Part shown: positions 1 through 64,000 of the stretch, in pieces
How positions within the stretch are numbered: position 1 is the stretch's first letter
How the letters are laid out: each line of letters starts with the position of its first letter
Source: an uncultured Actinomycetes bacterium
GTDB taxonomy: Bacteria; Actinomycetota; Thermoleophilia; UBA2241
Direction: 5' to 3'
Length of the DNA: 64,000 nt
NCBI GenBank assembly: GCA_963725665.1
Contig: CAVRZA010000011.1
Location: 160,001 to 224,000 of the forward strand
The notes under the pieces: generated by a model
Database searches by the model: none
Told to the model about the DNA's origin: nothing
What the model saw: the letters and a program-made list of their open reading frames with translations, nothing else
Made by a program: the position numbers and the translations under genes

Positions 1-1915
1 AAGAGCAAGGAGCTGCCGCTGCCGGGGCTCGAGCTCGAAGGCGTCGTGCAAGCCGTCGAGTTCCTGCGCGCCCAGACGCTGGGCGAGAGCCCCACCACCG
101 GCAAGCGTGTGGTCGTCGTCGGCGGCGGCGACGTCGCCTTCGACGCCGGCCGCACCGCCTTCCGCTGCGGCGCCACCACGGTCACCCTCGCCTGCATCGA
201 GGACGAGCGCACCCTGCCGGCCACGGAGGAGGAGCTCGAGGAGGGACGCGAGGAGCAGGTGCACGTCGAGTACTCGCTCATGCCGGTCGAGATCCTCGGC
301 GCCGACGGCAGGGCGACCGGAGTGAAGCTGCAGCGCTGCACGCTGGGCGAGCCCAACGAGCGCGGGTGGCGTCCGCCGCTGCCTGTCGAGGGCGACTACG
401 TCACCATCGAGGCCGACACCGTGGTCTTCGCCATCGGCCAGGCTCTGGTCGACGACTTCCTCGCCGGCGCCGACGGCGTGACCCTCGAGAGGGGGCAGAT
501 CGCCATCGATCCCGACACGATGATGACCGTCGCGCATGGGCGTGTTCGCGGGCGGCGACGCGGCCGCCCAGGGCCCCTGGACCGCCATCGAGGCCATCGC
601 GGCCGGCCGCCGCGCCGCCCGCGCGATGCACGACTTCCTGCGCGGCGAGCAGCTCGTGCGCGTCTGGGACCAGGAGGCCGACAAGGTCAAGATCCCGCAG
701 ACCGAGCTGGCGCCGCTCGAGCCGCAGGCGCGGCGCGTCATGCCGACGCTGCCGGGGCTCGAGCGGCGCACCACGTGGCAGGAGGTGCGCATCGGCTACA
801 CCGAGGAGGACGCCGTCGCCGAGGCCAAGCGCTGCCTCGACTGCGCCGTCTGCTCGGAGTGCCGCTCCTGCGAGCTCGCCTGTCCGGCGAGCGCCATCGA
901 CTTCAGCCAGACGGCCACCGAACAAGAGGTCACCGTCGGGGCGATCGTCATCGCCAGCGGGCACCAGGAGTTCGACGCCTCGCGCAAGATCCCCCTCGGC
1001 TGGGGCCGCTACGACAACGTGCTCACGCAGAGCCAGCTCGCACGCCTCCTCTCGGCGTCGGGCCCGACCGACGGGGAGCTGACACGGCCCTCCGACGGGG
1101 CCGAACCGAAGAAGATACTCATGCTCCAGTGCGTCGGCTCGCGCGACTGCACCTCGACCGGCAACGAGCACTGCTCGGCCGTGTGCTGTCTGTTCGCCAC
1201 GCTGCACGCCTCGCTCATCAAGCAGCACCTCCCCGACGCCGAGGTGACGATCGCTTACACCGACCTGCGTGCGCCCGGCAAGGCGCACGAGGAGTACTAC
1301 CGCCTCGTGCAGGAGCGGGGCGTGCGCTACGTGCGCGGGCGCGTCGGTGAGATCCTCGAGGAGCGCGACAAGCGCCTGACGGTGCGTTTCGAGGACAGCT
1401 TCACCGGCACCAAGGTGGAGGACACCTACGACCTCGTCGTGCTCTCGGCCGGCCTCGAGGCCTCGGCGGGCACGACGCAGATCGCGCGCGTGGCCGGTCT
1501 GCAGCAGGGTGCGGCGGGCTTCATCAAGGAGTACCACCCCAAGCTGCGCCCCGTCGACACGCAGCGCAGCGGCATGTTCGTCGCCGGCACGGCGCAGGGC
1601 CCCAAGAGCATCCCCGACTCGATCGCCCAGGCCAAGGCCGCCGCGGCGCGGGTCGTCTCGATGCTCTCCACCGGCTTCGTGCTCACGCCGGCTCAGGTCG
1701 CCGCGAGCGACCCCGAGATCTGCATCGGCTGCGGCGTCTGCGAGACCGTCTGCCCGCAGGCCGCCGTCACGCTGACGGTCGGTCCCGACGCGCACTCGGT
1801 CGTCGACGCCAACATCTGCCGCGGCTGCGGCATCTGCTCGGCGGAGTGTCCTTCAGGGGCCATCCAGTTGGGCGGCTTCTCCGATGACGAGATCCTCGCC
1901 GAGGTGCGGCTGTGA
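1..1915 (+). CDS. hdrA: HdrL-type heterodisulfide reductase subunit A (HdrA with inserted GltD-like NAD(P)H/FAD domain); 5'-partial, one frameshift near 529
   Basis: ORF 46-1350 begins with a GltD-like VVVVGGGDVAFD...VFAIGQ segment. The frame then shifts to ORF 536-1915: GVFAGGD...EAKRCLDCAVCSECRSCELACP, HdrA motifs QCVGSRD, HCSAVCC and FVAGTAQGPKSI, and two C-terminal CxxCxxCxxxCP clusters. Confidence 0.85.
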
Positions 1916-2466
1916 GTGCCGCCGCGACGGACACGACGACTAGTGGTGCAGCGGCGGTCGCGACTGCGGGGTGCACGCCTGTCGCGACCGTTGCCAAGTC
2001 GCACGCCGACGGCGAGATCGCCGCGCAGGCTCAAGCGGCAGCGGCGAGCGCGGCGGAGCGCACGATCGTCGCCTTCTGTTGCCGCGAGTGCGCCTACGCC
2101 GCGGCGGACGCCGCGGCCAACGCGCGCACCCCGCTGCCGCCCTCGGTGCGTCTCGTCCTGGTGCCTTGCACCGGCCGAGTCTCGCCGCTGCACCTGCTGA
2201 CCGCCCTCGCCCAGGGCGCCGACGGCGCCATGGTCGCCGGCTGTCTGCTCGGCCAGTGTCACTACCGCGAGGGCAACTTCAACGCCGTCGACCGGGTGGC
2301 GTTCACGGCCCGTCTGCTGGAGTCGGTAGGCGTCGAGCCAGAGCGCGTGCGCATGTTCACGATGAGCGCCGGCGAGCCGCCCAAGTTCGTGGCCGCGGTG
2401 CGCGAGATGGACAGGGTGATCGGTGGCCTTCCGCCGCTGCAGCGCGACGCCATGAAGGAGGCCTGA
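1912..2466 (+). CDS. mvhD: MvhD-like [2Fe-2S] hydrogenase/Hdr adaptor subunit
   Basis: AFCCRECAYAAAD, VPCTGRV and GCLLGQCHYREGN motifs; GTGA overlap with the upstream stop codon. Confidence 0.9.
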   Translation: MSAAATDTTTSGAAAVATAGCTPVATVAKSHADGEIAAQAQAAAASAAERTIVAFCCRECAYAAADAAANARTPLPPSVRLVLVPCTGRVSPLHLLTALAQGADGAMVAGCLLGQCHYREGNFNAVDRVAFTARLLESVGVEPERVRMFTMSAGEPPKFVAAVREMDRVIGGLPPLQRDAMKEA

Positions 2467-2471
2467 GAAGC

Positions 2472-2927
2472 ATGCCGCTGACGAACCGCGGACGCGAGAT
2501 CCTCGTGCGCGTGCCGGGCGCGTCCTTTCACAGCGGACACAACATCGGCTGCGAGATCGTGCGCCACGAGGAACTCTGCGTGGGCTGCGGCACCTGCGCC
2601 AAGAACTGCCCCACGGGGGCCAGCGAGCGCGGCGCGACCTTCGACGTGAACCAGCTCCTCGACGCCCCCGAGGGAACGAGGCGTGGCGCGCTCGGCGCCG
2701 CGCTGCGGCGCCTGGCGCGCCACGCCCCCGCGGCCGAGATCGAGGTGCCCGAGCGGGTCACCGTCTTTCGCACCATCGTTTACGACGCCGAGGCGTGCCT
2801 CGGCTGCGGCACCTGCGCGCGCAACTGCCCGGCCGATGCCATCGAGGCGCTGCCGCCGAACGTCGCTCCACAGGCCGGAGTCGGCACCGCCGCGCCGGCC
2901 GAGGCGACGACGGGGGTGACGTCGTGA
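2472..2927 (+). CDS. 2x[4Fe-4S] ferredoxin-like protein
   Basis: ATG at 2472; CVGCGTCAKNCP and CLGCGTCARNCP motifs separated by a long insert. Confidence 0.85.
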   Translation: MPLTNRGREILVRVPGASFHSGHNIGCEIVRHEELCVGCGTCAKNCPTGASERGATFDVNQLLDAPEGTRRGALGAALRRLARHAPAAEIEVPERVTVFRTIVYDAEACLGCGTCARNCPADAIEALPPNVAPQAGVGTAAPAEATTGVTS

Positions 2928-5614
2928 GCGCCGTCGGCACGAACGGCAACAACGGGGCGTCGGTCGCCCCCGCCGACACGGCTGCGACGGGCCCGAGCGT
3001 ACACGGCGCCGCCGGTGTTGCCGGCGGCGAGTCGCCGGTGCTCATCCTCTGCGAGTGCGCTGGGACGATGCCCAACATCGACTTCGCCGGCCTCGAGGAC
3101 GCCTTCGCCGAACGCGCCGAGGTGCTGAGCGGCCGTCACTGGTGCAGCCGCGAGGGCCAGGCCCGTCTGCTCGAGCTGATGGAGGCCGGCGATGGTCGCC
3201 AGCTCGTCTTCGCCGGCTGCTCGAAGGACTTCGCCAACCGGCGCTTCCACCGTCTCATGATGCGCGGGCTCGAGCTCGAGGTCGCCGACATCCGCGAGGG
3301 CTGCTCGTGGGCGCACGGAGCCGTGCGCGGCACGGAGCAGCCGCTCGACGAGATGGCCGCTGTGAGCGACAAGGCGGCGCGCATCATCGAGGCCGCCCTG
3401 ACGTACCCCGCGCCGGCGGCCGACCGCCTCGCCCGCGAGCGTCGCCGCGACTCGGTGCTCGTGATCGGCGGCGGCGTCACCGGCACGCAGGCCGCCTGCG
3501 AGCTGGCCCAGATGGGCCACCACGTCGACCTCGTCGAGACGCGGCCCTTCCTCGGCGGCCGCGCCGCTCGCATCGGCACCGTCTTCCCGACCAACGACTG
3601 CGGCCAGTGTCTGCCGACGACCGACGCCCAGGCCGGCGTGCGCAAGTGCTTCCACCGCAACCTCGCCATCGACGACCCCAAGCTGCACATCTGGCGCCGC
3701 GCCTCGGTCGAATCGGTGGACGGAGGGGCCGGCGACTTCGAGGTCGTCGTGCGCCGCCTGCCCAACATCGTCACCGACGCCTGCATCAATTGCGGCGCGT
3801 GTGAGACGGTCTGTCCCGAGATGAGCGCCGACGGTATGAACAAGGCCATCTACACGGAGTTCTACGACGGCCGCGTGGTGCGCACGGTCGACCTCGAGAC
3901 GTGCAGCTTCTGCGGCGCCTGTGTCGAGGCCTGTCCCGTCGAGGCCATCGACTTCGACCAGTCGCCCGAGCGCATGACGCTGCAGGCGGGCGCCGTCCTC
4001 ACAGCCATCGGCTGTGAGCCGGCGCCAGCCGAGCTCGTCACGCACCTAGGCTACGGCCACGAGCCGGTCGTCACGCAGACCGAGCTCGCCGAGCTTCTCG
4101 ACGACTGGGAGGCGCAGTCGGCCGAGGGACGCGCGCCGGCCAAGGAGCTGGTCATGATCCAGTGCGCCGGCTCACGCGACCGCCGTCGCCTGCCCTACTG
4201 CTCGCGCCTCTGCTGCATGATCGCCCTCAAGCACGCCATCCGCCTGCGCATGCTGTTCCCAGAGATGAAGGTGACCATCTGCTACCTCGAGTTGCGCGCC
4301 GCCGGCATCGGCTACGAGAACTGGTACCTCGAGGCGCGGCGTGCCGGGGTCGAGTTCCTGCGCGGCACGCCGCCGGAGGTGCAGTTCGACGAGAACGGGC
4401 GACCGGTGATCGAGGTCGACGACATGTCGGCAGGACGCAAGAGGACCCTGCGCCCCGACCTCGTGGTGCTCTCGAGCGGCATGGTCCCGGCGAACGACAC
4501 GCGGCGCATCGCCGAGGCTCTGCAGATCGAGCGCGACGAGGACGGCTTCATCGAGATCCTCGACCGCAAGAACCGGGCCACGGAGACCACGCGCGAGGGC
4601 GTCTTCGTCGCCGGATCGGCGGCGGGCCCGAAGGCCCTGGTGGAGTGCAACACGGAGGCCTCGGCGGTGGCCAGCGAGATCCACAACTTCCTCGCCAGCG
4701 CCGGGCGCCGCAGCGCGCCCGCCTCCGTCGTCGACGCGGCGATCTGCGTCGGCTGCGACATCTGCTTCGATGCCTGCCCCTTCAACGCCATTTCCCTGGT
4801 GGAGCGGCCGGCCGACGCGCCGCGTCCGGCTGAGGTGAAGGATCACGGCAAGCTGGCCGTCATCGACGAGGAGGCCTGTCACGCTTGCGGCATCTGCGCC
4901 GCCAACTGCCCCGAGATCGCCATCCGCCACAACCTCGCCGACGAGGCGCTCTTCGGCCGCCTGCGGATCATCACTGAGGGCGTCGACGAGCCCATCGTCG
5001 GCTTCTACTGCAAGGAGTGCGCCGGCGCCGCCATCAGCCTGGGCGGCCTGCGCCACGACAGCTACCCGCCCAACGTGCGGCTGATCGAGCTGCCCTGCCT
5101 CGGGCGAGTGAGCGCCCTGCACATCGCCGAGGCCGCGCGCCTCGGTGCCAAAGGCGTGTTCCTCGCCGGCTGCGCCGAGGGGCGCTGCCAGTATCGGACG
5201 GGAGATTCCAGCGCCGTCGAGCAGGCGCGCCTGGCGGCCGAACTGCTCGAGGACGCCGGACAGCGGCTGCCGATCGAGCTCTGGCACCTGTGCGCCGTCG
5301 ACGGCGCCAGCGTCGGCCGTCGCATCCGCCGCTTCTGCGACCAGGCTCTGAACGATGGGGACCCGGCTAACGACGGCCCCGGCAAGCGAACGGAGCGCGG
5401 TGCGCGCGAGCTGGTGACGGTGGTCGCCGGCGAGGCGGCCTGCGAGGGAGGTGAGAGCAGTGCCTGCAGCTCGCTACTAGCGAGGCACATGAGACCGTTC
5501 GCCGGCTGGCGGACGAGTGCCGCCAGTGCTACCAGTGCGGCCAGTGCGTGGGGGCGTGCCCGAGCGGGTTCGAGCTCGAGGAAGGCCCGCGGCTCGTCGT
5601 GCGCCTCATTCTGA
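2924..5614 (+). CDS. hdrA: HdrA-like flavoprotein fused to a C-terminal MvhD domain (QmoB-like architecture); true 3' end probably near 5454
   Basis: GTG at 2924; ILCECAG, IREGCSW, IGGGVTG, FPTNDC, QCAGSRD and YCSRLCC motifs; four ferredoxin motifs; C-terminal GFYCKEC/PCLGRV/AGCAEGRCQY. Confidence 0.85.
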   Translation: MSAVGTNGNNGASVAPADTAATGPSVHGAAGVAGGESPVLILCECAGTMPNIDFAGLEDAFAERAEVLSGRHWCSREGQARLLELMEAGDGRQLVFAGCSKDFANRRFHRLMMRGLELEVADIREGCSWAHGAVRGTEQPLDEMAAVSDKAARIIEAALTYPAPAADRLARERRRDSVLVIGGGVTGTQAACELAQMGHHVDLVETRPFLGGRAARIGTVFPTNDCGQCLPTTDAQAGVRKCFHRNLAIDDPKLHIWRRASVESVDGGAGDFEVVVRRLPNIVTDACINCGACETVCPEMSADGMNKAIYTEFYDGRVVRTVDLETCSFCGACVEACPVEAIDFDQSPERMTLQAGAVLTAIGCEPAPAELVTHLGYGHEPVVTQTELAELLDDWEAQSAEGRAPAKELVMIQCAGSRDRRRLPYCSRLCCMIALKHAIRLRMLFPEMKVTICYLELRAAGIGYENWYLEARRAGVEFLRGTPPEVQFDENGRPVIEVDDMSAGRKRTLRPDLVVLSSGMVPANDTRRIAEALQIERDEDGFIEILDRKNRATETTREGVFVAGSAAGPKALVECNTEASAVASEIHNFLASAGRRSAPASVVDAAICVGCDICFDACPFNAISLVERPADAPRPAEVKDHGKLAVIDEEACHACGICAANCPEIAIRHNLADEALFGRLRIITEGVDEPIVGFYCKECAGAAISLGGLRHDSYPPNVRLIELPCLGRVSALHIAEAARLGAKGVFLAGCAEGRCQYRTGDSSAVEQARLAAELLEDAGQRLPIELWHLCAVDGASVGRRIRRFCDQALNDGDPANDGPGKRTERGARELVTVVAGEAACEGGESSACSSLLARHMRPFAGWRTSAASATSAASAWGRARAGSSSRKARGSSCASF

Positions 5615-6690
5615 CCGAGGACACCGAGGCGCTGCTCGAGAACGAGGACGTCTGGCGCTGCAGCGAGTGCGGGAGCTGCACCGACGCCTGCCCCATGGAA
5701 GTGCCGGTGAAGGACATGATGGGCGCCGTGCGCGCGCTGCAGCGCGCGCACGGCGCCCGCGCCTGCCCCGAGCGTCAGGCGGCCGAGATCGCCACCCGCC
5801 ACCTGCAGCGTCACGAGCGCATCGACAACCTCACCTTCGGCGTGGCGATGGCGGCCAAGGGCCACGTCCCCAAGGACGTCGTCGGCGCGGCGGAGGCATT
5901 CGGCAGCATCGTCACCGAGAGGCTGCGCGGCCTCGCCAGACGCGAGGGCTCGGCCGCGCCGGACTCGTCCGGAGCGGCGGCGGCGACCGCGGCAACCGCC
6001 ACGGACGCCGATCCCGAGACCGCACCCCAGCCGTTCTACGGCGGCTGCTCGCTGCCCCAGGACGCGGAGGCGCACCGGCTCACGCTGGGCGTGGCCGCGT
6101 CGTTGGGCGTTCCCCTCGTCGAGGAGACGGCGGCAGGCTGCTGCGGTCATCCGTCGCGCGGCCAGGTGGCGGCCAAGTACGCCAGCGGACGCCCCGTGCT
6201 CACCGCCTGCCCGGCCTGCGACGCCAGCCTGCGCGAGGCGCAGATCGACACGACGCCTCTCTGGGAGGCGCTGGTCGCGCGCGCCCGGCGCGACGAGCGC
6301 GCGCTGCTCACCGCGGCGCCCACGTTCGTGCCCTACGTCGGCTGCCTCGGCGAGCGCGACCGCGCGCTCGCTTCGCTCGCGGACGCGGCCGCGCTCGCCG
6401 GCGCCACGGTGCACCAGTCCTTCCCCTCGCTGCACGGTGGCTGCTGCGGCGCGCTGGGCGGCATGTATCGCGGCGAGACGACCACGACCCGCAGGCTGCT
6501 CGACTTCGCCGCGCAGAGGCAGGCGCCCGTGGTCACCACCTGTCTGCTGTGCCGTGACAACCTGCGCTCGGCGGCGAGACGGCGCCGCACGCCCGTCGAC
6601 ATCCACTTCTGGCCCGAGTTCTTCTCCGCAGCGCCGCAGAACGGCACTCAGGCGGCGGGGACCGCGACCGCCAAGGGAGAGGCCCGATGA
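5455..6690 (+). CDS. HdrC-like ferredoxin domain fused to divergent CCG (HdrB/HdrD-like) domains; start uncertain
   Basis: The in-frame CRQCYQCGQCVGACP (from about 5518) lies upstream of the called start at 5548. Also WRCSECGSCTDACP, AGCCGH...TACPAC and GGCCGA...TTCLLC. Confidence 0.75.
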   Translation, partial: EQCLQLATSEAHETVRRLADECRQCYQCGQCVGACPSGFELEEGPRLVVRLILTEDTEALLENEDVWRCSECGSCTDACPMEVPVKDMMGAVRALQRAHGARACPERQAAEIATRHLQRHERIDNLTFGVAMAAKGHVPKDVVGAAEAFGSIVTERLRGLARREGSAAPDSSGAAAATAATATDADPETAPQPFYGGCSLPQDAEAHRLTLGVAASLGVPLVEETAAGCCGHPSRGQVAAKYASGRPVLTACPACDASLREAQIDTTPLWEALVARARRDERALLTAAPTFVPYVGCLGERDRALASLADAAALAGATVHQSFPSLHGGCCGALGGMYRGETTTTRRLLDFAAQRQAPVVTTCLLCRDNLRSAARRRRTPVDIHFWPEFFSAAPQNGTQAAGTATAKGEAR

Positions 6691-7367
6691 CCGAGAAGAC
6701 ACCCAGCCCCGCGAAGGAGACGCGCAAGGAGAATCCCTACGGCGCTCCCGCCGCCAACGCCTTCAAGCCTCGCTCGGCCGAGCGCAAGGACATCGTCACC
6801 ATGATCCTCGAGGACCCGCGCATGGTCGGACACACCGACGGCTTCCAGTCGTGCATCCAGTGCGGCATCTGCACGTCGGGTTGTCCGGCGGCGCGCTTCA
6901 CCGACTACTCGCCGCGCGAGATCGCCCGCAGGGCCCTCGACGGCGACGAGACGCTCCTCACCGACGACTCCGTGTGGTACTGCTACTACTGCTACACGTG
7001 CCAGAGTCGCTGCCCGCGCAAGAACAGCGTGGCGGTCATCAACCAGGTGATCCGCGGTTATCAGGTCGAGCACGGCCACGGTGCACCGCACGTGCAGCCG
7101 TTCGTCACCTGGTGCCAGCGCTTCTACGACGACGGCATGGGCGGAGATCCGCACCTCTTCTTCCCCGACATCATGGAGGCTTTCGGCCCCAAATACCGCG
7201 ACTACATGGAGCACCTGCTCGAGTTCCGCGAGGGGCTCGGCCTGGGGCCGCTCTTCCCCAACGAGAAGGCCGTCGCCGAGGTGCGCACCATCATGGAGGA
7301 GACCGGCTTTAAGGCGCGCCTGGAGAGCCTGGGCGCCTGGGCTGAAGAGCGTCCCGAAGACACGTAG
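6687..7367 (+). CDS. hdrC: Heterodisulfide reductase subunit C-like protein
   Basis: CIQCGICTSGCP and WYCYYCYTCQSRCP motifs; ATGA coupling to the upstream gene. Confidence 0.88.
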   Translation: MTEKTPSPAKETRKENPYGAPAANAFKPRSAERKDIVTMILEDPRMVGHTDGFQSCIQCGICTSGCPAARFTDYSPREIARRALDGDETLLTDDSVWYCYYCYTCQSRCPRKNSVAVINQVIRGYQVEHGHGAPHVQPFVTWCQRFYDDGMGGDPHLFFPDIMEAFGPKYRDYMEHLLEFREGLGLGPLFPNEKAVAEVRTIMEETGFKARLESLGAWAEERPEDT

Positions 7368-7411
7368 GAGCTCTCCCGGCTCACGCCTCCCCGAATAGGG
7401 GGAGACCGGCA

Positions 7412-7720
7412 CTAGCCACGCCCCCCACCCTGCGGGTCGCCCGCCAGCTGCGCTGAGTGCCAGACGGCGACGATCCACACGGTTTCCGACTTCACACGGT
7501 AGAAGAAGCGGTAGGGCGCGACCACGATCTCGCGGAAGGGCAGGTCGGGAAACTCCGGCAGAACGCGCCCCGACTCGGGAAACTTGCGCAAGCGCGACAG
7601 CGACGCCTCGGCCTGCGTGCGCATAGCCGCGGCTGCCGCCGGGTTGTCGGCGCGGATGTAGGCGAGGGCCGCGAGGAACTGCGCCCGAGCGGTGGGCGTG
7701 AACAGGACCTTTCGTCTCAC
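7412..7720 (-). CDS. Type II toxin, RelE/ParE family
   Basis: 102 aa basic protein with FPESGR...PYRFFYRV...VWH; start overlaps the antitoxin stop. Confidence 0.85.
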   Translation of the reverse strand: MRRKVLFTPTARAQFLAALAYIRADNPAAAAAMRTQAEASLSRLRKFPESGRVLPEFPDLPFREIVVAPYRFFYRVKSETVWIVAVWHSAQLAGDPQGGGRG

Positions 7721-7992
7721 GGCCTGCCGAGCAGCTCGTCAGCCTCGGCCAGCACGACCTCGAGGTCGTAGCCGCCACCGCCTTCGATCTCGGCCTCGCC
7801 GCGGGCCAGGAGGCGCAGGATCTCAAGCTCGTGCTGCGTGCGTGCGTAGGTCTGCGTGCTGACCATGACGGCGGCCGCCCGGCCGCGCTGCGTGATGAAC
7901 ACGGGCTCGTGCGAGCTCGCGGCCCGCTTGATGACGCCGGCGGCGTCCTGGCGTAGGTCGGAGATGGGCACGATATTCGGTACTGAAGCCAT
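7717..7992 (-). CDS. Type II antitoxin, Phd/YefM family
   Basis: PISDLRQ...EPVFITQRGRAAAVMVS motif; AGGAGG RBS at 8001-8006. Confidence 0.9.
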   Translation of the reverse strand: MASVPNIVPISDLRQDAAGVIKRAASSHEPVFITQRGRAAAVMVSTQTYARTQHELEILRLLARGEAEIEGGGGYDLEVVLAEADELLGRP

Positions 7993-8018
7993 TGACGATA
8001 CCTCCTAGGACACGACTA

Positions 8019-8037
8019 ACGGTACCACCAACGTACC
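8019..8037 (-). promoter_or_regulatory. Extended -10 (TGG TACCGT) overlapping a GGTAC-N7-GTACC inverted repeat; putative autorepression operator of the toxin-antitoxin pair
   Basis: The sequence acggtaccaccaacgtacc lies just upstream of the antitoxin RBS. Confidence 0.5.
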
Positions 8038-8182
8038 CACGAAGCCAGAGACGCTGCTATCGCTAACGTCGGGCTTCCACATCCCCGTGCATGCCCGACC
8101 TCAGCAGCATAGACCACCGGGCCGCTGGGAATAAGGAGAGGTCTAGTACGAGCCCCGTGGAATCCGAGGAGCGAGGGGGTAG

Positions 8183-8672
8183 GTGCCTCCAGCCTCATAC
8201 ATCGCCGAGCGACGAGGGTACCTGCTCGCGCTGGCGCGCATCTTCCTCGGTGTGCTCTTCCTGGAGACCTGGGTCGAGAACCTGGTCAAGGGACTGTACT
8301 GGACGAACGGCTACGCCGACTTCATCCGCAACTACGCCGACAAGAACGTGCTGCCCCTCTACCCCACCATCCTCGACAGGGTCGTGATCCCCCACGCCGC
8401 CTTCTTCAGCAAGGCGCAGATGTTCACCGAGCTCGTGATCATCGGGCTCTTCCTGCTCGTGGGGTTCCTTACGCCGGTCGCCGGCGTCGTCGCCGGGCTG
8501 TTCGCGCTCAACTTGCTGCTGGCGACGCGAGGCACGGGGGACTGGTGGGGGACCTACGCGACTGCTCGTCGTGCTCGGCTTTCTCGTCGGGCTGGCCCAG
8601 GCAGGACGCACGTGGGGCATCGACGCCCGGCTCGCCGACAGGAATCCTCGCCCCGGCCTGCCGCTCTACTAG
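8183..8672 (+). CDS. DoxX/TQO small-subunit-like membrane protein (frameshift near 8560)
   Basis: LARIFLGVLF...ELVIIGLFLLVGFLT; the shifted frame continues LLVVLGFLVGLAQAGRTWGIDARL to TAG at 8672. Confidence 0.7.
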
Positions 8673-9459
8673 CTCTCCGACCGTCTCGGGCGGGCGCGGG
8701 TGCCCCCGTCGAAGCCGCAGCGGTAGCCACAAGCGGACCAGGGTGACGAAGATGCCGCCGAAAGCCCCCACCGTGCCGCGCGCCGTGCCGGCGATCTTCG
8801 AGCGCCCGGCGCGCGGCCGACTGTGCGCCTCCACGAACGCGATGCGGGCGCCGGCAAGGTGGGCCTTGACGAGCATCTCCGTGGTCCAGGCGAACGGGCG
8901 CGGCTCCATCGTTCAGGCGGCGCAGAAGGCCGGCGTCGATGCCACGGAAGGGTCCGTTGTCGGGCACGTCGAGGTCGAAGAGCAGGCGCAGACACGCGGC
9001 GGCGAGGCGGTTGCCGAGGCGTTGGTGCGTGGGCATGCCGCGAGCGGCATGCCCACGCACGCCGATCACCAGGTCCGCCTCGCCGCGTAGCAGGGGCCCG
9101 ACGAGCAGGGGCAGGTCGCGCGGGTCGTCGCTGCCGTCGCCCTCCATGAAGACGACGGCGCCGGCGCCGCGCGCCAGCGCGGCGCCGGCGCCCGTCAGAC
9201 AGGCATAGCCGTACCCGCGCCGCGGTTCGTCGACGACCCGCGCGCCGCGCCTCTCGAGTAGCTCGCGACTGCCGTCGCGCGAGCCGTTGTCGACGAAGAC
9301 CGCGCGCTCGAGGAGCCCGGGCTCGGCCGCAAGCTCGGCGAGCAGGCCAGGCAGCGCCGGGGCCTCGTCCAGGACCGGGATGACGACCACCCACGGCGTC
9401 GGCTTTTGGGCCGTCCCGAAGCCGGTCTTCCTGCTACGCTCTGCTTGTGATGGGTCCAC
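8669..9459 (-). CDS. Glycosyltransferase family 2 (DPM1-like); frameshift near 8910, 3' end approximate
   Basis: VIPVLDEA, VDNGSRDGS, EPRRGYGYAC, FMEGDGSDDP and GPFRGI motifs; shifted frame gives FAWTTEM...RAGRSKIAGT. Confidence 0.8.
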
Positions 9460-10769
9460 GCCCGAGAGCCTTCATCGGTCTCCTGCTCGTCTGCGCCGGC
9501 CTGCTCGCGATCGCCGCCACCGGCGACCTACGCCAGCAGATGGCACTGTACCTCACCTGCTGGGCGCTGGCCGTGGCCGGCTACCTGCTGATCGTCTCGG
9601 CGCCGCGCTCCCTGCCCCTGTGGGTCGTCGTGAGCGCGGCGCTCCTTCTCGGCCTCGCCCTGCTGCCGCGCACGCCGAGCCTCTCCGACGACATCTACCG
9701 CTACGTCTGGGACGGCCGCGTGCAGCTTGCCGGACACAACCCCTACCTGCAGGCGCCGGCGAGCGCAGCGTTGAACGACGTCGCCTACGCCCAGCGCGGC
9801 CTCATCAACCACCCCGGCGTGCGCACGATCTACCCGCCCCTCGCCGAGCTCCTGTTCGCCGCCGCGGCGCTTCTCGGCGGAGGGATCGTGGCGCTCAAGC
9901 TGCTCGTGGGACTGGCCGGGCTGTTGACGGCCGGCGCGCTGGCCCTTCTCGCGCCGGCCGAGAGGCGACGCGAGGCGCTCACCCTCTACCTGCTCTGCCC
10001 GCTCGTTATCCAGGAGACGTGGGGATCCGGCCACGTCGAGATCGTCGCCGTTCTGTTCGCCGTGCTCGCCGCGGCACTGGTCGCGCGCGGGCGCGACGGC
10101 TGGGCCGGCCTCTCGCTCGGGCTGGGAGCGGCCGTGAAGCTTACCCCGGCGGCGCTCCTCATCCCGGCGCTCGTCGGCGGCCGGGCGAAGCCCGGCCGCC
10201 TCATCCCAGCCTTCATCCTCGCCTTCGCCCTGCCCTACGTGCCCTACCTGCTCACGGGGGGCGCCCTCGGCTCGCTGCAGGACACGGGAGCGCAGCCGCA
10301 GTCGAACCCTTCCCTCTTCGGCCTCCTCGACCTGGTGCTGCCCTACCGAGCAGCCGTGGCCGTCGCGGCGGCCCTGTTCGTGGCGGGCGCCGTGCTGATC
10401 GCGCGCCGGCTGCGCGGGCGCGCGCGCACGGCGCCCGCCTTCGCCTGGGCCGCCACCCTCTTCGTCCTGCTGCTGCCGGTTGCCCAGCCGTGGTACTGGC
10501 TCACCCCGCTGGCGCTCGGCATCGCCGGCGGCGTGCTCCTGCCCCTGTTCCTGGGCCTCGCGGCGCCATTCGGCTACGCCGCCTTCGCCTACCCGAGCTT
10601 CAAGCGCTGGGCGGCGCTTGTGACCTACCTGCCGCTCCTGACGCTCGTCCCGAGCCTTCTCCGTTGGATCCACGGGAGAAGGAGCGGCGAGACAGACCTA
10701 CCCCACGACGAGCTCGCCGCAGCAGCACACGACGCAGGCGGCGGGACCACGCGCGTGGAGTATCCTTAG
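9447..10769 (+). CDS. GT-C fold membrane glycosyltransferase (GT87/DUF2029-like)
   Basis: Polytopic protein with SDDIYRYVWDGRVQLAGHNPY, TIYPP, GHVE, VKL and QPWY motifs. Confidence 0.8.
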   Translation: MMGPRPRAFIGLLLVCAGLLAIAATGDLRQQMALYLTCWALAVAGYLLIVSAPRSLPLWVVVSAALLLGLALLPRTPSLSDDIYRYVWDGRVQLAGHNPYLQAPASAALNDVAYAQRGLINHPGVRTIYPPLAELLFAAAALLGGGIVALKLLVGLAGLLTAGALALLAPAERRREALTLYLLCPLVIQETWGSGHVEIVAVLFAVLAAALVARGRDGWAGLSLGLGAAVKLTPAALLIPALVGGRAKPGRLIPAFILAFALPYVPYLLTGGALGSLQDTGAQPQSNPSLFGLLDLVLPYRAAVAVAAALFVAGAVLIARRLRGRARTAPAFAWAATLFVLLLPVAQPWYWLTPLALGIAGGVLLPLFLGLAAPFGYAAFAYPSFKRWAALVTYLPLLTLVPSLLRWIHGRRSGETDLPHDELAAAAHDAGGGTTRVEYP

Positions 10770-10776
10770 TCCTATC

Positions 10777-12660
10777 GTGGCACTGGACGAACGCAAGCTC
10801 GCCGTCGCCATCGTCGCACGCCCGCCGATCCCCGGACTGGTGAAGACACGGCTCGCCGAATCGCTCGGGGAACAGCGCGCCTGCGAGGTCTACCTCACCC
10901 TCCTGCGCGAGACGATGGCCTCGCTCGCGCGACTGGACGGCGACGACCTTTTCCTGGCGCTCGCTCCCGGCCGCGATGGACAGATGCCTCTCGCGGGGCA
11001 GGACACACTCCGCCTCCTTGGCCTCCCGAACGGCGACACCTGGACCGTCCTCTCCCAGCGTGGCGCCCACCTCGGCGAACGCCTCGGCAACCTGCTCGAG
11101 GATCTCTTCGCGCACGGCTACGAGCAGGCCGTCATCGTCAACAGCGACAGCCCCGGCCTGCCGGTCGAGTACCTCGAGACGACGGGCCGCTGGCTGTCGG
11201 AGGGCAACGGCGACGGGCACGCCGGAGTCGTCTTCGGCCCCACGCCCGACGGCGGCTTCTACCTCGTCGCCGTGGCGCGCCCGGCATGGCTGCGCCACGG
11301 GCGCGCCGTCAAAGCCGCACTGGCGCGCGGGCCGATGGGCACGAGCGAGGCGCTCGAGAGCGTCATCGCGGCACTCCGCGAAGAAGGCCTGCGCTCGCGA
11401 CTGCTCCCCTTCTGGGTCGACGTCGACGACGAGACCGATCTGGCCCTGGCCGGTCGTCTCCTCCCCCAGACCGGATGGGCCCCGCAAGGCCACCCGCGAG
11501 GTGAGCCGCTCGTCGAGTTGCGTGAGGTCTTCCTGCACGTCACCAACCGCTGCGGCACGCGCTGCCCCCACTGCTATGCGCGCCTGAAGGACGACACCGC
11601 CGAGGAGCTCGCCACCGACCAGTGGCGGAGGGTGATCGATGAGGCGGCCGCCCTCGGTGCGCGCAGCTTCGTCCTTCTGGGCGGCGACCCGTTCGCACGC
11701 CGGGACATCTTGGAGCTCATCGATCACGTCACTGGGCCGCTGCAGCGCAAGGCGCGTGTCTTCTTCAACCGTGAGCTCTCACCCGAGGCGGCACGGCGCC
11801 TGGCCACCGTGGGACGCGGCCGGCTGACGCCGTTGCTCAGTCTCGACGGGCCACCGGCCATCAACGACGAGCTGCGCGGAGCGGGCAACTTCGACGCCGC
11901 GATGCGCTCGCTCGAGAGCCTGCAGGCCGCCGGCCTGCAGCCCGTCCTCAACACAGTCGCCCTGCGGCCGGTGCTCCCGGGGCTGCCGGAGTTGGCGCGC
12001 ACCGTCGGCGAGCGCGGCGTGAGAAGGCTGCACCTGATCCTGCCCCACCAGCGCGGTGGCCTCGAGGAGCACCTGGAGATGGCGCCCAGCGGCGAGGAGC
12101 TCCTGACCGCCTTCGAGGAGCTGCTGCCCGCGGCAGCCGAGGCCGGCGTCGTGGTCGACAACCTGGTTGCCTGGAAGCGGCGGCTGCGCGCGCCGCAGGA
12201 TTTCTGCAACGCCGGCTGCAAGGACATCGCCATCGATCCCTCCGGCCTCGTCTATGCGTGCGCTATCACGTGCGGCGACCCTGCCTTCGTGGCCGGTGAC
12301 ACGCGTCAGCAGAGCCTCGAGGACATCTGGCGCCACTCGCCCGCCTTCCGACTGCTGCGGGCCGCGCGCGCCCGCGACCGCGCCGCGTGCGCCGCCTGCG
12401 ACGTCGTCGACGCCTGCGGCGGCGAGTGCTGGATGCAGGCGCACTACGCGGCGCGCGCCCGCGGGCGCGCCGGCGGCTTCGGCGCCGAGTTCCCCTACTG
12501 CGGGCTGGTACGGCCTTTCTTGCGCGAGCTGGCCCGCAGCGCCGAGGAGGCCAGCGAGGTCACCGTTCTGGGCGGGCGGTGCAGCGCCGATGAAGTGACC
12601 GTGCTCAGGGGGCAGCGCGGCGCCGGCGAGGCTGATCTCACCCTATTCGACTGCATATGA
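10777..12660 (+). CDS. Fusion: TIGR04282/DUF2064-type transferase plus radical SAM/SPASM domain
   Basis: N-terminal ARPPIPGLVKTRLA, QRGAHLGERL, SDSP, GPTPDGGFYL and DVDDETDL motifs. C-terminal CGTRCPHC (CxxxCxxC), GGDP, and SPASM cysteines CNAG...YAC...CAACDVVDACGGEC...PYC. Confidence 0.88.
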   Translation: MALDERKLAVAIVARPPIPGLVKTRLAESLGEQRACEVYLTLLRETMASLARLDGDDLFLALAPGRDGQMPLAGQDTLRLLGLPNGDTWTVLSQRGAHLGERLGNLLEDLFAHGYEQAVIVNSDSPGLPVEYLETTGRWLSEGNGDGHAGVVFGPTPDGGFYLVAVARPAWLRHGRAVKAALARGPMGTSEALESVIAALREEGLRSRLLPFWVDVDDETDLALAGRLLPQTGWAPQGHPRGEPLVELREVFLHVTNRCGTRCPHCYARLKDDTAEELATDQWRRVIDEAAALGARSFVLLGGDPFARRDILELIDHVTGPLQRKARVFFNRELSPEAARRLATVGRGRLTPLLSLDGPPAINDELRGAGNFDAAMRSLESLQAAGLQPVLNTVALRPVLPGLPELARTVGERGVRRLHLILPHQRGGLEEHLEMAPSGEELLTAFEELLPAAAEAGVVVDNLVAWKRRLRAPQDFCNAGCKDIAIDPSGLVYACAITCGDPAFVAGDTRQQSLEDIWRHSPAFRLLRAARARDRAACAACDVVDACGGECWMQAHYAARARGRAGGFGAEFPYCGLVRPFLRELARSAEEASEVTVLGGRCSADEVTVLRGQRGAGEADLTLFDCI

Positions 12661-13448
12661 GGCTACTGACGGGCGCGGTCGTGGACCGGGCACAGGAAGC
12701 GGACGAGAAGTCCCGAGGAATGATCAGCGTCGTCATCCCCGCCCTCGACGAGGAGCTCCTCCTGCCACGCTGCCTGGCCTCGCTCGAGGACCAGATCGAG
12801 CACGAGCTCATCGTCGTCGACGGCGGCAGCCACGACCGGACGATCGACCTCGCGGAGAGCGCCGGGGCGCTGGTCGTGCGCAGCCCGCGCGCCAACCGCG
12901 GTCTGCAAATGAACCTCGGGGCGCGCCGCGCTCGGAGCGACGTGCTGCTCTTCCTGCACGCCGACTCCTGCCTGCCACCGGGGGCGCTCGCGGCTGTCGA
13001 GGCGCTGCTGGGCAGCCGTGACGACGTCGTCGGCGGCTGCTTCACGATGCGCCTCGACAGCCGCTCTCCCCTCTGCCGCCTCGTGGCTTGGGGTGGGGAC
13101 CTCTACCACCGCACGGGCCGCTCGCTCTTCGGCGACCGAGGCGTCTTCGTACGCCGCGACGCTTTCGAAGCCGCAGGCGGCTTCCGCGAGCTGCCGATCA
13201 TGGAAGACGTCGACCTCGGCCGCCGCCTACGGGAGTCGCGGGGGCCTTCAGGCGCGCGCGAAAAGAGACGACTGGTGATGCTGCCAGGCCCAGTCGTCAG
13301 CAGCGCGCGCGCCTTCGAGCGCCAGGGGGCCCTGCGTCTGCTGGCACGGATCCTGCTGGCCTGCGCCGCCTATAAGTGCGGGCTGCCGACCGACCACATC
13401 GCCCGCCTCTATCCTGGAGTGGCGGGAGGCCGGCTCATCGCCAACTGA
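12657..13448 (+). CDS. TIGR04283-type GT2 glycosyltransferase (alternative start at 12720)
   Basis: ISVVIPALDEE, VVDGGSHD, QMNLGA, LFLHADS, FGD, GGF..IMEDV and SSAR motifs. Confidence 0.88.
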   Translation: MRLLTGAVVDRAQEADEKSRGMISVVIPALDEELLLPRCLASLEDQIEHELIVVDGGSHDRTIDLAESAGALVVRSPRANRGLQMNLGARRARSDVLLFLHADSCLPPGALAAVEALLGSRDDVVGGCFTMRLDSRSPLCRLVAWGGDLYHRTGRSLFGDRGVFVRRDAFEAAGGFRELPIMEDVDLGRRLRESRGPSGAREKRRLVMLPGPVVSSARAFERQGALRLLARILLACAAYKCGLPTDHIARLYPGVAGGRLIAN

Positions 13449-13550
13449 GCCGGTCCCGCACCTCGAGTGGACACCGCTGTGTCAGCGGCTCGCTGTCGAG
13501 ACAGGCAACACCGTGTCTTGCCCGGTGGTAGCCGCGCCCCGCGGCCACTG

Positions 13551-14237
13551 TCACGTCCGCTCGCCTCTTGGCGTGCCGATCAGGTACACGGCGACGTAGA
13601 CGAAAAGGAACAGCAACGCGAACAGCAACGTGAAGCCGAGCATGCGCACGTTGGCGTTGGGCTGGTTTGCCCGGTCCCAGGCCTTGTCGGCCAGCGCCAG
13701 CGGAGCCTGGAACACATACCAGCTGTTCCAGCCTAAGAAACGGCCCAGGTAGATGCCGACGCTGCCCAGCGCCGTGACGAGCGCCACGAGCAGCCAGCCT
13801 GCCACGCTCCCCGCCGCCCGGCTCACGATCTCCTGCATGAGGCGCAGAGACACGACGCCCAGCAGCAGCCCGGTCCAGGCATACCAGGCGATGAGCATCA
13901 CGTCGTACCAGCCGGGGACGTTGTCGTGGAACTCACCGAGGTGCACGAAGTCGGTCACGATGTACGGCGCGTTGGGAAAGAACAGCAGCCACACGATCGC
14001 CGTGAGCACGACGAGGAGGCGCGATAGGGCGCTGCGCCTGGTGGCCATCCGGTAGGCCAGCGCCGCCAGCACCAGGGGGATCCAGGCGAGGAATAGGTTC
14101 CAGACCAGGAACTGGAAGTTGGACGTGTGGCTGTAGGCCGTGCGCGCCACCACGAGGGCGACGCACATGGCCGAGGCCAGCCCCAGCAGCGTGAAGACCG
14201 CTGCATTGGAACGGCCGACGGTGGACTTGACCGGCAC
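13551..14237 (-). CDS. DUF1361 family membrane protein
   Basis: FLVWNLFLAWIP, WLLFFPNAPYIVTDFVHL and GIYLGRFLGWNSW motifs; GTG at 14237 with a GGGAGG RBS. Confidence 0.85.
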   Translation of the reverse strand: MPVKSTVGRSNAAVFTLLGLASAMCVALVVARTAYSHTSNFQFLVWNLFLAWIPLVLAALAYRMATRRSALSRLLVVLTAIVWLLFFPNAPYIVTDFVHLGEFHDNVPGWYDVMLIAWYAWTGLLLGVVSLRLMQEIVSRAAGSVAGWLLVALVTALGSVGIYLGRFLGWNSWYVFQAPLALADKAWDRANQPNANVRMLGFTLLFALLFLFVYVAVYLIGTPRGERT

Positions 14238-14265
14238 GCGAGCCTCCCGTAGCCGACGTCGTTGA

Positions 14266-14352
14266 ACCCTATCATCCGGCAGCGATGGCGAGTCACCCGG
14301 TCGCCCATGGCTGCTCGCAGACGTCTTACACCTTCCTGACAACTCCCTGACA
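14266..14352 (-). promoter_or_regulatory. Three 11-bp-periodic TGT(C/A)A direct repeats upstream of an extended -10 (TGA TAGGGT); putative OmpR/PhoB-family site
   Basis: Plus-strand TTACA at 14326, TGACA at 14337 and TGACA at 14348; acccta at 14266-14271. Confidence 0.5.
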
Positions 14353-14737
14353 GCATGCCTACCGTCCGTCTCGACGATGTGCTTGAGAACACAGCCACGG
14401 CCGGGCATGGGAGAGCCGAATGCGCGTGAGGGGCTCGACACTGAACCCGAGTTCCCGGGCTCGCTGACGGCACAGAGCTTGATAGCATCGTCAGAGGAAG
14501 GCCGATAGACAGCGCCGCGGCCCCGCGGATGCGGCTCTACCTGAGCGCTACCGGCGCCTCGTTGGCCTCCTCGAGCGTGAAGACCGCACATCGGTGCGTC
14601 GGGGATCTCAGCGCCACGAGGCAGCTCCTCGGCGTCGCGGCGCGTGCTGGTAGTCACGCAGCGGGACGACGCGCTCCTGGCAGATCAGAGTGTAGTGGAT
14701 CGAGGGGATGGAGCTCGAGTGGACGGGCGACGACCCG

Positions 14738-15061
14738 CTACTCCCCTCGCGACTCGGGCGACAACTCCTCGACTTCCTGGTACTCCGTGCACTGCCCACA
14801 GTCACACAAAGGCTCATGGCGCCAGGGGAATTCCGGCAACTCCCGCATGTCCACGACCTGTCGCCACCCCTGTTCATGGATGCTGAAGAACCAGAAGCCG
14901 GACGGATCTCCTCCCTCGGGGCGGAAGTACCAGTAGCACTCGCCGGTGCCGCTGCGCCACCCTGCGTTCCGACCCAGGGCCTTTACCTCGGAGAGGGTGA
15001 GATCCTTGCTCTTTCTCTGCCCGCTCGGCTGCCCCCAGGCGTCATCTGTCTTGTCGACCAC
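14738..15061 (-). CDS. Small hypothetical protein with a C-terminal HxxxCxCxxC motif
   Basis: GGGAGG RBS just upstream of the GTG; Trp-rich composition; WRHEPLCDCGQC. Confidence 0.6.
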   Translation of the reverse strand: MVDKTDDAWGQPSGQRKSKDLTLSEVKALGRNAGWRSGTGECYWYFRPEGGDPSGFWFFSIHEQGWRQVVDMRELPEFPWRHEPLCDCGQCTEYQEVEELSPESRGE

Positions 15062-15186
15062 GTACGCCTCCCACGGCTACCTTGCGCGAATGGGTCGCGC
15101 TACCCATTCGCCCTCGCGCCGTATCGTCCTCCCTGCGGGGCCGGCTTGGCTTCAGATGCCTGGCACGCAAGCGAGGCAACGTTCTG

Positions 15187-15768
15187 CTATCGGGGACTGA
15201 GGCTGAGCCGCTCGGCCATGGCCCGGCCCAGCGCCCGCGCCTCGGCCGTGAGCTGCGCATCGGCGGCGGCGTCGCCGGGCTTGTCCGCGCAGGCGCCCAT
15301 GCTCAAGACGGGCACCTCCTGCGGGTTCGACAGGGCCACGAAGCGGCGCATGGCGGCCAGGGTGTCGTCGAGGCCGGTCTCCGCGGCGACGGCGATCAGG
15401 CAAGCGACCTTCGGGGCCAACCATTGGTCGTGGTAGTAACGGGTCGCGTTGCGGTCGATGAACGTCTTCATCTGGCCCGAGACGTTCTCGTAGTAGACCG
15501 GCGTGGCGAGGATGAGGCCATCGGCGGCGTACACCTTCTCGAGGACGCCGGGCATGTCGTCGTCGTGGGGGCACGCGGCGCGCTCACCGCAGTTCCCGTG
15601 CCCGTCGCAGGCGTCGATGCGCAGATCGGCCAGCATGATGCGCGTGCAGCGGCAGCCGCAGCGCTCGAGCTCCTCGAGGACAGCGTCGACGAGGGCGACG
15701 GTGTTGCCGCGCCGGCGAGGGCTGCCGATGACGGCAACGACCTGGGGCTGCGGTTCGCGAGCGCACAC
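15187..15768 (-). CDS. Iron-sulfur flavoprotein / NADPH-dependent FMN reductase (flavodoxin family)
   Basis: GSPRRRGNT, CDGHGNC..RAACPHDDD and ATPVYYENVSGQMKTFIDR motifs. Confidence 0.88.
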   Translation of the reverse strand: MCAREPQPQVVAVIGSPRRRGNTVALVDAVLEELERCGCRCTRIMLADLRIDACDGHGNCGERAACPHDDDMPGVLEKVYAADGLILATPVYYENVSGQMKTFIDRNATRYYHDQWLAPKVACLIAVAAETGLDDTLAAMRRFVALSNPQEVPVLSMGACADKPGDAAADAQLTAEARALGRAMAERLSLSPR

Positions 15769-15841
15769 GTGGGGACCTCCGGGTGATCGCCGGGCGGGGC
15801 GGGCACGATGGGCGAATCAGACCACCGCAGGCGGCGGAGGG

Positions 15842-17035
15842 TCAAGTCCCGATGTCCCCAACCGACAGCACCGCCGCGCCGCGGATGCGGCTCTCCTTGA
15901 GGGCGAGCAGGGCCTCGTTCGCCTCCTCGAGCGGGAACGCCTGCACCTCGGTGCGCACCGGGATCTCGGCTGCGACCCGCAGCAGCTCCAGGGCGTCCTG
16001 CCGCGTGCTGTTGGTCACACTGCGAATGACGCGCTCCTGGTAGATCAGCGGGTACTCGATCGAGGGGATGGGGCTCGAGTGGATGCCGCCGAGGGCGACG
16101 ATGCCGCCCTTGTCGAGCGCCTTCAGGGCAGCGACCACGAGCTCGCCGGCGGGAGCGAAGATGATGGCCGCATCGAGACGGAGGGCGGCATCGTCGCCCG
16201 GCGCCTCGCCCGCGGCGCCGGCCCACACGGCCCCGAGCTCGCGCGCCAGGCGGCGATGCTCCTCTCCCCGCGTGAAGACGAAGACGTCCCAACCGAGGTA
16301 GGTGGCGACCTGCGTGGCGATGTGGGCGGCGGCGCCGAAGCCGTAGAGGCCGAGCCTCCGGCTCGGGCCCGCGCCGGCTTCGGCGCCGCCGCCGCGTGCG
16401 TCGCCTTCCTCGGCCGCCGTCACGGAGGGAGGAGTGACCGCGTCGCCCGGCATGCCGCAGCCGGCCCTGGCGGCGTCCTCGCCGAGCTCCTCTGCATCCT
16501 CCGCCGACATCTCCTGGCTCGGCAGCGTCGGCTCGCCTGTCACGCCAACGAGCCGCAGGCATCGGTAGCCGATGATGCCGGCGCAGAGCAGGGGCGCCAC
16601 GGAGAGGTCGTCCATGGCCTGGTGCAGCGCGTAGCTGAACGCATCCCGGGCTACGACGTACTCGGCGTAGCCGCCGTCGACGTCGTAGCCCGTGAAGAGC
16701 GCGTTCTCGCACAGGTTCTCCTGGCCGCGCCGGCAGTAGCGGCAGGTCTCGTCGGCCCGCCACAGCCAGGGCACGCCGACGCGCTGCCCGACGCGGCGGG
16801 CATCGACCCCCTCGCCGACCTCGACGACCTCGCCCACGATCTGGTGACCAGGCACGACGGGCGACTTGTGCGGCGGCAGCTCTCCCTCGACGGTGTGCAA
16901 GTCGGTGTGGCAGATGCCGCAGGCGCGCACGGCGATAAGCAGCTCACCGCGCCCCGGCCTGGGCTTCGGCAGCTCGACCAGCTCGAGCGGCCGGTCCTCG
17001 ACCGCCCGCGGTGTGCGCAGCAACACCGCCCTCAC
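15842..17035 (-). CDS. Zinc-dependent alcohol dehydrogenase family protein with a ~55-aa acidic insertion
   Basis: CGICHTDLH, PGHQIVG, CRYC..GQENLC, APLLCAGIIGYR and GLYGFGAAAH motifs. Confidence 0.9.
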   Translation of the reverse strand: MRAVLLRTPRAVEDRPLELVELPKPRPGRGELLIAVRACGICHTDLHTVEGELPPHKSPVVPGHQIVGEVVEVGEGVDARRVGQRVGVPWLWRADETCRYCRRGQENLCENALFTGYDVDGGYAEYVVARDAFSYALHQAMDDLSVAPLLCAGIIGYRCLRLVGVTGEPTLPSQEMSAEDAEELGEDAARAGCGMPGDAVTPPSVTAAEEGDARGGGAEAGAGPSRRLGLYGFGAAAHIATQVATYLGWDVFVFTRGEEHRRLARELGAVWAGAAGEAPGDDAALRLDAAIIFAPAGELVVAALKALDKGGIVALGGIHSSPIPSIEYPLIYQERVIRSVTNSTRQDALELLRVAAEIPVRTEVQAFPLEEANEALLALKESRIRGAAVLSVGDIGT

Positions 17036-17192
17036 GGTCGCCTCCTCCGGCAGGTTCGTCCGCCAACGGTGGCAGGCCTTCTCTTGGCGTCTCGCATGAC
17101 CATAATCGCCATTCTGTCACTTCCCACGACGGCTTCCTCCGTCGATGGCCGTAGGCCGTACTCGCCCCACTTCGCACGCTGTTCATCAACAC

Positions 17193-17220
17193 TTGAAAGC
17201 CGCGCCATGCGGCCTACACT
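17193..17220 (+). promoter_or_regulatory. Near-consensus sigma70-type promoter TTGAAA-N16-TACACT
   Basis: TTGAAA at 17193-17198 and TACACT at 17215-17220. Confidence 0.6.
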
Positions 17221-17225
17221 GGAGC

Positions 17226-17306
17226 AACTGTTGGTCCTTGACGGGACCCCCAGAGACGAAGGGCGCTCACCCCGTGGGCCCAACGTGGTGAGCGCCCTCT
17301 TCTTGT
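17226..17306 (+). ncRNA. Candidate ~80-nt small RNA or leader (two hairpins, the second terminator-like)
   Basis: GGTCCT-TGAC-GGGACC hairpin; GGGCGCTCACC...GGTGAGCGCCC stem followed by TCTTCTTGT; lies directly behind the promoter. Confidence 0.35.
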
Positions 17307-17354
17307 CCTCCAATCTCTCCCACAGGACCCAGAGGAGGAATCTCTATGACGATG

Positions 17355-18527
17355 TCAAGCCGCCGCGGCGGACCTGAACATCGTCTCGTCGCGAAGCATC
17401 GCCCAGATGACGTTCACCCGCCGCCGGGCAAGCGCGATCACGGCTTGGTGATGGCGCTTGCCCTCGGCCCGCTTGCGGTCGTAGAAGGCGCGCGAGGGCG
17501 GGCTGCGCAGACTGGCGAAGGCGGATTGGTAGAAGACCCGCTTAAGGACCTTGTTGCCCCCCTGCATACGGCGCACGTTGCCGCTTCGTTTGCCCGAGTC
17601 GCGGGCCACCGGGATGAGGCCGGCGTAGGCGGCCAGGTGGTCGGCGGAGGCGAAGCTGCTCAGCTCGCCCACCGCCACCAGGAACTCAGCGCCCAGGCGG
17701 GGGCCCATGCCCGGCAGGCTCACCAGGATCTCCGCCTGGGGGTGGGAGAAAAAACGCCGCTCGAGCTCCTGGTCGAGCCGCGCCAGGCGCTCCTTTGTGG
17801 CCAGCACCTCGCTCGCCAGGTCGGCGACGATCGCGGCGCTCACCTCCTCGGCGGGCAGAGAAACGCTCTGGGCGCCCGCCGCCTTAAGGGCGCTCTCGGC
17901 CAGCTTGGCCGCTCCCCGGCAGCCGCGGGCGCGCAGGTAGGCCTCCAGGCGGCGGGCGCCGGCGCGGCGTACCTCGACCGGCGTGCGGTAGCGCTGCACG
18001 AGGAGCAGGGCGCCCTTGGTGGTGAGGTCCAGGGCGCGCTCCAGGCCGGGGAAGACGCCCACCAGCGCCGCGCGCAGGCGGGTGACGGCCCGTGTCTGGT
18101 CTTGAACCAGGTCGCGCCGCCGCGAGGTCAGCAGGGCCAGCTCGGCCAGCACCGCCTCGCTGGGGCGCAGCTCGGAAAGGTCACGGCGCGTGCGTGCCTG
18201 TTCGGCGATGATGCGCGCATCGCGGGCGTCGGTCTTGGCCTCTCCCCGGTAGGCGTCGCGGGAGCGGTTCACGGCCACGCCCGGCAGGTAGAGCACGCGC
18301 TCCTCGCCGCTCCACAGCACGGCCAGGGCGAGGGCGGCGACGCCGCCGGGGATGTCGAGAGCCCAGGTCGTCTGGCCGGCCTGAGCTCTGGCCTCGGCGA
18401 TCAGCCGCCGCAGCTCGTCCTCGTCGTTCTCCACCCGGCGAGAGAAGACGAGGCGTCCCTCCTCATCGATCGCCGCCGCCCAGTGGAAGTCCTTGCCCGC
18501 GTCGATGCCCACCCACAGCCCAGCCAT
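17355..18527 (-). CDS. IS110 family transposase/recombinase
   Basis: GIDAGK, KTDARDA, SLPGMG, AYAGLIP..RDSG, GGNKVLK and ALARR motifs; AGGAGG RBS before the ATG at 18527. Confidence 0.95.
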   Translation of the reverse strand: MAGLWVGIDAGKDFHWAAAIDEEGRLVFSRRVENDEDELRRLIAEARAQAGQTTWALDIPGGVAALALAVLWSGEERVLYLPGVAVNRSRDAYRGEAKTDARDARIIAEQARTRRDLSELRPSEAVLAELALLTSRRRDLVQDQTRAVTRLRAALVGVFPGLERALDLTTKGALLLVQRYRTPVEVRRAGARRLEAYLRARGCRGAAKLAESALKAAGAQSVSLPAEEVSAAIVADLASEVLATKERLARLDQELERRFFSHPQAEILVSLPGMGPRLGAEFLVAVGELSSFASADHLAAYAGLIPVARDSGKRSGNVRRMQGGNKVLKRVFYQSAFASLRSPPSRAFYDRKRAEGKRHHQAVIALARRRVNVIWAMLRDETMFRSAAAA

Positions 18528-18539
18528 GGCCACCTCCTC

Positions 18540-18712
18540 GCTTCCGCCGACCCCTTGCCCGTGGAGCACCCCGCCGGCACCTCCCTACACAGCGATCGCT
18601 CGCCGATCTCTATCAGCGGTCAGGGCGTCCAAAGGGGCCGAGGGGCCATTCCTCCCGAGCCATGCGAGCGGCAGAGACATGACAGCCATCCTCGACCCTT
18701 CTGGGCGTCCCG
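18540..18712 (-). ncRNA. Putative IS110 bridge RNA
   Basis: ~190-nt 5' non-coding end with a stem 18690-18704/18629-18643. Internal 8-mers match the element end (18606-18613 = 17340-17347) and the flank (18648-18655 complementary to 17334-17341). Confidence 0.65.
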
Positions 18713-18776
18713 GACGCTACCGCAAAGAGGGCTCACAGCAAAGAATCCGTACGCCACAGGAGAAAGGTAGGGAGAC

Positions 18777-19223
18777 ATGAACAGTGAGCAACCGCCAGAG
18801 GGACCGCAATGGCGCATTCTGGGCGCCGAGAGAGGCGCTGACTTGGCCGAACACCTGGCCCACGAGCAGGAGGCGGTGCTCATGCTCGGCGACGACGTCT
18901 TCGTGTTTCACCGGCTAGGCGTCGGCACTACGCCGGAGCTTCCCTGGAAAGACGAGACCGAGGAACTCACGCTGCACAGAATGGGGTCTTTTGCCCCACT
19001 GGAGGAGCACGAGCGCGCATACATAGCGCAGCAGAACAGCGAGGCAGAGTACAAGCAGGCAGCCGAGAAGGCGCTTTCCTTCCAACTGATGGGGGGGCAA
19101 CAGGTCATCCGGCTGTACCGACACACACACGCGCACGCGTTCGCCGAGGAGATCCACAAAGAGGGTCTTCGACTGACCATTGTCGGCCTGCTCGATGACG
19201 TGCGAGCGGCGTCAATAGCCTAG
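18777..19223 (+). CDS. Hypothetical protein, lower GC than its neighbours
   Basis: 148-aa ORF with a GGGAG RBS, globular-looking composition and more A/T-ending codons than neighbouring genes. Confidence 0.65.
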   Translation: MNSEQPPEGPQWRILGAERGADLAEHLAHEQEAVLMLGDDVFVFHRLGVGTTPELPWKDETEELTLHRMGSFAPLEEHERAYIAQQNSEAEYKQAAEKALSFQLMGGQQVIRLYRHTHAHAFAEEIHKEGLRLTIVGLLDDVRAASIA

Positions 19224-19447
19224 CGGAGTTGTAGCACCCAGGCGATCAGCACGGCGGCGAGCGCGGGCACGAGGGCGATGCCCGGTCATCTGCGCGACGA
19301 AGGCCGGCTCATTGGGGTCGGGCGGCCCGGGCTTCGAGAGGACGCCGGCGGCAACGGTGATGACGGGCACGGCCAGGAGCGCGGCCCACCCGATGTAGGT
19401 GCGCTTCTGGTGGAGGACCTTGACGATCTCCAGGCGGAGGTTGCCAT
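19220..19447 (-). pseudogene. Truncated second ABC permease paralog
   Basis: After a 1-nt shift it reads NLRLEIVKVLHQKRTYIGWAALLAVPV, paralogous to MRSLGRELQKILAQKRTYLGWAGLLAIPF of 19470-20282; it stops after about 70 codons. Confidence 0.7.
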
Positions 19448-19469
19448 GCGCGCCGCCGCCCGGCGGGCG

Positions 19470-20282
19470 CTAGGTCAGGATGTCCCGCCGCCCGAAGATG
19501 TACCAGGCGAGCGCGGTGACGCCACCGATCGTCGCCGCGTAGGTCAGGACGGCGTTGCGGATCGGGGCCCAGTAGATGGGATCGCGGAAGAGGTCGAGGA
19601 AGGTCGTGCTGTACGCCGTGAACGTGTACGGCTTCATGAAATCGAAGTAGCTGAAGCCGTTGAGGATCGAGAGCACGATGAAGATCACCATGGCGATGAT
19701 GGAGGCCGTGAGACTCGAGTTGGTGAACGTCGAGAACAGGACGGCCAGCGAGATGAGACACATCATGCCCAACAGGATGAGGCCGTAGGTAAGGAGCGTG
19801 AGCCACACGGCGTAGGGGATGCTGACCGTCGTCCCAGAGAGAGTCACGAGCGGCTTCAGCCCAAACACGATGCCGCCCGCAAGCAGACCGCCGCCCCAGA
19901 CGAGCAGCATGCCGATGATCACGTAGACGATGGCGATGCCCCATTTCGAGAAGAGGACGGTCGAGCGGCTCACGGGACGCGAGAGCCACGTCTTCATCGT
20001 CCCTTGCTCGGCCTCGCCGGCTATGGGATACGCCCCCGCCATCGAGGCGAGCAGCGGCAGCAGAAACAACGAGAGCGCCGCCATGGCCGAGAGGGGTACG
20101 AACATGCCGTTGCTCAAGACCTGATCCAGGAAGGGCGGGCCCTCGCCCTCGCTGTGCGGGTTCGAGGAAGAGAGGTAGAGGGCCAGCACCTCGAGGAAGG
20201 GGATCGCCAGGAGGCCTGCCCAGCCGAGGTAGGTGCGCTTCTGGGCGAGGATCTTCTGCAACTCCCGCCCGAGGCTTCTCAT
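19470..20282 (-). CDS. ABC-2 type transporter permease
   Basis: IAGEAEQGTMKTWLSRPVSRSTVLFSK motif; multiple transmembrane helices. Confidence 0.88.
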   Translation of the reverse strand: MRSLGRELQKILAQKRTYLGWAGLLAIPFLEVLALYLSSSNPHSEGEGPPFLDQVLSNGMFVPLSAMAALSLFLLPLLASMAGAYPIAGEAEQGTMKTWLSRPVSRSTVLFSKWGIAIVYVIIGMLLVWGGGLLAGGIVFGLKPLVTLSGTTVSIPYAVWLTLLTYGLILLGMMCLISLAVLFSTFTNSSLTASIIAMVIFIVLSILNGFSYFDFMKPYTFTAYSTTFLDLFRDPIYWAPIRNAVLTYAATIGGVTALAWYIFGRRDILT

Positions 20283-21312
20283 GGCGCGCCCTCCGGCGGC
20301 GCCGCCGGGGCGGCGGCTGCGGCGGTCGCGGCGCTGCGACCGCTGTCGACGTCGCCACTTTGCGTGAGCTCGAGGAAGAAGTCCTCGAGGCCCTGCTCGT
20401 GCGCCGGGATGACGGCGTGCACGTCGAGCTCGGCGGCGACGAGGCGACGCACCAGCTCGGGCACGCTGCCGTCGTCGGCGCTCACCGTCAGGTACTCCTC
20501 GTCGGGAGCGACCTTGTCCGCGCCGAGCAGGTCCGCCAGGACCTGCTCGGCGCGCGCCTGGTCGCTCGTCAGCAGCTTGACGGCGTTGCCCTTGGGGCGC
20601 AGCGCCGACACCGGTCCCTCGATCACCGTGCGTCCCTTGTTGATGATCACGGCGCGGCTGCACACCTGCTCGACCTCGTGCAGAAGGTGCGAGGAGAGGA
20701 AGACGGTCGTGCCCCGCCGGCCGAGCTCGCGGATCAGCTCGCGCACGTCCTTCATGCCCTGCGGGTCGAGGCCGCTGGTCGGCTCGTCGAGGATGATGAG
20801 CTCCGGCCGGTGCAGCAGCGCCGAGGCGATGCCGAGGCGCTGCTTCATGCCGTGCGAGTAGTCGCCGACCTTGGAGTCGGCGCGCTCGCGCAGGCCGACG
20901 ATCGAGAGCACCTCGTCGACGCGCTCCTCGCTGCACCGGCCCCCAGGCGCTGCCGATGATCGTCAGGTTGCGGCGCGCGCTCATGTTGGGGTAGAAGGCC
21001 GGCACCTCGACGAAGCCGCCCAGGTGCCGCAAGGCCTCCTCGCGGTCGCCGCGGCACGCGGTGGTCGAGCACCTGCACCCAGCCGCTCGTCGGGTAGATC
21101 AGCCCGAAGATCATGCGGATGGTCGTCGTCTTGCCGGCGCCGTTGGGACCGAGGAAGCCGAAGATGTCGCCCTTGCAGACGGTGAGGCTCAGGTGGTCGA
21201 CGGCGCGCAGCTTGCCGAAGTCCTTGGTGAGGGCGTCGATCTGCAGCACGGTGGGGCGGCCCTCGCAGGACTCCGCCTGCGAGGGCCGCCCGTTCTCTAC
21301 GTTATTGGACAC
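20279..21312 (-). CDS. ABC transporter ATP-binding protein (frameshifts near 21050 and 20935)
   Basis: GPNGAGKTT, YSHGMKQRLG, ILDEPTSGLDP and SSH motifs spread across three frames. Confidence 0.88.
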
Positions 21313-22564
21313 TGTTGGCGAAGGCGGACAGGTCGGACTGCGGCACCATGCCGGCCGCCACGACCGTCAGCTTGCCCTGCTGCCAGGCGACGACGTTGAA
21401 GAGCGATGTCGAGAGCTCGAGACCGGGCGAGCCGTTGACCATCGTCGGCTGCGCGAGCTGCACCTTGCTCAACTGGCCGAGCTGCTTCTGCAGCTGCGCG
21501 ACTTGATCAGCCGACGCCTGCGTCTCGACGAGCAGCACGCTGCCGAAGCCCTTGCCGTAGTGCAGGATCGCGGTGGGGCTGCCGCCGTTCTCAGCGGGGA
21601 CCACGGCGGCGCCGGTGAAAGGTAGCGTCGCGTTCTGCGGCTCGGCCAGCGTGAAGCCAGCCTTCTCTTGCGCCTGCGCCAGCGTGAGCGGCTTCATCTC
21701 CTGCATCGCCGCGCCGGGCTGCGAGCTTTCCGCTGCGCCGGGCTTTGGCTTCTCAGCGCCCAGGCCCGCCGGAACGCTCAAGGTCTTGTGGACTACCTTG
21801 GCGCCCTCGGGAGGCGTGAACTCGAAGAGCGTCTCGTCGATGCTCGAGTACGAGACGCTGGTAAAGCCGCCGCTGAGCGCCGCAGTAGCGGAGCCCTTGG
21901 GGAAGACCTCCATGCGCAGCGGCACGAACGTGGTGCCGTCGACTGCCACCCGGACCGAGCCCAGCGTCGTGTTCGACGCCGTGGGCGTCAGCGTCAGGAT
22001 GTAGGACTGCTGGCCGGCCACGCTCTCCTGGCCGGTCACAGCGATGTCCGCGGTGGGGGCGAGCTTCTGCAGCGCCGCCTCGATCCGAGTCACCGGATCG
22101 AAGACCGAGGTCGACGGCAGCGGGTTCGGAGACGTCGTGCCCTGCGCGTCGACCGGCACAGCGTACTGAGTCGCCGTGTTCGCGGCGGAGGAGTACGTCC
22201 AGACGGAACCGTTAGCCGCCGTCACCACTAGGTCGCCGCCCTGGCCCTGCGACTCGAGACGCACCTTGCCGTCCTGCAGCCAGATGCGACCCTTGCCTCC
22301 CTGCAGGAGCGAAGCGATCCCGGTCGGCGTCGTCGCACCACCCAGGTTCAGGGCGGAGGTGTCGCCGATCAGGTTGTTGGTCCAGGCGACGTCGCCGCTG
22401 ATCGCTTTGGTGTCGTGCGCTTTCATCGCCACGTCGGCCAGCAACTGCGACGGGGTGACGGCGGGAAGCGTCGCGCTGCCTTGCGCACGTGAGGCCAGCA
22501 CGCCGATGGTCAGGGCGGCGGCTACTACGGCGATGAGGACGGGGATGAGGACCTTGCGAGGCAT
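21302..22564 (-). CDS. Secreted LolA-like/DUF2092 (MucB/RseB-like fold) protein
   Basis: Signal peptide; VAGQQSYILTLTP..TTLGSVRVAVDG..VPLR and FEFTPPEGAKV motifs; ABC transporter context. Confidence 0.75.
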   Translation of the reverse strand: MPRKVLIPVLIAVVAAALTIGVLASRAQGSATLPAVTPSQLLADVAMKAHDTKAISGDVAWTNNLIGDTSALNLGGATTPTGIASLLQGGKGRIWLQDGKVRLESQGQGGDLVVTAANGSVWTYSSAANTATQYAVPVDAQGTTSPNPLPSTSVFDPVTRIEAALQKLAPTADIAVTGQESVAGQQSYILTLTPTASNTTLGSVRVAVDGTTFVPLRMEVFPKGSATAALSGGFTSVSYSSIDETLFEFTPPEGAKVVHKTLSVPAGLGAEKPKPGAAESSQPGAAMQEMKPLTLAQAQEKAGFTLAEPQNATLPFTGAAVVPAENGGSPTAILHYGKGFGSVLLVETQASADQVAQLQKQLGQLSKVQLAQPTMVNGSPGLELSTSLFNVVAWQQGKLTVVAAGMVPQSDLSAFANSVQ

Positions 22565-22751
22565 CGAGACGCTCCTTTTCAGCACTAGCCAGAACAATGA
22601 TTCCCGCGCCGTTGGCAAGGGAACCGCAGGCTAACCCTCATCGTACACCCACGTTCGCCAGCCAGGGTTAAGAAGTGTGAAGAGGATCGGGGTGTCGGTG
22701 ACTGAATCGCGAACGGCCCACGCCACCCGGAGCGGCCAGCCAGTCCCGATA

Positions 22752-22788
22752 GCGCGCGGAGCCCCGGCGATGCCGGGGCTCCGCGCGC
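22752..22788. terminator. 17-bp perfect GC hairpin after the EEP gene
   Basis: gcgcgcggagccccggc-gat-gccggggctccgcgcgc. Confidence 0.65.
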
Positions 22789-22793
22789 CCCCC

Positions 22794-24371
22794 CTACTTC
22801 GTGACCGTGAACGTCGCGCTGCCCGCCGACGTGTAGGCGTCGGTGAGCAGGTAGTGCACGACGTACTTGCCCGGCGGCAGCGGCCATGGCTTTCCCTGAG
22901 AGCTGTCGCCGAGGGTCACCGAGCCGTCGACTTGGGGTGGCACCGTGCCGGACGCGTGGAGGCCCGTGTAGTCCCAGATCAGATAGTAGTCGACGTTCGG
23001 ATCGGCGGCGTTCGCCTTGTAGACGCCGATCCAGTCCCAGCGGTTGGCCGGACCGTCGGTCCAGCTGACGGTGATCGGCTCGCCGACCGCATACGCCAGC
23101 TTGTCGGTCGAGAGCTGGACCTTGGCGTGCTTGGCGCGCAGCCAGAACGGGACGCGCGCCACCTCGGCGCCGTCGCCGGCTGTGAGCACGGCCTCATAGC
23201 CGCCCGCGGCGAGTCGCGAGGTGTCGAACGTGAGCGTGCCCTTCTCGCCCGGTGCGTCCTGGCTCATGAGCGGGGACGCGAGATCGGCCCCAGCGGTCAC
23301 GATGGCGGCCTTGTTGCCGCTCTTGCCGGGCGCGTTGTAGGTAACGGTGACCGAGTCGCCGACGGTCAGCAGCCGGGCGTTGACGGCGACCATGGTCGGC
23401 ATCGCCAGTGGAGTGACTTCGAGGGTCGATACGACCGCACGGTGATCCGAGGGCCAGGGGGTGACGCTGAGTGACACGTCGGGGCCACCTTTCTCACCCA
23501 TGATCTCGCACGCGAGCGTCTTGGCGGGACCGGCGGCGTAGACGTAGTCGATGCGGTCCCTGGGGTCGTTCGGAGACGGGTTGCCGGCCCAGGCGGCGAC
23601 CTTGGGGCGCTTGGCAGGCCAGGTGATGCCCTGGTTCTTCGCCGGGTCGGGGTGCGCGTCACGGTAGGAATCACGGAAGCCAACGTTGAAGAGCGCAAGG
23701 CTGACCGGCCAGGCGACGGGCTCCGTGATCTGCGGCCGCAGGCCCACCGTGGCGGCCACGTAGTCGAGACTCGACGGCTCGTTGAAGTCCCCGGTCAGGA
23801 ACACCGGGTAGCCCTGCTTGGCGAGCTGGGGCAAGACGGGGAGCAGCTCGCCGAGCGCCGACGTGCGCACCTCGTTCTCAGTGGCGATCACCGTGTCGAC
23901 GGGCGTGCCTTTGAGCAGCGCGGTGGGGCCGTCCTTGACGTAGTCGAGGTGGATGTTGCAGAAGGCGATGACGTAGCCCGGCTGCACCTCGATCAAAGCG
24001 TACAGGCCGTCGCCCCCCGACGGCTCGTAGACAGGGTACTTGGAGAGGATCTGCAGGCTGACGTTGTAGAAAGGGTACCCTGTTGCCTTGGCGATCTTCG
24101 GCAGGTTGTTGTAGGACTCCTCGATGCCGACCACGCCGGCGTCGGCCAGCTTGATCGCCTCTTCGGTCTTCTTCAGGCTCACCAGGGTGCCGCCGTACTC
24201 GATGTTGTACTCCATCACCTTGAGCGGCATCGGCTTGCCAGCCGCGACGGCCTTCTCGCTCTCTTTTCCGCTACCGCACGACGCGAGCAGGACGGCTGCC
24301 ACGATCGCGGCGGCGAGGGTCATCCACTTAAGAATGGTGGACCTCAGTCTGCCGTTTGCTGTGCGATTCAC
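22794..24371 (-). CDS. Endonuclease/exonuclease/phosphatase (EEP) family lipoprotein with C-terminal beta-sandwich domains
   Basis: LLASC lipobox; YNI, GIEE, HLD, TGDFNEPS, RIDY and SDH motifs; DWIGVY in the C-terminal domain. Confidence 0.85.
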   Translation of the reverse strand: MNRTANGRLRSTILKWMTLAAAIVAAVLLASCGSGKESEKAVAAGKPMPLKVMEYNIEYGGTLVSLKKTEEAIKLADAGVVGIEESYNNLPKIAKATGYPFYNVSLQILSKYPVYEPSGGDGLYALIEVQPGYVIAFCNIHLDYVKDGPTALLKGTPVDTVIATENEVRTSALGELLPVLPQLAKQGYPVFLTGDFNEPSSLDYVAATVGLRPQITEPVAWPVSLALFNVGFRDSYRDAHPDPAKNQGITWPAKRPKVAAWAGNPSPNDPRDRIDYVYAAGPAKTLACEIMGEKGGPDVSLSVTPWPSDHRAVVSTLEVTPLAMPTMVAVNARLLTVGDSVTVTYNAPGKSGNKAAIVTAGADLASPLMSQDAPGEKGTLTFDTSRLAAGGYEAVLTAGDGAEVARVPFWLRAKHAKVQLSTDKLAYAVGEPITVSWTDGPANRWDWIGVYKANAADPNVDYYLIWDYTGLHASGTVPPQVDGSVTLGDSSQGKPWPLPPGKYVVHYLLTDAYTSAGSATFTVTK

Positions 24372-24422
24372 GTGAGCCCCCTGACCGTGGCACCAGGATT
24401 CGAACCGCGGACCTGTTCCTCC

Positions 24423-25673
24423 TCAAGGCAGTGTCAGCACGTAGGAGCGCCAGCCTGAGTAGAAGCGGTCCCACGAGACGTTGAGATCGCGCTTCACGGC
24501 GTACTTGATGGGCGACTCCGAGAGGTCCGACGTGCCCACGTCGACGGCGAAGCGCCGCAGGGCGCGCTGGCCCCACCCGGCCAGAATGTAGCGCACGAGG
24601 CTACCGCCCTCCTCGTAGAGCAGATCGACGCGCGCCAAGTCATTGCTCTGCCACAGACTGCCGTAGGCAAGCGCCTGCAGCAGCGGCTCGTCTTTGTTGC
24701 CGTTCAGGAGCTCGCCCTTGAGCGCCGCGTAGCTGCGGTCGCCCTCGACCGCCACGCCGATGCCCTCCAGGACCAACCGAGGCACCTGCGGTGCGTCGAA
24801 GAACCACTTCTCGGTCAGCGCGTGCGCCATCTCGTGGGCGAGCATCGTCGGCGCCCAGGTGTCACGGCCCGCCAGCTCAGGAGCGACGATGCCGATGTCG
24901 CCGGGCGACCACGGCGAATCGGAGACGCGCCTGGGCTGGCCCGAGAAGAACTTGATGCGCTTCTCCATGTCGGGGCGCCCGAGGAACTGGACGACCTGTC
25001 GCTCCGAGGAGTAGACGAAGATGAACACGGGCTCGCCGCTGCGCACGCCCAGGACCTCGGCTACGCGCGCCCTCGCCTGCGGCACCAGCTTCGCCATCTG
25101 CTCGGCGCGCAAGCGCCAGGCGGACTCGTAAACCAGCACCGCGGCGCCGAAACGTCGCACCCGGGGGCGGTCGAAAGCCATGAAGCCTTGCGGTCTGAGG
25201 GCGGTGGGCGTCTCGTCGCCGGTGACGACGAGACGCCCACCTCTCCGCTTCACGACAAGCTCCCGCTCGGCCACGAAGCGGTCCGGTGGGCCGCCGCCGA
25301 GCGGCGCTCCGCTGATGACGATGTCGAACGCCCCCGGCAGCCCGGGCGGCGCCGTCACCGACACCGCGAGGCGGCGCAAGTGCAGCGGCGCCAGCCGCGT
25401 CGCGAGGTTGTCGAGCGTCTTCCTGGCCTTGCCTGAGGCCGGCAAGGCGGCGCTCCACGCCGCGCGGTCGCCCTTGGCGAGAGCGGGGAGCGCGGCGGTC
25501 ATGAAGGCGCGCACCTCCGCGGCGGTGACGGGCGGGGGGCCGCTCGCCTGCGGCGAGCGGCCCCCCGCCGCCTCGTCCTTGAAGGCGAGCAGGAGCCCCG
25601 CGGCGGCCATGACAAGCGCGACCAGCGCGAGCGCGGTCGCGAGGACCAAGGGCAAGTTGTGTCGTCTCTTCAC
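24423..25673 (-). CDS. Secreted or membrane-anchored zincin (peptidase MA-like) protein
   Basis: N-terminal transmembrane segment; LAHEMAH...EGIG gluzincin motif. Confidence 0.7.
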   Translation of the reverse strand: MKRRHNLPLVLATALALVALVMAAAGLLLAFKDEAAGGRSPQASGPPPVTAAEVRAFMTAALPALAKGDRAAWSAALPASGKARKTLDNLATRLAPLHLRRLAVSVTAPPGLPGAFDIVISGAPLGGGPPDRFVAERELVVKRRGGRLVVTGDETPTALRPQGFMAFDRPRVRRFGAAVLVYESAWRLRAEQMAKLVPQARARVAEVLGVRSGEPVFIFVYSSERQVVQFLGRPDMEKRIKFFSGQPRRVSDSPWSPGDIGIVAPELAGRDTWAPTMLAHEMAHALTEKWFFDAPQVPRLVLEGIGVAVEGDRSYAALKGELLNGNKDEPLLQALAYGSLWQSNDLARVDLLYEEGGSLVRYILAGWGQRALRRFAVDVGTSDLSESPIKYAVKRDLNVSWDRFYSGWRSYVLTLP

Positions 25674-25864
25674 CAGGGACCCCGTCCAACTGTAGCATCC
25701 CGCCGCGACCCGGCAAGAGCGTCGGCGAGCCTCGGGCGTAGACCGGTCAGGCAGCGCGCCGTCGACGATGGCGTTTCGCAGGCGTTGCGCGCCCTGAGCT
25801 TTGCTGAGGCGACGGCCGGCGGCGTTTGAACGCCGCCCGAGCGGGGACTACACTCGCCAGACTC

Positions 25865-26701
25865 ATGTATCCGGTCCTCTTCCATCTCGGCCCGTTCACC
25901 TTCTACAGCTTCGGTCTCATGGCCGCGCTGGCGCTCATCGTGCCGGCCTACTTCGTGTGGCGGCTCCTGCGCACGCGCGGCGTCCCGGGGGAGTTCTGCT
26001 ACGAGCTCATCTTCGCCGCCGGCATCGGCGGCTTCGCCGGGGCCCGCATCTACTGGATCGTCCAGCACTGGAGTGAGGCCAGCAAAGACCTCTTCAACTT
26101 CCTCGTCGGCGGCTTCGGCCTGACCTGGTACGGCGGCCTCATCGGTGGCTTTATCGGCGTGGTGGGCTGGAGCCTGATACGCAAGCAGAAGGTGGGCCTA
26201 GTCGCCAACGCGATGGGACCGGCCGTGGCCCTCGGCTACGCCATCGGGCGAGTCGGCTGCCAGCTCTCCGGCGACGGCGACTACGGCAAGCCGACGACGT
26301 CGTTCCTGGGGATGGCGTACCCCCACGGCACCGTGCCGACGCCGGCTGGCGTCGAGGTCTGGCCGACGCCGATCTTCGAGATCCTCATCATGGTGCCGAT
26401 CTTCCTAATCCTGTACCGCATGGCGAAGAAGCCCCAACCCGGCTGGTACGTGTTCGGCTGGTTCCTGGTGCTGTCGGGCATCGAGCGCCTTCTCATCGAG
26501 TTCATTCGACGTAACCCCGTCTGGCTCTTCGGCCTGACCGCGCCGCAGATCCTCTCGATCGTGAGCGTCGCCATCGGAGTCGGCATCATCATGGTGCAGC
26601 AGCACAAGCCGCCCGTCGAGGTCCGGCTGCGGGAAGAACGTCTGGGCCCGCAGCCACGCGCAAAGCGCGGCGCCGGCAAGAGGGTGGGGGCGAAAGCCTA
26701 G
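25865..26701 (+). CDS. lgt: Prolipoprotein diacylglyceryl transferase
   Basis: MYPVLF, GARIYW, GLTWYGG, AIGRVGCQLSGD and ERLLIEFIR motifs. Confidence 0.92.
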   Translation: MYPVLFHLGPFTFYSFGLMAALALIVPAYFVWRLLRTRGVPGEFCYELIFAAGIGGFAGARIYWIVQHWSEASKDLFNFLVGGFGLTWYGGLIGGFIGVVGWSLIRKQKVGLVANAMGPAVALGYAIGRVGCQLSGDGDYGKPTTSFLGMAYPHGTVPTPAGVEVWPTPIFEILIMVPIFLILYRMAKKPQPGWYVFGWFLVLSGIERLLIEFIRRNPVWLFGLTAPQILSIVSVAIGVGIIMVQQHKPPVEVRLREERLGPQPRAKRGAGKRVGAKA

Positions 26702-27504
26702 ATCGACAGCGGCGTCGGCGCGGGGACCAGCAACAGCGGGCAGGGCGTGCCCTCGAGCAGCGCCTTGACCCGTTCGCAATGACCCTCGGCGAGCGAATGG
26801 CTCCACGCCGCGACTATCACGTCGGCCCCCAACTCGAGCGCCTCCTGCTGGATGACCTCCCTCGGGTCCCCCACGCGCACGATCGTGCGGTGCCTGCCGC
26901 CCTGGGGGCACTGTGAGAAACGCATGGTGAACTCCTCGCGCCACGACGTCCACTCGTAGTGCTCCTGGTCCATCATGCGCGGCGCCGGCAAGCTGCCCGG
27001 CTCCAGCGGTACGTCCGAGGTCACCACGTGCAAGGCGATGAGCTCGCGTCCCTTGGCGCAGAAGCCCTCCTCGGCGCGACGCATGGCCTCCGACGACGAG
27101 GGGCTGCCTTCGAGCGGCACCAGGACACGCTTGATGTTCGTCACCTCGCGTATCCCCGGCCTGCCGACGAGAAGCGACACGGCCGACTCGCGCACCAGGT
27201 GATCGGTGAGCTCACCTTCGTCGCACAAGGCGCCGGCGAGACAGAAGGAGAGGACGCTCACGTCGTCGGCGCGCGTCGCGGCGAGGATCTCACCCACGGG
27301 GTCGTCGCCGAGATCGACGATCTCGACGTCGCGCGCCAGCTTGTTGGGTATCTCGGGCACCGCGCCGCCGGCGCCGCCAGGAACACGCAGCACGCGCACG
27401 GGCCAGCCGGCGGCGAGAGCGATGGCCCGCGAAGACGCGAGCGCCTTCAGGCAGTCGCTGCCTTCCTCAAGGGCGAACAGGAGAGTCATGGCTTCTCTCT
27501 CCAT
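26698..27504 (-). CDS. Universal stress protein
   Basis: RVLVPLEGSPSS, GDPREVI, ADVIV and PCPLLLVP motifs. Confidence 0.8.
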   Translation of the reverse strand: MEREAMTLLFALEEGSDCLKALASSRAIALAAGWPVRVLRVPGGAGGAVPEIPNKLARDVEIVDLGDDPVGEILAATRADDVSVLSFCLAGALCDEGELTDHLVRESAVSLLVGRPGIREVTNIKRVLVPLEGSPSSSEAMRRAEEGFCAKGRELIALHVVTSDVPLEPGSLPAPRMMDQEHYEWTSWREEFTMRFSQCPQGGRHRTIVRVGDPREVIQQEALELGADVIVAAWSHSLAEGHCERVKALLEGTPCPLLLVPAPTPLSI

Positions 27505-30500
27505 ATTCCCCCGCGCCCACGGACGTATGTGTGCGCGCCGCGCTCGAGGTGCGCCGCCGTGCGGCCGATCACGGCGTCGACCGCGGCGCCCTCGACCTGC
27601 ACCTTGAGGGTCGCGCCGTCGGTCCAGACCTCGAGTCGCGCTCCCCTGAAGCGCAGCGGGAAGCGCAGGCTCTTCCAGTGCTCCGGCAGGTGGGGGTGGA
27701 GGACGACGGCGTCGCCGTGCCGGCGCACGCCGCCGAAGCCCATCACCGTGGCTTGCCAGAGGCCGCCCATGGTCGCCATGTGCAGGCCGCGGGCGGCGTT
27801 GCCCATGTTGTCGGAGAGGTCGACGTCGGCCGCCAGCCGGTAGGAGTCGGTGGCGGCGGCCATCTTGCCCAGCCGGGCTGCGACGGCCGCGTGGATCGCG
27901 GGCGAGAGCGAGCTGCCGTGCACGGTGATAGGTTCGTAGTAATCAAAGTTGGCCGCCGCCACCTCCTGGCTCACCTCGTCGGGCAGCAGGTAGTTCATCA
28001 TCACGACGTCGGCCTGCTTGATCACCTTGGCGTGCTGTGTGACCTCGCGTCCCAGGATGAGATCGGCCGGCATCGGCCTCGGCGTGAGTCGCTCCGGCTC
28101 GATGTCGTCGAGCTCGAAGAAGCCGCCGAACTGCTCGTAGAGCTTCGTCTCGGGGTCGAAGCCGTCGACCATGTTGTCGGCCACAAGGCGCCAGTCGCGC
28201 AGCTCCTTGTCGCTGAGCCGCAGCTTGCGCCGCAGCTCGCCGGCTCGCTTGGGGTCGCGCTCGCCAAGCCAGGCGATGGCGTCGAGGCCGCGGCGGATGT
28301 TCCAGCGCGCCAAGACGTTGGTGTAGGCGTTGTCGTCGACGCTCTCGTGGTACTCGTCGGGGCCGACGACGAGGCGGATGTGATGACGGCCCTCGTCGTC
28401 GTGGCTCGCGCGCGACACCCAGAAGCGAGCCGTCTCGAGGATCATCTCGGCCCCCATGCTGTTGAAGAACTGGTCGTCGCCGGTCACCTTCCAGTACTCC
28501 CACGTCGCCCAGGCCACGTCGGCGGAGATGTGGTGCTCGAGGATCCCTGAGAGGATGGGGATGATCTCGCCGTCGGGCCCCAGGCCGTACGGCGGTGTGG
28601 TCTCGTCGCCGGTGTCGGCCGACTCCCAAGGGTACATGGCGCCGCGGTGGCCGAAGCGCTGCGCCTTGCGGCGCGCCATGTCCAGGCGGTTGTAGCGGTA
28701 GGTCAGCAGCGCCCGCGCCGTCGGCGGGTGCGAGTAGATGAAGAAGGGCACGACGAAGATCTCGGTGTCCCAGAAGACGTGCCCGAAGTACGACATGCCG
28801 GAGAGGCCGCGGGCGCCCACCGAGACGTTGGCATTCGTCGGGTCGGCCGTCGAGATCATGTGGTAGACGGAGAAGCGCACGGCGCGGAGCGCGTGGTCGT
28901 CGCCCTCGATGGCCACGTCGGCGTCGCGCCAGCGCTCCTCCCAAGCCTCGCGATGGCGGCGCAGGAGCTCGTCGTAGCCGGTCTGGCGCGCCTCGCCCAG
29001 CAGCCGCGTGGCGCGGTTCTCGGGCGGTACCTGGCGCGGCGAGGCGGCGACGGCGGCGAGGCGGTCGACCGTCGCCGGCTCGCCGCTCTCGAGCCGCCCG
29101 CCGATCACGTCGCGGTACATCTCGAGGCGCCGCGACACCGGCGAGCCGGGCGCCGGGGTGGTGGCCACGGCTAGGACGTGGCCACCACCCCGGCGCCCGC
29201 GCGTCCTGGCCACGAAGCCCTCGCCGTCGAGCACCTCGACGGCGGCGTCGGTGGTCGGCCCACCGGCGTGGGTGATGCCGAGGCAACCCTCCCACGTGAG
29301 CCTGCCGGAGAAGTTCTCGGGCGTCGCCTCGGCGCGCACGGCGAGCAGGTGACGGTCGGCGAGCGAGGCGAAGCGCGCCGTGCGCAGGCGCACCTCACGT
29401 CCCATGCGGTCGCGCTGCCGCCAGACGCGGAACACGAGCCCCTGGCGCATGTCGAGGATGCGCGTGTGCTCGAGGATCTCCCCGTTGGCGAGGTTCAACG
29501 GCGAGCCGTGCACGAGCAGGCGCAGGCAGAGCCAGTCGGGGGCCGGCACCGGCTGGCGGACGCGCGGCTCGGAGGTGCCGTCGCCGTACACGCCGGCCAC
29601 GAAGGTGGCCGGCGTCGAGGCGGCCGAGCCCTCCTCGAGTGAGCCGCGCGTGCCGGTTTCGCCGTTGGCTACGGTCATCCAGGTCTCGACCTCGCGCTCG
29701 CGGAAGGGGTCGAAGCCATCCACCCTGAAGAGCCACGCCGGATCGGCCGTCGGCTCGGGGAACCCTTCACGCGCGACACGCTCCCGCAGCTCGATCTGCG
29801 CATCGAGGATGCGCAACAATCCCTCGGGTCCGCCCCCGACGTGCAGCACCGGCGGCGCCACGCCGCCGCGCTCGGGACCGACCGAGACGTACTGCGAGTG
29901 CACGAGCTCCGGCACGACGAGTTCCTCGTCCTCGCCGGGCGCGCCGTCGAGCGGGCCGAACTCGGCGCCGCAGACGAGCAGGTCGCTCGTCTCGCGCCCG
30001 CGCTCGCGGACCAGATAGCGCGCCACCCAGCGAATGCTGTCCGACCCGTCGGTGAGACCGATCTCGACGCGCCCGTCGCCGGCCGTGAGGCGCGCCTTGC
30101 CGAACCCGATCTCGTCGGCTAGGCGCGAGGCCAGCGCCAACACCCCGCGCAGACCCTCGAACCCTGCCCGCGCGACTCGGCGGGCGGCCTCTGCCTCGAT
30201 CTCGCGGCGGTCGAGCGCCGACGCCTCGCGCTGCTCCGTGCCCGCGGCCTCAGGCCGGCCGGCTCCGTCGGCCTCGCCGCCCTCCAACGCCCCGCCGCGT
30301 GCGTCCGCTCCCGCACCGCCCTCTTCACCGCGGTCGACATCGGGCAGGAGGTCGACCACGCGGCGGCTGAGCGGCCTGCCCTCGGCGCGCGCCTCGAGAC
30401 CGCGCTCGCCGAGCTCGCCGCACAGCCGTGCGGCGAGCTCGGCGAGCTTCTGCTCCTCGTCGGGGGTCGGCCGCCGGCGCTGCAGCAGGCGCGGCCCCCG

Positions 30501-30845
30501 CGGGCCGACGACGTAGGCTTCGGAGCCTGCCGAGAGCAGCAGGAAGAGGCGTCCTTCGACGCCGGGGCGTGCGTGCAGTTGCCCGTCGACCGCCTGCACG
30601 GCGGCGGTGCTCATGATCGCCACGTCGACGCCGAGCGCCGTCAGGCGCTCGACGCGACTGCGTACAGGGCTCGCGTCGACGTCGGGATCCGGCACGGCGG
30701 TGCCCAGCCAATCGAAAGCGACCACGGGGTAGAGGCGGCCGAGCTCGTGGAAACCGCCGGCGGTGCCGGGGGCCGCGGCAAAGGCCGCCCACGCCTCGGC
30801 CGATCCGCCGTCCCCTCGATCTGTTCCGCGCTCCGTCGCGCTCAT
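27486..30845 (-). CDS. GH65 glycoside phosphorylase with an N-terminal HAD-like domain
   Basis: GARGLSG..YFGHVFWDTE, YPWES, GPDEYHE, KQAD and HGSSLS motifs; N-terminal VVAFDWLGT. Confidence 0.9.
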   Translation of the reverse strand: MSATERGTDRGDGGSAEAWAAFAAAPGTAGGFHELGRLYPVVAFDWLGTAVPDPDVDASPVRSRVERLTALGVDVAIMSTAAVQAVDGQLHARPGVEGRLFLLLSAGSEAYVVGPRGPRLLQRRRPTPDEEQKLAELAARLCGELGERGLEARAEGRPLSRRVVDLLPDVDRGEEGGAGADARGGALEGGEADGAGRPEAAGTEQREASALDRREIEAEAARRVARAGFEGLRGVLALASRLADEIGFGKARLTAGDGRVEIGLTDGSDSIRWVARYLVRERGRETSDLLVCGAEFGPLDGAPGEDEELVVPELVHSQYVSVGPERGGVAPPVLHVGGGPEGLLRILDAQIELRERVAREGFPEPTADPAWLFRVDGFDPFREREVETWMTVANGETGTRGSLEEGSAASTPATFVAGVYGDGTSEPRVRQPVPAPDWLCLRLLVHGSPLNLANGEILEHTRILDMRQGLVFRVWRQRDRMGREVRLRTARFASLADRHLLAVRAEATPENFSGRLTWEGCLGITHAGGPTTDAAVEVLDGEGFVARTRGRRGGGHVLAVATTPAPGSPVSRRLEMYRDVIGGRLESGEPATVDRLAAVAASPRQVPPENRATRLLGEARQTGYDELLRRHREAWEERWRDADVAIEGDDHALRAVRFSVYHMISTADPTNANVSVGARGLSGMSYFGHVFWDTEIFVVPFFIYSHPPTARALLTYRYNRLDMARRKAQRFGHRGAMYPWESADTGDETTPPYGLGPDGEIIPILSGILEHHISADVAWATWEYWKVTGDDQFFNSMGAEMILETARFWVSRASHDDEGRHHIRLVVGPDEYHESVDDNAYTNVLARWNIRRGLDAIAWLGERDPKRAGELRRKLRLSDKELRDWRLVADNMVDGFDPETKLYEQFGGFFELDDIEPERLTPRPMPADLILGREVTQHAKVIKQADVVMMNYLLPDEVSQEVAAANFDYYEPITVHGSSLSPAIHAAVAARLGKMAAATDSYRLAADVDLSDNMGNAARGLHMATMGGLWQATVMGFGGVRRHGDAVVLHPHLPEHWKSLRFPLRFRGARLEVWTDGATLKVQVEGAAVDAVIGRTAAHLERGAHTYVRGRGGIWREKP

Positions 30846-31047
30846 CTGGCGTCTGGTCCCTTCTATCCGACGCCCGGGTACGCTAGCCCTCCCTCAAGCG
30901 CAGCGCAAGGCTAGGCGCGTTCCCGAAGTCGACCCGCCCTTGGACCTTTCCCGTACTCGAGCGACCGGACACGGTAGACTTGACGCTGATCGTCGCCCCG
31001 TCGGGGCGACAGCGTTCCAGCTACCGTGACGCGAGGAGTGGCCGTCG

Positions 31048-32313
31048 GTGATCGAGTTCGATGTCGAGTACGTCCGCAGGCAGTTTCCCGCCCTCGAGAG
31101 GTCGATAAACGGCTTCCCGGCGGCCTATCTCGACGGCCCCGGCGGCACGCAGGTGCCCCGACGGGTGGTCGACGCGGTCGTCGGCTACCTCGTCGATCAC
31201 AACGCCAACACCCACGGCGTCTTCGCGACCAGCGAGGAGAGCGACGCCATCCTCGACCACGCCCATCGCGCCGCAGCCGACTTCCTCGGCTGCGATCGCG
31301 ACGAGGTCAGTTACGGCGCCAATATGACGACCCTCACCCTGCTGCTCGCCCAGGCGATCGCTCGCGAGCTTCGGCCGGGCGACGAGATCCTTGTGACGCA
31401 GCTCGACCACGAGGCGAACCGCGGCCCCTGGGACCAGCTCAACGACCATGGCGTCGTGATCCGCGAGGCGCCCGTCGACCTGGTCACGTGCACCATCGAC
31501 TGGGAAGGGCTCGAGGAGCTGGTCGGCGAGCGCACGAAGGTGATCGCTATCGGCTACGCCTCGAACGCGGTCGGCACGGTCAACGACGTGCGCCGGGCCG
31601 CCGCCGTAGCCCGGCGGGCCGGCGCCCTGTCGGTCATCGACAGCGTGCACTACGCTCTGCACGGACCCATCGACGTGCGCGACATCGGCTGCGACGTGCT
31701 GCTTTGCTCGGCCTACAAGTTCTTCGGACCTCACGTGGGCATCATGTACGTCCGCCGCTCGGTCAGCGAGCGCTTGCGGCCGCTCAAGCTGCGCGCCCAG
31801 GAAGACGCACCCCCCTTCAAGTGGGAGACGGGCACGCTGAACCACGAAGGCATGGCCGGCGCCGGCGAGGCGATCGAGTTCATCGCCGACCTCGGACGTC
31901 ACCACGAGGCCTTCATCGAGGAACGAGCGCCGGGGCGGCTGACCGGCCTGAGTGGTCGGCGGCGCGACATCGTGGCCGGCATGATCGCCACCGAGCTCTA
32001 CGAGCAGCCGCTGGCGCAGCGCCTGATCGAGGGGCTCGAGGCGATCGCCGGCGTCACCGTCTACGGGCCTCCGGCGGGACATGCCCGCACCTCGACGGTG
32101 TCGTTCACGGTCGGGGGACGGAACGCGCAGCATGTCGCTCGGCTCCTCGGTCGGAAGGGCCTGTTCGTCTGGGACGGCGACTTCTACGCCATGCGCCTCG
32201 TAGAGCTCCTGGGGCTCGGCGACCGCAGCGGGCTCGTACGCGTCGGCCTCGCGCCCTACAACACGGCCGACGAGGTCGAGCGCGTCCTCGCCGCGGTCGC
32301 CGAGCTCGCCTAG
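31048..32313 (+). CDS. Cysteine desulfurase-like PLP protein (VC1184/TIGR01976 type)
   Basis: LDGPGGTQVP, LDHEAN, SAYKFFGPH and ETGT motifs. Confidence 0.9.
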   Translation: MIEFDVEYVRRQFPALERSINGFPAAYLDGPGGTQVPRRVVDAVVGYLVDHNANTHGVFATSEESDAILDHAHRAAADFLGCDRDEVSYGANMTTLTLLLAQAIARELRPGDEILVTQLDHEANRGPWDQLNDHGVVIREAPVDLVTCTIDWEGLEELVGERTKVIAIGYASNAVGTVNDVRRAAAVARRAGALSVIDSVHYALHGPIDVRDIGCDVLLCSAYKFFGPHVGIMYVRRSVSERLRPLKLRAQEDAPPFKWETGTLNHEGMAGAGEAIEFIADLGRHHEAFIEERAPGRLTGLSGRRRDIVAGMIATELYEQPLAQRLIEGLEAIAGVTVYGPPAGHARTSTVSFTVGGRNAQHVARLLGRKGLFVWDGDFYAMRLVELLGLGDRSGLVRVGLAPYNTADEVERVLAAVAELA

Positions 32314-32322
32314 AGCGCCCCG

Positions 32323-33222
32323 CTACCCGAGCCGCACCAGGTTGCGCCCGCCGGCTTTGCTCTCGTAGAGGAGCCCGTCAGCGCGCGCGACAATCGACTC
32401 CACCGTGTCCGAGGGCACGCCCAGCGTCGCGCCGACCGAGATCGTCACCTGGAGAGGCTGCGCCTGCTGAGGGTAGCCGGACTTTTCCACCAAGGCGCGC
32501 AGGCGCTCGCCGATCTCGTGCAGAAGACCCGCGCCGACGTTGGGGCAGACGACGACGAACTCCTCGCCGCCGTAGCGAGCCACCTCGTCGAAGGAGCGCA
32601 CGTTGGCCTTCAGGGTGGCCGCCACCAGGCGCAGCATGCGGTCTCCTATCGCGTGCCCATGGTCGTCGTTCACCTCTTTGAAGTGGTCGACGTCGACGAA
32701 CAGCAGGCCGCAGGACCAGCCGTAGCGACGCAGCTCGTCGAGGCGCGCCCTGACGGCCGCCTCGGCGTAGCGACGGTTCCCGACCCCGGTGAGAGGGTCG
32801 ACCATGATGAGGTCTTCGAGCTCGCGCAGACGCTCGAGGGCGGCGACCTGCGGTGAGTCGTCCGAGAAGGTCTCCGCGGCGCCGATGATCTCGCCGTCAT
32901 CCGCCAGCAGCGGCGAGACGCGCACGTGCACCGGCACGCGGTGCCCCTCGCGGTGGCGCACGAAAAGGTCGGCCTCGCGCGGCTCGCCGTCTTGGGCGCT
33001 GCACGCCGCCGGGCAGCCGCTGTCGCAGAGGCTGCAGCCCTGGGCATCGACGTGCATGAGGATGTCGTCGGAGCAGCGCGAGCCTACGACCTCGCCGGAG
33101 GTGTAGCCGGTGATCCGCTCGGCGCCCTTGTTCCAATAGGTGATGCGCCGGTCTCGGTCGAGGAAGTAGACGCCGTCGTGGAGGTCGTCGAGGATTCGCT
33201 TAAACTGGTCGCCGTCGTTCAC
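32323..33222 (-). CDS. PAS-GGDEF diguanylate cyclase
   Basis: YWNKGAERITGY PAS motif; DPLTG, DVDHFKEVND and RYGGEEF motifs. Confidence 0.92.
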   Translation of the reverse strand: MNDGDQFKRILDDLHDGVYFLDRDRRITYWNKGAERITGYTSGEVVGSRCSDDILMHVDAQGCSLCDSGCPAACSAQDGEPREADLFVRHREGHRVPVHVRVSPLLADDGEIIGAAETFSDDSPQVAALERLRELEDLIMVDPLTGVGNRRYAEAAVRARLDELRRYGWSCGLLFVDVDHFKEVNDDHGHAIGDRMLRLVAATLKANVRSFDEVARYGGEEFVVVCPNVGAGLLHEIGERLRALVEKSGYPQQAQPLQVTISVGATLGVPSDTVESIVARADGLLYESKAGGRNLVRLG

Positions 33223-33430
33223 GCTGCCGTCCTTGCTGGAGGCGCAGGGGCCACTGCGCCGGCGTCACCGGCAGTACTATGCCCCATTGGGAGCACCAGT
33301 CGTGCATGATGACTGCCTGTTTCGGCGGGAGACGTGACCATCTTGAGCGAGGTCGTCACGGCTCAAGGACCGGCACCGGGTCTGTCGCCGCGTACGACAG
33401 GAGAAGGATCGAGTCGATCTGGAGGACGCG

Positions 33431-34459
33431 ATGGCAGCGGTCGCACACCACGTGAAGGTCAAGCTTTGCCTGCTTGGCTTCGGCAACGTCGGACGCGGCT
33501 TCTGCGAGCTCGTCGCCGCCCAGGAAGACGAGCTCGCACGCGAGTTCGGCCTGCATTTCGTGGTGACTGCGATCGGCACACGACACGGCTCGCTGCTCGA
33601 GCCCGAGGGCCTGCGGGCGGGCGAGGCGCTGGCCCGCACGAAGGCGGGCCTGCCCTCGCCCGCCCGGCCGGCCGACGAGCTGATAGCCGCCTCGGGCGCC
33701 GGCGTGCTCGTCGAGGCGACGGTGATGGAGCACGCCGGCGCCCCCACCGCCACCAGGCACGTCGAGTCGGCTTTCCGCTGCGGCCTCGACGTGGTCACCG
33801 TCAACAAAGGCCCGGTGGCCTACAACTACCGCCGCCTACAGGACATGGCGCAGTCGCTCGGACGCCGCTGGCGCTTCGAGGGCACGGTGATGGATGGTCT
33901 GCCGGTCTTCAACCTGCTCGAGTTCGCCCTCCCCGGCACGCGGCTGCTCGGCTTCGACGCCGTCTTCAACGGGACGACCAACTTCATCATCGACGCCATG
34001 GCCGCAGGGCGCAGCCTCGACGACGCGCTCGCCGAGACTCAGGCCGACGGCTACGCGGAGGCCGATCCCTCCAACGACATCGACGGCTGGGACGCCGCCG
34101 CCAAGGCAGCGGCGCTGGCGAACGTCGCCATGGACGCACGCCTCACCCCCGACGGCGTCGAGAAGCAGAGCCTGCGCGACGTGCCTCTCGAGCGCATCCT
34201 CGACGCGCGGCGCGGGGGCAAGCGCTTGCGCATGCTCACGAGCGCAGCGCGCGCCGAGGGAGGGGCCGTCGCGGCGCGCGTGCGTGCGGTCGAGCTACCG
34301 CTCGACCACCCGCTGGCGCCGGTCGGCGGCCCCTCCCTCGGCGCCGTCCTGCACACCGACCTTATGGGGGATATCGTCGTCGCCGAGCTGGGCGCGCTGG
34401 TGCCACAGACGGCCTACTCGGTGCTCTCCGACCTGTTGACGCTGCACCTGCGTCGATAA
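33431..34459 (+). CDS. hom: Homoserine dehydrogenase
   Basis: GFGNVG, TVNKGP, FEGTVMDGLP, NGTTNFI and AEADPSNDIDGWDAAAK motifs. Confidence 0.88.
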   Translation: MAAVAHHVKVKLCLLGFGNVGRGFCELVAAQEDELAREFGLHFVVTAIGTRHGSLLEPEGLRAGEALARTKAGLPSPARPADELIAASGAGVLVEATVMEHAGAPTATRHVESAFRCGLDVVTVNKGPVAYNYRRLQDMAQSLGRRWRFEGTVMDGLPVFNLLEFALPGTRLLGFDAVFNGTTNFIIDAMAAGRSLDDALAETQADGYAEADPSNDIDGWDAAAKAAALANVAMDARLTPDGVEKQSLRDVPLERILDARRGGKRLRMLTSAARAEGGAVAARVRAVELPLDHPLAPVGGPSLGAVLHTDLMGDIVVAELGALVPQTAYSVLSDLLTLHLRR

Positions 34460-34531
34460 GCGCAAGCGCCCGGCACGGTCCCCCGCGCGCTTGCCTCATC
34501 CCCGTCGCGCCACTCGAGGCGGCCCGCAGTG

Positions 34532-34948
34532 TCACGGGCCGGTCGCCGTCTCGGCCACCCGCCAGCGTCCCGACGCGTCGCGCACGAGCAGCATGAAGTT
34601 GGGCCACTTGGGGTTGCCGGCCATGGGCGGCGGGTCGCGCGTCAGGTCGGTCTGCAGCATGACCGCGTCGGGACCCTCGACGCTGATCGGCTTGACGCTC
34701 TCGAGGCGGATAGAACGGATCGCCTTCATATCGTCGAGGCCCCAGAAGTGATCGGGGTCGACCATCAGGGAGCGCGCGAGCGTGAAGTCGTCGTCGACGG
34801 CCGCGATGAGCTGCTCGACGACACGCTTCGCCGCAGCCACGTCGGACGCCGAGACCGTGGACGAGGCCGTGGCTGCCGGAGACGAGGCCGCGGCGGCCGC
34901 AGCGATGAGCCGCAGCGTCAATTCCCTGGCCACGTGCCGACCGATCAT
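34532..34948 (-). CDS. Small exported hypothetical protein (DUF4829/NTF2-like)
   Basis: GGGGG RBS; Ala/Ser-rich N-terminus; C-terminal [14 protein letters not shown]. Confidence 0.55.
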
Positions 34949-35176
34949 GGCATCCCCCCTCTCCGTGCGCGCGCCTCAGGTCCGAGCAGCCGTGTCACCT
35001 TGACCGGCCGGAGCGAGACAGGCTTCTCGCCGCACTGTCTCACCGCCGCCGAACCAGCGCCAACCCGCCAAGCACATGCGCGACCGCTTTCGCCGTCTGG
35101 CAAAGAATCGGTCGGCCACTGTACTGTAGGGTGCCGCGCAACGCACGGTCGAGGGCCGACACGAAAGGCACGCAGA

Positions 35177-36382
35177 ATGAGCAGCGAACCTTCGCACATC
35201 GCCCCCTTCCACCCGCCCGAACGGACCCTGATGGGCCCCGGGCCCTCCGACGTCCCCGAGCGCGTGCTCGCCGCCATGGCGCGACCGACGATCGGCCATC
35301 TCGATCCAGCGTTCGTGGTCATGATGGAGGAGCTCAAGGAGCTCTTGCGCTACGCGTTCCAGACGCGCAACGAAGTCACGTTTCCCGTGTCCGCACCGGG
35401 GTCGGTGGGCATGGAGACATGCTTCGTCAACCTGGTTGAGCGGGGCGACACGGTGATCGTTTGCCGCAACGGCGTCTTCGGCGGACGGATGGTCGAGAAC
35501 GTCGAGCGTTGCGGCGGCACTGCGGTCGTGGTCGACGACCAGTGGGGACGACCCGTGACGCCGGAGAAGCTCCAGGCGGCGCTGCACGCCCACCCGGCCG
35601 CCCGCCTCGTCGCCTTCGTCCAGGCCGAGACATCGACCGGCGTGCTGACCGACCCCCGCCCGCTCGTGTCACTGGCCCACGAGCACGGGTGCCTCGCCAT
35701 CGTCGACACGGTGACGGCCCTCGGGGGGTGCGCCGTCGCGGTCGACGAGTGGGGCATCGACGCCGTCTATTCCGGCTCGCAGAAGTGCCTCTCCGTGCCT
35801 CCGGGGCTCTCGCCGGTCAGCTTCAACGAAGCCGCCCTGGCCAAGGTGCGCGCCCGCACGACGCGCTGCCAGAGCTGGTTCATGGACCTCGACCTCGTCC
35901 TCGCCTACTGGGGGTCGTCGACGCGCACCTACCACCACACCGCGCCCGTCAACGCACTCTACGGCCTTCACGAGGGGCTGCTCATGCTCGCCGAAGAGGG
36001 CCTCGAGGAGGCGTGGGGCCGCCACCAACGCCACCACGACGCCCTCGTCGCCGGCTTCGAGGCCATGGGTCTGGGCCTGCCCGTCGAGAAGCCACATCGC
36101 CTGCCGCAGCTCAACCTCATCCTAGTGCCAGTGGGGATCGACGAGGCGACGGTGCGCGCTCGGCTCCTGCAGGAGTTCGACCTCGAGGTCGGCGCCGGAC
36201 TGGGCCCGCTGGCGGGCAGGGTCTGGCGTGTAGGGCTGATGGGCCACGCAAGCCGGCCCGAGAACGTGCTGCTGTGCCTGCGCGGCTTCGAGGACGTGCT
36301 GCGCGACCTGGGGTTCGCGGCGCCCGCGGGCGAAGCCGAGCGGGCGGCGCGAAGCCTGCTCGACGCCGGGTCGCCGGGATGA
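35177..36382 (+). CDS. Class V aminotransferase (alanine/serine-glyoxylate aminotransferase; PucG-like)
   Basis: [35 protein letters not shown] and WRVGLMG motifs. Confidence 0.92.
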
Positions 36383-36435
36383 CGAGCCATCCGGGCGACG
36401 TTTCGTCCAGCCGACACCTTGGCCGGTGAGGCGGA

Positions 36436-36478
36436 GGAGAGGGGCGGGCGGTGCATGCCGCACCGCCCGCCCCTCTCC
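36436..36478. terminator. 19-bp hairpin between convergent genes
   Basis: ggagaggggcgggcggtgc-atgcc-gcaccgcccgcccctctcc. Confidence 0.7.
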
Positions 36479-36480
36479 CG

Positions 36481-37206
36481 TTACAGCTGCAGGAGCCGCC
36501 CGAACCCGAGCACCGGCTCACCGATGCCGGCGAGCCGCAACGCCTCCCAGAACGACGCCTGGTTGGCCGAGACGACCGGCTTGGCGAGGTCCTCCTCGAG
36601 CTCCTGGAGGATCGCCGCCGTGCGCAGGTTCGTGCAACTGATGAAGACGGCGTCGGCGTCGGGACGGTCGAGGTCGCGCGCCTGCGCGTAGACGCGCTCG
36701 GGCGAGGTGCGACCGATGTCGTGGTCGTCAGCGAAGCCGAGGCTGCTCGTGGCGAGCACCTCGAAGCCCTGCTCGGCGAAGTACGCGGCGCCGCGCGCGG
36801 TGACCTCCTCGAGATACGGGGTGGCGAGCACGATGCGCTGCGCCCCAACGGCGCGCAGGCCGTTCGCCGCAGCGCTGGCCGTTGTGGTCACCGGCAGCCC
36901 GCCGGTGGCCGCGCGCATCGTCTCGATGATGCGCTCGTCGTAGCTCTTGCCCTCGACGAAACTGCCGCTGGTGCATCCGAAGACCATGCTGTGCAAGGGA
37001 GCCATGGCGAGCACCCGCGCCGCCTCGGCCGTGCGCTCGGCGAGCTTGCGCAACTCCTCCACGGTGACGCGCGCAAGCTCGACGCGTGTCGTGTGGATAG
37101 ACACGCCCTCGGGCGTCATTGCGTAGCACTCCGGCTCCATGACGGTGCTGGTCGAGGTGTAGATGAGCCCTATCCGGGCCCGGTAGCCGTACAGGTCAGG
37201 CTGCAT
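36481..37206 (-). CDS. Maleate cis-trans isomerase / Asp-Glu racemase family protein
   Basis: FGCTSGS, TPY, FISCTNL and KPVVSANQA motifs (two catalytic Cys). Confidence 0.88.
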   Translation of the reverse strand: MQPDLYGYRARIGLIYTSTSTVMEPECYAMTPEGVSIHTTRVELARVTVEELRKLAERTAEAARVLAMAPLHSMVFGCTSGSFVEGKSYDERIIETMRAATGGLPVTTTASAAANGLRAVGAQRIVLATPYLEEVTARGAAYFAEQGFEVLATSSLGFADDHDIGRTSPERVYAQARDLDRPDADAVFISCTNLRTAAILQELEEDLAKPVVSANQASFWEALRLAGIGEPVLGFGRLLQL

Positions 37207-37402
37207 CAGTCCCCTCCACGAAGCGGTTGTACGGAGCTAGCTTCTGCGCCTCACGGCGAGCACGTCAAGCGCACGCGATCCCCCGGCCGCATCGCCTGTC
37301 AACTTGGTCCCGAGGGCGGTTAGGCGGTACCGTGATAGAAGAGACGCCGCGTCGGTGGAACTGCGGGGCACAACGACAACGACATCGAAGACCGAGGGAG
37401 AG

Positions 37403-38464
37403 ATGCAGGAGATCGTTCGCGAGACGCAGGCCCTACTGGGAGAGAGCGAGCCCTTTGCCCTGGTGACCCTCATCGCCGAGGAAGGGTCGACGCCGCGCGC
37501 CGCCGGCGCCGAGATGCTCGTGCGCGTGGACGGCTCGATCGCGGGGACCGTCGGAGGGGGACTGCTCGAGGCGACGGCGATGCAGCAGGCCCGCGTGGCG
37601 ATCGAGACGAGGCGCTCGACGGCGATCACCGTCGAGCTGACCGGCCAGAACGTCCAGGACGCGGCGATGCTCTGCGGGGGCCGGGCCCAGCTGCTCGTCT
37701 CATTCGTGCCCGCGGGTGACCGCGAGCTGTCGCGGATCTGCTCCGCTCTTGCGGCTGCTCTGGAGGCGGGTCGGCCGGCCCACTTGGTCACTGTGTTCGG
37801 CCCCGCCGGCTGCGGAGGAGGGTGCTTGGTCGCTCGTTCCCTGGTGGAGGACGGCGGTGTAGTGGCCGGCGCGTCGCTCGAACCCGCCATCCTGGCCGTG
37901 TCCCTCTCCGAGGGCTCCGGTGTGCACAACCGCGAGCTGCCCGACGGCCGCGAGCTTCATGCGGAGACCATCGAGCCGGTGCCGGTGGTGGTGATCTGCG
38001 GCGCCGGCCATGTGGGACAGGCGCTCGCTCCGGCGGCGGCCGCAGTGGGGTTCGACATCGTAGTCATCGACGATCGCCCCGAGTTCGCCTCCCGCGAGCG
38101 TTTCCCCATCAGTGCACGGCTCGTCGTCCCGCCCGATTTCGAGCGCGCCTTCGAGTCGGTCGAGCTAGGGACGCGCACCTACGTCGTGGTCGCGACGCGC
38201 GGCCACACGCACGATTTCACGGTCCTCGAGCAGGCACTGCGCACTGAGGCCGCCTACATCGGCCTCATGGCGAGCTCGCGCAAGCGCAGACGCTTCTTCG
38301 AGACGCTGCTCGAACGGGGGCGCACGGAGCAGGACCTGGAGCGCATCCACAGCCCCGTCGGCCTGGCGATCGACGCCGAGACGCCGGCCGAACTGGCCGT
38401 GAGCATCGTCGCCGAGCTGATCAAGGTGCGGGCGGAGTTGCGACAGGCGGCCTTGAGACGATGA
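37403..38464 (+). CDS. xdhC: XdhC/CoxI molybdenum cofactor insertion chaperone
   Basis: GSTPR.AGA, GTVGGG, CGG, GAGHVG, TRGH, YIG and PVGL...TPAELAVSI motifs. Confidence 0.92.
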   Translation: MQEIVRETQALLGESEPFALVTLIAEEGSTPRAAGAEMLVRVDGSIAGTVGGGLLEATAMQQARVAIETRRSTAITVELTGQNVQDAAMLCGGRAQLLVSFVPAGDRELSRICSALAAALEAGRPAHLVTVFGPAGCGGGCLVARSLVEDGGVVAGASLEPAILAVSLSEGSGVHNRELPDGRELHAETIEPVPVVVICGAGHVGQALAPAAAAVGFDIVVIDDRPEFASRERFPISARLVVPPDFERAFESVELGTRTYVVVATRGHTHDFTVLEQALRTEAAYIGLMASSRKRRRFFETLLERGRTEQDLERIHSPVGLAIDAETPAELAVSIVAELIKVRAELRQAALRR

Positions 38465-38491
38465 CATCGCTGCAACGGGCGGCGCCACAGC

Positions 38492-39712
38492 ATGGTAGCG
38501 CCGCGACGGTCGGAGCGTAAGGCGGGTCCGGTGAGCGGTCCGCGCTTTGCGGCCGTCGTGCTGGCCGGCGGGCGCTCGTCACGCTTGCCACCGCTCAAGC
38601 CCCTCCTGCCCGTCGACGGCGTCCCGGCCGTCGTGCGCACAGCGAGTACCTTCGGCGACGTAGGAGTCGAGCCGCTCGTCGTGGTCGGCTTCGCAGCCGC
38701 TGAGCTCGTTCCCGTACTGGAGGCCGCCGCCCTGCACTACGCCGTCAACGAGGACTACGACCGTGGCATGTACTCGTCGCTCGTGACCGGAGTGCGGGCG
38801 CTCGGCGAAGCCGGCGGTGGAACATGCGACTGGCTCTTCGTCCAGCCTGCCGACTGCCCGCTGGTACGCGGCGAGACGATCGGCCGCCTGATGCGCGCGG
38901 CCAGAGGCGCGGGGCGCGGGGCGGCGCGCCCTGAGGGCGCGCCGCCCCGCGCCCTCATCCCGACTGCTCATGGACGGCGCGGGCACCCGCCACTGCTGTC
39001 GGCCGGGCTGCTGCCGGCCGTCCTGAAGCGTGAACCACCTGGCGGTCTGCGTACGCTGCTCGACGACCTCGGCGACGAAATCGGGGAGGTGCCGGTCGAC
39101 GATGAAGGCGTGCTTCTCGACATGGACGACGCCGAAGGCTACGCACGTGTCGAGAGACACGCCGTGCTCGAGAGGCTGCCCGACACAGACGCCTGCGAGG
39201 CGCTCCTGCGACGTCGCGCTACGCCGCCGGCGGTGGTCGCCCACTCGCGGGCCGTGCGCGACGTCGCCCTGCGCCTCGCGCGCGCGGCCAACGCCCAGGG
39301 CCTCGGCATCGATCTCCACCTGCTGGAAGCCGCGGCGCTCACCCACGACGTCGCTCGTGAGCGACCCGACCACGCCGCGGCGGCCGCGGCCGTGCTCGAG
39401 GCCGAGGGCTACCCGCGCGTGGCATGCGTCGCGCGTCACCACATGAGCCTCCCCGGACTACCTTCGGACCCGCCGGGCGAGAGGGAGCTCCTCTACCTTG
39501 CCGACAAGCTGGTGCGCGACGAGACGGTCGTGACGCTAGACGAGCGCAAACGAGAGGCTGCGGCGCGTTTCAGCGCTCCGGAGGCTCAGGCTGCGGCGGC
39601 TGCTAGGCTGCAGGCGGCCGGCGTCGTAGCACGCTCTCTCGAGCGCGCGACCGGCCGCCCGCTGGCGGACCTACTGGCCGAGCCGCCGCCCAACCCCGGC
39701 GGTCGCCCATGA
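38492..39712 (+). CDS. MocA-like nucleotidyltransferase fused to an HD domain
   Basis: LAGGRSSR, GMYSS, QPADCP, GHPP and DMDD motifs; C-terminal AHS...HD...HHM...ADK. Confidence 0.85.
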   Translation: MVAPRRSERKAGPVSGPRFAAVVLAGGRSSRLPPLKPLLPVDGVPAVVRTASTFGDVGVEPLVVVGFAAAELVPVLEAAALHYAVNEDYDRGMYSSLVTGVRALGEAGGGTCDWLFVQPADCPLVRGETIGRLMRAARGAGRGAARPEGAPPRALIPTAHGRRGHPPLLSAGLLPAVLKREPPGGLRTLLDDLGDEIGEVPVDDEGVLLDMDDAEGYARVERHAVLERLPDTDACEALLRRRATPPAVVAHSRAVRDVALRLARAANAQGLGIDLHLLEAAALTHDVARERPDHAAAAAAVLEAEGYPRVACVARHHMSLPGLPSDPPGERELLYLADKLVRDETVVTLDERKREAAARFSAPEAQAAAAARLQAAGVVARSLERATGRPLADLLAEPPPNPGGRP

Positions 39713-40455
39713 GCGCCCGCCTCCCGGAGCTGCTTGCCTGTGACCTCGACGGCACCCTCATCGACGAGGCCGGCCGGCCGCATGCCGGGGTCCCCGAGGC
39801 GCTCGCCTCACTGGTGGCCGTCGGCGTGCCCCTGGCCGTCTGCAGTGGGCGCCCGCTGTACGCGGCGCAGCACCGAAGCGAGCGTCTGGGGGCGGTCCCG
39901 CGTGCGTTCATCTGCTACCACGGGGCGCTCGTCGTCGACACGGCCACGGACGCGTGGCTGCAGCACCTGACGGTGCCGCAGCCACGCGTCCTCGCCGTCA
40001 CTGCCGACGCGCTGGAGGCCGGGCTCTCGGTGACCCTCTACATCGGTGATGAGCGCGTCGAGCTCCCCGCCGAGCCCAAGCGGATCCCCGCCTTGCCCGG
40101 CCCGGTGACTCGGATCATCCTCACGGGCGAGCCGGCCGTGCTCGACGACGCCTTACCCTCACTCAGGAGACGCTGGGGTGAAGGCCTGCGCGTAGAGCGC
40201 GCACACCCGTCGGTGATCGACGTGCTCGACGGACGCGCCGACAAGGGAGCGGCGCTCGCCTTGCTTGCCGCGCACCTTCAGATCTCCCTTGCAGGCGTCG
40301 TCGCGTGCGGCGACTCGCGCAGCGACGTCTCGTTGTTGCGGGCCGCCGGCAACGCGGTCGCGGTCGGCGACGCACCCGACCAGCTGCGGCGCGTCGCCAA
40401 GACAGTCGTCGCGCCCGACCACCTGGCGGCCTTCCTCCTCTCCCTGCTCCGGTAG
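39709..40455 (+). CDS. Cof-type HAD hydrolase
   Basis: CDLDGTL, SGR, DKG and CGDSRSD motifs. Confidence 0.88.
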   Translation: MSARLPELLACDLDGTLIDEAGRPHAGVPEALASLVAVGVPLAVCSGRPLYAAQHRSERLGAVPRAFICYHGALVVDTATDAWLQHLTVPQPRVLAVTADALEAGLSVTLYIGDERVELPAEPKRIPALPGPVTRIILTGEPAVLDDALPSLRRRWGEGLRVERAHPSVIDVLDGRADKGAALALLAAHLQISLAGVVACGDSRSDVSLLRAAGNAVAVGDAPDQLRRVAKTVVAPDHLAAFLLSLLR

Positions 40456-40609
40456 CCTCTGACGGGGGCATGCCGAACGGAAGCCGGTCATCGCCGCATC
40501 CCGCACTCTGCCGTCGATCCCCGGCCTCCCGCCTCGCTCCACACTCGCCGTCGACCGCCGGCCTTGGCGCCGGGGGGCACTCGCCGCTTCGACCAAGCCA
40601 CCGGCCGGG

Positions 40610-40655
40610 TGTGCAGCTGCCCACGACCCCCCGGCAGAAGTGTGCATTCACCCAG
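40610..40655 (+). promoter_or_regulatory. Putative PucR/CdaR-family operator (tandem TGTGCA...CCCA boxes 31 bp apart)
   Basis: TGTGCAGCTGCCCAC at 40610 and TGTGCATTCACCCAG at 40641; similar boxes at 47142/47173 and 49734. Confidence 0.55.
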
Positions 40656-40834
40656 GTCCGGGCCCCCGACCTCTTGTGTTTCATGGTCGCAAGAAGCGCG
40701 GCATCGCGACGCGAGCCCGGGACGCACGATGGCCGTCCTGGGCGTGAGGCGGCGGTGACGCGATTTGAGCTCAAGGGGCCGCGCCAGTCTGCGCCCCGTC
40801 ACCGTCGGCCCTTCGCACGTGCAAGGAGCAACTG

Positions 40835-41452
40835 ATGAAGACAGAGACCAGCGTGGACGCCCGCGAACGCATCGTCGTGCCTGCCCGCGAAGGCAGAGGG
40901 GTGCGCATCGCAAAGGGCCAGTCGTTCCGCATCGTCGACCTCGAGGGCTCCCAGGTCGGCGATCTGTTCGCCTTCAACGCCGACGATGTACGCGAGTACC
41001 ACAGCGCCCACCACACGCGCGCCGTCGTCGATCGGCTGTTCCCCGTACCCGGAGAGCGGTTCCAGAGCAACCTGCGCCGGCCGATCATGACCTTCGTCGC
41101 CGACGACAGCCCCGGCATCCACGACATGCTCATCGCCCCCTGCGACCCCGCGCGCTTCGAGCAGCTGGGGGTGCAAAGCTGGCACGCTTCGTGTCAGGAG
41201 AACCTGCAGATGGTGATGGCCGGCTTCGGCTTTCCCGACGTCGTCGTGCCGCAGTCGATCAACCTCTTCATGAACATCCCGGTGCGACCCGATGGGACGA
41301 TCGACTGGCTCCCTGCGCCCACGAAGGCGGGCGACTCCGTCACCATGCGCGCTGAGATGGACTGCTACATCGTGCTCTCGGCCTGTCCCCAGGACATCAT
41401 CGTGATCAACGACAAGGCGCCGTCGCCGATGGCGATCGACGTGCTCGACTGA
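40835..41452 (+). CDS. DUF1989 / urea carboxylase-associated family protein
   Basis: IVDLEGSQVGD, HDM...C, SCQENL, NLFMN and SACPQD motifs. Confidence 0.9.
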   Translation: MKTETSVDARERIVVPAREGRGVRIAKGQSFRIVDLEGSQVGDLFAFNADDVREYHSAHHTRAVVDRLFPVPGERFQSNLRRPIMTFVADDSPGIHDMLIAPCDPARFEQLGVQSWHASCQENLQMVMAGFGFPDVVVPQSINLFMNIPVRPDGTIDWLPAPTKAGDSVTMRAEMDCYIVLSACPQDIIVINDKAPSPMAIDVLD

Positions 41453-41489
41453 CCGCCCATCGAGAAGAGGGACCTTCGAGGAGGCGCAG

Positions 41490-42395
41490 ATGAGGAAGAG
41501 GTTCGAGTACCTGAGACCCGCCACGGTCGAGGAGGCCTGCGACTTCAAGTCGCGCTATGGAGCGGGCGCTCGCTTCCTCGCCGGTGGGACCGACCTGATC
41601 CACGACTGGCGTCGCGAGCAGGTCTCGTTCGACTACTGCATCGACCTGACCTTCATCCCCGGTCTCGACTCCTTCGAGTGGAACGGGGAGCACCTGCGCG
41701 TCGGGTCCCTGGCCAAGCTGTCAACGATCGCCGCGGCGGCGGCGGAACCCGGCCTGCCGGGCTTCTTGGCCTCCGGCGCGCGCCGCATGGGCACGCCCCA
41801 GATCCGCAATCTGGCGACTGTGGGCGGCAACATCTGCCACGCCTCGCCCTGCGCCGACATGGCCGTCATGTTGACGGCACTCGACGGCGAGGCACAGCTG
41901 CAGTCGAGCCGCGGCAGCAGGTCGCTGCCGTTGCGCGAGTTCTTCAAGGGTGTCAACGAGACCGGCGTGGCGGACGATGAGCTGCTCACGGAGGTCCTCG
42001 TGCCGATCCCAGCGGCCCGTACCGAGGCCTCCTACCAGCGCGCCACGCGCACAAGCGTCGACCTCGCCCAGGCCAGCGCGGCGGTCTGCCTGAGCACGGA
42101 CGACGGCACGACCGTGAGCCGGGCGCGCATCGCGATAGGCGCCTGCGCGCCGGTCCCTGTGCGCTCCGATGCCGCCGAGGAGATCCTCGTCGGCCTCGAC
42201 CTGAACGACCGCGACCGCGAGACCATCGAGCTGGCGGCCTCGCGGGCGGAGTGGGAGACGAGCCCGATCTGCGATATCCGCGGCTCCGACGAGTACCGGC
42301 GCGAGGTGAGCAGGGTCCTCGTGCGACGCGCCGTCGAAGACTGTCTGGCGAGAGCTGGTCGGCGTCCCGGCGTCGGTCTAGGAGGGAGTGCACCC
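41490..42395 (+). CDS. Molybdenum hydroxylase FAD-binding (medium) subunit; reads in frame into the small subunit
   Basis: AGGTDL, QIRNLATVGGN, ASPCAD and DIRGSDEYR motifs. Confidence 0.88.
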
Positions 42396-42863
42396 ATGGC
42401 GACGCTACACGTGAACGGATCGGTGCACGAGCTCGACATCGAGCCGCACGAGACCCTCTCCGAGGTCTTGCGCGAGAAACTCGGCCTGCGCGGGGTGAGG
42501 GTCTCGTGCGGCGAAGGCGAGTGCGGCTCGTGCACCGTGCTCCTCGACGGCCGCCCCGTCACCTCATGCCTGATGCTGGCGCTGCAGGCCGAGGGCAAGG
42601 AGGTCACGACTATCGAGGGCCTAGGCACCGAAGACGATCTGCACCCGATACAGCAGGCGTTCATCGACGAGCAAGGCTTTCAGTGTGGGTTCTGCACGCC
42701 CGGGGTGATCCTGAGCACGAAAGCCTTCCTCGAGACCAATCCCGACCCCACCCCTGCCGAAGCGGCTGCGGCCCTCACCGGTCACATCTGCCGCTGTGGG
42801 GCCTACCCGCACATCGTGCGCTCTGTGATCCACGCGGCGCATCAGAACGGAGGCCCCTCATGA
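42396..42863 (+). CDS. Molybdenum hydroxylase 2x[2Fe-2S] (small) subunit
   Basis: GGAGGGAG RBS; CGEGECGSCTV, QCGFCTPG and ICRCG motifs. Confidence 0.9.
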   Translation: MATLHVNGSVHELDIEPHETLSEVLREKLGLRGVRVSCGEGECGSCTVLLDGRPVTSCLMLALQAEGKEVTTIEGLGTEDDLHPIQQAFIDEQGFQCGFCTPGVILSTKAFLETNPDPTPAEAAAALTGHICRCGAYPHIVRSVIHAAHQNGGPS

Positions 42864-45307
42864 CTCCCAAGCGCGACTTCACCGTCGTCGGCAAGGCGAT
42901 CCCCGTCAAGGATGCCAGGGAGAAGGTCTGCGGCACGCTCAAGTATCCCGTCGACTTCGCCCTGCCCGGCATGGCCTACGGCAAGATCGTGCGCAGCACG
43001 CAGCCACACGCCCGCATCCTGGGGATCGACGCTGCGCAAGCAGAGGCCCTGCCGGGCTACCTCGGCATCGTCACCCACGAGGACGCCCCCGACCTCGACT
43101 GGCACGGCGTCTGGCTCAACTACATCGGCCACATCTTCGACGGCGTCGCCCGCTTCGCCGGCGACGAGATCGCCGCCGTCGCCGCGACGTCGATGGAGGT
43201 GGCCGAACAGGCAGCCGCGCTGGTCGAGGTCGAGTACGAGCCACTGCCGGCCGTCTTCGACCCCGACGAGGCGCTGCTGCCCGACGCGCCTCAGGTGCAG
43301 GCCGCCGGCAACGCGCGCGAGCCCAACGTGTACGAGTGGGGCGATCTCGAAGCGGGCAAGAGAGCGGCCGACTTCACCGTCGCCGCCGACGTCTCCTTCG
43401 GCAGCCAGCAGATGGCGCCCATCGGGCGCAACGCCGCCATAGCCGAGTGGAACGGCGGCAAGGTGACTCTCTACGCCGGCTCGCAGTCGCCCTCGGAGCT
43501 GCGCGACGGGCTCGCGCAGGCGTTCGGCATCCCGCAGAGCAAGACGCGCGTCGTCGCGCTGCCCCTGGGCGCCTCGTTCGGCGAGTTCTGGAGCAACAAC
43601 TTCATGATGGTCGCGCCTCTACTGGCAAAGAAGATCCGCCGGCCGGTGAAGATCGAGCTCACCAACGAGGAGTGCATGGCCTTCGTCAAGCGGCGCCACA
43701 AGGAGCACTGCCGAGCCAGCATGGGCTGCATGAGGGATGGCGAGATCACCTTCATCGACGTCTACCACATCATGGACAACGGCGCCTACGGCTTCAAAGT
43801 CGAGGTCGGCTACTTCAACATCGACAACTGGGGCGCTCGCGCAAGGAGCGGCCGCTACGAGTGCCAGGGGGTCTCGACGAACCTCGTGACCGGCGGCTGC
43901 ATGCGCGGCGTGGGCGACGTCACCATGGGCTCGATCGTCGAGCGGCTGGCCGACCAGCTCGCCGAGAAGATCGGTATGGACCCTGTCGAGTTCCGCATCC
44001 GCAACCAGATCAAGCCGGGCGATCCGCTGCGCCAGACATGGGCGAAGACCCTCATGCGTCACGACGAGGAGGGCTACCGCAAGCTGGTGCGGGAGTCGGC
44101 GCGTGAGGCGCCGCCCGAGCTGCTCGAAAGTTGGCCCAAGCTCTTCCACCTCTCCTCGGGATGCAGTGAGGGCATTCTGCGCAAGGGCGCCGAAGCCTTC
44201 GGCTGGAAGGACAAGTTCGTCGGCTGGGCCAAGCCCTACTACGCAGAGGGACCCAAGCGGCGCGCCGTCGGTGTCGGCACCGGGATCCACCTCTGCGGCG
44301 AAGAGATGGAGGGCAACACCGACGCCGTGGTGCGCCTCATGAAGGACGGCAGCGCCAAGGTCTGCTGCTCCATCGGACGCCACGGCACCTGCGCCGACAC
44401 TACGCAGGCGCAGATCGCCGCCGAGACCCTGGGCATCCCCATCGACAAGGTCGAGGTCGAGACCGGGGACACCGACGCCTGCCCGTGGAGTCGAGGCTCC
44501 CTGGCCAGCACGACACTCTTCCGCACGGGCTTCAAGGTCTGGGCGGCCTGCCTCGACGCCAAACGTCAGCTCCTCGAGCTGGCGGCGCGCGAGTTCTTCG
44601 ACAACGAGCCGTCGCGTCTGGAGATCAGAGAAGGCTACATCCAGTACGTCGACCGCAGCGGCCCCCACGCCGGACGCTGCACCACTTGCAGCACCGGCGT
44701 GAGCAGCATCTCGATCCCCGACGTGATGATGCACTTCCGCTCCGACGCCCTGGGCCCGACCGACAGCATCACGGGGCGGCCGGCCTTCCCCATGCCCCCG
44801 TCGACGGCCTTCTCGCGCCACTTTGCGGCGCAGTTCGCCGAAGTCGAGGTCGACGTCGAGACGGGCGAGGTCAAGCTGCTGGACTACCTCGTGGCGCAGG
44901 ACAGCGGCACCATCATCAATCCCAAGGTCTTCGAGGGGCAGATCATCGGCGGGGCGACGCTCGGCGCGGGCTTCGCGCTGTCCGAGATGCTGGCCTTCGA
45001 CGACGAGGGGCGCATTCTGAACGCCAACCTGACCGACTACAAGGTCCCGCGCATGACCGACTTCCCGGTGTGGACGAAGACGCTCTGGGAAGAAGACTAC
45101 GACCCGGTGGGGCCGTTCGGGGCGCGTTCGGCCGGCGAGGCGCCGATCGCCGCCGCACCCGCAGCGATCGCGCAGGCCGTTCACAACGCCACCGGCGTCT
45201 GGGTGAACCTCCCCATGACGCCCGAGCGCGTCCTCGACGCCCTGCGGGAGCACAAGAAGGCCGAGGAGAGGCGGCCGCGGACTCCGGTCCCGGCGCCGGC
45301 CCGCTGA
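42860..45307 (+). CDS. Xanthine dehydrogenase-family molybdopterin-binding (large) subunit
   Basis: RSTQPHA, CMRGVG, MDPVEFR, GSLAS, INP..EGQIIGG, DYK and AGE motifs. Confidence 0.93.
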   Translation: MTPKRDFTVVGKAIPVKDAREKVCGTLKYPVDFALPGMAYGKIVRSTQPHARILGIDAAQAEALPGYLGIVTHEDAPDLDWHGVWLNYIGHIFDGVARFAGDEIAAVAATSMEVAEQAAALVEVEYEPLPAVFDPDEALLPDAPQVQAAGNAREPNVYEWGDLEAGKRAADFTVAADVSFGSQQMAPIGRNAAIAEWNGGKVTLYAGSQSPSELRDGLAQAFGIPQSKTRVVALPLGASFGEFWSNNFMMVAPLLAKKIRRPVKIELTNEECMAFVKRRHKEHCRASMGCMRDGEITFIDVYHIMDNGAYGFKVEVGYFNIDNWGARARSGRYECQGVSTNLVTGGCMRGVGDVTMGSIVERLADQLAEKIGMDPVEFRIRNQIKPGDPLRQTWAKTLMRHDEEGYRKLVRESAREAPPELLESWPKLFHLSSGCSEGILRKGAEAFGWKDKFVGWAKPYYAEGPKRRAVGVGTGIHLCGEEMEGNTDAVVRLMKDGSAKVCCSIGRHGTCADTTQAQIAAETLGIPIDKVEVETGDTDACPWSRGSLASTTLFRTGFKVWAACLDAKRQLLELAAREFFDNEPSRLEIREGYIQYVDRSGPHAGRCTTCSTGVSSISIPDVMMHFRSDALGPTDSITGRPAFPMPPSTAFSRHFAAQFAEVEVDVETGEVKLLDYLVAQDSGTIINPKVFEGQIIGGATLGAGFALSEMLAFDDEGRILNANLTDYKVPRMTDFPVWTKTLWEEDYDPVGPFGARSAGEAPIAAAPAAIAQAVHNATGVWVNLPMTPERVLDALREHKKAEERRPRTPVPAPAR

Positions 45308-45375
45308 GGCGGGACGCGCCGGGACGATGGCGGCCGCCTCGCAGGCGGCCGGGCGGCAGACCCCCTCCTTCGTAA

Positions 45376-45407
45376 GGCGGGGCGAGGCCCTCGGGCCTCG
45401 CCCCGCC
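45376..45407 (+). terminator. 15-bp hairpin after the Mo-hydroxylase operon
   Basis: ggcggggcgaggccc-tc-gggcctcgccccgcc. Confidence 0.65.
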
Positions 45408-45475
45408 ACCGCCCTGTTCTCTCCCGGGCGAAGGTTGTAGCCTGCCCTCTGCAGCGCATCCCCCTGACGATCGAC

Positions 45476-47140
45476 GTGTTCGGAGGCGTGGTGCCGCAGG
45501 GCGACTACCTGACCGTCGGCGAGCTCGTGACCGAGACCGGCCTCGAGCTCCACCTCCTCACGGGCGAGGTAGGGCTGGAGCGGGCCGTGCAGGGCATCCA
45601 CCTAGCCGACTACGATGATCCCACTCCGTGGATGGCGACCGGCACCGTGCTCATCACCACGGGCGCTCCGTTCGCCGACTCGCCCGAGAAGGCGGTGCGC
45701 TTCCTCGACAGGATCGCCGAGAAAGACACCGTGGCGCTGGGTGTCGGCACGGGGCATAACCTCGATCACGTTTGCCTCGAGATGGTCGAACACGCCCGCC
45801 GCTTGCGCATCGCGGTCTTCGAGATCCCGCCCAGTGTGCCGTTCCGCACAATCTTCGCCTACGTCTACAACGCCCTTGCCTCGAGCGACATGCACCGCCT
45901 CCGTCGTACCTTGGCCGTGCAGGGACAGCTCCTCGACCTCCTCATTGACGAGAAGGGCATCGGCGAGGTCCTCTCCCGTCTTGCGCGCATCCTCGAGATG
46001 CGGGTGGTGCTCTTCGACAGCAGCGGCGCGGTAGTGGCGCGGGCCGGCAGCGAACCCCCAGACGAGGCCACGATCGAGCGTATCTGGAACACTTACACCT
46101 CGACCCAGGACCTGGGACCGCTGGGCATCCTCGAGGTCGAGCACGGCCGCTTCCACATCCGGCGCGTGCTCGTGCATGGCGTCGTTGAGCGCGTGCTGGC
46201 CGCCGTGGTGGAGCAGCCGGCGGCCTCGTCGGAGTTCGCCGAGCTCGCCCTCTCGTACGCGCAGCGTCTCATCGCGCTCGACCTGCAGCGCGAACGCGAG
46301 CAGCACACCCTGAGGCGACGCATGCGGGCCATCCTCCTCGACGACCTGCTCTCGCGGGACGAGGTCGACCGCGACCTGTCGCAGCGGTTGCTAGACCACG
46401 GGATCGACCTCGACCACGCCTGGCGCGTCGTCGTCTGCTGGGTCGACCACTTCGCCCTCGCACCCGGAGAGGAGCAGCCCGGCGAGCGCGAGTCCTATCG
46501 CCTCAAGACCGAGTTGCAGGCGGCCCTCGAGGCGTCTCTCACCGCGCACCGCATCCCCTGCATCAGCATGGTGAAGGGCGAGGCCGTCGTCGCACTCTGC
46601 GTCTTCGACGGTCTCGAGGCGCTCGAGGTGCACGACAGGCTGGTCGAGCTGCGGCAGGCGATCAGCGATCGCCTGCCGCAGCTCGTCACCAGCCTCGGCG
46701 CCTCGTCCTCGGCACGCGGCCAGCTCGGGCCGGCGGCGGCCTTCCGTCAGGCGCGTGAGGCAGTGCGCGCCGCCGGGCAGGGGATCGCCGTCCTCCAGCG
46801 GGTCGTGCTCTTCGAGATGGCCGGAGGGCGGTTCCGCCTGCTCAAGGGCCAGAGCGACGAGTCACTGCGCTCCCTGTGCGAACGCCTCGTCGTCCCCCTC
46901 GTGGAGCACGACCGCCAGCACCACACCTCGCTGATGCCGACACTGCGCACGTTCTTCGACAACCGGCTCTCGGTGCACCAGACGGCCGACGCCCTCTTCA
47001 TCCACCGCAACACGCTGGGCAAGCGGCTGCACCGCATCGAGGAGCTACTCGACGTCGACCTGGCACAGATCGACGACGTCTTCGAGCTCTACCTCGCCCT
47101 GCGCGCCGCCGAGTTGCTCGAGAGCGTCAACACGCTCTGA
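45476..47140 (+). CDS. PucR family transcriptional regulator
   Basis: DPTPW...LITTG PucR domain; C-terminal TADALFIHRNTL.KRL..IE helix-turn-helix. Confidence 0.93.
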   Translation: MFGGVVPQGDYLTVGELVTETGLELHLLTGEVGLERAVQGIHLADYDDPTPWMATGTVLITTGAPFADSPEKAVRFLDRIAEKDTVALGVGTGHNLDHVCLEMVEHARRLRIAVFEIPPSVPFRTIFAYVYNALASSDMHRLRRTLAVQGQLLDLLIDEKGIGEVLSRLARILEMRVVLFDSSGAVVARAGSEPPDEATIERIWNTYTSTQDLGPLGILEVEHGRFHIRRVLVHGVVERVLAAVVEQPAASSEFAELALSYAQRLIALDLQREREQHTLRRRMRAILLDDLLSRDEVDRDLSQRLLDHGIDLDHAWRVVVCWVDHFALAPGEEQPGERESYRLKTELQAALEASLTAHRIPCISMVKGEAVVALCVFDGLEALEVHDRLVELRQAISDRLPQLVTSLGASSSARGQLGPAAAFRQAREAVRAAGQGIAVLQRVVLFEMAGGRFRLLKGQSDESLRSLCERLVVPLVEHDRQHHTSLMPTLRTFFDNRLSVHQTADALFIHRNTLGKRLHRIEELLDVDLAQIDDVFELYLALRAAELLESVNTL

Positions 47141-47141
47141 T

Positions 47142-47187
47142 TGTGCATCTGCCCACCACCTGGCGCGAAGAGTGTGCTCCTGCTGTG
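47142..47187 (+). promoter_or_regulatory. Putative PucR-family operator
   Basis: TGTGCATCTGCCCAC at 47142 and TGTGC at 47173 (the same 31-bp spacing as at 40610). Confidence 0.55.
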
Positions 47188-47349
47188 CGGTTCGCCACGG
47201 CCCTCGGCCCTAGATTGCGGACGACGACACGAGTGGCGGTGCGCGACGCCACGGCCGCGACGCAGCGCGACGACTGAGGCGCAGGCGAGCGGGCCGGTGG
47301 CCGGCACGGACGGACCGTGCGCGCGGGCCGCTGGGGAGGTAGGTGGTCG

Positions 47350-48054
47350 ATGAGCGCAAGCGGATCGGACGGCCGCGCGGCCGTGGTCACCGGTGCCACG
47401 GGGGTGATCGGCGGTGCGGTCGTCGCTCGCCTGCAGGCCGAGGGCTTCACCGTTGCCGGTCTGGACCTGGGACACGGCGGCGGCGACCTGTCGCTCGTGG
47501 TCGACGTGACCGACCGCGAGGCGATGAGAGCCGCCGCCGAACGAGTCACACGGGAGCTGGGCACCATCGAGGTGCTCGTCACCGCACACGGCTACCACGC
47601 CGCCGCCGCCTTCGGTGAGATGAGCCGCGACGACTGGCGGCGGCTGCTCGACACGCACCTGGGAGGCACGGTCAACGCCTGCGCCGCGGTCGTCCCCGGC
47701 ATGGTCGCCGCGGGACTGGGCACGGTCGTGACGACGTCCTCGTGGATCGCCCTCGCCGGCGTGCCGGGCGAGGCCTACTACGCGGCCGCGACCGGCGCCA
47801 TCCTCGCCTTCACCAAGAGCTTCTCGCTCGAGGTGGCGCCCAAGGGGGTACGCGTGAACTGCATCGCCATCGGGCCGGTCGAGACAGGCACGGGAGCGAA
47901 GAGCTTCAGCCCCGGCCAGCCGGCGCCGGCGGAGCTGCCGCTGCGGCGGTACGTCACGCCTGAGGAGATCGCCGACACGGTCTCCTTCCTCATCAGGGAC
48001 GGCGACTTCATGGTCGGCCAGGTCTTCACGCCGGCCGCCGGGGCGGTGGTCTGA
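47350..48054 (+). CDS. SDR oxidoreductase lacking the catalytic Lys (YxxxT)
   Basis: TGATGVIG, YYAAATG and VRVNCIAIGP motifs. Confidence 0.85.
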   Translation: MSASGSDGRAAVVTGATGVIGGAVVARLQAEGFTVAGLDLGHGGGDLSLVVDVTDREAMRAAAERVTRELGTIEVLVTAHGYHAAAAFGEMSRDDWRRLLDTHLGGTVNACAAVVPGMVAAGLGTVVTTSSWIALAGVPGEAYYAAATGAILAFTKSFSLEVAPKGVRVNCIAIGPVETGTGAKSFSPGQPAPAELPLRRYVTPEEIADTVSFLIRDGDFMVGQVFTPAAGAVV

Positions 48055-48055
48055 C

Positions 48056-48817
48056 ATGGGCGTGCTCGAAGACACCGTCTGCCTGGTCACCGGCGCCGCG
48101 CAGGGCATCGGCAAGGGCATCGTGATCCGCATGGCCCAGGAGGGCGCCCGTGTCGCGGTGAACGCGCGCCTCGACGACGCCCGGCTCACGGCCGTTGTCG
48201 ACGAGATGGGCGGTTACCCGGCGCCCTTCGACATCGCCGACCCCGACGCCAACAGGGCCATGGTCGCGGACGTGGAGGCCAGTCTGGGTCCCATCGAGGT
48301 GCTCGTCTGCAACGCGGCGCGCATGACCATGATGCCCTTCCTGGAGCAGCCGCCGGAGCAGTGGTGGGAGCAGATCCGCGTCAACCTCACGGGGCACATG
48401 GACCTCATCACCAAGGTCCTCCCCGGCATGCGCAAGCTGGGCCGTGGCAGGATCGTCCTCATCAGCTCGCTCTGGGGACCGATCGGCTGGGAGAACGCCA
48501 CCGGCTACGCCTCGACCAAGTCGGCGCTGATCGCGCTCGGGCGCTCGCTCGGAAAGGAGCTCGCGCCCGAGCACATCTACGTGACCGTCGTGGCACCGGG
48601 GATCATCGACACCCCCCAGCTCCAGGTCGACGCCGACGACGCCGGCGTCACGCTCCAGGAGATGCACGCCATCTACGCCAAGAACATCCCCGCGGGTCGC
48701 ATCGGCACGCCCGACGACGTGGCGCGCGCGGTCGTCTTTCTCTCGACCGAGACCGCCGGCGCCTACGTGGGGCAGACCCTCCATCCGAACGGTGGTGAGA
48801 TCAGATGCTCGATGTGA
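48056..48817 (+). CDS. SDR oxidoreductase
   Basis: TGAAQGIG, CNA and YASTK motifs. Confidence 0.9.
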   Translation: MGVLEDTVCLVTGAAQGIGKGIVIRMAQEGARVAVNARLDDARLTAVVDEMGGYPAPFDIADPDANRAMVADVEASLGPIEVLVCNAARMTMMPFLEQPPEQWWEQIRVNLTGHMDLITKVLPGMRKLGRGRIVLISSLWGPIGWENATGYASTKSALIALGRSLGKELAPEHIYVTVVAPGIIDTPQLQVDADDAGVTLQEMHAIYAKNIPAGRIGTPDDVARAVVFLSTETAGAYVGQTLHPNGGEIRCSM

Positions 48818-49857
48818 ACGCCACGTGGCGCTACGCGCCGGTGCAGGCCTGGAAGGGCGACGCGGCGGCGCTCGCGATCCTCAGCTTCGACGTCGACGCC
48901 GAGACGCCGCTGCTCGCCGCGGGGGAGAAGTACACGCAGCACCTCTCGACGATGTCGCACCAGGCCTACGGGCCGACAATCGGCGTGCCGCGCATCATCA
49001 GGATGCTGGCGCGGCACGGCAAGCCAGCGACGTTCTTCGTCCCCGGCTGGACGGCCGAGCACTACCCGCGCTGCATGGAGGCGATCCTCGAGTCGGGGCA
49101 CGAGATCGCCCTGCACGGCTACACGCATCGCCCACCCTGCTACAACACCGCCGACGAGCAGCGCGCCGAGATCGAGAAGGGGCTCGCCGCCTTCGAGAAG
49201 TTCGGCGTCAAGCCCTTCGGCTACCGCGCCCCGATGTGGCAGACGTCGAAGCACACGCTGGAGATGCTGGGTGAGTACGGCATGCGCTACGACTCCTCCC
49301 TGATGGACGACGACCGGCCCTACCTGCTCGACACACCCTCTGGGCGGATCGCCGAGATGTGCCCCCAGTGGTACCTCGACGACTGGGAGCAGTACGTCTA
49401 TGTGCCCGATCCCGACATGGGGGCGACCATCAACCGACCCAGCGTCGTCGCCCAATTATGGATCGAGGAGCTCGAAGGCGAGCGCGAGACGGGCTCGCTG
49501 CTCATGCTCACCTGCCACCCCTTCGCCAGCGGCCGGCCGGGACGCATCAAGGCCATCGAGAAGCTGATCGACTTCGCCGACGAGTGCGGGGACGTGGCCT
49601 TCACGCGCGCCGACGAGCTGGCGCGCAAGCTGCTGGCGGTACCCGACGCCGCAGCTCAGCGACGAGCGGCCGGAGTGAACCGCCGACTTGCGGCGACGAG
49701 CGGTGTGCAGGAGCTGAGCGTCCTGCAGGAAGTGTGGGCACCTGCACCTCGCCACGATGGAGTCCCGAGCCATATGCTCACGGCGAATAGGTACAAACGG
49801 TGGCCGAAGCGGGTATCTTGTCGAGCGTTGTCCCGCCTCTCGGAGGAGGTGCCGTAA
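48805..49857 (+). CDS. Polysaccharide deacetylase / PuuE-like CE4 hydrolase (true end probably near 49680)
   Basis: SFDVDAE, YG, TFFVPG, HEIALHGYTH, GYRAP, YDSS, DDW and HP motifs. Confidence 0.85.
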   Translation: MLDVNATWRYAPVQAWKGDAAALAILSFDVDAETPLLAAGEKYTQHLSTMSHQAYGPTIGVPRIIRMLARHGKPATFFVPGWTAEHYPRCMEAILESGHEIALHGYTHRPPCYNTADEQRAEIEKGLAAFEKFGVKPFGYRAPMWQTSKHTLEMLGEYGMRYDSSLMDDDRPYLLDTPSGRIAEMCPQWYLDDWEQYVYVPDPDMGATINRPSVVAQLWIEELEGERETGSLLMLTCHPFASGRPGRIKAIEKLIDFADECGDVAFTRADELARKLLAVPDAAAQRRAAGVNRRLAATSGVQELSVLQEVWAPAPRHDGVPSHMLTANRYKRWPKRVSCRALSRLSEEVP

Positions 49858-49949
49858 GCGATGCGCTTGACATCGTCTCGCAAGGCTACCGACCACCCGG
49901 CGCCGCCGGCGCCGGATCTTACGTCGCAATCCAGACAAGGGGGACTGCA

Positions 49950-51482
49950 TTGAGTGACATCACGGCCCCGCCGCGGGGCAACTCAGGCGAGGCGGAGGCT
50001 CAGAGACTAGGCTACAAGCAGGAGCTGAGGCGCGAGTTCGGCTTCTTCCACGCGTTCGCCATCAGTTTCGCCGACACGTCGCTGATCGTCGCCTTCTACG
50101 GCTCCTTCGCGCTGGCACTGGGGGCGGCAGGCCCCACCTTCTTCTGGGGCATGATCGCCGTCCTGCATCTTCCAGATCCTGGTCGTCCTCGTCCTCGGCG
50201 AGGTGTCCAGCCGCTACCCGCTCGAGGGCGGCATCTACCAGTGGACACTCGAACAGACGGGGGCCACCTCCGGGTGGTTCTCGGCCTGGGCGTACTGGTG
50301 GACGATGGTCTTCACCATGACGAGCTGCGCCTATGCGTCGGCGAGCTTCCTGCTGCCCGGCCTCGGCTTCGACACCGCGGACGAAGGGCTGGTTCATCGC
50401 CGTCGCGGCCGTCATCGTGCTCTTCGGCCTCGCCATCAACAGCATCGCACAGTGTGATCCTCAAGGTATTCGTGACCATCCTGCTCATCGCGGAGGTGAC
50501 GACCACCATCGGCCTCTCCTTGGTGTTCTTCTTCGGCTACCGGGAACACGGCTTCAGCACCTTGTTTCACTCCTTCAACACCGCCGGCAACAGTACGTTC
50601 AACTGGGTCTGGATCGGCTTCTTCGGCGCCATCGCCTTCATGGGCTGGACGTTCCTAGGCTTCGAGGCGGCAGGCTCCATCGCCGAGGAGGTACACGAGC
50701 CGGCCAAGAACGTGCCGCGGGCGATGATCGCGGTGTGCGTCGGCATCGGCATCATCACGCTGTTCGTCACGGTCGCCTTCATCCTCGCCATCCCCAACAT
50801 CAGCGACGCCATGACGGGCAACATCGCCGACCCCGTGATACAGACGCATCACCTTCCACCTCGGCACCGGCTATCGAGAAGCCGCTGCTCGATCATGATC
50901 TCGCTCGGCTTCATGGGCAGCATGGTGGCCTTGCACATGGCGGGCTCGCGCACTCTGTACTCATTCGGGCGCGACAAGATGATCCCCGGCTCGAGCTATG
51001 CCACCATCCTGAGCAAGAACCGCAAGCTCCCGTGGGTGGCCCTCAGCTTCACCTCGGCCATCTCGATCGTCATCCTGCTCGTCAACATCGGCGCGGAGCG
51101 GGTGTTCACGACGCTGTTGCAGATCTCGGCCGCCGGCTTCTTCATCTCGTACGGCTTCGTCGTCATCTCGCAGTTGGTGACGCATATCAACAAGCGTCAC
51201 TCGCACGGGCCGTTCAGTCTGGGCAGGTGGAGCTACCCCATCACGTGGATCGCCTCGGTCTGGATCGTCTTCGAGATCATCAACCTGATGTGGCCGCGCA
51301 GCGCCGTCGCTCCCCTGGTACCAGAACTGGGGCGTGATCACGATCACGGCTGTCCTGACCGTCGCCGGCGCTATCGTGTTCCTCGTCGTGCCGAAGGAAG
51401 GGGGACACGTCGGGCGAGCCGCCCAAGGAGGAGATCGCCGAAGGCGCGGCCTTCGCCGATCATCCGGCCGATTGACGCCTGA
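49950..51482 (+). CDS. APC family amino acid permease (several frameshifts)
   Basis: LGYKQELRR, SRYPLEGGIYQW, GFEAAGSIAEE, SRTLYSFGRD and GPFSLGRW motifs across shifted frames. Confidence 0.85.
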   Translation: MSDITAPPRGNSGEAEAQRLGYKQELRREFGFFHAFAISFADTSLIVAFYGSFALALGAAGPTFFWGMIAVLHLPDPGRPRPRRGVQPLPARGRHLPVDTRTDGGHLRVVLGLGVLVDDGLHHDELRLCVGELPAARPRLRHRGRRAGSSPSRPSSCSSASPSTASHSVILKVFVTILLIAEVTTTIGLSLVFFFGYREHGFSTLFHSFNTAGNSTFNWVWIGFFGAIAFMGWTFLGFEAAGSIAEEVHEPAKNVPRAMIAVCVGIGIITLFVTVAFILAIPNISDAMTGNIADPVIQTHHLPPRHRLSRSRCSIMISLGFMGSMVALHMAGSRTLYSFGRDKMIPGSSYATILSKNRKLPWVALSFTSAISIVILLVNIGAERVFTTLLQISAAGFFISYGFVVISQLVTHINKRHSHGPFSLGRWSYPITWIASVWIVFEIINLMWPRSAVAPLVPELGRDHDHGCPDRRRRYRVPRRAEGRGTRRASRPRRRSPKARPSPIIRPIDA

Positions 51483-51515
51483 CACGCACACGACCTAGAC
51501 AAGCGACGAGACGCA

Positions 51516-51637
51516 GGGCGTGCGGGCGAGCCGGGAGGCTCGCCCGCACGCCCCCTCGTGCCACAACGAGCGGCACGACGTGAACAGGAGTCGCCGGCGC
51601 CGGGTGGCCTTCAAGGCCACCCGGCGCCGGCGACTCC
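51516..51637. repeat. Three consecutive intergenic inverted repeats (17, 7 and 25 bp)
   Basis: 17-bp stem at 51516-51553; 7-bp stem at 51556-51578; perfect 25-bp arms around one central base at 51587-51637. Confidence 0.85.
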
Positions 51638-51657
51638 CTCCAGCGAAAGGAGCGCGA

Positions 51658-52413
51658 ATGGCAGAAGGCAGACTGGCAGGCCGCGTGGCTCTCATCACCG
51701 GCGGCAGCCGCGGCATCGGTGCCGCGATCGCGAAGGCATTCGCTCGCGAGGGGGCCAGGGTCGCATTCACCTACCACAAGCGCGCAGACGCGGCGCGCGA
51801 GGTCGTCGCGGTGATCGAGGCCGCCGGAGACGAGGCGCTCGCCATCCAGGCCGACGCCTCGCAGGTCGACGACGCCAGGCGCGCCGTCGACGAGACGGTG
51901 CATCGCTTCGGCCACATCAACATCCTCGTCAACAACGCCGGCGCCATCGGCGCCGAGTACACGGTGCAGGACATGCCCGTCGAGGAGTGGGATCGGCTTA
52001 TCGGCACGGACCTGCGCGGTGTCTTCCTGGCGACGAAGTTCGCCTTGCCGCACATGAAGACCGACCCGGTCGGCAAGATCATCAACATCAGCTCAGAGCT
52101 GTCGATCAAGGGTCGCCCGACGCAGGCCCACTACTGCGCGGCGAAGGGCGGCATCAACGGCTTCACGCGCGCCCTCCAGTGGGAGGTGGGGCCGGGCATC
52201 TGCGTGAACAGCCTGGCGCCCGGCCCGATAGCGACCGACCTCATCCTCGCCGACATGACGCCGGAGTGGATCGAGAAGGAGAAGGACATCCTCGCCGGCC
52301 GGCTCGGTGAGGTCGAGGAAATCGCGGAGCCGGCGGTCATGCTGGCCTCCGACGAAGGCAACTTCTTCATGGGTCAGTTCATCAGTCCCAACGGCGGCGC
52401 CGTCTTCACGTGA
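51658..52413 (+). CDS. SDR oxidoreductase
   Basis: TGGSRGIG, NNAG and YCAAK motifs. Confidence 0.92.
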   Translation: MAEGRLAGRVALITGGSRGIGAAIAKAFAREGARVAFTYHKRADAAREVVAVIEAAGDEALAIQADASQVDDARRAVDETVHRFGHINILVNNAGAIGAEYTVQDMPVEEWDRLIGTDLRGVFLATKFALPHMKTDPVGKIINISSELSIKGRPTQAHYCAAKGGINGFTRALQWEVGPGICVNSLAPGPIATDLILADMTPEWIEKEKDILAGRLGEVEEIAEPAVMLASDEGNFFMGQFISPNGGAVFT

Positions 52414-52513
52414 GCCGCGAGGGACCGCGACCCAGAAAAGGCAGTGAACACCAGCACGCAGGGTGCCCTGTGACCGATGTGCACGCGCCTCTGGCGCCCG
52501 AAAGGGGTTGACG

Positions 52514-53571
52514 ATGATCACTGAAGGGCTCAAGGGACGCGACTTCATCACCCTGCGCGACTTCACCAGGGCCGAGATCGAGACCATGCTCGACGTGGGC
52601 CTCAAGCTCAAGGCGGACAGCGCGATGCGCGTCCGCCACCAGGACGTGCTGCCCGGACGCACGCTGCTGCATGATGTTCTTCAACCCCTCTCTGCGCACA
52701 CGCAACAGCTTCGAGGCCGGCATCTTCCAGCTCGGCGGGCACGCGCACTTCCTCGAGCCCTCCGCCACGCGCCTGCCCACCCTCGAGGGTGAGGACGTGC
52801 CCTATCAGTCGGAGCGCATCGCCGACGTCGCACGCGTGCTCTCGCGCATGGGCGACGCCATCGCCATCCGCATCCTGGGCGGCGCCGTCGACTGGCAGTA
52901 CGAGAAGTCGCTGCGCATCATCGAGGAGTTCGCCACGTACTCGAAGGTGCCGGTCATCAACATGGAGGACAACAAGTACCACCCCAACCAGGGCATGGCC
53001 GACGCGATGACGCTCTGGGAGCACCTCGGGCGCGACCTGCGCGGGCGCAAGCTGGGCGTCTCCTGGACCTACTCGCCCTCCACCAAGAAGCCCATCGCCC
53101 CGCATCACGACTTCATGTACGCGGCCAGCTTCTTCGGGCCCGACATCGTCTTCGCCCACCCGCCCGAGCTGCGCATCGACCCCGACGTCGGAGCAGGCGA
53201 TCAAGACCAACCTCGAGGCCAACGGCGGCTCCTACGAGGTCGTCGACGATATGGACGCCGCCTGCGAGGACGCCGACGTGGTCTACGCCAAGAACTACGT
53301 GGCGCTTGACCTGCTGCCTCCCGTGACGGCCGAGCCGCAGCACGACGAGATGGCACGCCTTTTCGAGAAGTACCGCGGTTGGATCGCCGACGAGCGGCGC
53401 ATGAGGCTCGCCAAGAAGACCGCCTTCTACATGCACTGCCTGCCCTGCGAACGTGGCTACGAGGTCGCCGATGCGGTGCTCGACGACCCGCAGTGGGGTA
53501 CGCCCTGCTACGACGAGGCCGAGAACCGGCTGCACGCGCAGAAGGGCGTCATGGCCTGCATCATCCCCTGA
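52514..53571 (+). CDS. Carbamoyltransferase, YgeW/AOTCase-like, copy 1 (frameshifts near 52665 and 53190)
   Basis: FFNPSLRTR, HPNQ, WTYSPSTKKP, HCLPCERGYEV and EAENRLH motifs. Confidence 0.88.
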
Positions 53572-53681
53572 AGGAGCCGGCCGGCTCGCGAGCGCGCCGC
53601 GCTCGATGTCCGCTGCAGGGCGGCGAGAGCCGACGCCATTGAAGACCCCGCAAGAGGAGACCACCGAGGAGGGTGTCAAGC

Positions 53682-54729
53682 ATGCAGACGACCTCACTGA
53701 AGGGCCGTGACTTCATCGCCATCTCCGACTTCACCAGAGAGGAGATCGAGACGATCCTCGACACGGCCTTCGAGCTCAAGCTCGAGCGGGCCCGCGGTGT
53801 GCGCCACCATCTGCTCGAGGACGCCACGCTCTACATGATGTTCTACAACAAGAGCCTGCGCACTCGGAACAGCTTCGAGACCGGCATCCACCAGCTCGGC
53901 GGCCACGCCATCTACCTCGACTCCAACGCCGTCTACACACCGGCCGTCGAGGGCAAGGAGCAGGCCTTCGTGACCGAGCGTCTCGACGACGTCGCCAAGG
54001 TGCTCTCGCGCTACGGCGAGGCGATCGCCATCCGCATCTTCGGCGACCCCGTAGGCTGGCTGCACGGCGAGGCCAATGCCTACATGCGCGCCTTCGCCGA
54101 GGCCGCCGACATCCCCGTCATCAACATGGAAGACGACATGTACCACCCCTGCCAGGGCATCGCCGACCTGATGACGATGAAGGAGAAGCTGGGCAGCCTC
54201 GAGAGACGCAAGGTCGTCGTGAGCTGGGCCTACTCGCCCTCGCGCAAGAAGCCCGTCAGCGTGCCGCACTCGATGATGCAGGTGAGCTCGCTCTTCGGGG
54301 CCGACGTGGTCTTCGCCCGCCCGCACGGTTTCGAGCTCGATCCGGCGCAGATCGCGAAGGCCAAGGACAACGTCTCGCGCTACGGCGGCTCGTTCGAGGA
54401 GACCGACGACATGCGCGCCGCCTTCGAGGGCGCCGACGTGGTCTATCCCAAGTGCTGGCCGGCCATCCAGTTCATGGCCGGGCCCGGCAAGGAGGCCGAC
54501 TGGGAGGCCCAGGATGAGCTCTTCGAGGCCAACCGAGGCTGGATCGCCGACGAGGAGATCATGAAGCTCACGAAGCGCGACTGTCTCTACATGCACTGCC
54601 TGCCCTGCGACCGCGGCTATGAGGTGACCGACGCCGGTCATCGACGGTCCTCACTCCGTGGTCTACGACCAGGCCGAGAACCGCATGCACGGCCAGAAGG
54701 CCGTCATGGCGCTCACCATGAGGGGATGA
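53682..54729 (+). CDS. Carbamoyltransferase, YgeW/AOTCase-like, copy 2 (frameshift near 54635)
   Basis: [38 protein letters not shown] and QAENRMH motifs. Confidence 0.88.
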
Positions 54730-54738
54730 GGCTCCACC

Positions 54739-55621
54739 ATGGCTGACGAGACGAGGACGCGCGGCGAAGAGCTGCGCCAGTACAACGCCTGCGGACCGCG
54801 TGCGCAAGCTCCTGCTCTGCCCGCCCGACCTACTACCGCGAGCTCGAGATCTCGGAGATCGCCCACCGCACGGTCCAGGGCGGCGAGGTCGTCGACCTGC
54901 GTGTCGCCGAACCCGATGCACGAGGGTCTGGCGCGGGCCCTCGAGGAGGCCGGCATCGAGCTCGCCTGGGAGGAGCCGCACCCCGACCACGCCTGGCAGG
55001 TCTACACGCGCGACTTCGGCGTCAACACGCCGGCCGGGGTGCTGATCGGCAAGTACCGCTACGAGCCGCGCTGGGGCGACGAGGAGTTCGCCATCGCGGC
55101 CCTGACGAAGCTCGGCGTCGACATCGCCGGTCGCGTGTCTCGGGGCGCCGTCGAGGGCGGCGACTGCTGGCTGCTCGACGAGTCGACGCTCGTCATCGGC
55201 GCCGGCAACCGCTCCAACCTCGAGGGCATCGAGAACGCCGCCGAGATCCTGCAAGCCGCACGGCATCGACGTGGTGCCAGTGGAGTTCGACCCCACGTGG
55301 AACCACCTCGACATGATCTTCCGCGTGCTCGCAGAGAAGCTCGCTATGTACGGCGAGGCCGGTCTGCCGGCGAGCTACGTGCGCTTCCTCAAGGACTGCG
55401 GCTGGCGGCTCATCCCCCTGCCCGAGGAGCAGGTCATGAAGACGGGCTGCAACGTACTCGCGCTCGGTGAGGGACGCATCCTCTCCTTCGCCGAGAACGA
55501 GGCCGTCAACGAGCTGCTCGTGGCCGAGGGCTTCGCGCTCGTGGCGCCGCCGCTGCGCGAGTTCACCAAGATGGGCGGCGGGCCGCACTGCCTGACCTTC
55601 GAGGTGCAGCGCGACCGGTAG
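54739..55621 (+). CDS. Amidinotransferase-fold (pentein) deiminase/DDAH-like protein (frameshifts)
   Basis: YTRD, R..E, VEGGD, HLD, CN and GGGPHCLT motifs. Confidence 0.85.
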
Positions 55622-55718
55622 ACGAGAGCTTGGCAGATCCGCGGGGGCGCGCGGCGCAACCCGAAGGGACACGCCGCCCGCCCCTTGAGCCTTTCGAGAC
55701 GAACGGGAGTCAGCAACT

Positions 55719-56156
55719 ATGAGCACGACGGCGCTCATCGTGATGGCGGTCGCATTCTACGTCGTGTTCGCCGTCTCGAACTCGCAGGCGGGAGGCCATA
55801 TCGACGCCAGCCTGAGCTCCGTCATCTTCAACGGCCTCGGAGCGCTGCTTCCTCTCGCCTTCTACCTGGCCACCCGCGTCGGGCGCCCCGAACGGCTCGT
55901 CCCGACGCGACCCTCGGGCCTTGCCTACTCTGTCGTGGCCGGCGTCGCCGTCGCGGCCTTCTCCGTCGTCCTGATCACGATCTACGGGCGCGGCGGCTCC
56001 CTCTCCTACGTCTTCCCCACCGTCTACGGGGCAGCGGTAGCGCTCACCGCGGTGGTCGGCTGGCTGGTGCTCCGCGAGGCGTTCTCGCCGCTGCACGCGC
56101 TCGGAGTCATGGCCATCGTCGGCGGCATCGTCCTCCTCGCCTTGCCGGCCAAGTAG
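55719..56156 (+). CDS. Small DMT/EamA-like membrane transporter
   Basis: About five transmembrane helices; LVLREAFS..LG motif. Confidence 0.75.
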   Translation: MSTTALIVMAVAFYVVFAVSNSQAGGHIDASLSSVIFNGLGALLPLAFYLATRVGRPERLVPTRPSGLAYSVVAGVAVAAFSVVLITIYGRGGSLSYVFPTVYGAAVALTAVVGWLVLREAFSPLHALGVMAIVGGIVLLALPAK

Positions 56157-56210
56157 CACTCCGGCCGCCAATCGGAGGTGGCGCATCGGCGCCTCCAGAG
56201 AGTCGGCAGA

Positions 56211-57044
56211 TCAGGCCAGCCCGAGCGCTGTGACGGCGGCGATCGTCAGCGCGACGCCGGCGAGCTGGTGAGCCGCCGGCCGCTCACGAAAGACCACGAG
56301 CCCCAGAATCACGGCGAAGGTGGCGAACTGCGCGATCATGACGGAGGCCACGGCGACAGAGCCTGACGTCAGCGCCGTCGCCGAGAGGATGAGGCCGAAG
56401 GCTTCGCACAGGCCCGGCAGCGGCGCCAGCCGGCGCAGGCCCGGCTGGGGAAGAAGGGCCCCACGCCGCACCAGCAGCAGCGGCAGCACGACGGCCAGCG
56501 CGACGACGCGCGAGACCGCCACGGCGCTCACCGGGGCGATGGCGTCGGCGTGTGCGTAGAGCAGGAAGGTGACGCCGAAGACGGCCGCCGCGAACAGCGC
56601 CCACGGCGCCCCGGCTGCCGTCCTGCGCCCCCTTTCGCTGGCGGCGAGCACGCCGCCGGCGACTGCCGCCGCTAGAGCGACGGCCGTCGCCGGCGCGAGC
56701 CGCTCGCCGAGACCGAACGAGATCGCTGCCGCGAAGGCTCCCTCGAGCGCCGTCAGGGGAGCCACGATCGACAGGCTGCCGCGCTCGAGGCCCCTGAGCA
56801 GCGAGCCGAAGGCGATCACGTAGAGCGCACCGGCCACGGCCGCCGAGCCGATCGCCCGCCACTCCGCAGCGGCGTGCGGCAGACCGTCGGTCAGCAGAGC
56901 CGGCGGCAGTGCGACGACGACGCCGACGGCCAGGATCCAGAACAGCACGGAGAGCACCGGGGCGCGCCTGACGACACGCGCCGCGGAGAAGTCGCCGAAG
57001 GCGAAGACGACGGCCGCCAGGAGGCCAAGGGCGACGGTGAGCAC
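56211..57044 (-). CDS. DMT/EamA family transporter
   Basis: G.LSIVAP, LGER and FRERP..QL.G motifs. Confidence 0.85.
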   Translation of the reverse strand: MLTVALGLLAAVVFAFGDFSAARVVRRAPVLSVLFWILAVGVVVALPPALLTDGLPHAAAEWRAIGSAAVAGALYVIAFGSLLRGLERGSLSIVAPLTALEGAFAAAISFGLGERLAPATAVALAAAVAGGVLAASERGRRTAAGAPWALFAAAVFGVTFLLYAHADAIAPVSAVAVSRVVALAVVLPLLLVRRGALLPQPGLRRLAPLPGLCEAFGLILSATALTSGSVAVASVMIAQFATFAVILGLVVFRERPAAHQLAGVALTIAAVTALGLA

Positions 57045-57056
57045 AGCGCCGCCGCC

Positions 57057-57908
57057 CTACGCGACGGCGGCTAGGATCGTCACGGCGACGAGCGTCAGCG
57101 CGATGCCGAGCAACTGAGTGCGCGCCGGTCGCTCGCGCAGCAAGACCATGCCGAGGACGACGGCCATAGTGCCCGTCTGCGCCACGACGATGCCGACGAC
57201 CGAGAGCGGACCCAGCGAGGTCGCGGTGGCGAACGTGAGGATCGCTACCGTGTCGAGGAGGCCGCAAGCGACCACGCGGCGGCGGAACGGACGCGCCACC
57301 TTCCAGGTGCCGCGCAGGATGGCCAGCGGCAGAAGCAACACGACCGTCGCCAAGCCGGCGAACAGGGCCACGCCGACCGGCGGCAGCGCCGAGGCCTCGC
57401 CGAAACAGATGGTGACGAGCCCGAACGCGGCCGCCGCCGCCACGGCCCAGCCGGTCCCGGCGGCGGCTGACCGCGGCCGTCCGCCGTCGGCGTCCGGCTC
57501 GAGCGAGGTCAGCGCACTGCCGACGAGCGCCAGCGGCAGGCCGATCCACACGGCGCGCGCGACCGGCTGCCCGATCAGGAGCACGAAGACCACGGTGAAG
57601 GCGCTCGAGAGCGAGCCCAGGGGGGAGAGCACTGACAGCTTGCCGCGGCTGAGCGCCGTGAGCCAGGCGGTGAAGGCGGCGACCTCGAGCGTGCCGCCCA
57701 GGGCGGCCAGACCGGCGGCACGCCATTGGTCGCCGCCTGAGGGCAGGCTCCCGACGGCCAGGAAGATGACGACCAGACCCGCCAGGGCGACGACCCGGAT
57801 CCAGAGGACTCCCGCGATCGCCGCGGTCGCGCGCGCCACGGGCATGAGAAGGAAGTCCTGCAGCGCGTAGTTGAACGCGGTCGTGAGCCCGAGCAGAACG
57901 GTCAGCAT
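57057..57908 (-). CDS. DMT/EamA family transporter
   Basis: GKLSVLSP and LRERP..QLLG motifs; paralog of the neighbouring gene. Confidence 0.85.
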   Translation of the reverse strand: MLTVLLGLTTAFNYALQDFLLMPVARATAAIAGVLWIRVVALAGLVVIFLAVGSLPSGGDQWRAAGLAALGGTLEVAAFTAWLTALSRGKLSVLSPLGSLSSAFTVVFVLLIGQPVARAVWIGLPLALVGSALTSLEPDADGGRPRSAAAGTGWAVAAAAAFGLVTICFGEASALPPVGVALFAGLATVVLLLPLAILRGTWKVARPFRRRVVACGLLDTVAILTFATATSLGPLSVVGIVVAQTGTMAVVLGMVLLRERPARTQLLGIALTLVAVTILAAVA

Positions 57909-57986
57909 CGCATTCTCACGCTCACGGCCGGTGGTCGAGGATCGGGTGGGTGGAGGGCGCGGGCCTAGGGTCCGCGTCCGCGGACC

Positions 57987-59168
57987 CTAGGCCCGCGCCC
58001 CGAAGAGCTCCCCGTGTTTGGCCGCGATGCCCTCGGCCAAACGATCAAGCGCCGCGTAGTCCTCCGTGCGCGGCAAGCCCTTGCACATCACCGGCTCGAA
58101 GAACTCGGCCTTCACGTGGGGCATCAGCCCGGCGAGCTGGTCGACCGTCTTGCCTCCCCAGCCGTACGAGCCGACGATGGCAGCGTACTTCATCTTCGGC
58201 TTCAACGCGTTGGTCAGAAACGCCGCCGTAGCGGCCGCAGGATGCGGGCCGCCGAGCACCGTCGGTGTGCCGATGACCACGGTGGCCGCATCGACCAGAG
58301 CGGTGGCGAGCTTGCCCGTGTCGACCGACGCGAGATCGAAGCGCTCGACGCCGACGCCACGTGCAGCGAGCCCGTCGACGAGGCGGTCGACCATGTGCCG
58401 CGTGCTGTCGTGCATCGACACGTAGACGATCACGGCGAGGTTCTTGGGCTCGTCCGACACCCAGTCCCGGTAGGCGTCGATGATGAACGCCGGCTTGTCG
58501 TAGACGGGCCCATGCGAGGGAGCGATGAACTTGATCTTGTAGCCGTCGAGCTTGTCGAGGTTCTTCTGGATGATGTTGCGGAAGGGCATCATGATCTCGG
58601 CGAAGTAACGCTTCGCCGGTTCGTAGACGCGGCGCTCCTCGGCGAAGAGGTCGGTGGTGGCGAGGTGGGAGCCGAAGAAGTCGCAACTGAGAAGGAGCTT
58701 CTCCTGCTGCACGTAGGTCGACATGGTCTCCGGCCAATGCACCCATGGGGTGTACAGGAACTTCAGCGTCAGATCGCCGAGCGAAAGGCTCTCGCCGTCG
58801 GCCACCGGCGAGAAGCGCTCGTCGGGCAGGTGAAGCAGATCGATGAGCATCCCCTTGCAGCGCTCCGAGCAGACGATCTTCGCCTTTGGATAGCGCTCGA
58901 GCACCGCGGCCAGTGAGCCGGAGTGGTCCTGCTCGGCGTGGTTGGCCACGATGTAGTCGACCCTGTCGATGCCCTCGAGCTGCTCGAGCAGCACCCCGGT
59001 GAAAGCCGGGTCGACCGTCTCGACGAGCGCCGTCTTGTCGCTGCCGAAGACTAAGTAGGCGTTGTAGCTCGTGCCGTCGGGGATGGGGATGAGCGCGTCA
59101 AAGAGCCGCCGATCCCAATCGACTGCGCCGACGAGCGAGACCCTGTCGGTGATCTTGCGAGCCTTCAT
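57987..59168 (-). CDS. fprA: Flavodiiron protein (A-type flavoprotein)
   Basis: GTSYNAY, NHAEQDHSG, HWPET, SCDFFG, PSHG and GSYGW motifs. Confidence 0.93.
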   Translation of the reverse strand: MKARKITDRVSLVGAVDWDRRLFDALIPIPDGTSYNAYLVFGSDKTALVETVDPAFTGVLLEQLEGIDRVDYIVANHAEQDHSGSLAAVLERYPKAKIVCSERCKGMLIDLLHLPDERFSPVADGESLSLGDLTLKFLYTPWVHWPETMSTYVQQEKLLLSCDFFGSHLATTDLFAEERRVYEPAKRYFAEIMMPFRNIIQKNLDKLDGYKIKFIAPSHGPVYDKPAFIIDAYRDWVSDEPKNLAVIVYVSMHDSTRHMVDRLVDGLAARGVGVERFDLASVDTGKLATALVDAATVVIGTPTVLGGPHPAAATAAFLTNALKPKMKYAAIVGSYGWGGKTVDQLAGLMPHVKAEFFEPVMCKGLPRTEDYAALDRLAEGIAAKHGELFGARA

Positions 59169-59201
59169 GGCACCCCTCTAAGGATCGACTGCGACTGGGG
59201 A

Positions 59202-59864
59202 CTAGGCTATCCGCCACCCGCTGTCGTGTCGAGCACGCCTCCCCAAGGGACGCCGCAGCACCCGCCTCGGTCCTTCCCTGGCCGTTCGGTTTCCGACTTT
59301 CGGTGGCTGCGCCGACGCGCGCCCCGGCACACGCTTCGCCGAGGGTCCCCGCGCTCTTGACCGCGCGCCGTCACTGTCGCCCGCGCACGGTGTAAGCCGC
59401 TGGGCCTCGACCAGGCGCCAGAGGAGCTCGGCAAGCCTCCAACGCTCGTGCGGGCGCCACTCGGCGAGCTTGAGGCTGAGATCGGACGCGCGTGCTTGCC
59501 GGATCTGCCGCAGCGCGTTGAGCCCTTCGACCGTGAGGCGCACGCGCCAAACGCGATGATCTCTGGGGTCACGCGCGGCGTAGATGAGACGATCGCGATG
59601 CAGGCGAGCGAGGTGGCGCGACAACGTCGTCTTGTCGATGCGCAGGTTGCGCGCCAGGTGGGTGGGCGTCGGAGACGTGACGATGTCGATTTCGTTGAGG
59701 ACGGCGTAGCGCACGGGCGTGAGCCGCCACGCCGCGAAGGCCAGCGGCAGGCCGGCGTTGCGCAGCGAAACGATGTAGGGGCGGGGCTTGACGGCGGCGA
59801 AGACCAGGGCCGTCAGCGCCGCCTCGATCATCGCCTCGAGGTTGTCGCGCTCGCGAGGGTGCAC
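59202..59864 (-). CDS. MarR family transcriptional regulator
   Basis: LARNLRIDKTTLSRHLARL...DPRDHR..V.LT.EG motif. Confidence 0.75.
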   Translation of the reverse strand: MHPRERDNLEAMIEAALTALVFAAVKPRPYIVSLRNAGLPLAFAAWRLTPVRYAVLNEIDIVTSPTPTHLARNLRIDKTTLSRHLARLHRDRLIYAARDPRDHRVWRVRLTVEGLNALRQIRQARASDLSLKLAEWRPHERWRLAELLWRLVEAQRLTPCAGDSDGARSRARGPSAKRVPGRASAQPPKVGNRTAREGPRRVLRRPLGRRARHDSGWRIA

Positions 59865-59928
59865 GCGCTCCAGCGTAGCCGCATGCGGGTTGTTGCGAGA
59901 AGTAGGGGACGGGGTGGGTGTGGTGGCT

Positions 59929-59963
59929 GTTTCAGGCAGTTGGCATATACAACCACCTGAAAC
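59929..59963. promoter_or_regulatory. Imperfect palindrome upstream of the MarR gene (operator and/or terminator)
   Basis: GTTTCAGG-CAGTTG-GCATATA-CAACCA-CCTGAAAC. Confidence 0.5.
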
Positions 59964-60062
59964 GGCGAATCACCACCACCGGCCGAGCTCGGAGGCGGCG
60001 CCGCAGAAGGGAAGCTGCGTTGGGGCGCGGAAGAAGCGAGCGAGGTCCGCAGCCCTCGAGCC

Positions 60063-61280
60063 CTACAGCTCGTTCACGAGCTGCTCGAGGAAGAGGCCGA
60101 CGTCGGTGACGATGCCGATGGTCTGGAAGCTGCCGCGGTCGGCCAGTTTCGTCACGACCGCGGGGTTGATGTCGACGCAGACGGTGAGCACCGAGGCGGG
60201 CAGCAGGTTGCCCGTGGCGATAGAGTGCAGCATGCTCGAGAGCATGAGGCAGGCGCCGGCGTCCTGGCAGTAGGGGCGCATCGCCTGCTGGGCGCCGACG
60301 ACGTCGCTGATCACTTCCGGGAGCGGACCGTCGTCGCGGATCGACCCGGCGAGCACGAAGGGCGTGCCGGTCGTCACCAACGTGTGCATCAAACCGGTCT
60401 TGAGCACGCCCTGCTCGACCGCCTGCCGGATGCCGCCGCAGCGCCGCACGGTGTTGATGGCGCGCAGGTGATGCTCGTGGCCGCCGGGCGCCGGCGTCCC
60501 CTCGGTGAGCGAGACGCCGAGCGAGGTGCCGAAGAGCGCGGACTCGATGTCGTGGGTCGCCACCGCGTTGCCGCCAAAGAGCACGTCGACGTAGCCCAGC
60601 TTCACGAGGCGCGCGAGGTGGCCGTGCGCGCCGGTGTGCACCACGGCAGGCCCCACGACGGCGATGATCTTGCGTTCCTGTTCCTTGCTGCGTCTCAGCA
60701 GCCGCGCCACCTCGTGGATGATCTGCGCCTTGGGCTTCTCAGAGGACACCGCTGAGGCCATGAACTCGAACGGCTGGCTCTCGCGCGGGCGTTCGAGGGG
60801 CACGACGCGGAGGCCGCGGCGACCGACGACCAGTCGGTCGCCGCGGCGCACGTCGCTCATCGGTATCGTCTCGGCCGTGCGGCCCGCCGCATCGACCTTG
60901 ACGCCGCAGTCCATTTCCGGCCTCTCCACACGCACCCACTGCCCGCCGAGGCGCACGTACGTCTCGAGGTTCGTGGTCGAGTAGAACTCGTCGGGGAACA
61001 CTCCGTCGGTCGGCGCCTCGGCGAGCTCGGCGTCGTGCGGTTCCACAGAGACGGCGCCGTGCTCTTGGATCGCCTCGAGGATCATCTCGAGGTGCGCTTG
61101 GTCGCGCCCGAAAACACGCAGCACGGCGGTCGAGATGTCCGTCTTGGTGCGCCCGACCTCGAACGACAGGATCTCGTACTCCCCCTCGAGATCCATGATG
61201 TCGTCCATGATCCGCGGGACGAGCAGTGAGTCGATCAGGTGGCCCTGGATGCGGACGTCCTCGTAGAGCTTGCGCGGCAT
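60063..61280 (-). CDS. TIGR00300 family (LOR/SDH-conserved domain) protein, ornithine cyclodeaminase-like
   Basis: GHLIDS, FYSTTN, EMDC, GPAVVHTG, HDIE, AGSIRDDGP, LHSIATGN and KLADRGS motifs. Confidence 0.9.
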   Translation of the reverse strand: MPRKLYEDVRIQGHLIDSLLVPRIMDDIMDLEGEYEILSFEVGRTKTDISTAVLRVFGRDQAHLEMILEAIQEHGAVSVEPHDAELAEAPTDGVFPDEFYSTTNLETYVRLGGQWVRVERPEMDCGVKVDAAGRTAETIPMSDVRRGDRLVVGRRGLRVVPLERPRESQPFEFMASAVSSEKPKAQIIHEVARLLRRSKEQERKIIAVVGPAVVHTGAHGHLARLVKLGYVDVLFGGNAVATHDIESALFGTSLGVSLTEGTPAPGGHEHHLRAINTVRRCGGIRQAVEQGVLKTGLMHTLVTTGTPFVLAGSIRDDGPLPEVISDVVGAQQAMRPYCQDAGACLMLSSMLHSIATGNLLPASVLTVCVDINPAVVTKLADRGSFQTIGIVTDVGLFLEQLVNEL

Positions 61281-61335
61281 GGGTCGCTCCTCTGTCAGCG
61301 TGCCGGCGTCGAGGTTGGCGCAGGGCCGGTCGACG

Positions 61336-62325
61336 CTAGCCGACCGAGTCTATCGTAGTCCGGCCACCGTCAACGGTGAGGAGTGCGTCCCCCGGCGTCC
61401 CCGGCTCGCGCGTCCCGCGAGTGGGGAGAAGCTCGATGACGAGCACACCGCAGAAGATCAGCGTGGCCCCCGTTATGAGCCGCCAGGTGATCGAGTCCAT
61501 GCCGAATATGATGCCGAAGACGGCGCCGAAGACGCTTTCGAAGCAGAGCAGGACGGCGGCGTGTGTCGAGGTCGTGCGGCGCTGCGCCCACGACTGCACG
61601 AAGAAGGCGTAGATGGTGCCCGAGAGGGCCGTCCAGACGATCGCCGCCCAGGCCTGCCACGGTAGCGCCAGGGTGACGTCGGTGACGAACGGCGTGATGA
61701 CGGCGGCGAACACCGCCGAGGCGGCGATCTGAGTGATGGCGAGGGTCGCCGGCGCCACTTTCGCGGCGAAGAACCCGGTCGTCATGATGTGCAGTCCGTA
61801 GAAGAGAGCACCCAGGAGCGTCAGGCCGTCGCCCCAGCTCATGATGGCCCCGCCGCTGAAGACATCCCGTCTGAGCGAGAGTACGCCGAGCCCGGCGGTG
61901 GCGATGATGGCCCCGGCGATCTGGCTGAGGCCGGGCGAGCGCCGCGCGACGAGCCAGTAGAGGAAAGGAACCATGGCGACGTTGAGGCCTGTGATGAAGC
62001 TCGACTTGCCGGGCGTCGTGTACTGCAGGCCGACCGTCTGCACGACGAGCGCCGTGAGGTAGAAGGCGCCCAGGACGGCGCCCATCACCCAGTCGGGCCT
62101 GCGGCTGCGGGTGAGACTGCGCGGCGCGATGGCCGCGAACATGACGAAGGCCGCGACGTAGCGCAGAAGGACGTAGAGCATCGGGTCGATGCGCCCGATG
62201 GCGTCCTTGATGACGACGAAGTTGAAGCCCCAGACGACGGCTACCGAGAAGAGCGTCAGGTCGGCGACGAGCTGCTCGCGGTGCAGCCGCGCGGGAGCCT
62301 GCATCGCCGCGCGCCGGTCGGCCAT
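61336..62325 (-). CDS. DMT/EamA family transporter
   Basis: WGFNF, QTVGL, GD and ESVF motifs; about ten transmembrane helices. Confidence 0.88.
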   Translation of the reverse strand: MADRRAAMQAPARLHREQLVADLTLFSVAVVWGFNFVVIKDAIGRIDPMLYVLLRYVAAFVMFAAIAPRSLTRSRRPDWVMGAVLGAFYLTALVVQTVGLQYTTPGKSSFITGLNVAMVPFLYWLVARRSPGLSQIAGAIIATAGLGVLSLRRDVFSGGAIMSWGDGLTLLGALFYGLHIMTTGFFAAKVAPATLAITQIAASAVFAAVITPFVTDVTLALPWQAWAAIVWTALSGTIYAFFVQSWAQRRTTSTHAAVLLCFESVFGAVFGIIFGMDSITWRLITGATLIFCGVLVIELLPTRGTREPGTPGDALLTVDGGRTTIDSVG

Positions 62326-62346
62326 CGTGCCTCGCTCCCGGCGACG

Positions 62347-63105
62347 TCAGGCCGTGACGCCGCCGTCGACCGACCAGGACACGCCCGTGATCCAGGCCGC
62401 CTCGTCGGAAGCGAGGAAGGCGACGACCGCCGCGATCTCCTCGGGGCGGCCGGCGCGCCCCAGCGGGTAGGGGTCGGCCTGTACGGCCGCGTAGGCCGCC
62501 GGATCGGGCGCGTCGGCGATCGCCTTCTCGAGCATCGGCGTGTCGACGACGCCGGGCGAGACGCAGACGAGGCGGATGCCGTCGGGGCCGTGGTCGATGG
62601 CGAGGGAGCGGGTGAGCATGATGAGGCCGGCCTTGGCGGCCGAATAGACACCCGCTCCCGGTTCGCCGTGGAGACCCGAGTCGCTGGCGATGTTGATGAT
62701 GACGCCCTTCTTGCGCGTGACCATGTGCGCGAGGACGGCCTTCATGGTGAAGAAGGCACCCTTGAGGTTGGTGTCGATGCAGAGATCCCAGTCAACCTCG
62801 CTCGTCTCGAGGATCGGCCTCTCCAGCCACACGCCGGCCGAGTTCACGAGGATGTCGAGGCGCCCGTGACGCTCGAGCGTCTCGGCGACGATGCGCGCGC
62901 AGTCGGAGACGCGCGTGATGTCGCCGAGCACGTAGGAGGCGCGATCGTCGTCTGAGAGGCTGGCCGCCACGGCGCGCGTGCGCGCCGCGCCGCGTCCCAC
63001 CACGACGACGATCGCGCCCTCGTCGCAGAGCCGCCGCGCGCATGCCTCGCCGATGCCCGAGGAGCCACCCGTGACCAGCGCCACCTTGTCCTTCAACCCG
63101 AGCAC
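62347..63105 (-). CDS. SDR oxidoreductase
   Basis: TGGSSGIG, NSAG and YSAAK motifs. Confidence 0.92.
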   Translation of the reverse strand: MLGLKDKVALVTGGSSGIGEACARRLCDEGAIVVVVGRGAARTRAVAASLSDDDRASYVLGDITRVSDCARIVAETLERHGRLDILVNSAGVWLERPILETSEVDWDLCIDTNLKGAFFTMKAVLAHMVTRKKGVIINIASDSGLHGEPGAGVYSAAKAGLIMLTRSLAIDHGPDGIRLVCVSPGVVDTPMLEKAIADAPDPAAYAAVQADPYPLGRAGRPEEIAAVVAFLASDEAAWITGVSWSVDGGVTA

Positions 63106-63133
63106 GCGAGCCTCCTTGTCGGCGGTTTTGGCC

Positions 63134-64000
63134 TCAGCCAGCGCGGCCGCACCAGCGCATGGCGGTGAGCGCGACGATGGCGCAGTAGTCGACGAGCTCG
63201 TCGACCGACACGCACTCGTTCACGGCGTGGGCGGTGTTCATGCCGCGGGGACCGAACGAGAACGTGGGCGTGTCGCCGAAGAGCGTGAACGTGGCCGCGT
63301 CGTGCCACGAGTTGAGGCCGCCGAGGCGGCCGGGCCGGCCGAGCTCGGCGGCCGTCTCGAGCGCGAGCCGCACAAGGGGGTGGTCCCCCGGTATCTCGGC
63401 CGGCGGCACATCGTACTCCCACTCCCAGGTGAGCGGGTGGGCGGCGATCCAGTCGTCGGCCTCGGCGGCGGCATCGATGCGCACGCGCATCTCCTCCTTG
63501 ATCGAGGCGCCGCTCAGGCCGTGCACGGGGAGGTAGTGCGCATCGAGCGTCAGGTGGCAGAAGGCGGGGATGGTCACGTCCCAGGTGCCGCCGTCGACGA
63601 GCACGGGCACGATGTCGCCGGGAGCCAGGAGCGGGTGCCGCATGTCCGGCCGTGCCTGCCAGTCGGCGTTGAGTCGCCGGATCTCGCTGAGGATCGGGAC
63701 CAGCTTCTCGATGGCGTTCACGGCGCCGCCTTCGCGCCAGTCGGGCTGCGGTTCCTGCGAGTGGCCGGCGCGCCCCTCGATCGTGATGCGCGGCTTGAGG
63801 ATCCCCCGGCAGGCGACCCACGCCTCGAACTCGGTGGGCTCGCCGCACAGCCCGGCGTCGGCGCGATAGCCGCGCCGCACGACCTCGCGCCCCCCGGCGC
63901 CAGAGGACTCCTCGTCGGTCACGGTGGCCACGAGGAGGTCGCCGGCCAAGCGGATGCCGAGGCGGTGGAGGAGCTCGACGGCCAGGACCAGCGCGGCGAT
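63134..64000 (-). CDS. M20 family (ArgE/DapE/YgeY-like) deacylase, 5'-partial
   Basis: DEE, GEPT, GRAGHS, NAI and FGP...AH.VNE motifs. Confidence 0.88.
   Translation of the reverse strand: MAALVLAVELLHRLGIRLAGDLLVATVTDEESSGAGGREVVRRGYRADAGLCGEPTEFEAWVACRGILKPRITIEGRAGHSQEPQPDWREGGAVNAIEKLVPILSEIRRLNADWQARPDMRHPLLAPGDIVPVLVDGGTWDVTIPAFCHLTLDAHYLPVHGLSGASIKEEMRVRIDAAAEADDWIAAHPLTWEWEYDVPPAEIPGDHPLVRLALETAAELGRPGRLGGLNSWHDAATFTLFGDTPTFSFGPRGMNTAHAVNECVSVDELVDYCAIVALTAMRWCGRAG

Follow-up and report, generated by a model that had tools for sequence, protein, structure and literature searches.

The window, that is the whole 64-kb stretch of DNA that was analysed, harbors a gene cluster which would make a 5-substituted 5-deoxypentose from SAM for an acceptor in the cell envelope. 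Methylated arsenic is the likeliest substituent, and we assign to this reading a probability of 0.45–0.47. Its basis is formed by domains, conservation, kinship with ArsM fusions and alternation of selenocysteine with cysteine, all of them computed. The five genes named in the preliminary description (those of a DoxX-like protein, a DPM-like GT2, a GT-C enzyme, a DUF2064-radical SAM-SPASM fusion and a TIGR04283 GT2) are all present in the window and are listed in Table 1.

Table 1. Features of the cluster, in positions of the window.
Feature	Position	Strand	Details
DoxX/DoxD-like small membrane protein	8183..8672	+	PF07681 E 1e-4, below gathering score; frameshifted near 8540-8560
DPM1/MtxS-like GT2	8508..9459	-	PF00535 E 7e-16; frameshift 8910-8913; homology ends near 8750; start codon uncertain
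GT-C membrane glycosyltransferase, GT87/MptA-B-like	9447..10769	+	PF09594 E 2e-13; atlas clusters PF26314/PF09594
N-terminal DUF2064 (TIGR04282-like) domain of the fusion	10777..11460	+	PF09837 E 1.5e-18
Radical SAM core and SPASM domain of the fusion	11497..12543	+	PF04055, PF13186
C-terminal tail of the fusion, F-D-C-I-U-G-Y-stop	12646..12669	+	probable Sec codon TGA 12658-12660 = residue 628 of 630
Candidate bacterial SECIS hairpin	12673..12691	+	7-bp stem, one mismatch in the window copy, GU-containing loop
TIGR04283-family GT2	12720..13448	+	202-203 bits, cut-off 182; aligned from model position 1

The start of the TIGR04283 GT2 gene was set so that residue 2 of the protein meets position 1 of the model. 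The fusion gene probably ends at 12669 instead of 12660, its in-frame TGA looking like a selenocysteine codon. Homologues of the DoxX-like and of the DPM-like GT2 genes match in two frames. Other genes of the window are frameshifted too, and all these frameshifts are probably sequencing errors. The GT-C protein has ~10 hydrophobic segments in a hydropathy scan and an SDD motif at residues 80–82. The DPM-like GT2 has AglJ, PpgS and Dol-P hexose transferase as its best NCBIfam matches, all below cut-off, and is a probable polyprenyl-phosphate sugar synthase. No sigma-70-like promoter and no Rfam match were found, and the terminator count was at chance level. A tRNA-Cys called by ARAGORN (12357–12454) lies antisense within the radical SAM gene and is probably a false call.

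As was stated in the preliminary description, the radical SAM part of the fusion is not ArsS. It obtains 18.9 bits with a local ArsS profile, TIGR04167 (cut-off 300 bits) is outside the best 25 of 53 matches, each of at least 44 bits, and PF12345 (DUF3641) is absent. Clustering with another characterised family was not observed either: the NCBIfam matches, led by MftC and StsB, reach no cut-off (120 bits at best vs 265), and an atlas search returned generic SPASM clusters only. In a tree of 135 rows a single clade of 68 (SH-aLRT 99) holds all 27 ArsM-fused and all 19 DUF2064-fused rows, the DUF2064-fused group being sister to the ArsM-containing group and not nested within it. ArsM is the fusion partner in 27 of the 47 sister rows and in 47 of 83 further relatives; it mostly forms the C-terminal part of the fused protein, but the N-terminal part in P0144, P0156 and P0158. 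The ArsM-containing group also includes four fusions with other methyltransferases, two with TusA, and PqqD-like domains. Among the 25 top-scoring fused ArsM domains the cysteine of GCGxP is kept in 25, SNCV in 24 and GEC in 18, as counted with a profile built from 11 of the same 25 domains; one of 11 fused domains tested passes PRK11873 (213–273 bits, cut-off 263). All SPASM cysteines are lost in 32 ArsM-fused relatives (in 35 of 150 relatives overall), which fits a chemistry without need of auxiliary clusters. ArsM was found in eight of 80 loci selected by DUF2064, five times with ArsS and three times fused to the SPASM family (L015, L039 and L065, where the fused protein adjoins a TIGR04282 gene), never with both. 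ArsS (10 loci) and the SPASM family (8 loci including the split L004) show no overlap, which is close to the ~1 expected by chance.

The fusion protein very probably contains selenocysteine, read from its TGA, in a C-x-U tail, because FDCI is followed by TGA-GGN-(Tyr/Phe/Cys)-stop in 6 of the 6 DNAs read, a covarying hairpin lies behind this stretch and 104 relatives that read on align a cysteine at the TGA. Past the TGA the codon varies between GGC and GGA, and the second stop between TGA, TAG and TAA. In controls a second stop at that position occurs in 0 of 41 window genes and 0 of 13 cluster genes. The TGA alone carries no weight, 24 of the 41 window genes and 11 of the 13 cluster genes ending in TGA. 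The tail position was aligned across 262 family proteins, 138 of which end there; the cysteine forms mostly run on as VL, and conservation past the TGA extends over two residues only. In the hairpin 41 of 42 cells pair, four of seven pairs change on both sides and 1 of 500 shuffles is as high; single-sequence folding z-scores are weak (-2.05 to +0.58), and a simple hairpin rule has a background of 15 positives among 133 other TGAs. The hairpin matches the bacterial SECIS, a 7-bp stem with a G-loop (10.1101/2022.07.06.499078). None of selA, selB, selC and selD was seen within the 64 kb. Locus L004 contains another Sec candidate, its DUF3179 gene being interrupted by a TGA.

The tail, searched as a single pattern, occurs in 64 of the 68 rows of the family clade vs 3 of 67 outgroup rows. 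Its first cysteine tracks the auxiliary-cluster ligands (77 proteins with them; 49 Ser forms without), and the Ser forms all belong to one clade and therefore count as one event. This cysteine may be a Fe-S ligand; C626 as an arsenic ligand was downgraded in view of this tracking. Prediction of a complex of the tail (residues 598–627, without U-G-Y) with the radical SAM/SPASM core, SAM and 4Fe-4S gave 0.03 (mark 0.32), a value counted neither for nor against the arm.

The DUF2064 and TIGR04283 partners are common to the window cluster and the ArsS arsenosugar system. The tail of ArsS shows the same alternation of Cys and TGA, then Gly (L020, L079), and the reference selenoprotein ends U-G-G; the two tails are analogous, not homologous. 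ArsS is fused to ArsM in L029, as are the relatives of the window enzyme, and a VTT-domain neighbor is shared with the arsenosugar system in L015 and L065. In contrast to ArsS, the window enzyme carries SPASM instead of DUF3641 and is fused to DUF2064, while its cluster has no adjacent arsM and adds the DPM-like GT2, GT-C and DoxX. The absence of ArsM from the window, claimed earlier, was upheld by Pfam on 62 selected ORFs and by scanning all six frames with a profile of ArsM; ArsM is likewise absent from five other loci with the fusion, over spans of up to 10 kb on each side, and this speaks against arsenic. No phosphorylase, epimerase or sel genes were seen in the cluster. A C-terminal Cys/Sec tail is also present in two other kinds of radical SAM enzymes, ArsL and NF040546 (CUAEP/CCAEP tail), the latter named as an uncharacterised CU-motif selenoprotein. 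ArsL binds As(III) through C-terminal cysteines (RCCLKC tail) and transfers an aminocarboxypropyl group, unlike the route proposed here. The window protein differs from both by its F-x-C-x-U-G tail and SPASM domain, and neither model is among its best 25 NCBIfam matches. Of the arsenic or selenium sugar suggested in the preliminary description, the arsenic part is strengthened by the ArsM-fused kin and the probable ArsS-like Sec tail, whereas selenium is best placed in a residue of the enzyme, not in the sugar.

The earlier possibility that the fusion and its neighborhood recur nowhere else did not come true. All 120 matches listed contain the DUF2064-radical SAM-SPASM fusion, and it was found at no fewer than five of the 80 loci, a lower bound, the scan having used a generic DUF2064 pattern. 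DoxX is a constant member of the module (beside the fusion in 5/5 fusion loci listed), and the DPM-like GT2 with GT-C is found there in 4/5. The arrangement recurs and is therefore not due to chance. Coupling to the TIGR04283 GT2 holds in the window, but it is seen in only one of the five other fusion loci listed; this enzyme is an occasional partner and not part of the core, an accessory that possibly forms a branch to a soluble glycoside. In relatives P0095 and P0267 the GT-C is joined to the DUF2064-radical SAM protein in one polypeptide. In plasmid searches no family member spanned 80% of P0159, the GT-C had no match, and the TIGR04282 matches were all distant.

A similar layout is known from mycobacteria. 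The MTX sugar derives from MTA, the genes of MTA phosphorylase and epimerase belong to the MTX cluster, and the pathway is not known to include a radical SAM enzyme. Rv0540, between the genes of MtxS and MtxT, is presumably a DUF2064 protein, and in the window cluster too DPM-like GT2, DUF2064 and GT-C occur together. MtxS (Rv0539) and MtxT (Rv0541c) move a 5-methylthio-pentose via a polyprenyl carrier. The MTX pathway is likened here by description, in that a 5-substituted 5-deoxypentose is handled by a GT-C together with a synthase of polyprenyl-phosphate sugar. The heteroatom in the window pathway may accordingly be other than arsenic: a sulfur or selenium acceptor would be adenosylated, or 5'-methylthioadenosine salvaged, resulting in a methylthio- or methylseleno-pentose cap like mycobacterial MTX. 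We consider this rather unlikely. Methylthioxylose is indeed the cargo of the only characterised DPM-like and GT-C pair citable from the accessible literature, but MTA requires no radical enzyme. MTA phosphorylase and the epimerase are not among the Pfam matches of selected ORFs beside the cluster in the window and the five loci. TusA is fused to relatives P0146 and P0153, yet the commonest fusion partner by far is ArsM. L003 and L027 both have an upstream gene for a PLP enzyme of the cysteine synthase family, accompanied in L027 by Rrf2 and ThiS; the window and three of the five loci are without these sulfur genes. The weak likeness of DoxX to the thiosulfate:quinone oxidoreductase DoxD and the absence of ArsM and ArsS from all 14 DPM+GT-C loci speak for sulfur or selenium.

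The N-terminal domain of the fusion scores 67 bits with PF09837 (25.8 required) and 113 bits with TIGR04282 (cut-off 134; orthologues 127, 130 and 139). The fold neighbors are 3cgx (Z 25.6) and the guanylyltransferases 7p97, 2i5e and 6bwg (Z 19.5, 19.1 and 17.2), and D124, D215 and D217 are invariant (41/41). From its model the domain is a probable CofC-like nucleotidyltransferase, and the four glycosyltransferases counted previously are better described as three plus this enzyme. In sequence grouping the fused DUF2064 joins the DPM/GT-C type of Terriglobia with a support of 98, a point against arsenic, the neighbors of that type being a different radical SAM family and a methyltransferase other than ArsM. 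The AlphaFold model of the DUF2064 and radical SAM two-domain protein, calculated without the last three residues (U-G-Y), has pTM 0.90. Such a union with a nucleotidyltransferase-like domain would also suit a radical SAM enzyme acting on an activated NDP-sugar by dehydration, decarboxylation, oxidation or epimerisation, with the Sec tail as a redox or H-atom donor arm. BlsE, DesII and BtrN, which could serve as precedents, are among the sequence or fold neighbors, but with Z of 22.8, 18.9 and 14.4 vs 29.8 they do not surpass peptide maturases. In 9 of 10 unfused DPM+GT-C loci a radical SAM gene of another kind is present, whereas the repeated ArsM fusions are left unexplained by this chemistry, and we find it improbable.

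The radical SAM motif CxxxCxxC is located at residues 259–266, and the SPASM domain has eight cysteines (477, 481, 495, 538, 541, 547, 551 and 575), kept in 118–120 of the 120 homologues listed. The fold and this pattern are common to SPASM maturases (MftC, PqqE, anSME, StsB), the closest fold being that of anSME (4k36, Z 29.8), while scores far below cut-off and the lack of a leader-binding domain and of an evident precursor distinguish the window protein. A RiPP- or anSME-like maturase of the tail or of a separate peptide is very improbable: the SPASM fold is nearest to anSME, CteB, ChlB and SkfB, MftC and StsB are the best matches and a PqqD-like domain stands at the N-terminus of many sister proteins, but the window protein has DUF2064 in its place and no PF05402, the SPASM cysteines are all missing in the 35 of 150 relatives mentioned above, and among 834 short ORFs of six loci the cross-locus matches listed are shadow frames of larger conserved genes, no precursor standing out by eye.

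In the preferred arsenic pathway, the C-x-U arm of the radical SAM/SPASM selenoenzyme would bind a trivalent methyl-arsenical, ArsM being encoded elsewhere or the arsenical coming from the surroundings. The 5'-deoxyadenosyl radical would then be added to the arsenical with formation of DDMAA or a congener, as by ArsS, which makes DDMAA redox-neutrally. From sequence, such As-adenosylation by the fusion enzyme seems slightly favored. Removal of adenine would give a pentose 1-phosphate, a step with no gene in the cluster; one paper gives only adenine removal and ribose derivatisation on the way from DDMAA to arsenosugar or arsenolipid. Judging from its fold, the fused DUF2064 domain would nucleotidylate the pentose 1-phosphate. 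The family assignments suggest that the DPM-like GT2 would load the sugar on polyprenyl phosphate and the GT-C would pass it on to a lipid or glycan on the outer side of the membrane, the TIGR04283 GT2 providing a cytoplasmic branch. The arsenic sugar may in this way be delivered to a lipid or surface acceptor.

The window protein unites the radical step with what is probably the activation step on one polypeptide, which makes them directly testable; heterologous assays without Sec or a Cys substitute would probably fail. Of the 262 family proteins examined, 138 are annotated as ending at the probable Sec codon, so that gene callers may be cutting a selenoprotein family short. Surveys that rely on arsS underestimate organoarsenic synthesis if the SPASM family linked to ArsM is an analogue of ArsS. 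A wider proposal is more doubtful: many anaerobes and soil bacteria may use, in place of ArsS, another radical SAM family which forms C-As bonds and evolved independently, with a SPASM domain and a C-x-U tail and so far absent from lists of selenoproteins. In Thermoleophilia-like Actinomycetota this family would be fused to the activating nucleotidyltransferase and would feed a polyprenyl-phosphate route by which an arsenic sugar caps a lipid or glycan of the cell surface. If this is true, DUF2064 modules would serve more generally to process 5-substituted pentoses derived from SAM, whether these contain arsenic, sulfur or perhaps selenium.

The five-gene cluster lies where the preliminary description had placed it, as judged by Pfam and NCBIfam models. 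The TIGR04282-type domain noted there stands as a DUF2064 domain, its TIGR04282 score falling short of the cut-off (113 vs 134 bits), while the GT2 named as TIGR04283-type does exceed its NCBIfam cut-off. One frameshift splits each of the DoxX and DPM-like genes. Unrelated genes are split in the same way, which suggests indel errors across the whole window and makes sequencing error likelier than decay. In line with the earlier remark, ArsM was detected neither among 62 selected ORFs (Pfam) nor in a six-frame scan of the window with a local ArsM profile.

Features of the window and of related genome loci (L-numbers)
Feature	Coordinates (strand)	Basis or remark
Heterodisulfide reductase-like cluster	46-7367 (+)	HdrA-like, MvhD/FlpD, CCG-domain, ferredoxin proteins; directly upstream
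Phd/YefM antitoxin, ParE toxin	7412-7992 (-)	between Hdr-like cluster and DoxX
DoxX-like protein, first cluster gene		Pfam/NCBIfam; one frameshift
DPM-like GT2, divergent		Pfam/NCBIfam; one frameshift
GT-C, GT87-type		Pfam/NCBIfam
Fusion ORF	from 10777 (+)	DUF2064, radical SAM, SPASM (Pfam/NCBIfam); 627 codons to first stop
tRNA-Cys (ARAGORN)	12357-12454 (-)	antisense within radical SAM gene, GC-rich DNA; probably a false call
TIGR04283 member	from 12720	above NCBIfam cut-off
IS110-family transposase	17355-18569 (-)	
Split ABC transporter gene	19473-21366	
Molybdenum hydroxylase cluster	36484-55618	XdhC, MobA-like, FAD/2Fe-2S and Mo-binding subunits, PucR; with dehydrogenases, permease, two carbamoyltransferases, deiminase-like gene
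Split permease gene	49791-51479	
Split carbamoyltransferase gene	52518-53568	
Split deiminase-like gene	54730-55618	
L004 DUF3179 gene	3651-4613 (-), 4617-5728 (-)	split at in-frame TGA
L020 ArsS	8219-9220 (+)	TGA stop at tail Cys position
L079 ArsS	8844-9959 (+)	TGA stop at tail Cys position
Unnamed radical SAM family, L031	14179-15333	
Unnamed radical SAM family, L016	1610-2665	
Third radical SAM/SPASM type, L023	10602-13151	one stop-to-stop ORF with GT-C
Third radical SAM/SPASM type, L078	11864-13111	
Third radical SAM/SPASM type, L016	2611-3675	
Cysteine synthase-family PLP enzyme, L027	5466-7333	upstream of DoxX; Rrf2 and ThiS accompany
Cysteine synthase-family PLP enzyme, L003	5895-6926	upstream of DoxX

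The fusion is not unique to the window. As a query it gave 135 matches among 7999 scored candidates, and all 120 matches listed (45-84% identity) carry the same three domains. It is found in at least five genome loci, each from an Actinomycetota or Thermoleophilia MAG; the scan retained 80 of 585 confirmed stretches, so that locus counts are lower bounds. DoxX adjoins the fusion in all five and the DPM-like and GT-C genes in four, TIGR04283 accompanying it only in L001, which lacks the latter pair; among these loci and the window both outputs occur together in the window only. In two relatives (P0095 and P0267) GT-C is additionally fused in front of the DUF2064-radical SAM protein, which ties GT-C to the same pathway. 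The alcohol dehydrogenase, ABC transporter and Lgt genes downstream are syntenic with L003, L004 and L027, hence the cluster looks chromosomal and inherited. A distant TIGR04282 gene occurs on 48 Burkholderia plasmid records, the 40 listed (H21-H60) all being B. glumae.

The AlphaFold model of the fusion (pLDDT 89, pTM 0.90) shows a disordered linker at residues 599-618. The first fold neighbour of the N-terminal DUF2064 domain is 3cgx (Z 25.6). Since CofC-type guanylyltransferases (Z 19.5, 19.1 and 17.2) and IspD (Z 15.8) outscore the only named glycosyltransferase among 50 fold-match rows (Z 13.1), the modelled domain is read as a nucleotidyltransferase, contrary to its NCBIfam name. The SPASM enzyme is complete, with three core and eight auxiliary cysteines conserved in 118-120 of 120 homologues. 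It is, as had been proposed, of a type other than ArsS: the SPASM domain is present and comparison with ArsS was negative. Its radical SAM part reached no NCBIfam family cut-off among the best 25 of 53 matches (top 120 bits vs 265).

All 120 listed homologues end in F-x-C-I (FDCI in 116), followed in six of six DNAs by TGA, GGC/GGA, a Tyr/Phe/Cys codon and TGA/TAG/TAA. TGA is a common stop here (24/41 window genes, 11/13 cluster genes) and by itself means little as evidence for selenocysteine; a second stop three codons past the first occurs in none of these controls (0/41 and 0/13). The TGA position is where 138 of 262 family proteins end; 104 read through with Cys, 18 do neither and 2 are unplaced. 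A hairpin with a 7-bp stem and a GU-containing loop begins 12-13 bases past the TGA. It is paired in 41 of 42 cells of the six DNAs from which the structure was itself drawn, with both sides changed in 4/7 pairs; its score was equalled by 1/500 shuffles, and slid controls pair to at most 59.5%. Single-sequence folding z-scores range from -2.05 to +0.58, the minimum-energy fold of the L004 sequence differs from the proposed hairpin, and a simple hairpin rule is also positive at 15/133 other TGAs. The criteria match those in the available part of 10.1101/2022.07.06.499078. The fusion is thus probably a selenoprotein with TGA as the Sec codon, in which case it would end at 12669, before the TIGR04283 start. 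In L004 a second candidate, with a hairpin downstream of its TGA, belongs to DUF3179, a family in the selenoprotein list of PMC9312934; this gene adjoins a pyridine nucleotide-disulphide oxidoreductase ~2 kb upstream of DoxX. The ArsS genes of L020 and L079 carry TGA in place of the tail Cys codon found in other ArsS and are, judging by sequence, selenoprotein forms.

The best 150 of 19,691 representatives related to the radical SAM part were retrieved and 66 of them scanned against Pfam. Next after the DUF2064 fusions, these were mostly methyltransferase-fused, with arsenite methyltransferase PRK11873 as the best model (213-273 bits; 1/11 above the cut-off of 263). The cysteine motifs of ArsM are present in the fused domains. 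A tree of 135 near-complete cores (quick method, SH-aLRT only; 34 partial or distant rows excluded) contains one 68-row clade (support 99) with all 27 ArsM-fused, all 19 DUF2064-fused, 4 other-methyltransferase and 18 other rows, within which the DUF2064 fusions, together with two unfused proteins, form the sister group of the other 47 (support 90). The tail motif occurs in 64/68 members vs 3/67 outside. ArsM is fused at either the N- or the C-terminal end, and 83 more relatives came from a profile search, 47 of them with ArsM, their sources including Elusimicrobia, Wallbacteria, Acidobacteria, Gemmatimonadetes and Nitrospiria. ArsM occurs in 8 of 80 loci, with ArsS in five and fused to the family in three; TIGR04282 adjoins all three fusions and TIGR04283 two. 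ArsS and the family never occur together in the 80 loci (10 and 8 loci, about one overlap expected by chance).

All eight SPASM cysteines are missing in 35 of the 150 relatives. The first tail Cys is present in 77/77 proteins with a detected tail and first auxiliary-cluster ligands, and Ser replaces it in 49 proteins lacking these ligands, which form one lineage and therefore count as one event. This correlation suggests that C626, the first tail cysteine, may bind the first auxiliary cluster, and we infer that the Cys/Sec two places beyond is the working residue. Members P0146, P0153, P0179, P0140 and P0141 are fused to TusA, to DUF5714 (a component of the MbdU selenoprotein model as well) or to a non-ArsM methyltransferase, often with an N-terminal PqqD-like domain; the family is therefore not uniform. 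P0122, an LpxB fragment with a 90%-identical SPASM half, is probably a chimeric or misassembled record.

The ArsM fusions, the TIGR04282/04283 neighbours without ArsS and the Cys/Sec arm make an ArsS-like activity the simplest reading, i.e. the family most simply would do what ArsS does. The route to mycobacterial methylthioxylose (MTX) begins at methylthioadenosine, which is chemically a near analogue of DDMAA, and its cluster presumably also includes a DUF2064 gene. The product of MtxS (Rv0539) is the polyprenyl-phosphate donor of methylthioxylose, which MtxT (Rv0541c) passes to lipoarabinomannan (available parts of PMC8780516, PMC12088412, PMC8081860). DDMAA arises when ArsS couples the 5'-deoxyadenosyl radical to DMA(III), a reaction that needs no net reductant (PMC13598754; 10.64898/2026.04.29.721666), and ArsL requires its C-terminal cysteines to hold As(III) (10.1101/2024.02.01.577332; 10.64898/2026.04.29.721666), according to the available parts. 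By analogy, adenosylation by the radical SAM enzyme would be followed by loss of adenine via an enzyme encoded elsewhere, nucleotidylation, loading onto polyprenyl phosphate and transfer on the outer side of the membrane.

For this whole route with arsenic the probability is only about 0.47, because of the loci with DPM-like and GT-C genes, the Terriglobia kinship and the mixed fusions. ArsM and ArsS are both absent from 14/14 DPM-like plus GT-C loci among the 80, although in L045 ArsS adjoins a GT-C fused to TIGR04283. Ten of the 14 lack the fusion, and in nine of these a different radical SAM gene is present. In Terriglobia loci the protein it encodes ends in an S-S-C-T-like tail recalling that of ArsS, but the adjacent methyltransferase is, with at most 27 bits, no ArsM. 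The fused DUF2064 domain groups with the Terriglobia type as its sister (support 98), so the family may be a recruit to a module handling sulfur or another substituent, and a sulfur or selenium sugar as product is a less likely but substantial alternative. Modification of the activated sugar by the radical SAM domain is improbable, and a peptide maturase is the least probable reading of all.

Eight loci (L031, L036, L038, L050, L061, L066, L074, L016) hold an unnamed radical SAM family adjoining DoxX-DPM-DUF2064 modules; 7/8 have an S-S/A-C-T-T tail (the L061 ORF stops early), five a non-ArsM methyltransferase and seven a conserved protein without Pfam family. The same module also occurs with a third radical SAM/SPASM type, which resembles TIGR04317/04311 but scores below cut-off.

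Among the full-text matches listed, TIGR04282 received passing mentions only and the radical SAM/SPASM family of the fusion none; DUF2064, Rv0540 and the combination of arsenosugar, ArsS and glycosyltransferase gave no match, most subscription journals lying outside the scope. The available parts of PMC12159101, PMC13077682 and PMC7261415 hold nothing on the family. TIGR04167 (ArsS) is the sole radical SAM selenoprotein in the 87-family table of PMC9312934 and in the parts covered of the deep-Sep supplements (PMC12013277); the Haft preprint adds NF040546, and its supplements may list more. The cluster would work like the ArsS and MTX systems, yet by membership tests belongs to neither, and the radical SAM family of the fusion is probably an unlisted selenoenzyme family.

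Follow-up and report, generated by a model that had tools for sequence, protein, structure and literature searches.

In the parts of the published accounts of IS621 from which our guide-reading rules were taken (Durrant et al. 2024, PMC11208160; Hiraizumi et al. 2024, PMC11208158), the recombinase combines a DEDD RuvC-like domain with a Tnp domain carrying a catalytic serine, the element has a long left end and a very short right end, with the -35 hexamer in the right and the -10 hexamer in the left, and the left-end RNA consists of a 5' stem-loop and two stem-loops with internal loops. The left target guide (LTG) equals the left target half (LT) plus core, the right target guide (RTG) is complementary to core plus right target half (RT), and the left donor guide (LDG) and its right counterpart (RDG) address the element ends; a 2-nt handshake 3' of RTG and RDG pairs with non-cognate DNA, and the core dinucleotide is repeated at each end. 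The element described here is like IS621 in all these respects. It differs in its core (TC, compared with CT in IS621), in an RTG that reads 5 bases past the core (2 in wild-type IS621), in an LDG that reads 7 bases and then the core, skipping a single unpaired T of the donor, and in its target, a translation-initiation region where that of IS621 is a REP-type repeat.

IS900 and its hed frame are reportedly the subject of Doran et al. 1997. As described in the relevant part of PMC8141618, IS900 of Mycobacterium avium subsp. paratuberculosis belongs to the IS110 family and inserts between the ribosome-binding site (RBS) and the start codon, at a target composed of CATG, a spacer and a TCTCCTT-like reverse complement of the Shine-Dalgarno (SD) sequence; hed is an ORF on the other strand from the transposase, covering the element from end to end and relying on signals of the host. 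Insertion at RBS and start codon is itself already described there. No bridge-RNA account of IS900 target choice was found in the literature searched, and a word search of the text of PMC11208160 and of one 2026 preprint, whose supplementary files may list natural targets, returned no mention of RBS targets. The nearest named relative found is IS2112 of Rhodococcus (annotated in NZ_CP091856.1), with 54% protein identity. It shares the TC core and the RDG/RD and RTG/RT complementarity and lies in antisense orientation 9 nt away from a gene's start codon; it differs in the donor end (ATTGAAAC / CGTAAG), and its LDG diverges 3' of a 7-nt match.

Ends, copies and transposase

The window, a stretch of 64,000 nucleotides from an uncultured Actinomycetes bacterium, contains an intact member of the IS110 family. 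Bridge-RNA elements of this kind are already known in the IS110 group, and the mechanism is unchanged.

17338..18773, minus strand: complete element of the IS110 family, counting both terminal copies of the TC core, from a second copy and about 70 relatives
17355..18527, minus strand: coding sequence of the transposase / bridge recombinase, 390 aa with ATG 18527 as start, from Pfam PF01548 and PF02371

The ends were defined by a second copy in the same genome (copy B, contig 4 of G000), which is 100% identical from 18774 to 17332 (1443 bp) and has flanks unrelated to those of the window copy, and by about 70 metagenomic relatives with 61-81% protein identity, in which the termini are conserved and the sequence beyond them diverges. 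The conserved right end of the relatives reads TTGACA-N9-CATAGAGAT/TC and the left end TC/CC(C/T)TA(C/T)C, with the left terminus (TC)CCTACCT at 18773-18765 conserved among them. The element is about 1.43 kb long, with a body (18771-17340) of 1432 bp; a long non-coding left end of 244 nt (18771-18528) and a right end of 15 nt after the stop codon (17354-17340) give it the layout of the IS110 group. The original prediction, made from the sequence alone, had recognised an intact IS110 element, which the Pfam domains in the ORF and the ends fixed by copy B and the relatives bear out; on re-reading the sequence, the motifs it named were found where it had placed them on the minus strand, among them the right junction TTGACATCGTCATAGAGATTCCTCC at 17358-17334. 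Its left end at 18732, however, was about 40 nt too short, as the identical copy B and the conserved terminus of the relatives put this end at 18773, and the GCCCTCT it had taken for the left flank consequently lies inside the element.

The transposase frame is likewise open from an upstream GTG at 18569, giving a 404-aa reading, and its TGA stop falls inside the -35 hexamer. Pfam matches comprise the N-terminal DEDD RuvC-like domain (PF01548, DEDD_Tnp_IS110; 1.7e-46, residues 20-174 of the 404-aa reading) and the C-terminal Tnp domain (PF02371, Transposase_20; 4.3e-20). The protein is distant from that of IS621: the match to the IS621 chain of PDB entry 8wt6 reaches E 6e-12 with the single sequence and 1.3e-16 with a family profile, with the Tnp domain alone aligning significantly, and the N-terminal alignment is weak (7.6 bits). 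The catalytic D11/E60/D102/D105/S241 of IS621 align to D9/D58/D100/D103/S311 of the element; the five positions are conserved, the second DEDD residue being Asp (D58) in the element and Glu (E60) in IS621, and S311, aligned to the catalytic serine S241, is invariant in 34 sequences. A scan of genome contigs with the single transposase protein yielded no more than 4 loci, with identities near 50%.

Predicted bridge RNA, guides and core

18563..18757, minus strand: predicted bridge RNA, ends approximate, the 5' end placed from the -10 hexamer
18674..18682, minus strand: LTG, UCAUGUC+UC, 5' side of the target-binding loop, 9/9 positions agreeing with the window copy's LT and core
18648..18656, minus strand: RTG, GGGAG+GA then handshake AU, 3' side of the target-binding loop, complementary to the right flank TC+CTCC(T)
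18605..18613, minus strand: LDG, AUAGAGA+UC, 5' side of the donor-binding loop, equal to ATAGAGA at the right end
18580..18588, minus strand: RDG, GUAGG+GA then handshake GG, 3' side of the donor-binding loop, complementary to the left-end TC+CCTAC
17340..17347, minus strand: left donor (LD) ATAGAGAT, the element's right end, from the sequence and the relatives' right ends
18772..18773, minus strand: left TC core copy, TC in 53/61 relatives
17338..17339, minus strand: right TC core copy, TC in 73/73 rows in which the right-end motif was found
17353..17358, minus strand: TTGACA, the right-end -35 hexamer, kept in the relatives' right ends
18764..18769, minus strand: -10-like hexamer TACCTT, part of the promoter predicted at the circle junction, with T1, A2 and T6 conserved in 56 sequences

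The RNAalifold consensus of 56 sequences has, besides a 5' stem-loop, one loop for target binding and one for donor binding, with 47 pairs that are 96.8% paired, as against 38-51% with the partner slid; compensatory changes occur in 18 of the 47 pairs, compared with 7.6 +/- 1.8 in shuffles (0/500 reach 18), and support the fold across the relatives. Consensus fold and guide matches agree with the IS621-type bridge RNA that had been predicted in the 5' non-coding end. The long stem proposed within it (18704-18690/18643-18629) is present, and a hand count gives it 12 Watson-Crick and 2 G-U pairs plus 1 mismatch; the family consensus stem is 18700-18685/18646-18633. The window copy's own 5' stem-loop aligns poorly to the family consensus, and as a single sequence the left end folds no better than shuffles (z -0.89). 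When 17000-19100 was scanned against Rfam, no family or model matched the element; the sole hit was MIR950 (E 0.099), a hairpin outside it.

Once the true ends are used, all four IS621-type guides are readable in the sequence. Three had been located before: AUAGAGAU (18613-18606, minus strand) was read correctly as left donor guide, GGAGGAAU (18655-18648, minus strand) corresponds to the right target guide with its handshake, and AUGUCUCU (18680-18673, minus strand) is indeed the left target guide, except that its supposed partial match to GCCCTCT gives way to 9/9 with the true flank. The final two bases of LD are the pairing partners of the RTG handshake AU. The LDG is not contiguous with its donor, in which one extra T precedes the core (a 1-nt offset); it is present in 66/68 relatives, and the relative L035 covaries in the same register. 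RDG and element end covary in 57/61 relatives, GUAGGGAG occurring with CCTACC in 41 and AUAAGGAG with CTTATC in 16.

As a control for chance, the 244-nt left end was subjected to 5000 dinucleotide shuffles. The 9-nt match of the LTG was reached in 3 of these, the 8-nt match of the LDG in 41, the 7-nt match of the RDG in 300 and that of the RTG in 697, and the sum of the four guide matches in none (0/5000). With 697/5000 shuffles reaching it, the RTG match has no significance by itself; what supports it is that RTG and right flank covary over 14 guide classes of relatives. Over 56 distinct sites, a relative's own RTG fits its own right flank at 4.73 of 6 positions (permuted 3.22; 0/10000) and its own LTG the left flank plus core at 7.43 of 9 (permuted 5.26; 0/10000); the relatives are kin, and the permutation and Fisher figures overstate independence. 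The relatives carry naturally diverse guides on a constant scaffold, and we infer that the element may be reprogrammable.

The core and first RT bases (TC-CT/TT) are common to many relatives, and beyond the core the window RTG forms only 4 Watson-Crick pairs and one G-T pair, as might be expected if the target were chosen mainly by a protein recognising SD-like DNA, with the RNA matches secondary. We regard this as highly implausible: on the same scaffold, proteins 62-68% identical have quite different targets, which track their own LTG and RTG in 14 RTG classes; the consensus flank of these classes fits the prediction at 4-6 of 6 positions; and RNA guidance agrees with the IS621 mechanism as set out in the parts of PMC11208160 and PMC11208158 used here.

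The core dinucleotide TC is read by all four guides, UC ending LTG and LDG, and GA ending RTG and RDG. The T/TT core of the original prediction has to be given up, since the four guides and the relatives' junctions (73/73 right, 53/61 left) give TC. This core, CT, CC and a TC shifted to the second or third TCC repeat were all ruled out by the relatives' right ends, which are conserved exactly to ...GATTC, by UC/GA in all four guides and by the 17-nt promoter spacer, which is found only in the chosen TC register. By arithmetic on the coordinates, the joined ends would read TTGACA-N17-TACCTT, with the key positions conserved (T1, A2 and T6 of TACCTT invariant or >=90% conserved in 56 sequences). 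A promoter with TAGCGT as -10 had been proposed instead; this hexamer would lie about 67 nt from the -35 in the circle.

The -35 of the short right end and the -10 of the long left end would be joined in the excised circle into a promoter, which would transcribe a bridge RNA of about 200 nt from the left end, with LTG and RTG held in its target-binding loop and LDG and RDG in its donor-binding loop. By analogy to IS621, the DEDD/Ser recombinase would then recombine the circle junction ATAGAGAT-TC-CCTAC with genomic TCATGTC-TC-CTCC, with strand exchange at the TC core.

The window element is a real bridge-RNA IS110 that is probably active, and we are largely confident in reading it as an intact insertion sequence of the IS110 group, active until recently and working like IS621. 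Alternatively, a bridge-RNA IS110 that is no longer mobile could have left two copies by duplication or old transposition, with the guide matches a frozen record. There are 94 free sites with no more than 2 mismatches from the 13-nt target, yet only 2 copies; Logan contigs of 4 public runs, searched with 17000-19100, yielded no joints, circles or empty sites; and no close copy was found by DNA and protein searches in 88 genomes of the same family/order. Loss of mobility nonetheless seems improbable to us, as the two copies agree at every one of 1443 bp between unrelated flanks, each at an SD and start codon, the ORF is intact with its catalytic residues conserved, and neither the promoter hexamers nor any guide loop is damaged; rare forms are not visible in Logan contigs. 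None of the 15 public runs listed holds RNA. In run X1, contigs end at the boundaries of the repeat, 17332 and 18774.

Target site and host genes

18774..18780, minus strand: left target half (LT) TCATGTC, identical to the LTG and holding the reverse complement of the host ATG
17332..17337, minus strand: right target half (RT) CTCCTC, the right flank
18777..19223, plus strand: host gene, targeted at its start region, 148 aa, without Pfam family

The host SD sequence is GAGGAGGA (plus strand, 17332-17339), and the window copy adjoins the host ATG at 18777; copy B, to whose left flank plus core the LTG fits at 7/9 positions (2 mismatches), adjoins the GTG of a histone-deacetylase-family gene downstream of a TetR gene. 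Both genomic copies (2/2) lie between SD sequence and start codon, antisense to the gene and in one orientation, and the nearest relatives (L041, L042, L045) and the Rhodococcus IS2112 copy are placed alike. Because the genomic site is the reverse complement of SD, spacer and ATG, the element lands between RBS and start codon with its transposase antisense. The SD-like target suggested by the original prediction is borne out by the SD on the plus strand in the right flank, and the insertion bias to 5' UTRs was right but understated, both copies sitting exactly between SD and start codon.

Target motif, insertion between RBS and start codon and an element-spanning ORF on the opposite strand resemble the published description of IS900. 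The spacing differs, being CATG-N2-TC-CTCC in the window element and CATG-N6-TCTCCTT in the description of IS900 in PMC8141618, and the start ATG of the antisense ORF is supplied by the element's right end, in contrast to hed as described.

No exact empty site was found in 88 related genomes, as the genus holds only the window genome. Orthologues of the copy-B target gene are present in 75/88 relatives; their upstream regions are too diverged for an exact empty site and show only the usual layout of SD followed by start codon.

The element-spanning antisense ORF

17346..18770, plus strand: hed-like antisense ORF, 474 aa, spanning the whole element, from the ORF list, the relatives and the codon purge

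The ATG of this ORF (reverse complement CAT at 17348-17346) lies 7 nt after the captured host SD, and its TAG stop 6 nt before the host ATG, beside an SD-like AGGGAG recreated by the element end. With this arrangement the host gene would probably stay translated by coupling. The frame is open end to end in 15/63 relatives, all in ribosome-site-targeting classes. The codons that put stops in it, TCA+CTA, stand to TCT+CTT as 4:138 in 22 ribosome-site-targeting elements and as 298:486 in 48 others, with A- versus T-ending codons as control at 275:518 and 1130:1677, respectively; in a GC3-matched subset the counts are 2:47 versus 79:138. This specific depletion in the ribosome-site-targeting relatives points to selection against antisense stops.

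It is possible, if somewhat doubtful, that the ORF is not a gene but is open since high GC strips stops opposite the transposase, and is unlinked to RBS targeting. It is codon-aligned antisense to a gene of 71% GC, where such a frame is often open by chance, and matches no Pfam family; relatives of the GAGAA target class transpose without it, with 4-15 stops; and its start and stop sit in sequences conserved anyway as donor guide sites. Against this, the purge is specific: it affects TCA+CTA relative to the compositionally matched TCT+CTT, spares other A-ending codons and persists in the GC3-matched subset; moreover, the ORF is also open through the non-coding left end of about 245 nt, and an in-frame stop, TAG or TAA, is kept in both RD variants.

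We give roughly even weight to the proposal that the element represents an actinobacterial-type IS110 clade whose target loop is programmed with SD and start codon, and that the element is built for translationally near-silent insertion. On this proposal, the captured host SD would serve the right-end ATG and drive an antisense ORF kept open by selection, which would end bases before the host start beside the SD-like sequence supplied by the element. The antisense ORF, or mere ribosome transit, could regulate transposase or bridge-RNA expression from the opposite strand.

If true, a loop programmed with SD and start codon would offer a molecular explanation for the observation of the 1990s that IS900-like elements sit at translation-initiation signals. 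The element links bridge-RNA guiding to the old, unexplained IS900-type habit of insertion at RBS and start codon. A natural bridge recombinase with TC core, longer RTG and offset LDG would inform the flexibility of the IS621 design rules, and with codon evidence of selection on the antisense ORF, the long-doubted type of gene represented by hed would become directly testable.

Ends, core and copies of the element

The IS110-family insertion sequence on the minus strand of the window is present a second time in the same genome, on contig 4 (copy B, locus L002). The two copies are 100% identical over window positions 18774 to 17332, with unrelated flanks beyond; no further copies were found among 88 genomes of the same family/order. 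Metagenomes contain thousands of relatives of the protein: of 8000 scored, 5319 had E <= 1e-40 (best 86% identity). A metagenome scan yielded 80 loci at 52-81% identity. Their right ends are kept exactly through ...TTGACA-N9-CATAGAGAT-TC and diverge after it (73 of 73 rows in which the motif was found), and their left ends start TC-CC(C/T)TA(C/T)C, with TC as left-junction dinucleotide in 53 of 61, CC in 6, and TT and AC in 1 each. The limits of copy B identity and the conserved ends of the relatives therefore define the element, with a copy of the TC core on either side:

18771-17340, minus strand: element body, from copy B and the relatives' ends
18773-72 and 17339-38, minus strand: TC core copies, at both junctions
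17355-18569, minus strand: transposase open frame with IS110 Pfam domains

The left end thus lies about 40 nt past 18732, the boundary given in the original prediction, and the "left flank" and -10 hexamer TAGCGT named there fall inside the element; every short motif quoted in it is present at its place. The T/TT core proposed at that time gives way to TC, both by the junction counts and by the UC or GA contained in all four guides. When the ends are joined, TTGACA (17358-53) is separated by 17 nt from TACCTT (18769-64), positions T1, A2 and T6 of which are kept in 56 sequences. The transposase stop TGA falls within TTGACA, the -35 hexamer of what would be the junction promoter (window 17355-17358).

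The window ORF matches PF01548 (1.7e-46) and PF02371 (4.3e-20) in Pfam, both IS110 transposase domains, and it probably begins at the ATG at 18527, which has GAGGAGG upstream. A profile built from 34 relatives matched PDB entry 8wt6, the IS621 recombinase, at E 1.3e-16. The catalytic positions of IS621 named in PMC11208158 (D11, E60, D102, D105, S241) align with window D9, D58, D100, D103 and S311, each invariant or at least 90% kept across the family, the N-terminal alignment being weak on its own.

The element was probably active recently. In the public runs, where only parts of the element appear as contigs, neither a circle junction nor an empty site was found; no transcript was found, and none of the runs listed is an RNA run containing the element. 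Contigs of run X1 break at 17332 and 18774, the limits of identity between the two copies, with no joints. Orthologous sites in other genera yielded no usable empty site, the sequences being too diverged. Genome G085, from another genus of the family, has at locus L006 (minus strand, about 1500-1600) a stretch of some 95 nt that is about 80% identical to the element's outermost left end and directly adjoins the GTG start of a Rossmann-type gene, with the transposase absent; this looks like a solo left-end remnant kept as a gene leader.

Predicted bridge RNA and guides

Folded as a single sequence, the left end was no better than shuffles (z -0.89). The consensus fold of 56 sequences has a 5' stem-loop followed by target-binding and donor-binding loops, and comprises 47 pairs, with 96.8% of cells paired vs 38-51% with partners slid; 18 of the 47 change on both sides vs 7.6 +/- 1.8 in shuffles (0 of 500 reach 18). 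The predicted layout is that described for IS621 in PMC11208160 and PMC11208158, and no family of Rfam 15 was matched to the element RNA. Just upstream of the insertion site, a strong GC-rich hairpin (window 17259-17300) may serve the divergent alcohol-dehydrogenase gene region as a terminator or regulatory element; its sub-threshold Rfam match to a plant microRNA family (24.5 bits vs a gathering score of 95) is certainly spurious.

Guides were assigned by applying published rules to the RNA loops:

18682-18674, minus strand: left target guide (LTG), UCAUGUC-UC, identical to left flank plus core, 9/9
18656-18650, minus strand: right target guide (RTG), GGGAG-GA, complementary to right-flank TC-CTCC(T)
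18649-48, minus strand: handshake after RTG, AU, pairing with the final two bases of the donor rather than with the target
18613-18605, minus strand: left donor guide (LDG), AUAGAGA-UC, repeats right end ATAGAGA-T-TC, in which the donor has an additional T
18588-18582, minus strand: right donor guide (RDG), GUAGG-GA, complementary to TC-CCTAC
18581-80, minus strand: handshake after RDG, GG, able to pair with the final bases of the target

Once the ends are corrected, the fit of the guides to the junctions is far better than originally reported. Of 5000 dinucleotide shuffles of the left end, 3 reached the LTG match and none the four matches jointly; 697 reached the RTG match by itself, a frequency explained by the transposase's own Shine-Dalgarno (SD) sequence, which also lies in the left end.

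The relatives argue more strongly for the predicted guides than do the single-element matches. Over 56 distinct insertion sites, RTGs agreed with their own right flanks at 4.73/6 vs 3.22 permuted (0/10000), and LTGs with their own left flanks plus core at 7.43/9 vs 5.26 (0/10000), figures that overstate independence because the compared sequences are kin. In 14 RTG classes, the consensus flank agrees with prediction at 4-6 of 6 positions. RDG and element end covary: 41 relatives combine GUAGGGAG with CCTACC, 16 combine AUAAGGAG with CTTATC, and 4 are partial exceptions. LDG and left donor are almost invariant (66/68 relatives), and therefore give no covariation signal within the clade; in the distant relative L035 (Actinomycetota MAG contig), left donor and core differ and the extra donor T is the same. 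Its left junction core is CC, read by LTG and RDG, and its right junction core GC, read by LDG and RTG; the 3'-side guides thus seem to match the incoming rather than the cognate strand at their first core base, resembling an extended handshake. At L082, another relative, the RTG predicts a CTTTC right flank and the element instead adjoins TTCCACGAG, which may reflect an off-target or half-matched insertion.

The element is a genuine, intact member of the IS110 group with a predicted bridge RNA of IS621 type, as first proposed.

Target sites

On the gene's strand, the window site reads GAGGAG-GA-GACATG, an SD followed after 4-5 bases by the ATG of the ORF at 18777. Copy B is flanked by a TetR-family gene on one side and the GTG of a histone-deacetylase-family gene on the other, and its rebuilt site would have overlapping stop and start codons; both genomic copies have the transposase on the strand opposite to the target gene. 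At L002, the insertion separates the two genes (655-1518 and 2946-3959) and alters the last residues of the TetR ORF, which now ends at a TGA that overlaps the antisense ORF's ATG within the element.

In the three nearest relatives (L041, L042, L045), the LTG contains CAT and the right flank CTCC; a large class whose right flank is CTTTC is inserted in GAAAGGAG; and a Rhodococcus copy annotated as IS2112, which is the closest named relative (54%), is 9 nt away from a start codon. The largest class of relatives (e.g. L043, L053, L088, L092) lies throughout in a single conserved host sequence about 45 nt long (...AACTTCCGAGAAC.. / ..TTCYA.GCA...GGTGAATAAG), presumably a repeated host element. 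No perfect free copy of the 13-nt target occurs in the genome; free sites number 6 at one mismatch, and 94 at up to two, vs 21 for the reversed control.

The bias to 5' UTRs was correctly anticipated and is already known in kind, IS900 inserting between ribosome-binding site and start codon (motif CATGNNNNNNTCTCCTT; PMC8141618). Among the papers searched, none was found that links bridge RNAs with IS900-type targeting.

The antisense reading frame

17346-18770, plus strand: antisense ORF (474 aa), its codons aligned with those of the transposase on the other strand

It starts at an ATG in the element's right end, 7 nt past the captured host SD, and stops at a TAG at the left-end terminus, within AGGGAG, 6 nt ahead of the host ATG. 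It matched no Pfam family. Such an opposite-strand ORF is carried by IS900 (hed), according to PMC8141618.

The openness of this frame could be chance at 71% GC. Of 63 relatives for which both ends are present, 15 have it open over its full length and 4 others almost so, all in ribosome-site-targeting classes; the other classes have 4-15 stops. For the codon comparison, elements were grouped on the right flank alone, a criterion independent of the counted codons. For those creating antisense stops (TCA, CTA, TTA), the 22 targeting elements gave TCA+CTA vs TCT+CTT of 4:138 and TTA vs TTG of 0:101, and the 48 others 298:486 and 33:272. Other A- vs T-ending codons, as a control, were similar between groups (275:518 and 1130:1677), and a GC3-matched subset gave 2:47 for targeting elements vs 79:138 for the others. 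This depletion of antisense-stop codons argues for selection holding the predicted frame open, as would be expected of a hed-like gene.

The element is of moderate interest for its TC core and offset donor guide, and for combining a guide apparently programmed for translation-start regions with a putatively selected antisense ORF.

Follow-up and report, generated by a model that had tools for sequence, protein, structure and literature searches.

A composite PucR-associated gene cluster as a proposed variant of deiminase/carbamoyl-phosphate catabolism, with a guanidino compound as candidate substrate

Known systems that invite comparison are purine breakdown by way of allantoin and the arginine, agmatine and citrulline deiminase pathways, in which an antiporter and carbamate kinase go together with a pentein hydrolase and a catabolic carbamoyltransferase. 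Pentein and ureohydrolase families both attack the guanidino carbon. We compared these systems with a gene cluster found in a 64-kb stretch of DNA (the window), and we propose to read the cluster as a regulon under PucR control for the catabolism of a guanidino (amidino) compound, most likely a ring. This reading, including the proposed route as a whole, was given a probability of about 0.58.

Extent of the cluster and its conserved core

Pfam and NCBIfam profile searches located at 35177-55621 every gene family named there in the initial annotation; genes are on the forward strand unless stated otherwise. The cluster is composite and reaches beyond 55621, where a 145-aa small membrane protein (55719..56156; weak EamA likeness in Pfam) is its last member; this protein is conserved beside SDR3 and is part of the conserved module, having been omitted from the span first described. 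Comparative genomics resolved the cluster into three layers. The permease, SDR1, SDR2 and the CE4 hydrolase form a widely conserved core, which PucR often accompanies. Pentein, AOTCase-like carbamoyltransferase and carbamate kinase make up a branch specific to the lineage, and the rare additions are DUF1989, a further carbamoyltransferase and, together with the genes for its maturation, the Mo-hydroxylase. The core recurs across lineages but the complete gene set was found nowhere else, which speaks against the single island initially proposed.

The PucR-family regulator (45476..47140; PucR sensor, GGDEF-like and HTH_30 domains in Pfam) has orthologues of 45-47% identity that lead the module in G327, G236, G348 and L111. 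SDR1 (47317-48054) and SDR2 (48056-48817), both assigned by Pfam, form a candidate ring reductase or dehydrogenase pair, and are followed by a CE4 hydrolase of the PuuE/3rxz type (ORF 48805..49857; Pfam), a candidate ring-opening amidohydrolase. The true CE4 stop probably lies near 49680, since the alignment of orthologues covers residues 1-283 only. In the present lineage SDR1 has YxxxT instead of the catalytic YxxxK, and this absence of the catalytic lysine counts against the proposed route. An APC-family permease (Pfam; about 49930-51472) with two perfect hairpins on its 3' side comes next, then SDR3 (Pfam; about 51667-52413), whose YxxxK motif is intact and which in orthologous modules is conserved 3' of the pentein or of carbamate kinase. 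The SDR1-SDR2 pair is kept with CE4 across Actinomycetota (52-56% identity in Rubrobacter radiotolerans), and the set permease-SDR1-SDR2-CE4 recurs in Thermoleophilia relatives, in other Actinomycetota and on plasmid 1 of R. radiotolerans, while a Roseovarius plasmid carries an agmatinase-SDR-SDR-CE4 version. This core cassette, present in many bacteria, seems to have had no earlier characterisation.

Upstream genes, Mo-hydroxylase and operator-like boxes

The span opens with a class-V aminotransferase (35177..36382; Pfam, NCBIfam), for which the best NCBIfam model was aspartate-glyoxylate aminotransferase BhcA (197.7 bits against a cut-off of 650). Its membership in the pathway is uncertain; weak homologues were observed near carbamoyltransferase 1 (L072, 49%), SDR1/2 (L088, 39%) and a pentein-carbamoyltransferase-carbamate kinase set (L146, 31%). 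A perfect 19-nt hairpin separates it from a convergent gene on the reverse strand (36481..37206; Pfam, NCBIfam), initially called maleate-isomerase-like, which encodes an Amdase/EutA-like protein of the Asp/Glu-racemase clan and falls under both cut-offs (EutA, 187 against 318; arylmalonate decarboxylase, 132 against 225). The operon at 37304..40455 is predicted to encode Mo-cofactor (cytidylyl-MoCo) maturation factors and a Cof-type phosphatase: XdhC (37304-38464; NF045664 XdhC_rel_AOR, 344.5 against a cut-off of 350), a MocA-like NTP-transferase fused to an HD domain (38492-39712; NF045665, DVU_1551-family NTP transferase, 320.9, above the cut-off of 315) and a Cof-type HAD phosphatase (39709-40455) whose start overlaps the MocA-HD stop.

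The DUF1989 protein (40835..41452; Pfam 167.6 bits; TIGR03424 103.5 bits against a cut-off of 284.7) is related to carboxyguanidine deiminase and urea-carboxylase-associated proteins, and is a candidate acyl-guanidine deiminase; its nearest solved structure, 3oru, is of unknown function. Orthologues with 54-56% identity adjoin CE4 on Nocardia and Streptomyces plasmids and in G629. An XDH-family Mo-hydroxylase follows (41490..45307; Pfam, NCBIfam), as first annotated, but in this assembly it comprises two ORFs, not three: a single 457-aa ORF (41490-42863) encodes the FAD and 2Fe-2S parts together, and a second (about 42860-45307) the Mo large subunit, with a perfect 15-nt hairpin (45376-45407) on the 3' side. 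The hydroxylase reached no NCBIfam equivalog cut-off. Its close orthologue (71-72% identity) occurs in G018, the sole close relative found with the hydroxylase, where the FAD and 2Fe-2S parts are separate, overlapping ORFs and the gene order is MoL-SDR1-SDR2, the hydroxylase lying immediately upstream of the pair.

An operator-like palindromic box, GTGTGCAGCTGCCCAC, was observed upstream of DUF1989 (40609..40624), and a further half-site follows some 29 nt downstream. The 12-mer occurs three times, always with one mismatch, immediately 3' of the PucR stop codon and 5' of SDR1 (47141..47183), and an exact match is found between the conserved CE4 end and the permease (49734..49745). With at most one mismatch allowed, GTG[TG]GCAnCTGC had 8 matches in the window, six of them at these three places; two exact copies are present in the PucR-permease spacer of G236. 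The chance estimate (2 matches against 0.21 expected) is circular because the pattern was defined post hoc from the same sites. The boxes initially described before three units are real but modest, and suggest a putative co-regulation of the DUF1989/Mo, SDR and permease units.

The hydroxylase, XdhC, MocA-HD and HAD genes, together with the aminotransferase and Amdase-like genes, could instead serve an unrelated oxidation, e.g. of an aldehyde or an aromatic N-heterocycle, and neighbour the module by chance, in which case a single pathway would comprise no more than PucR, the small membrane protein and the genes between them. In the relatives examined (G012, G010, G327, G236, G348, G018), no gene at 35177-40455 was syntenic with the module, a close orthologue of the Mo large subunit was found in a single one of 300 further genomes of the class, and the maturation genes fit models first tied to aldehyde oxidoreductase; the first two observations also weigh against a single island. 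A Mo subunit was found on 1 of 23 orthologous metagenome contigs. We nevertheless consider a chance neighbourhood unlikely, given the identical box type before the DUF1989/Mo-hydroxylase and SDR units, the orthologous hydroxylase directly abutting SDR1-SDR2 in G018, and four Acidimicrobiia loci in which Mo-hydroxylase subunit genes adjoin carbamoyltransferase 1, with a CE4 homologue next in two (L060, L045).

The pentein branch and its frame breaks

Carbamoyltransferase 1 (CTase1; about 52469-53568) and carbamoyltransferase 2 (CTase2; 53673-54746) are both AOTCase-like (Pfam) and both retain the carbamoyl-phosphate motifs SxRTR, HPxQ and HCLP. Orthologues of CTase1 (68-88% identity) were observed at 58 loci in several phyla, 21 of which have carbamate kinase in their available flanks, and CTase2 is the carbamoyltransferase that accompanies the pentein in other genomes. 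The pentein, a guanidino-group-modifying hydrolase (54739-55621; Pfam), is predicted from its conserved GGGPHC (Cys), NHLDM and EGGD motifs to be built like a competent enzyme. Its closest solved relatives are the arginine dihydrolases ArgZ/Sll1336, and by analogy with these it could remove the whole amidino group alone. In other lineages the partner of the core is an agmatinase-like ureohydrolase in place of the pentein (G653, G505, G080, Rubrobacter, Roseovarius; TIGR01230, 195-246 bits against a cut-off of 174).

Among the 23 metagenome contigs carrying a pentein of at least 59% identity, CTase2 was present in 8, carbamate kinase (CK) in 5, and CTase1 and DUF1989 in none; where CTase2/CK occurred the gene order was CE4-CTase2-pentein-CK-SDR3-small. 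No carbamoyltransferase was found in the module of G327, G348 or L106. Carbamate kinase lies within the orthologous module on those five contigs and adjoins it in G012 (about 370 bp from DUF1989, divergently transcribed), in agreement with the link to carbamoyl phosphate and ATP drawn at first. The kinase that the initial annotation advised locating is present in this genome, but outside the window on a different contig, beside a canonical ornithine carbamoyltransferase; the carbamate kinase of G000 scored 415 bits against a cut-off of 358. G236 (92% completeness) has CTase2 in the module, yet no carbamate kinase above the cut-off. We found no support for an anaerobic pathway, as had been suggested: in this genome carbamate kinase has genes for cytochrome bd oxidase in its vicinity, and homologous cassettes are carried by Rubrobacter, Nocardia and Streptomyces plasmids.

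At least nine frame breaks, not remarked on initially, interrupt the permease, both carbamoyltransferases and the pentein. Relative to the intact G012 orthologues there are five in the permease, two in CTase1 and one each in CTase2 (near 54635) and the pentein (near 55254), which additionally has an out-of-frame N-terminal stretch. Should they be genuine, this organism would have no working lower pathway, and these genes would be a decaying pseudogene array at a locus without present function; the breaks are confined to 49.9-55.6 kb, with none seen in 35.2-49.7 kb. Decay is very doubtful, however. Public contigs that match this sequence almost perfectly, with 3 to 6 mismatches in 227-313 bases, have one base fewer at five inferred break sites (49916, 50165/50166, 50383, 52670, 53196), which makes assembly error likely. 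Different genes of the same module are broken in G012 and G010, as expected of indel-prone assemblies, and 78-97% amino-acid identity to G012 is maintained across the broken genes.

Proposed route and comparison with known pathways

From the families, their co-occurrence and the enzyme swaps between lineages, we infer the substrate and every chemical step. The initial annotation had offered an N-heterocyclic or a guanidino compound, and the agmatinase-family ureohydrolase at the position of the pentein makes a guanidino/amidino compound very probable. The substrate is most likely nitrogen-rich and guanidine-bearing, and probably a ring. The APC permease would import it, the SDR1/SDR2 pair would alter the redox state of the ring, and the CE4 hydrolase would open the cyclic amide. 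With the guanidino group now exposed, the pentein would make it a ureido group, ureide and phosphate would yield amine and carbamoyl phosphate through the AOTCase-like carbamoyltransferases, and the carbamate kinase encoded elsewhere would release ATP, CO2 and NH3; the pathway most likely harvests ATP from its guanidine-bearing compound. Acyl-guanidine deimination by DUF1989 would offer an alternative branch, and the Mo-hydroxylase, matured by XdhC and MocA-HD, would add an entry step peculiar to the lineage, the hydroxylation of a less oxidised ring.

Several signs point to a substrate that is a ring and undergoes reduction: CE4 is of the PuuE type, NCS1 'cytosine' permeases occur (L081, L088, L098, L105), and CE4 adjoins alternative reductases, namely OYE (Nocardia, Streptomyces) or, in G001, a PreT/PreA DPD fusion accompanied by CodA. 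Upstream of the agmatinase version in Rubrobacter are MmsA (TIGR01722, 609 and 532 bits against a cut-off of 448.5), alanine dehydrogenase and a class-III aminotransferase; on contig L113 this trio lies upstream of pentein-CTase2-CK, with a transporter gene and a transposase between. The MmsA/omega-aminotransferase/alanine dehydrogenase context suggests a beta-amino acid as end product. Taken together, the neighbouring beta-alanine genes, nucleobase permeases and alternative reductases (OYE, DPD) are most parsimoniously explained if the substrate belongs to the six-membered cyclic acyl-guanidines, resembling isocytosine or dihydroisocytosine, and they point to a candidate ring opening to 3-guanidinopropionate with beta-alanine as final product. 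A further sign of a ring substrate comes from distant homologues, where a true creatininase (TIGR04448, 305 bits against 235) lies between penteins, with CTase1 and CK nearby.

In a variant of the purine/allantoin pathway, urate would come from the XDH-family enzyme, ring opening of allantoin would fall to the PuuE-like CE4, and allantoate, ureidoglycolate or oxalurate would be the ureides that the carbamoyltransferases phosphorolyse, the last step being like that proposed for the Rubrobacter xylanophilus UGTCase. The regulator does belong to the PucR family, CE4 weakly matches PuuE (66.9 bits in NCBIfam; 3cl6, 65 bits), CTase1 orthologues in Chloroflexota and Acidimicrobiia have as neighbours allantoinase AllB, ureidoglycine aminohydrolase, carbamate kinase and an ATCase-like enzyme, and PMC4016543 provides a precedent for allantoate phosphorolysis. 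Pfam and NCBIfam, however, detected no uricase, HIU hydrolase, OHCU decarboxylase, allantoate amidohydrolase or ureidoglycine aminohydrolase among the cluster translations, and XDH models scored far under their cut-offs (pucD, 330 against 784). We judge the purine variant quite improbable, as the agmatinase/pentein swap and the MmsA/aminotransferase/alanine dehydrogenase context favour a guanidino compound ending as a beta-amino acid.

A disguised arginine, agmatine or citrulline deiminase pathway would share the same logic of pentein, carbamoyltransferase, carbamate kinase and APC permease, and the ureohydrolases replacing the pentein clear the agmatinase cut-off. This identity is highly improbable: the pentein scored 47.8 bits against 489 for arginine deiminase and at most 62 against 300-340 for dimethylargininase, and the carbamoyltransferases fall under the ornithine, putrescine and N-acetylornithine carbamoyltransferase cut-offs. 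The genome separately encodes a DDAH-like pentein with a canonical OTC (C3), and OTC with CK (C4), and the conserved SDR-SDR-CE4 trio would be left unexplained. In line with the initial annotation, no characterised pathway was found to match the cluster one-to-one, and we regard it as an undescribed variant of deiminase/carbamoyl-phosphate catabolism.

Gene content and sequence integrity of the cluster

The window has a G+C content of 70% and derives from a genome of 3.73 Mb in 12 contigs. Gene models were drawn from third-position G+C and then tested with Pfam and NCBIfam, and every protein family named in the initial annotation was confirmed in these models. The upstream part of the cluster encodes a class-V aminotransferase (35177-36382), an Amdase/EutA-like protein on the minus strand (36481-37206), XdhC (37304-38464; 344.5 bits against a cut-off of 350 for the aldehyde-oxidoreductase-type maturation factor), a MocA-like NTP transferase fused to an HD domain and scoring above the DVU_1551 family cut-off (38492-39712), and a Cof-type HAD protein (39709-40455). 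These are followed by a DUF1989 protein (40835-41452), an XDH-family Mo-hydroxylase (41490-45307), PucR (45476-47140), two short-chain dehydrogenases (SDR1 and SDR2, 47317-48817, with SDR1 at 47317-48054), a CE4 hydrolase (from 48805) and an APC permease (approximately 49930-51472). The last group comprises a third dehydrogenase (SDR3, approximately 51667-52413), two carbamoyltransferases (CTase1 and CTase2, approximately 52469-53568 and 53673-54746), a pentein hydrolase (54739-55621) and a small membrane protein of 145 aa.

A repeat search found perfect hairpins 3' of the aminotransferase/Amdase pair, of the Mo-hydroxylase large subunit and of the permease, and their positions suggest the transcription units XdhC-MocA-HAD, DUF1989-hydroxylase, PucR, SDR1-SDR2-CE4, permease, and SDR3-CTase1-CTase2-pentein-small protein. 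A consensus scan for promoters and terminators did not rise above shuffled sequence (1 promoter-like match against 0.8 expected, and 5 terminator-like against 5.4). An element of about 40 nt occurs both 5' of DUF1989 and immediately downstream of the PucR stop codon. Its operator-like box unit, GTG[TG]GCAnCTGC, has eight matches in the window at one mismatch or fewer, a statistic that is post hoc since the motif was derived from these same sites; six of the eight lie at 40609-40624, 47141-47183 and 49734-49745, the last preceding the permease. Two exact units were also observed in the PucR-permease spacer of another genome (G236), the pattern was not found at the corresponding spacers of four others (G012, G010, G327, G348), and one-mismatch matches elsewhere in the loci were few.

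The CE4 ORF (48805-49857) is about 60 codons longer than its orthologues, with the third operator-like box inside the overhang, and an indel may have removed its true stop codon. In SDR1 the catalytic YxxxK reads YxxxT in the window and YxxxR in G236, the lysine being retained in orthologues outside the family, and the NNAG motif is also degenerate. Since it lacks the catalytic lysine in this lineage, SDR1 may, judging from these motifs, be a non-catalytic partner of SDR2.

Relative to intact orthologues in G012, frame changes were counted in the permease (five), CTase1 (two), CTase2 (one, near its end) and the pentein (one, with an additional out-of-frame stretch near the N-terminus). A homopolymer cause was rejected, the break sites lying outside long G/C runs. 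Near-identical public contigs aligned over 49800-56200 have one base fewer at 49916, 50165/50166, 50383, 52670 and 53196, positions that coincide with the inferred break sites, and the aligned pieces contain 3-6 mismatches in 227-313 bases. Because these contigs lack one base at the break sites, and because the broken genes of the module in G012 and G010 differ from those broken in the window, assembly error is the likelier reading; the contigs come from other samples and hence are no proof of it.

The Mo-hydroxylase carries Ald_Xan_dh_C with MoCoBD_1/2, FAD_binding_5 with CO_deh_flav_C, and two 2Fe-2S domains, and the presence of the XdhC and MocA maturation genes likewise agrees with an XDH-family enzyme. 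It had been described as three-subunit, but this assembly holds two ORFs, with the FAD and 2Fe-2S parts in one ORF of 457 aa (41490-42863) in the order FAD then Fe-S, an unusual order for a fusion of these subunits. In G018, the sole genome found with a close relative of the hydroxylase, the two parts are separate ORFs in different frames that overlap by 34 nt (11171-12567 of locus L095), and a single-base assembly error could create the fusion in the window. In an assembly as indel-prone as this one, the fusion may be an artefact. The best solved relatives of the enzyme, 4-hydroxybenzoyl-CoA reductase, CO dehydrogenase, PaoC and quinoline oxidoreductase, did not narrow its specificity.

Several features elsewhere in the window were also observed. 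A heterodisulfide-reductase-like set (536-7367) comprises 4Fe-4S proteins, two MvhD/FlpD domains and a 939-aa HdrA-like flavoprotein fused to FlpD, and is followed by a ParE/Phd toxin-antitoxin pair (7412-7992). On the minus strand at 60063-63949 lies a homologue of the nickel-pincer-nucleotide-dependent ornithine cyclodeaminase (TIGR00300, 540.5 bits against 410.8), which also matches the C-terminal half of the bifunctional ArgZ; the genes after it encode an EamA transporter, an SDR and an M20 peptidase, the last sharing 55% identity with the M20 enzyme that adjoins the carbamate kinase of the same genome. IS110-family transposase genes (404 aa) that score identically in Pfam occur in the window (17355-18569) and on contig 4 of the source genome (12833-14047 of locus L085), the latter about 1 kb from the ornithine carbamoyltransferase/carbamate kinase locus, and the two are probably copies of one element. 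Among public sequencing runs, the best DNA match shares 0.16 of the sampled words, and there was no RNA run among the matches listed.

Conservation of the cluster and its carbamoyl-phosphate genes

The initial annotation had treated the region as one island. Comparison with relatives does not support this: the cluster is composite. None of the genes of 35177-40455 was syntenic in any relative examined, and a close orthologue of the hydroxylase large subunit was found in one of 300 other genomes of the class (G018), where it lies directly 5' of SDR1-SDR2. In G012 and G010 the order is DUF1989-SDR1-SDR2-CE4-permease-SDR3-small protein-CTase1-CTase2-pentein, with neither the hydroxylase nor PucR between DUF1989 and SDR1. 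Three further genomes (G327, G236, G348) have PucR-permease-SDR1-SDR2-CE4-pentein-SDR3-small protein, with CTase2 between CE4 and the pentein in G236 only. A pentein search of 401 genomes of the class gave a match in 100, at an identity of at least 60% in only six besides the source genome. A metagenome scan returned 65 loci; in 23 of them, on contigs 1.5-17.8 kb long, the pentein reached at least 59% identity. On these 23 contigs, counting only alignments of at least 100 residues, the pentein was accompanied by CE4 (14), CTase2 (8), SDR3 (7), SDR2 (7), the small protein (6), carbamate kinase (5), PucR (1) and a Mo-hydroxylase subunit (1), and by neither CTase1 nor DUF1989 (0 each). Where carbamate kinase was present the order was CE4-CTase2-pentein-carbamate kinase-SDR3-small protein.

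Strong CE4 matches were found in 14 of 401 genomes of the phylum; in all, about 1150 of 199,900 genomes were sampled. Across the CE4 contexts and annotated plasmids, permease-SDR1-SDR2-CE4 recurs, often with PucR. An agmatinase-family ureohydrolase occupies the position of the pentein in G653, G505 (twice), G080, Rubrobacter radiotolerans plasmid 1 and a Roseovarius plasmid. Nocardia and Streptomyces plasmids combine PucR, DUF1989 (54-56% identity to that of the window), an OYE flavin reductase, CE4 and an amidase, the Nocardia version having also a 'cytosine permease', and in G629 DUF1989 adjoins CE4, with PucR. The cassette is diverged on an alphaproteobacterial plasmid (CE4 at 35% identity), and versions of it occur in cultured members of Rubrobacter, Nocardia and Streptomyces. 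The most fitting description of the locus is a PucR regulon in which a widespread uncharacterised cassette is joined by two additions, a deiminase branch that is lineage-specific and would yield ATP, and a Mo-hydroxylase front end of rare occurrence.

The pentein matches PF02274 and PF19420, as a guanidino-modifying hydrolase with a catalytic Cys, and the motifs GGGPHC, NHLDM and EGGD are kept in eight aligned homologues and in the window fragments. As an arginine deiminase it scores far below the cut-off (TIGR01078 arcA, 47.8 bits against 489), the PAD_porph domain of agmatine deiminase was not found in it by Pfam, and in the ESM Atlas it falls only in generic 'arginine deiminase / DDAH family' clusters. 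CTase1 and CTase2 lie directly upstream of it, and both keep the carbamoyl-phosphate motifs SxRTR, HPxQ and HCLP. The solved structure nearest to both is N-acetylornithine carbamoyltransferase (AOTCase), and both remain below every curated cut-off, with NF003384 (cut-off 288 bits) giving 257.7 for CTase1 of G012, 286.5 for CTase2 of G012 and 239.5 for CTase2 of the window. None of the ADI, DDAH, OTC, PTC and AOTC models claims the pentein or either carbamoyltransferase. The class-level search also gave pentein paralogues of approximately 40% identity in many genomes belonging to the same family; one, DDAH-like and 40% identical to that of the module, adjoins a canonical ornithine carbamoyltransferase and a 'putative cyclase' on contig 3 of the source genome (86297-88350, locus L082) and at L083. 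In one metagenome locus (L105, 4038-13664) an NCS1 permease, SDR2, CE4 and the pentein are followed by an adenine-deaminase-like amidohydrolase (421.6 bits against 472.5), a cyclase and a formiminotransferase, and in another (L146) a formiminotransferase precedes the pentein.

Carbamate kinase, which the initial annotation had proposed to look for in the genome, is present on contig 4 (415692-416618; 415 bits against 358) and absent from the window, so that it stands outside the cluster; it adjoins a canonical ornithine carbamoyltransferase, an M20 deacylase and a decarboxylase. The kinase is, however, inside the orthologous module on 5 of the 23 metagenome contigs, where CTase2 is the partner of the pentein and kinase, and in G012 a second copy lies about 370 bp from DUF1989, adjoining the module. 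The proposed carbamoyl-phosphate chemistry is well grounded in gene co-occurrence.

CTase1 has a wider distribution, with orthologues of 68-88% identity at 58 loci in Thermoleophilia, Acidimicrobiia, many Chloroflexota, Armatimonadota and a Spirochaete MAG, and with carbamate kinase in the available flanks of 21 of the 58. Its neighbours include allantoinase, ureidoglycine aminohydrolase, an ATCase-like protein, a KARI-like enzyme, FixC/ETF, a ThiO-like oxidase and GcvT. At four Acidimicrobiia loci Mo-hydroxylase subunit genes adjoin CTase1; one such locus (L060) continues with an arginase-family gene and CE4, and L045 also has a CE4 homologue. Assignment of CTase1 as an oxamate carbamoyltransferase was set aside, since the E. 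coli enzyme is AllFGH, another protein family according to its description (PMC11326118); the assignment could hold only as a convergent function. Two other settings were observed. In Chloroflexota, the Spirochaete MAG and Acidimicrobiia (L024, L036, L064, L021, L039) a CTase1 orthologue belongs to a conserved cluster with hydantoin racemase, an ATCase-like protein, allantoinase AllB, ureidoglycine aminohydrolase, a KARI-like enzyme, FixC/FixX/ETF, a ThiO-like oxidase, carbamate kinase and GcvT, an arrangement suggestive of a seemingly undescribed allantoin route in which two steps are phosphorolytic. Four metagenome loci (L147, L148, L150, L153) group CTase1 (77%), carbamate kinase, two penteins (42-43%) and a true creatininase (TIGR04448, 305 bits against 235), and are a candidate ATP-yielding creatinine/creatine deiminase pathway.

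Proposed substrate and route

Ureohydrolases and penteins both attack the guanidino carbon, the first freeing urea and the second leaving a ureido group. The replacement of the pentein by a ureohydrolase is the strongest evidence for a guanidino group on the substrate; this part of the initial annotation is well grounded in co-occurrence, and its description of the pathway as anaerobic is unsupported. The exchange is the same alternative as agmatinase versus agmatine deiminase with putrescine carbamoyltransferase. The permease, a regulator of catabolic type, the exchange for a ureohydrolase and the link to carbamate kinase speak against a biosynthetic reading, which was rejected.

The Rubrobacter operon starts with MmsA (609 bits against 448.5), alanine dehydrogenase and an omega-aminotransferase, and the same trio (MmsA, 532 bits) lies upstream of pentein-CTase2-carbamate kinase on one further contig (L113), where a transporter gene and a transposase intervene. 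Beta-alanine and 3-aminoisobutyrate are normally catabolised by way of these three enzymes, and so by analogy the guanidino acid is probably 3-guanidinopropionate or the corresponding methyl homologue. Enzymes of the PuuE kind, to which the CE4 belongs, open cyclic amides, and creatininase, another opener of cyclic acyl-guanidines, adjoins members of the pentein subfamily elsewhere. In several versions an NCS1 permease of the nucleobase type takes the place of the APC permease. Beside CE4, reductases of three unrelated kinds were observed, namely the SDR pair, OYE and, in G001, a PreT/PreA dihydropyrimidine-dehydrogenase fusion with a cytosine deaminase. A six-membered cyclic acyl-guanidine, passing from isocytosine through dihydroisocytosine to 3-guanidinopropionate, would fit the end product, the ring opening and the transport and reduction lines; this assignment is inferential, and we offer it as a hypothesis open to test rather than as a finding. 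Other candidates are a five-membered (creatinine-like) ring, a ring derived from 2-aminopurine and, on the oxidative side, a route starting from a guanidino alcohol.

On the isocytosine-type route, the ring would be reduced by the SDR pair, or elsewhere by OYE or dihydropyrimidine dehydrogenase, and CE4 would open the reduced ring to 3-guanidinopropionate. Most lineages would then release urea with a guanidinopropionase-like enzyme, and in these Thermoleophilia the pentein would act as a new '3-guanidinopropionate deiminase', with a new 'beta-alanine carbamoyltransferase' feeding carbamate kinase. The Mo-hydroxylase would extend the range to 2-aminopyrimidine-type rings. With all of these steps included, the reading of the window as the ATP-yielding version of an undescribed, widespread pathway for cyclic acyl-guanidine nucleobase analogues is tentative, and we place its probability at roughly 0.3.

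If true, it would give a function to a conserved unassigned cassette (a pair of SDRs, a CE4 resembling PuuE and an enzyme that removes the amidino group) in Actinomycetota and beyond, and a catabolic role to two AOTCase-like carbamoyltransferase clades. The few deiminase/carbamoyl-phosphate routes that form ATP through substrate-level phosphorylation would also gain a third substrate family, and one step would have three unrelated enzyme solutions (ureohydrolase; pentein with carbamoyltransferase; DUF1989 with amidase). The question is directly testable, as versions of the cassette are carried by cultured Rubrobacter, Nocardia and Streptomyces.

Comparison with known pathways

The earlier view that no known pathway matches was borne out, as none of the pathways tested had its full membership in the cluster. 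The literature covered, which lay outside subscription journals, held no description of the SDR-SDR-CE4 cassette or of such a pentein/AOTCase-like pair, and no catabolic pathway of this kind for 3-guanidinopropionate or isocytosine was found among the matches listed. The arginine and agmatine deiminase pathways consist of a deiminase, a catabolic ornithine or putrescine carbamoyltransferase, carbamate kinase and an antiporter. The cluster resembles them in the pentein-superfamily hydrolase adjoining a carbamoyltransferase, the carbamate kinase of the orthologous module and the APC permease, but its SDR-SDR-CE4 trio, DUF1989 and Mo-hydroxylase have no counterpart there and its carbamate kinase is outside the window; the logic is the same, but the defining orthologies fail.

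Guanidinopropionase (GpuA) and guanidinobutyrase (GbuA) are agmatinase-family enzymes that free urea from guanidino acids, and here the pentein stands in for the ureohydrolase. In the guanidine carboxylase/CgdAB route, DUF1989 proteins deiminate carboxy-guanidine; the cluster has a single DUF1989 gene, which scores below the urea-amidolyase-associated models (TIGR03424, 103.5 against 284.7; TIGR03425, 70.6 against 206), and the window contains neither a urea nor a guanidine carboxylase. PucR-regulated purine catabolism of the Bacillus type likewise does not match (pucD, 330 against 784; pucE, 171 against 254; pucC, 54 against 306). The CE4 scores 66.9 bits against 425 for the PuuE model, and Pfam detected neither a uricase nor an allantoate amidohydrolase domain in the cluster.

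The Pyd pathway leads through dihydropyrimidine dehydrogenase, dihydropyrimidinase and beta-ureidopropionase to beta-alanine. The proposed order is similar (the ring is reduced and opened, a C1-N unit is stripped, and beta-alanine leaves via the aminotransferase and MmsA), and in one relative dihydropyrimidine dehydrogenase and CodA lie beside the CE4-pentein pair. In the cluster, by contrast, the families that would remove the C1-N unit are specific for guanidino groups, and this points to a ring of the 2-amino (guanidine) type and not to uracil. Pfam found no PreA/PreT or PydA, dihydropyrimidinase or beta-ureidopropionase in the cluster, and no PreA reached the cut-off in the genome (best match 217.9 bits against 335); these absences lower pathway membership only, the Pyd analogy resting on the gene contexts of relatives.

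According to its description, the ureidoglycine carbamoyltransferase (UGTCase) of Rubrobacter xylanophilus, encoded beside carbamate kinase, phosphorolyses a ureide in nucleobase catabolism (PMC4016543). By the same account UGTCase is ATCase-like, in contrast to the AOTCase-like enzymes here, and its cluster has uricase, allantoinase and related genes that this one is missing. UGTCase sets a precedent for the phosphorolysis of nucleobase-derived ureides.

The reductive uric-acid pathway of E. coli is given in its preprint as XdhD-YgfM, YgfK, SsnA, HyuA, YgeW, YqeA, YgeY and YgeX (bioRxiv 10.1101/2025.05.19.654654). No SsnA, HyuA, YgfK, YgeY or YgeX homologue was found in the cluster by Pfam, and its carbamoyltransferases score 99-168 bits against YgeW-model cut-offs of 453-500 (TIGR03316, 99-151 against 500). 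Conversely, the pentein, CE4, DUF1989 and SDRs of the cluster are absent from the E. coli pathway, leaving no orthologous enzyme in common beyond general families. The likeness lies in the scheme: an XDH-family enzyme, ring reduction, ring-opening amidohydrolases, a ureido-phosphorolysing carbamoyltransferase (of the knotted type there) and carbamate kinase. Pathways of the E. coli type, on the same account, also exchange phosphorolytic for hydrolytic cleavage by lineage, as is proposed here (bioRxiv 10.1101/2025.05.19.654654).
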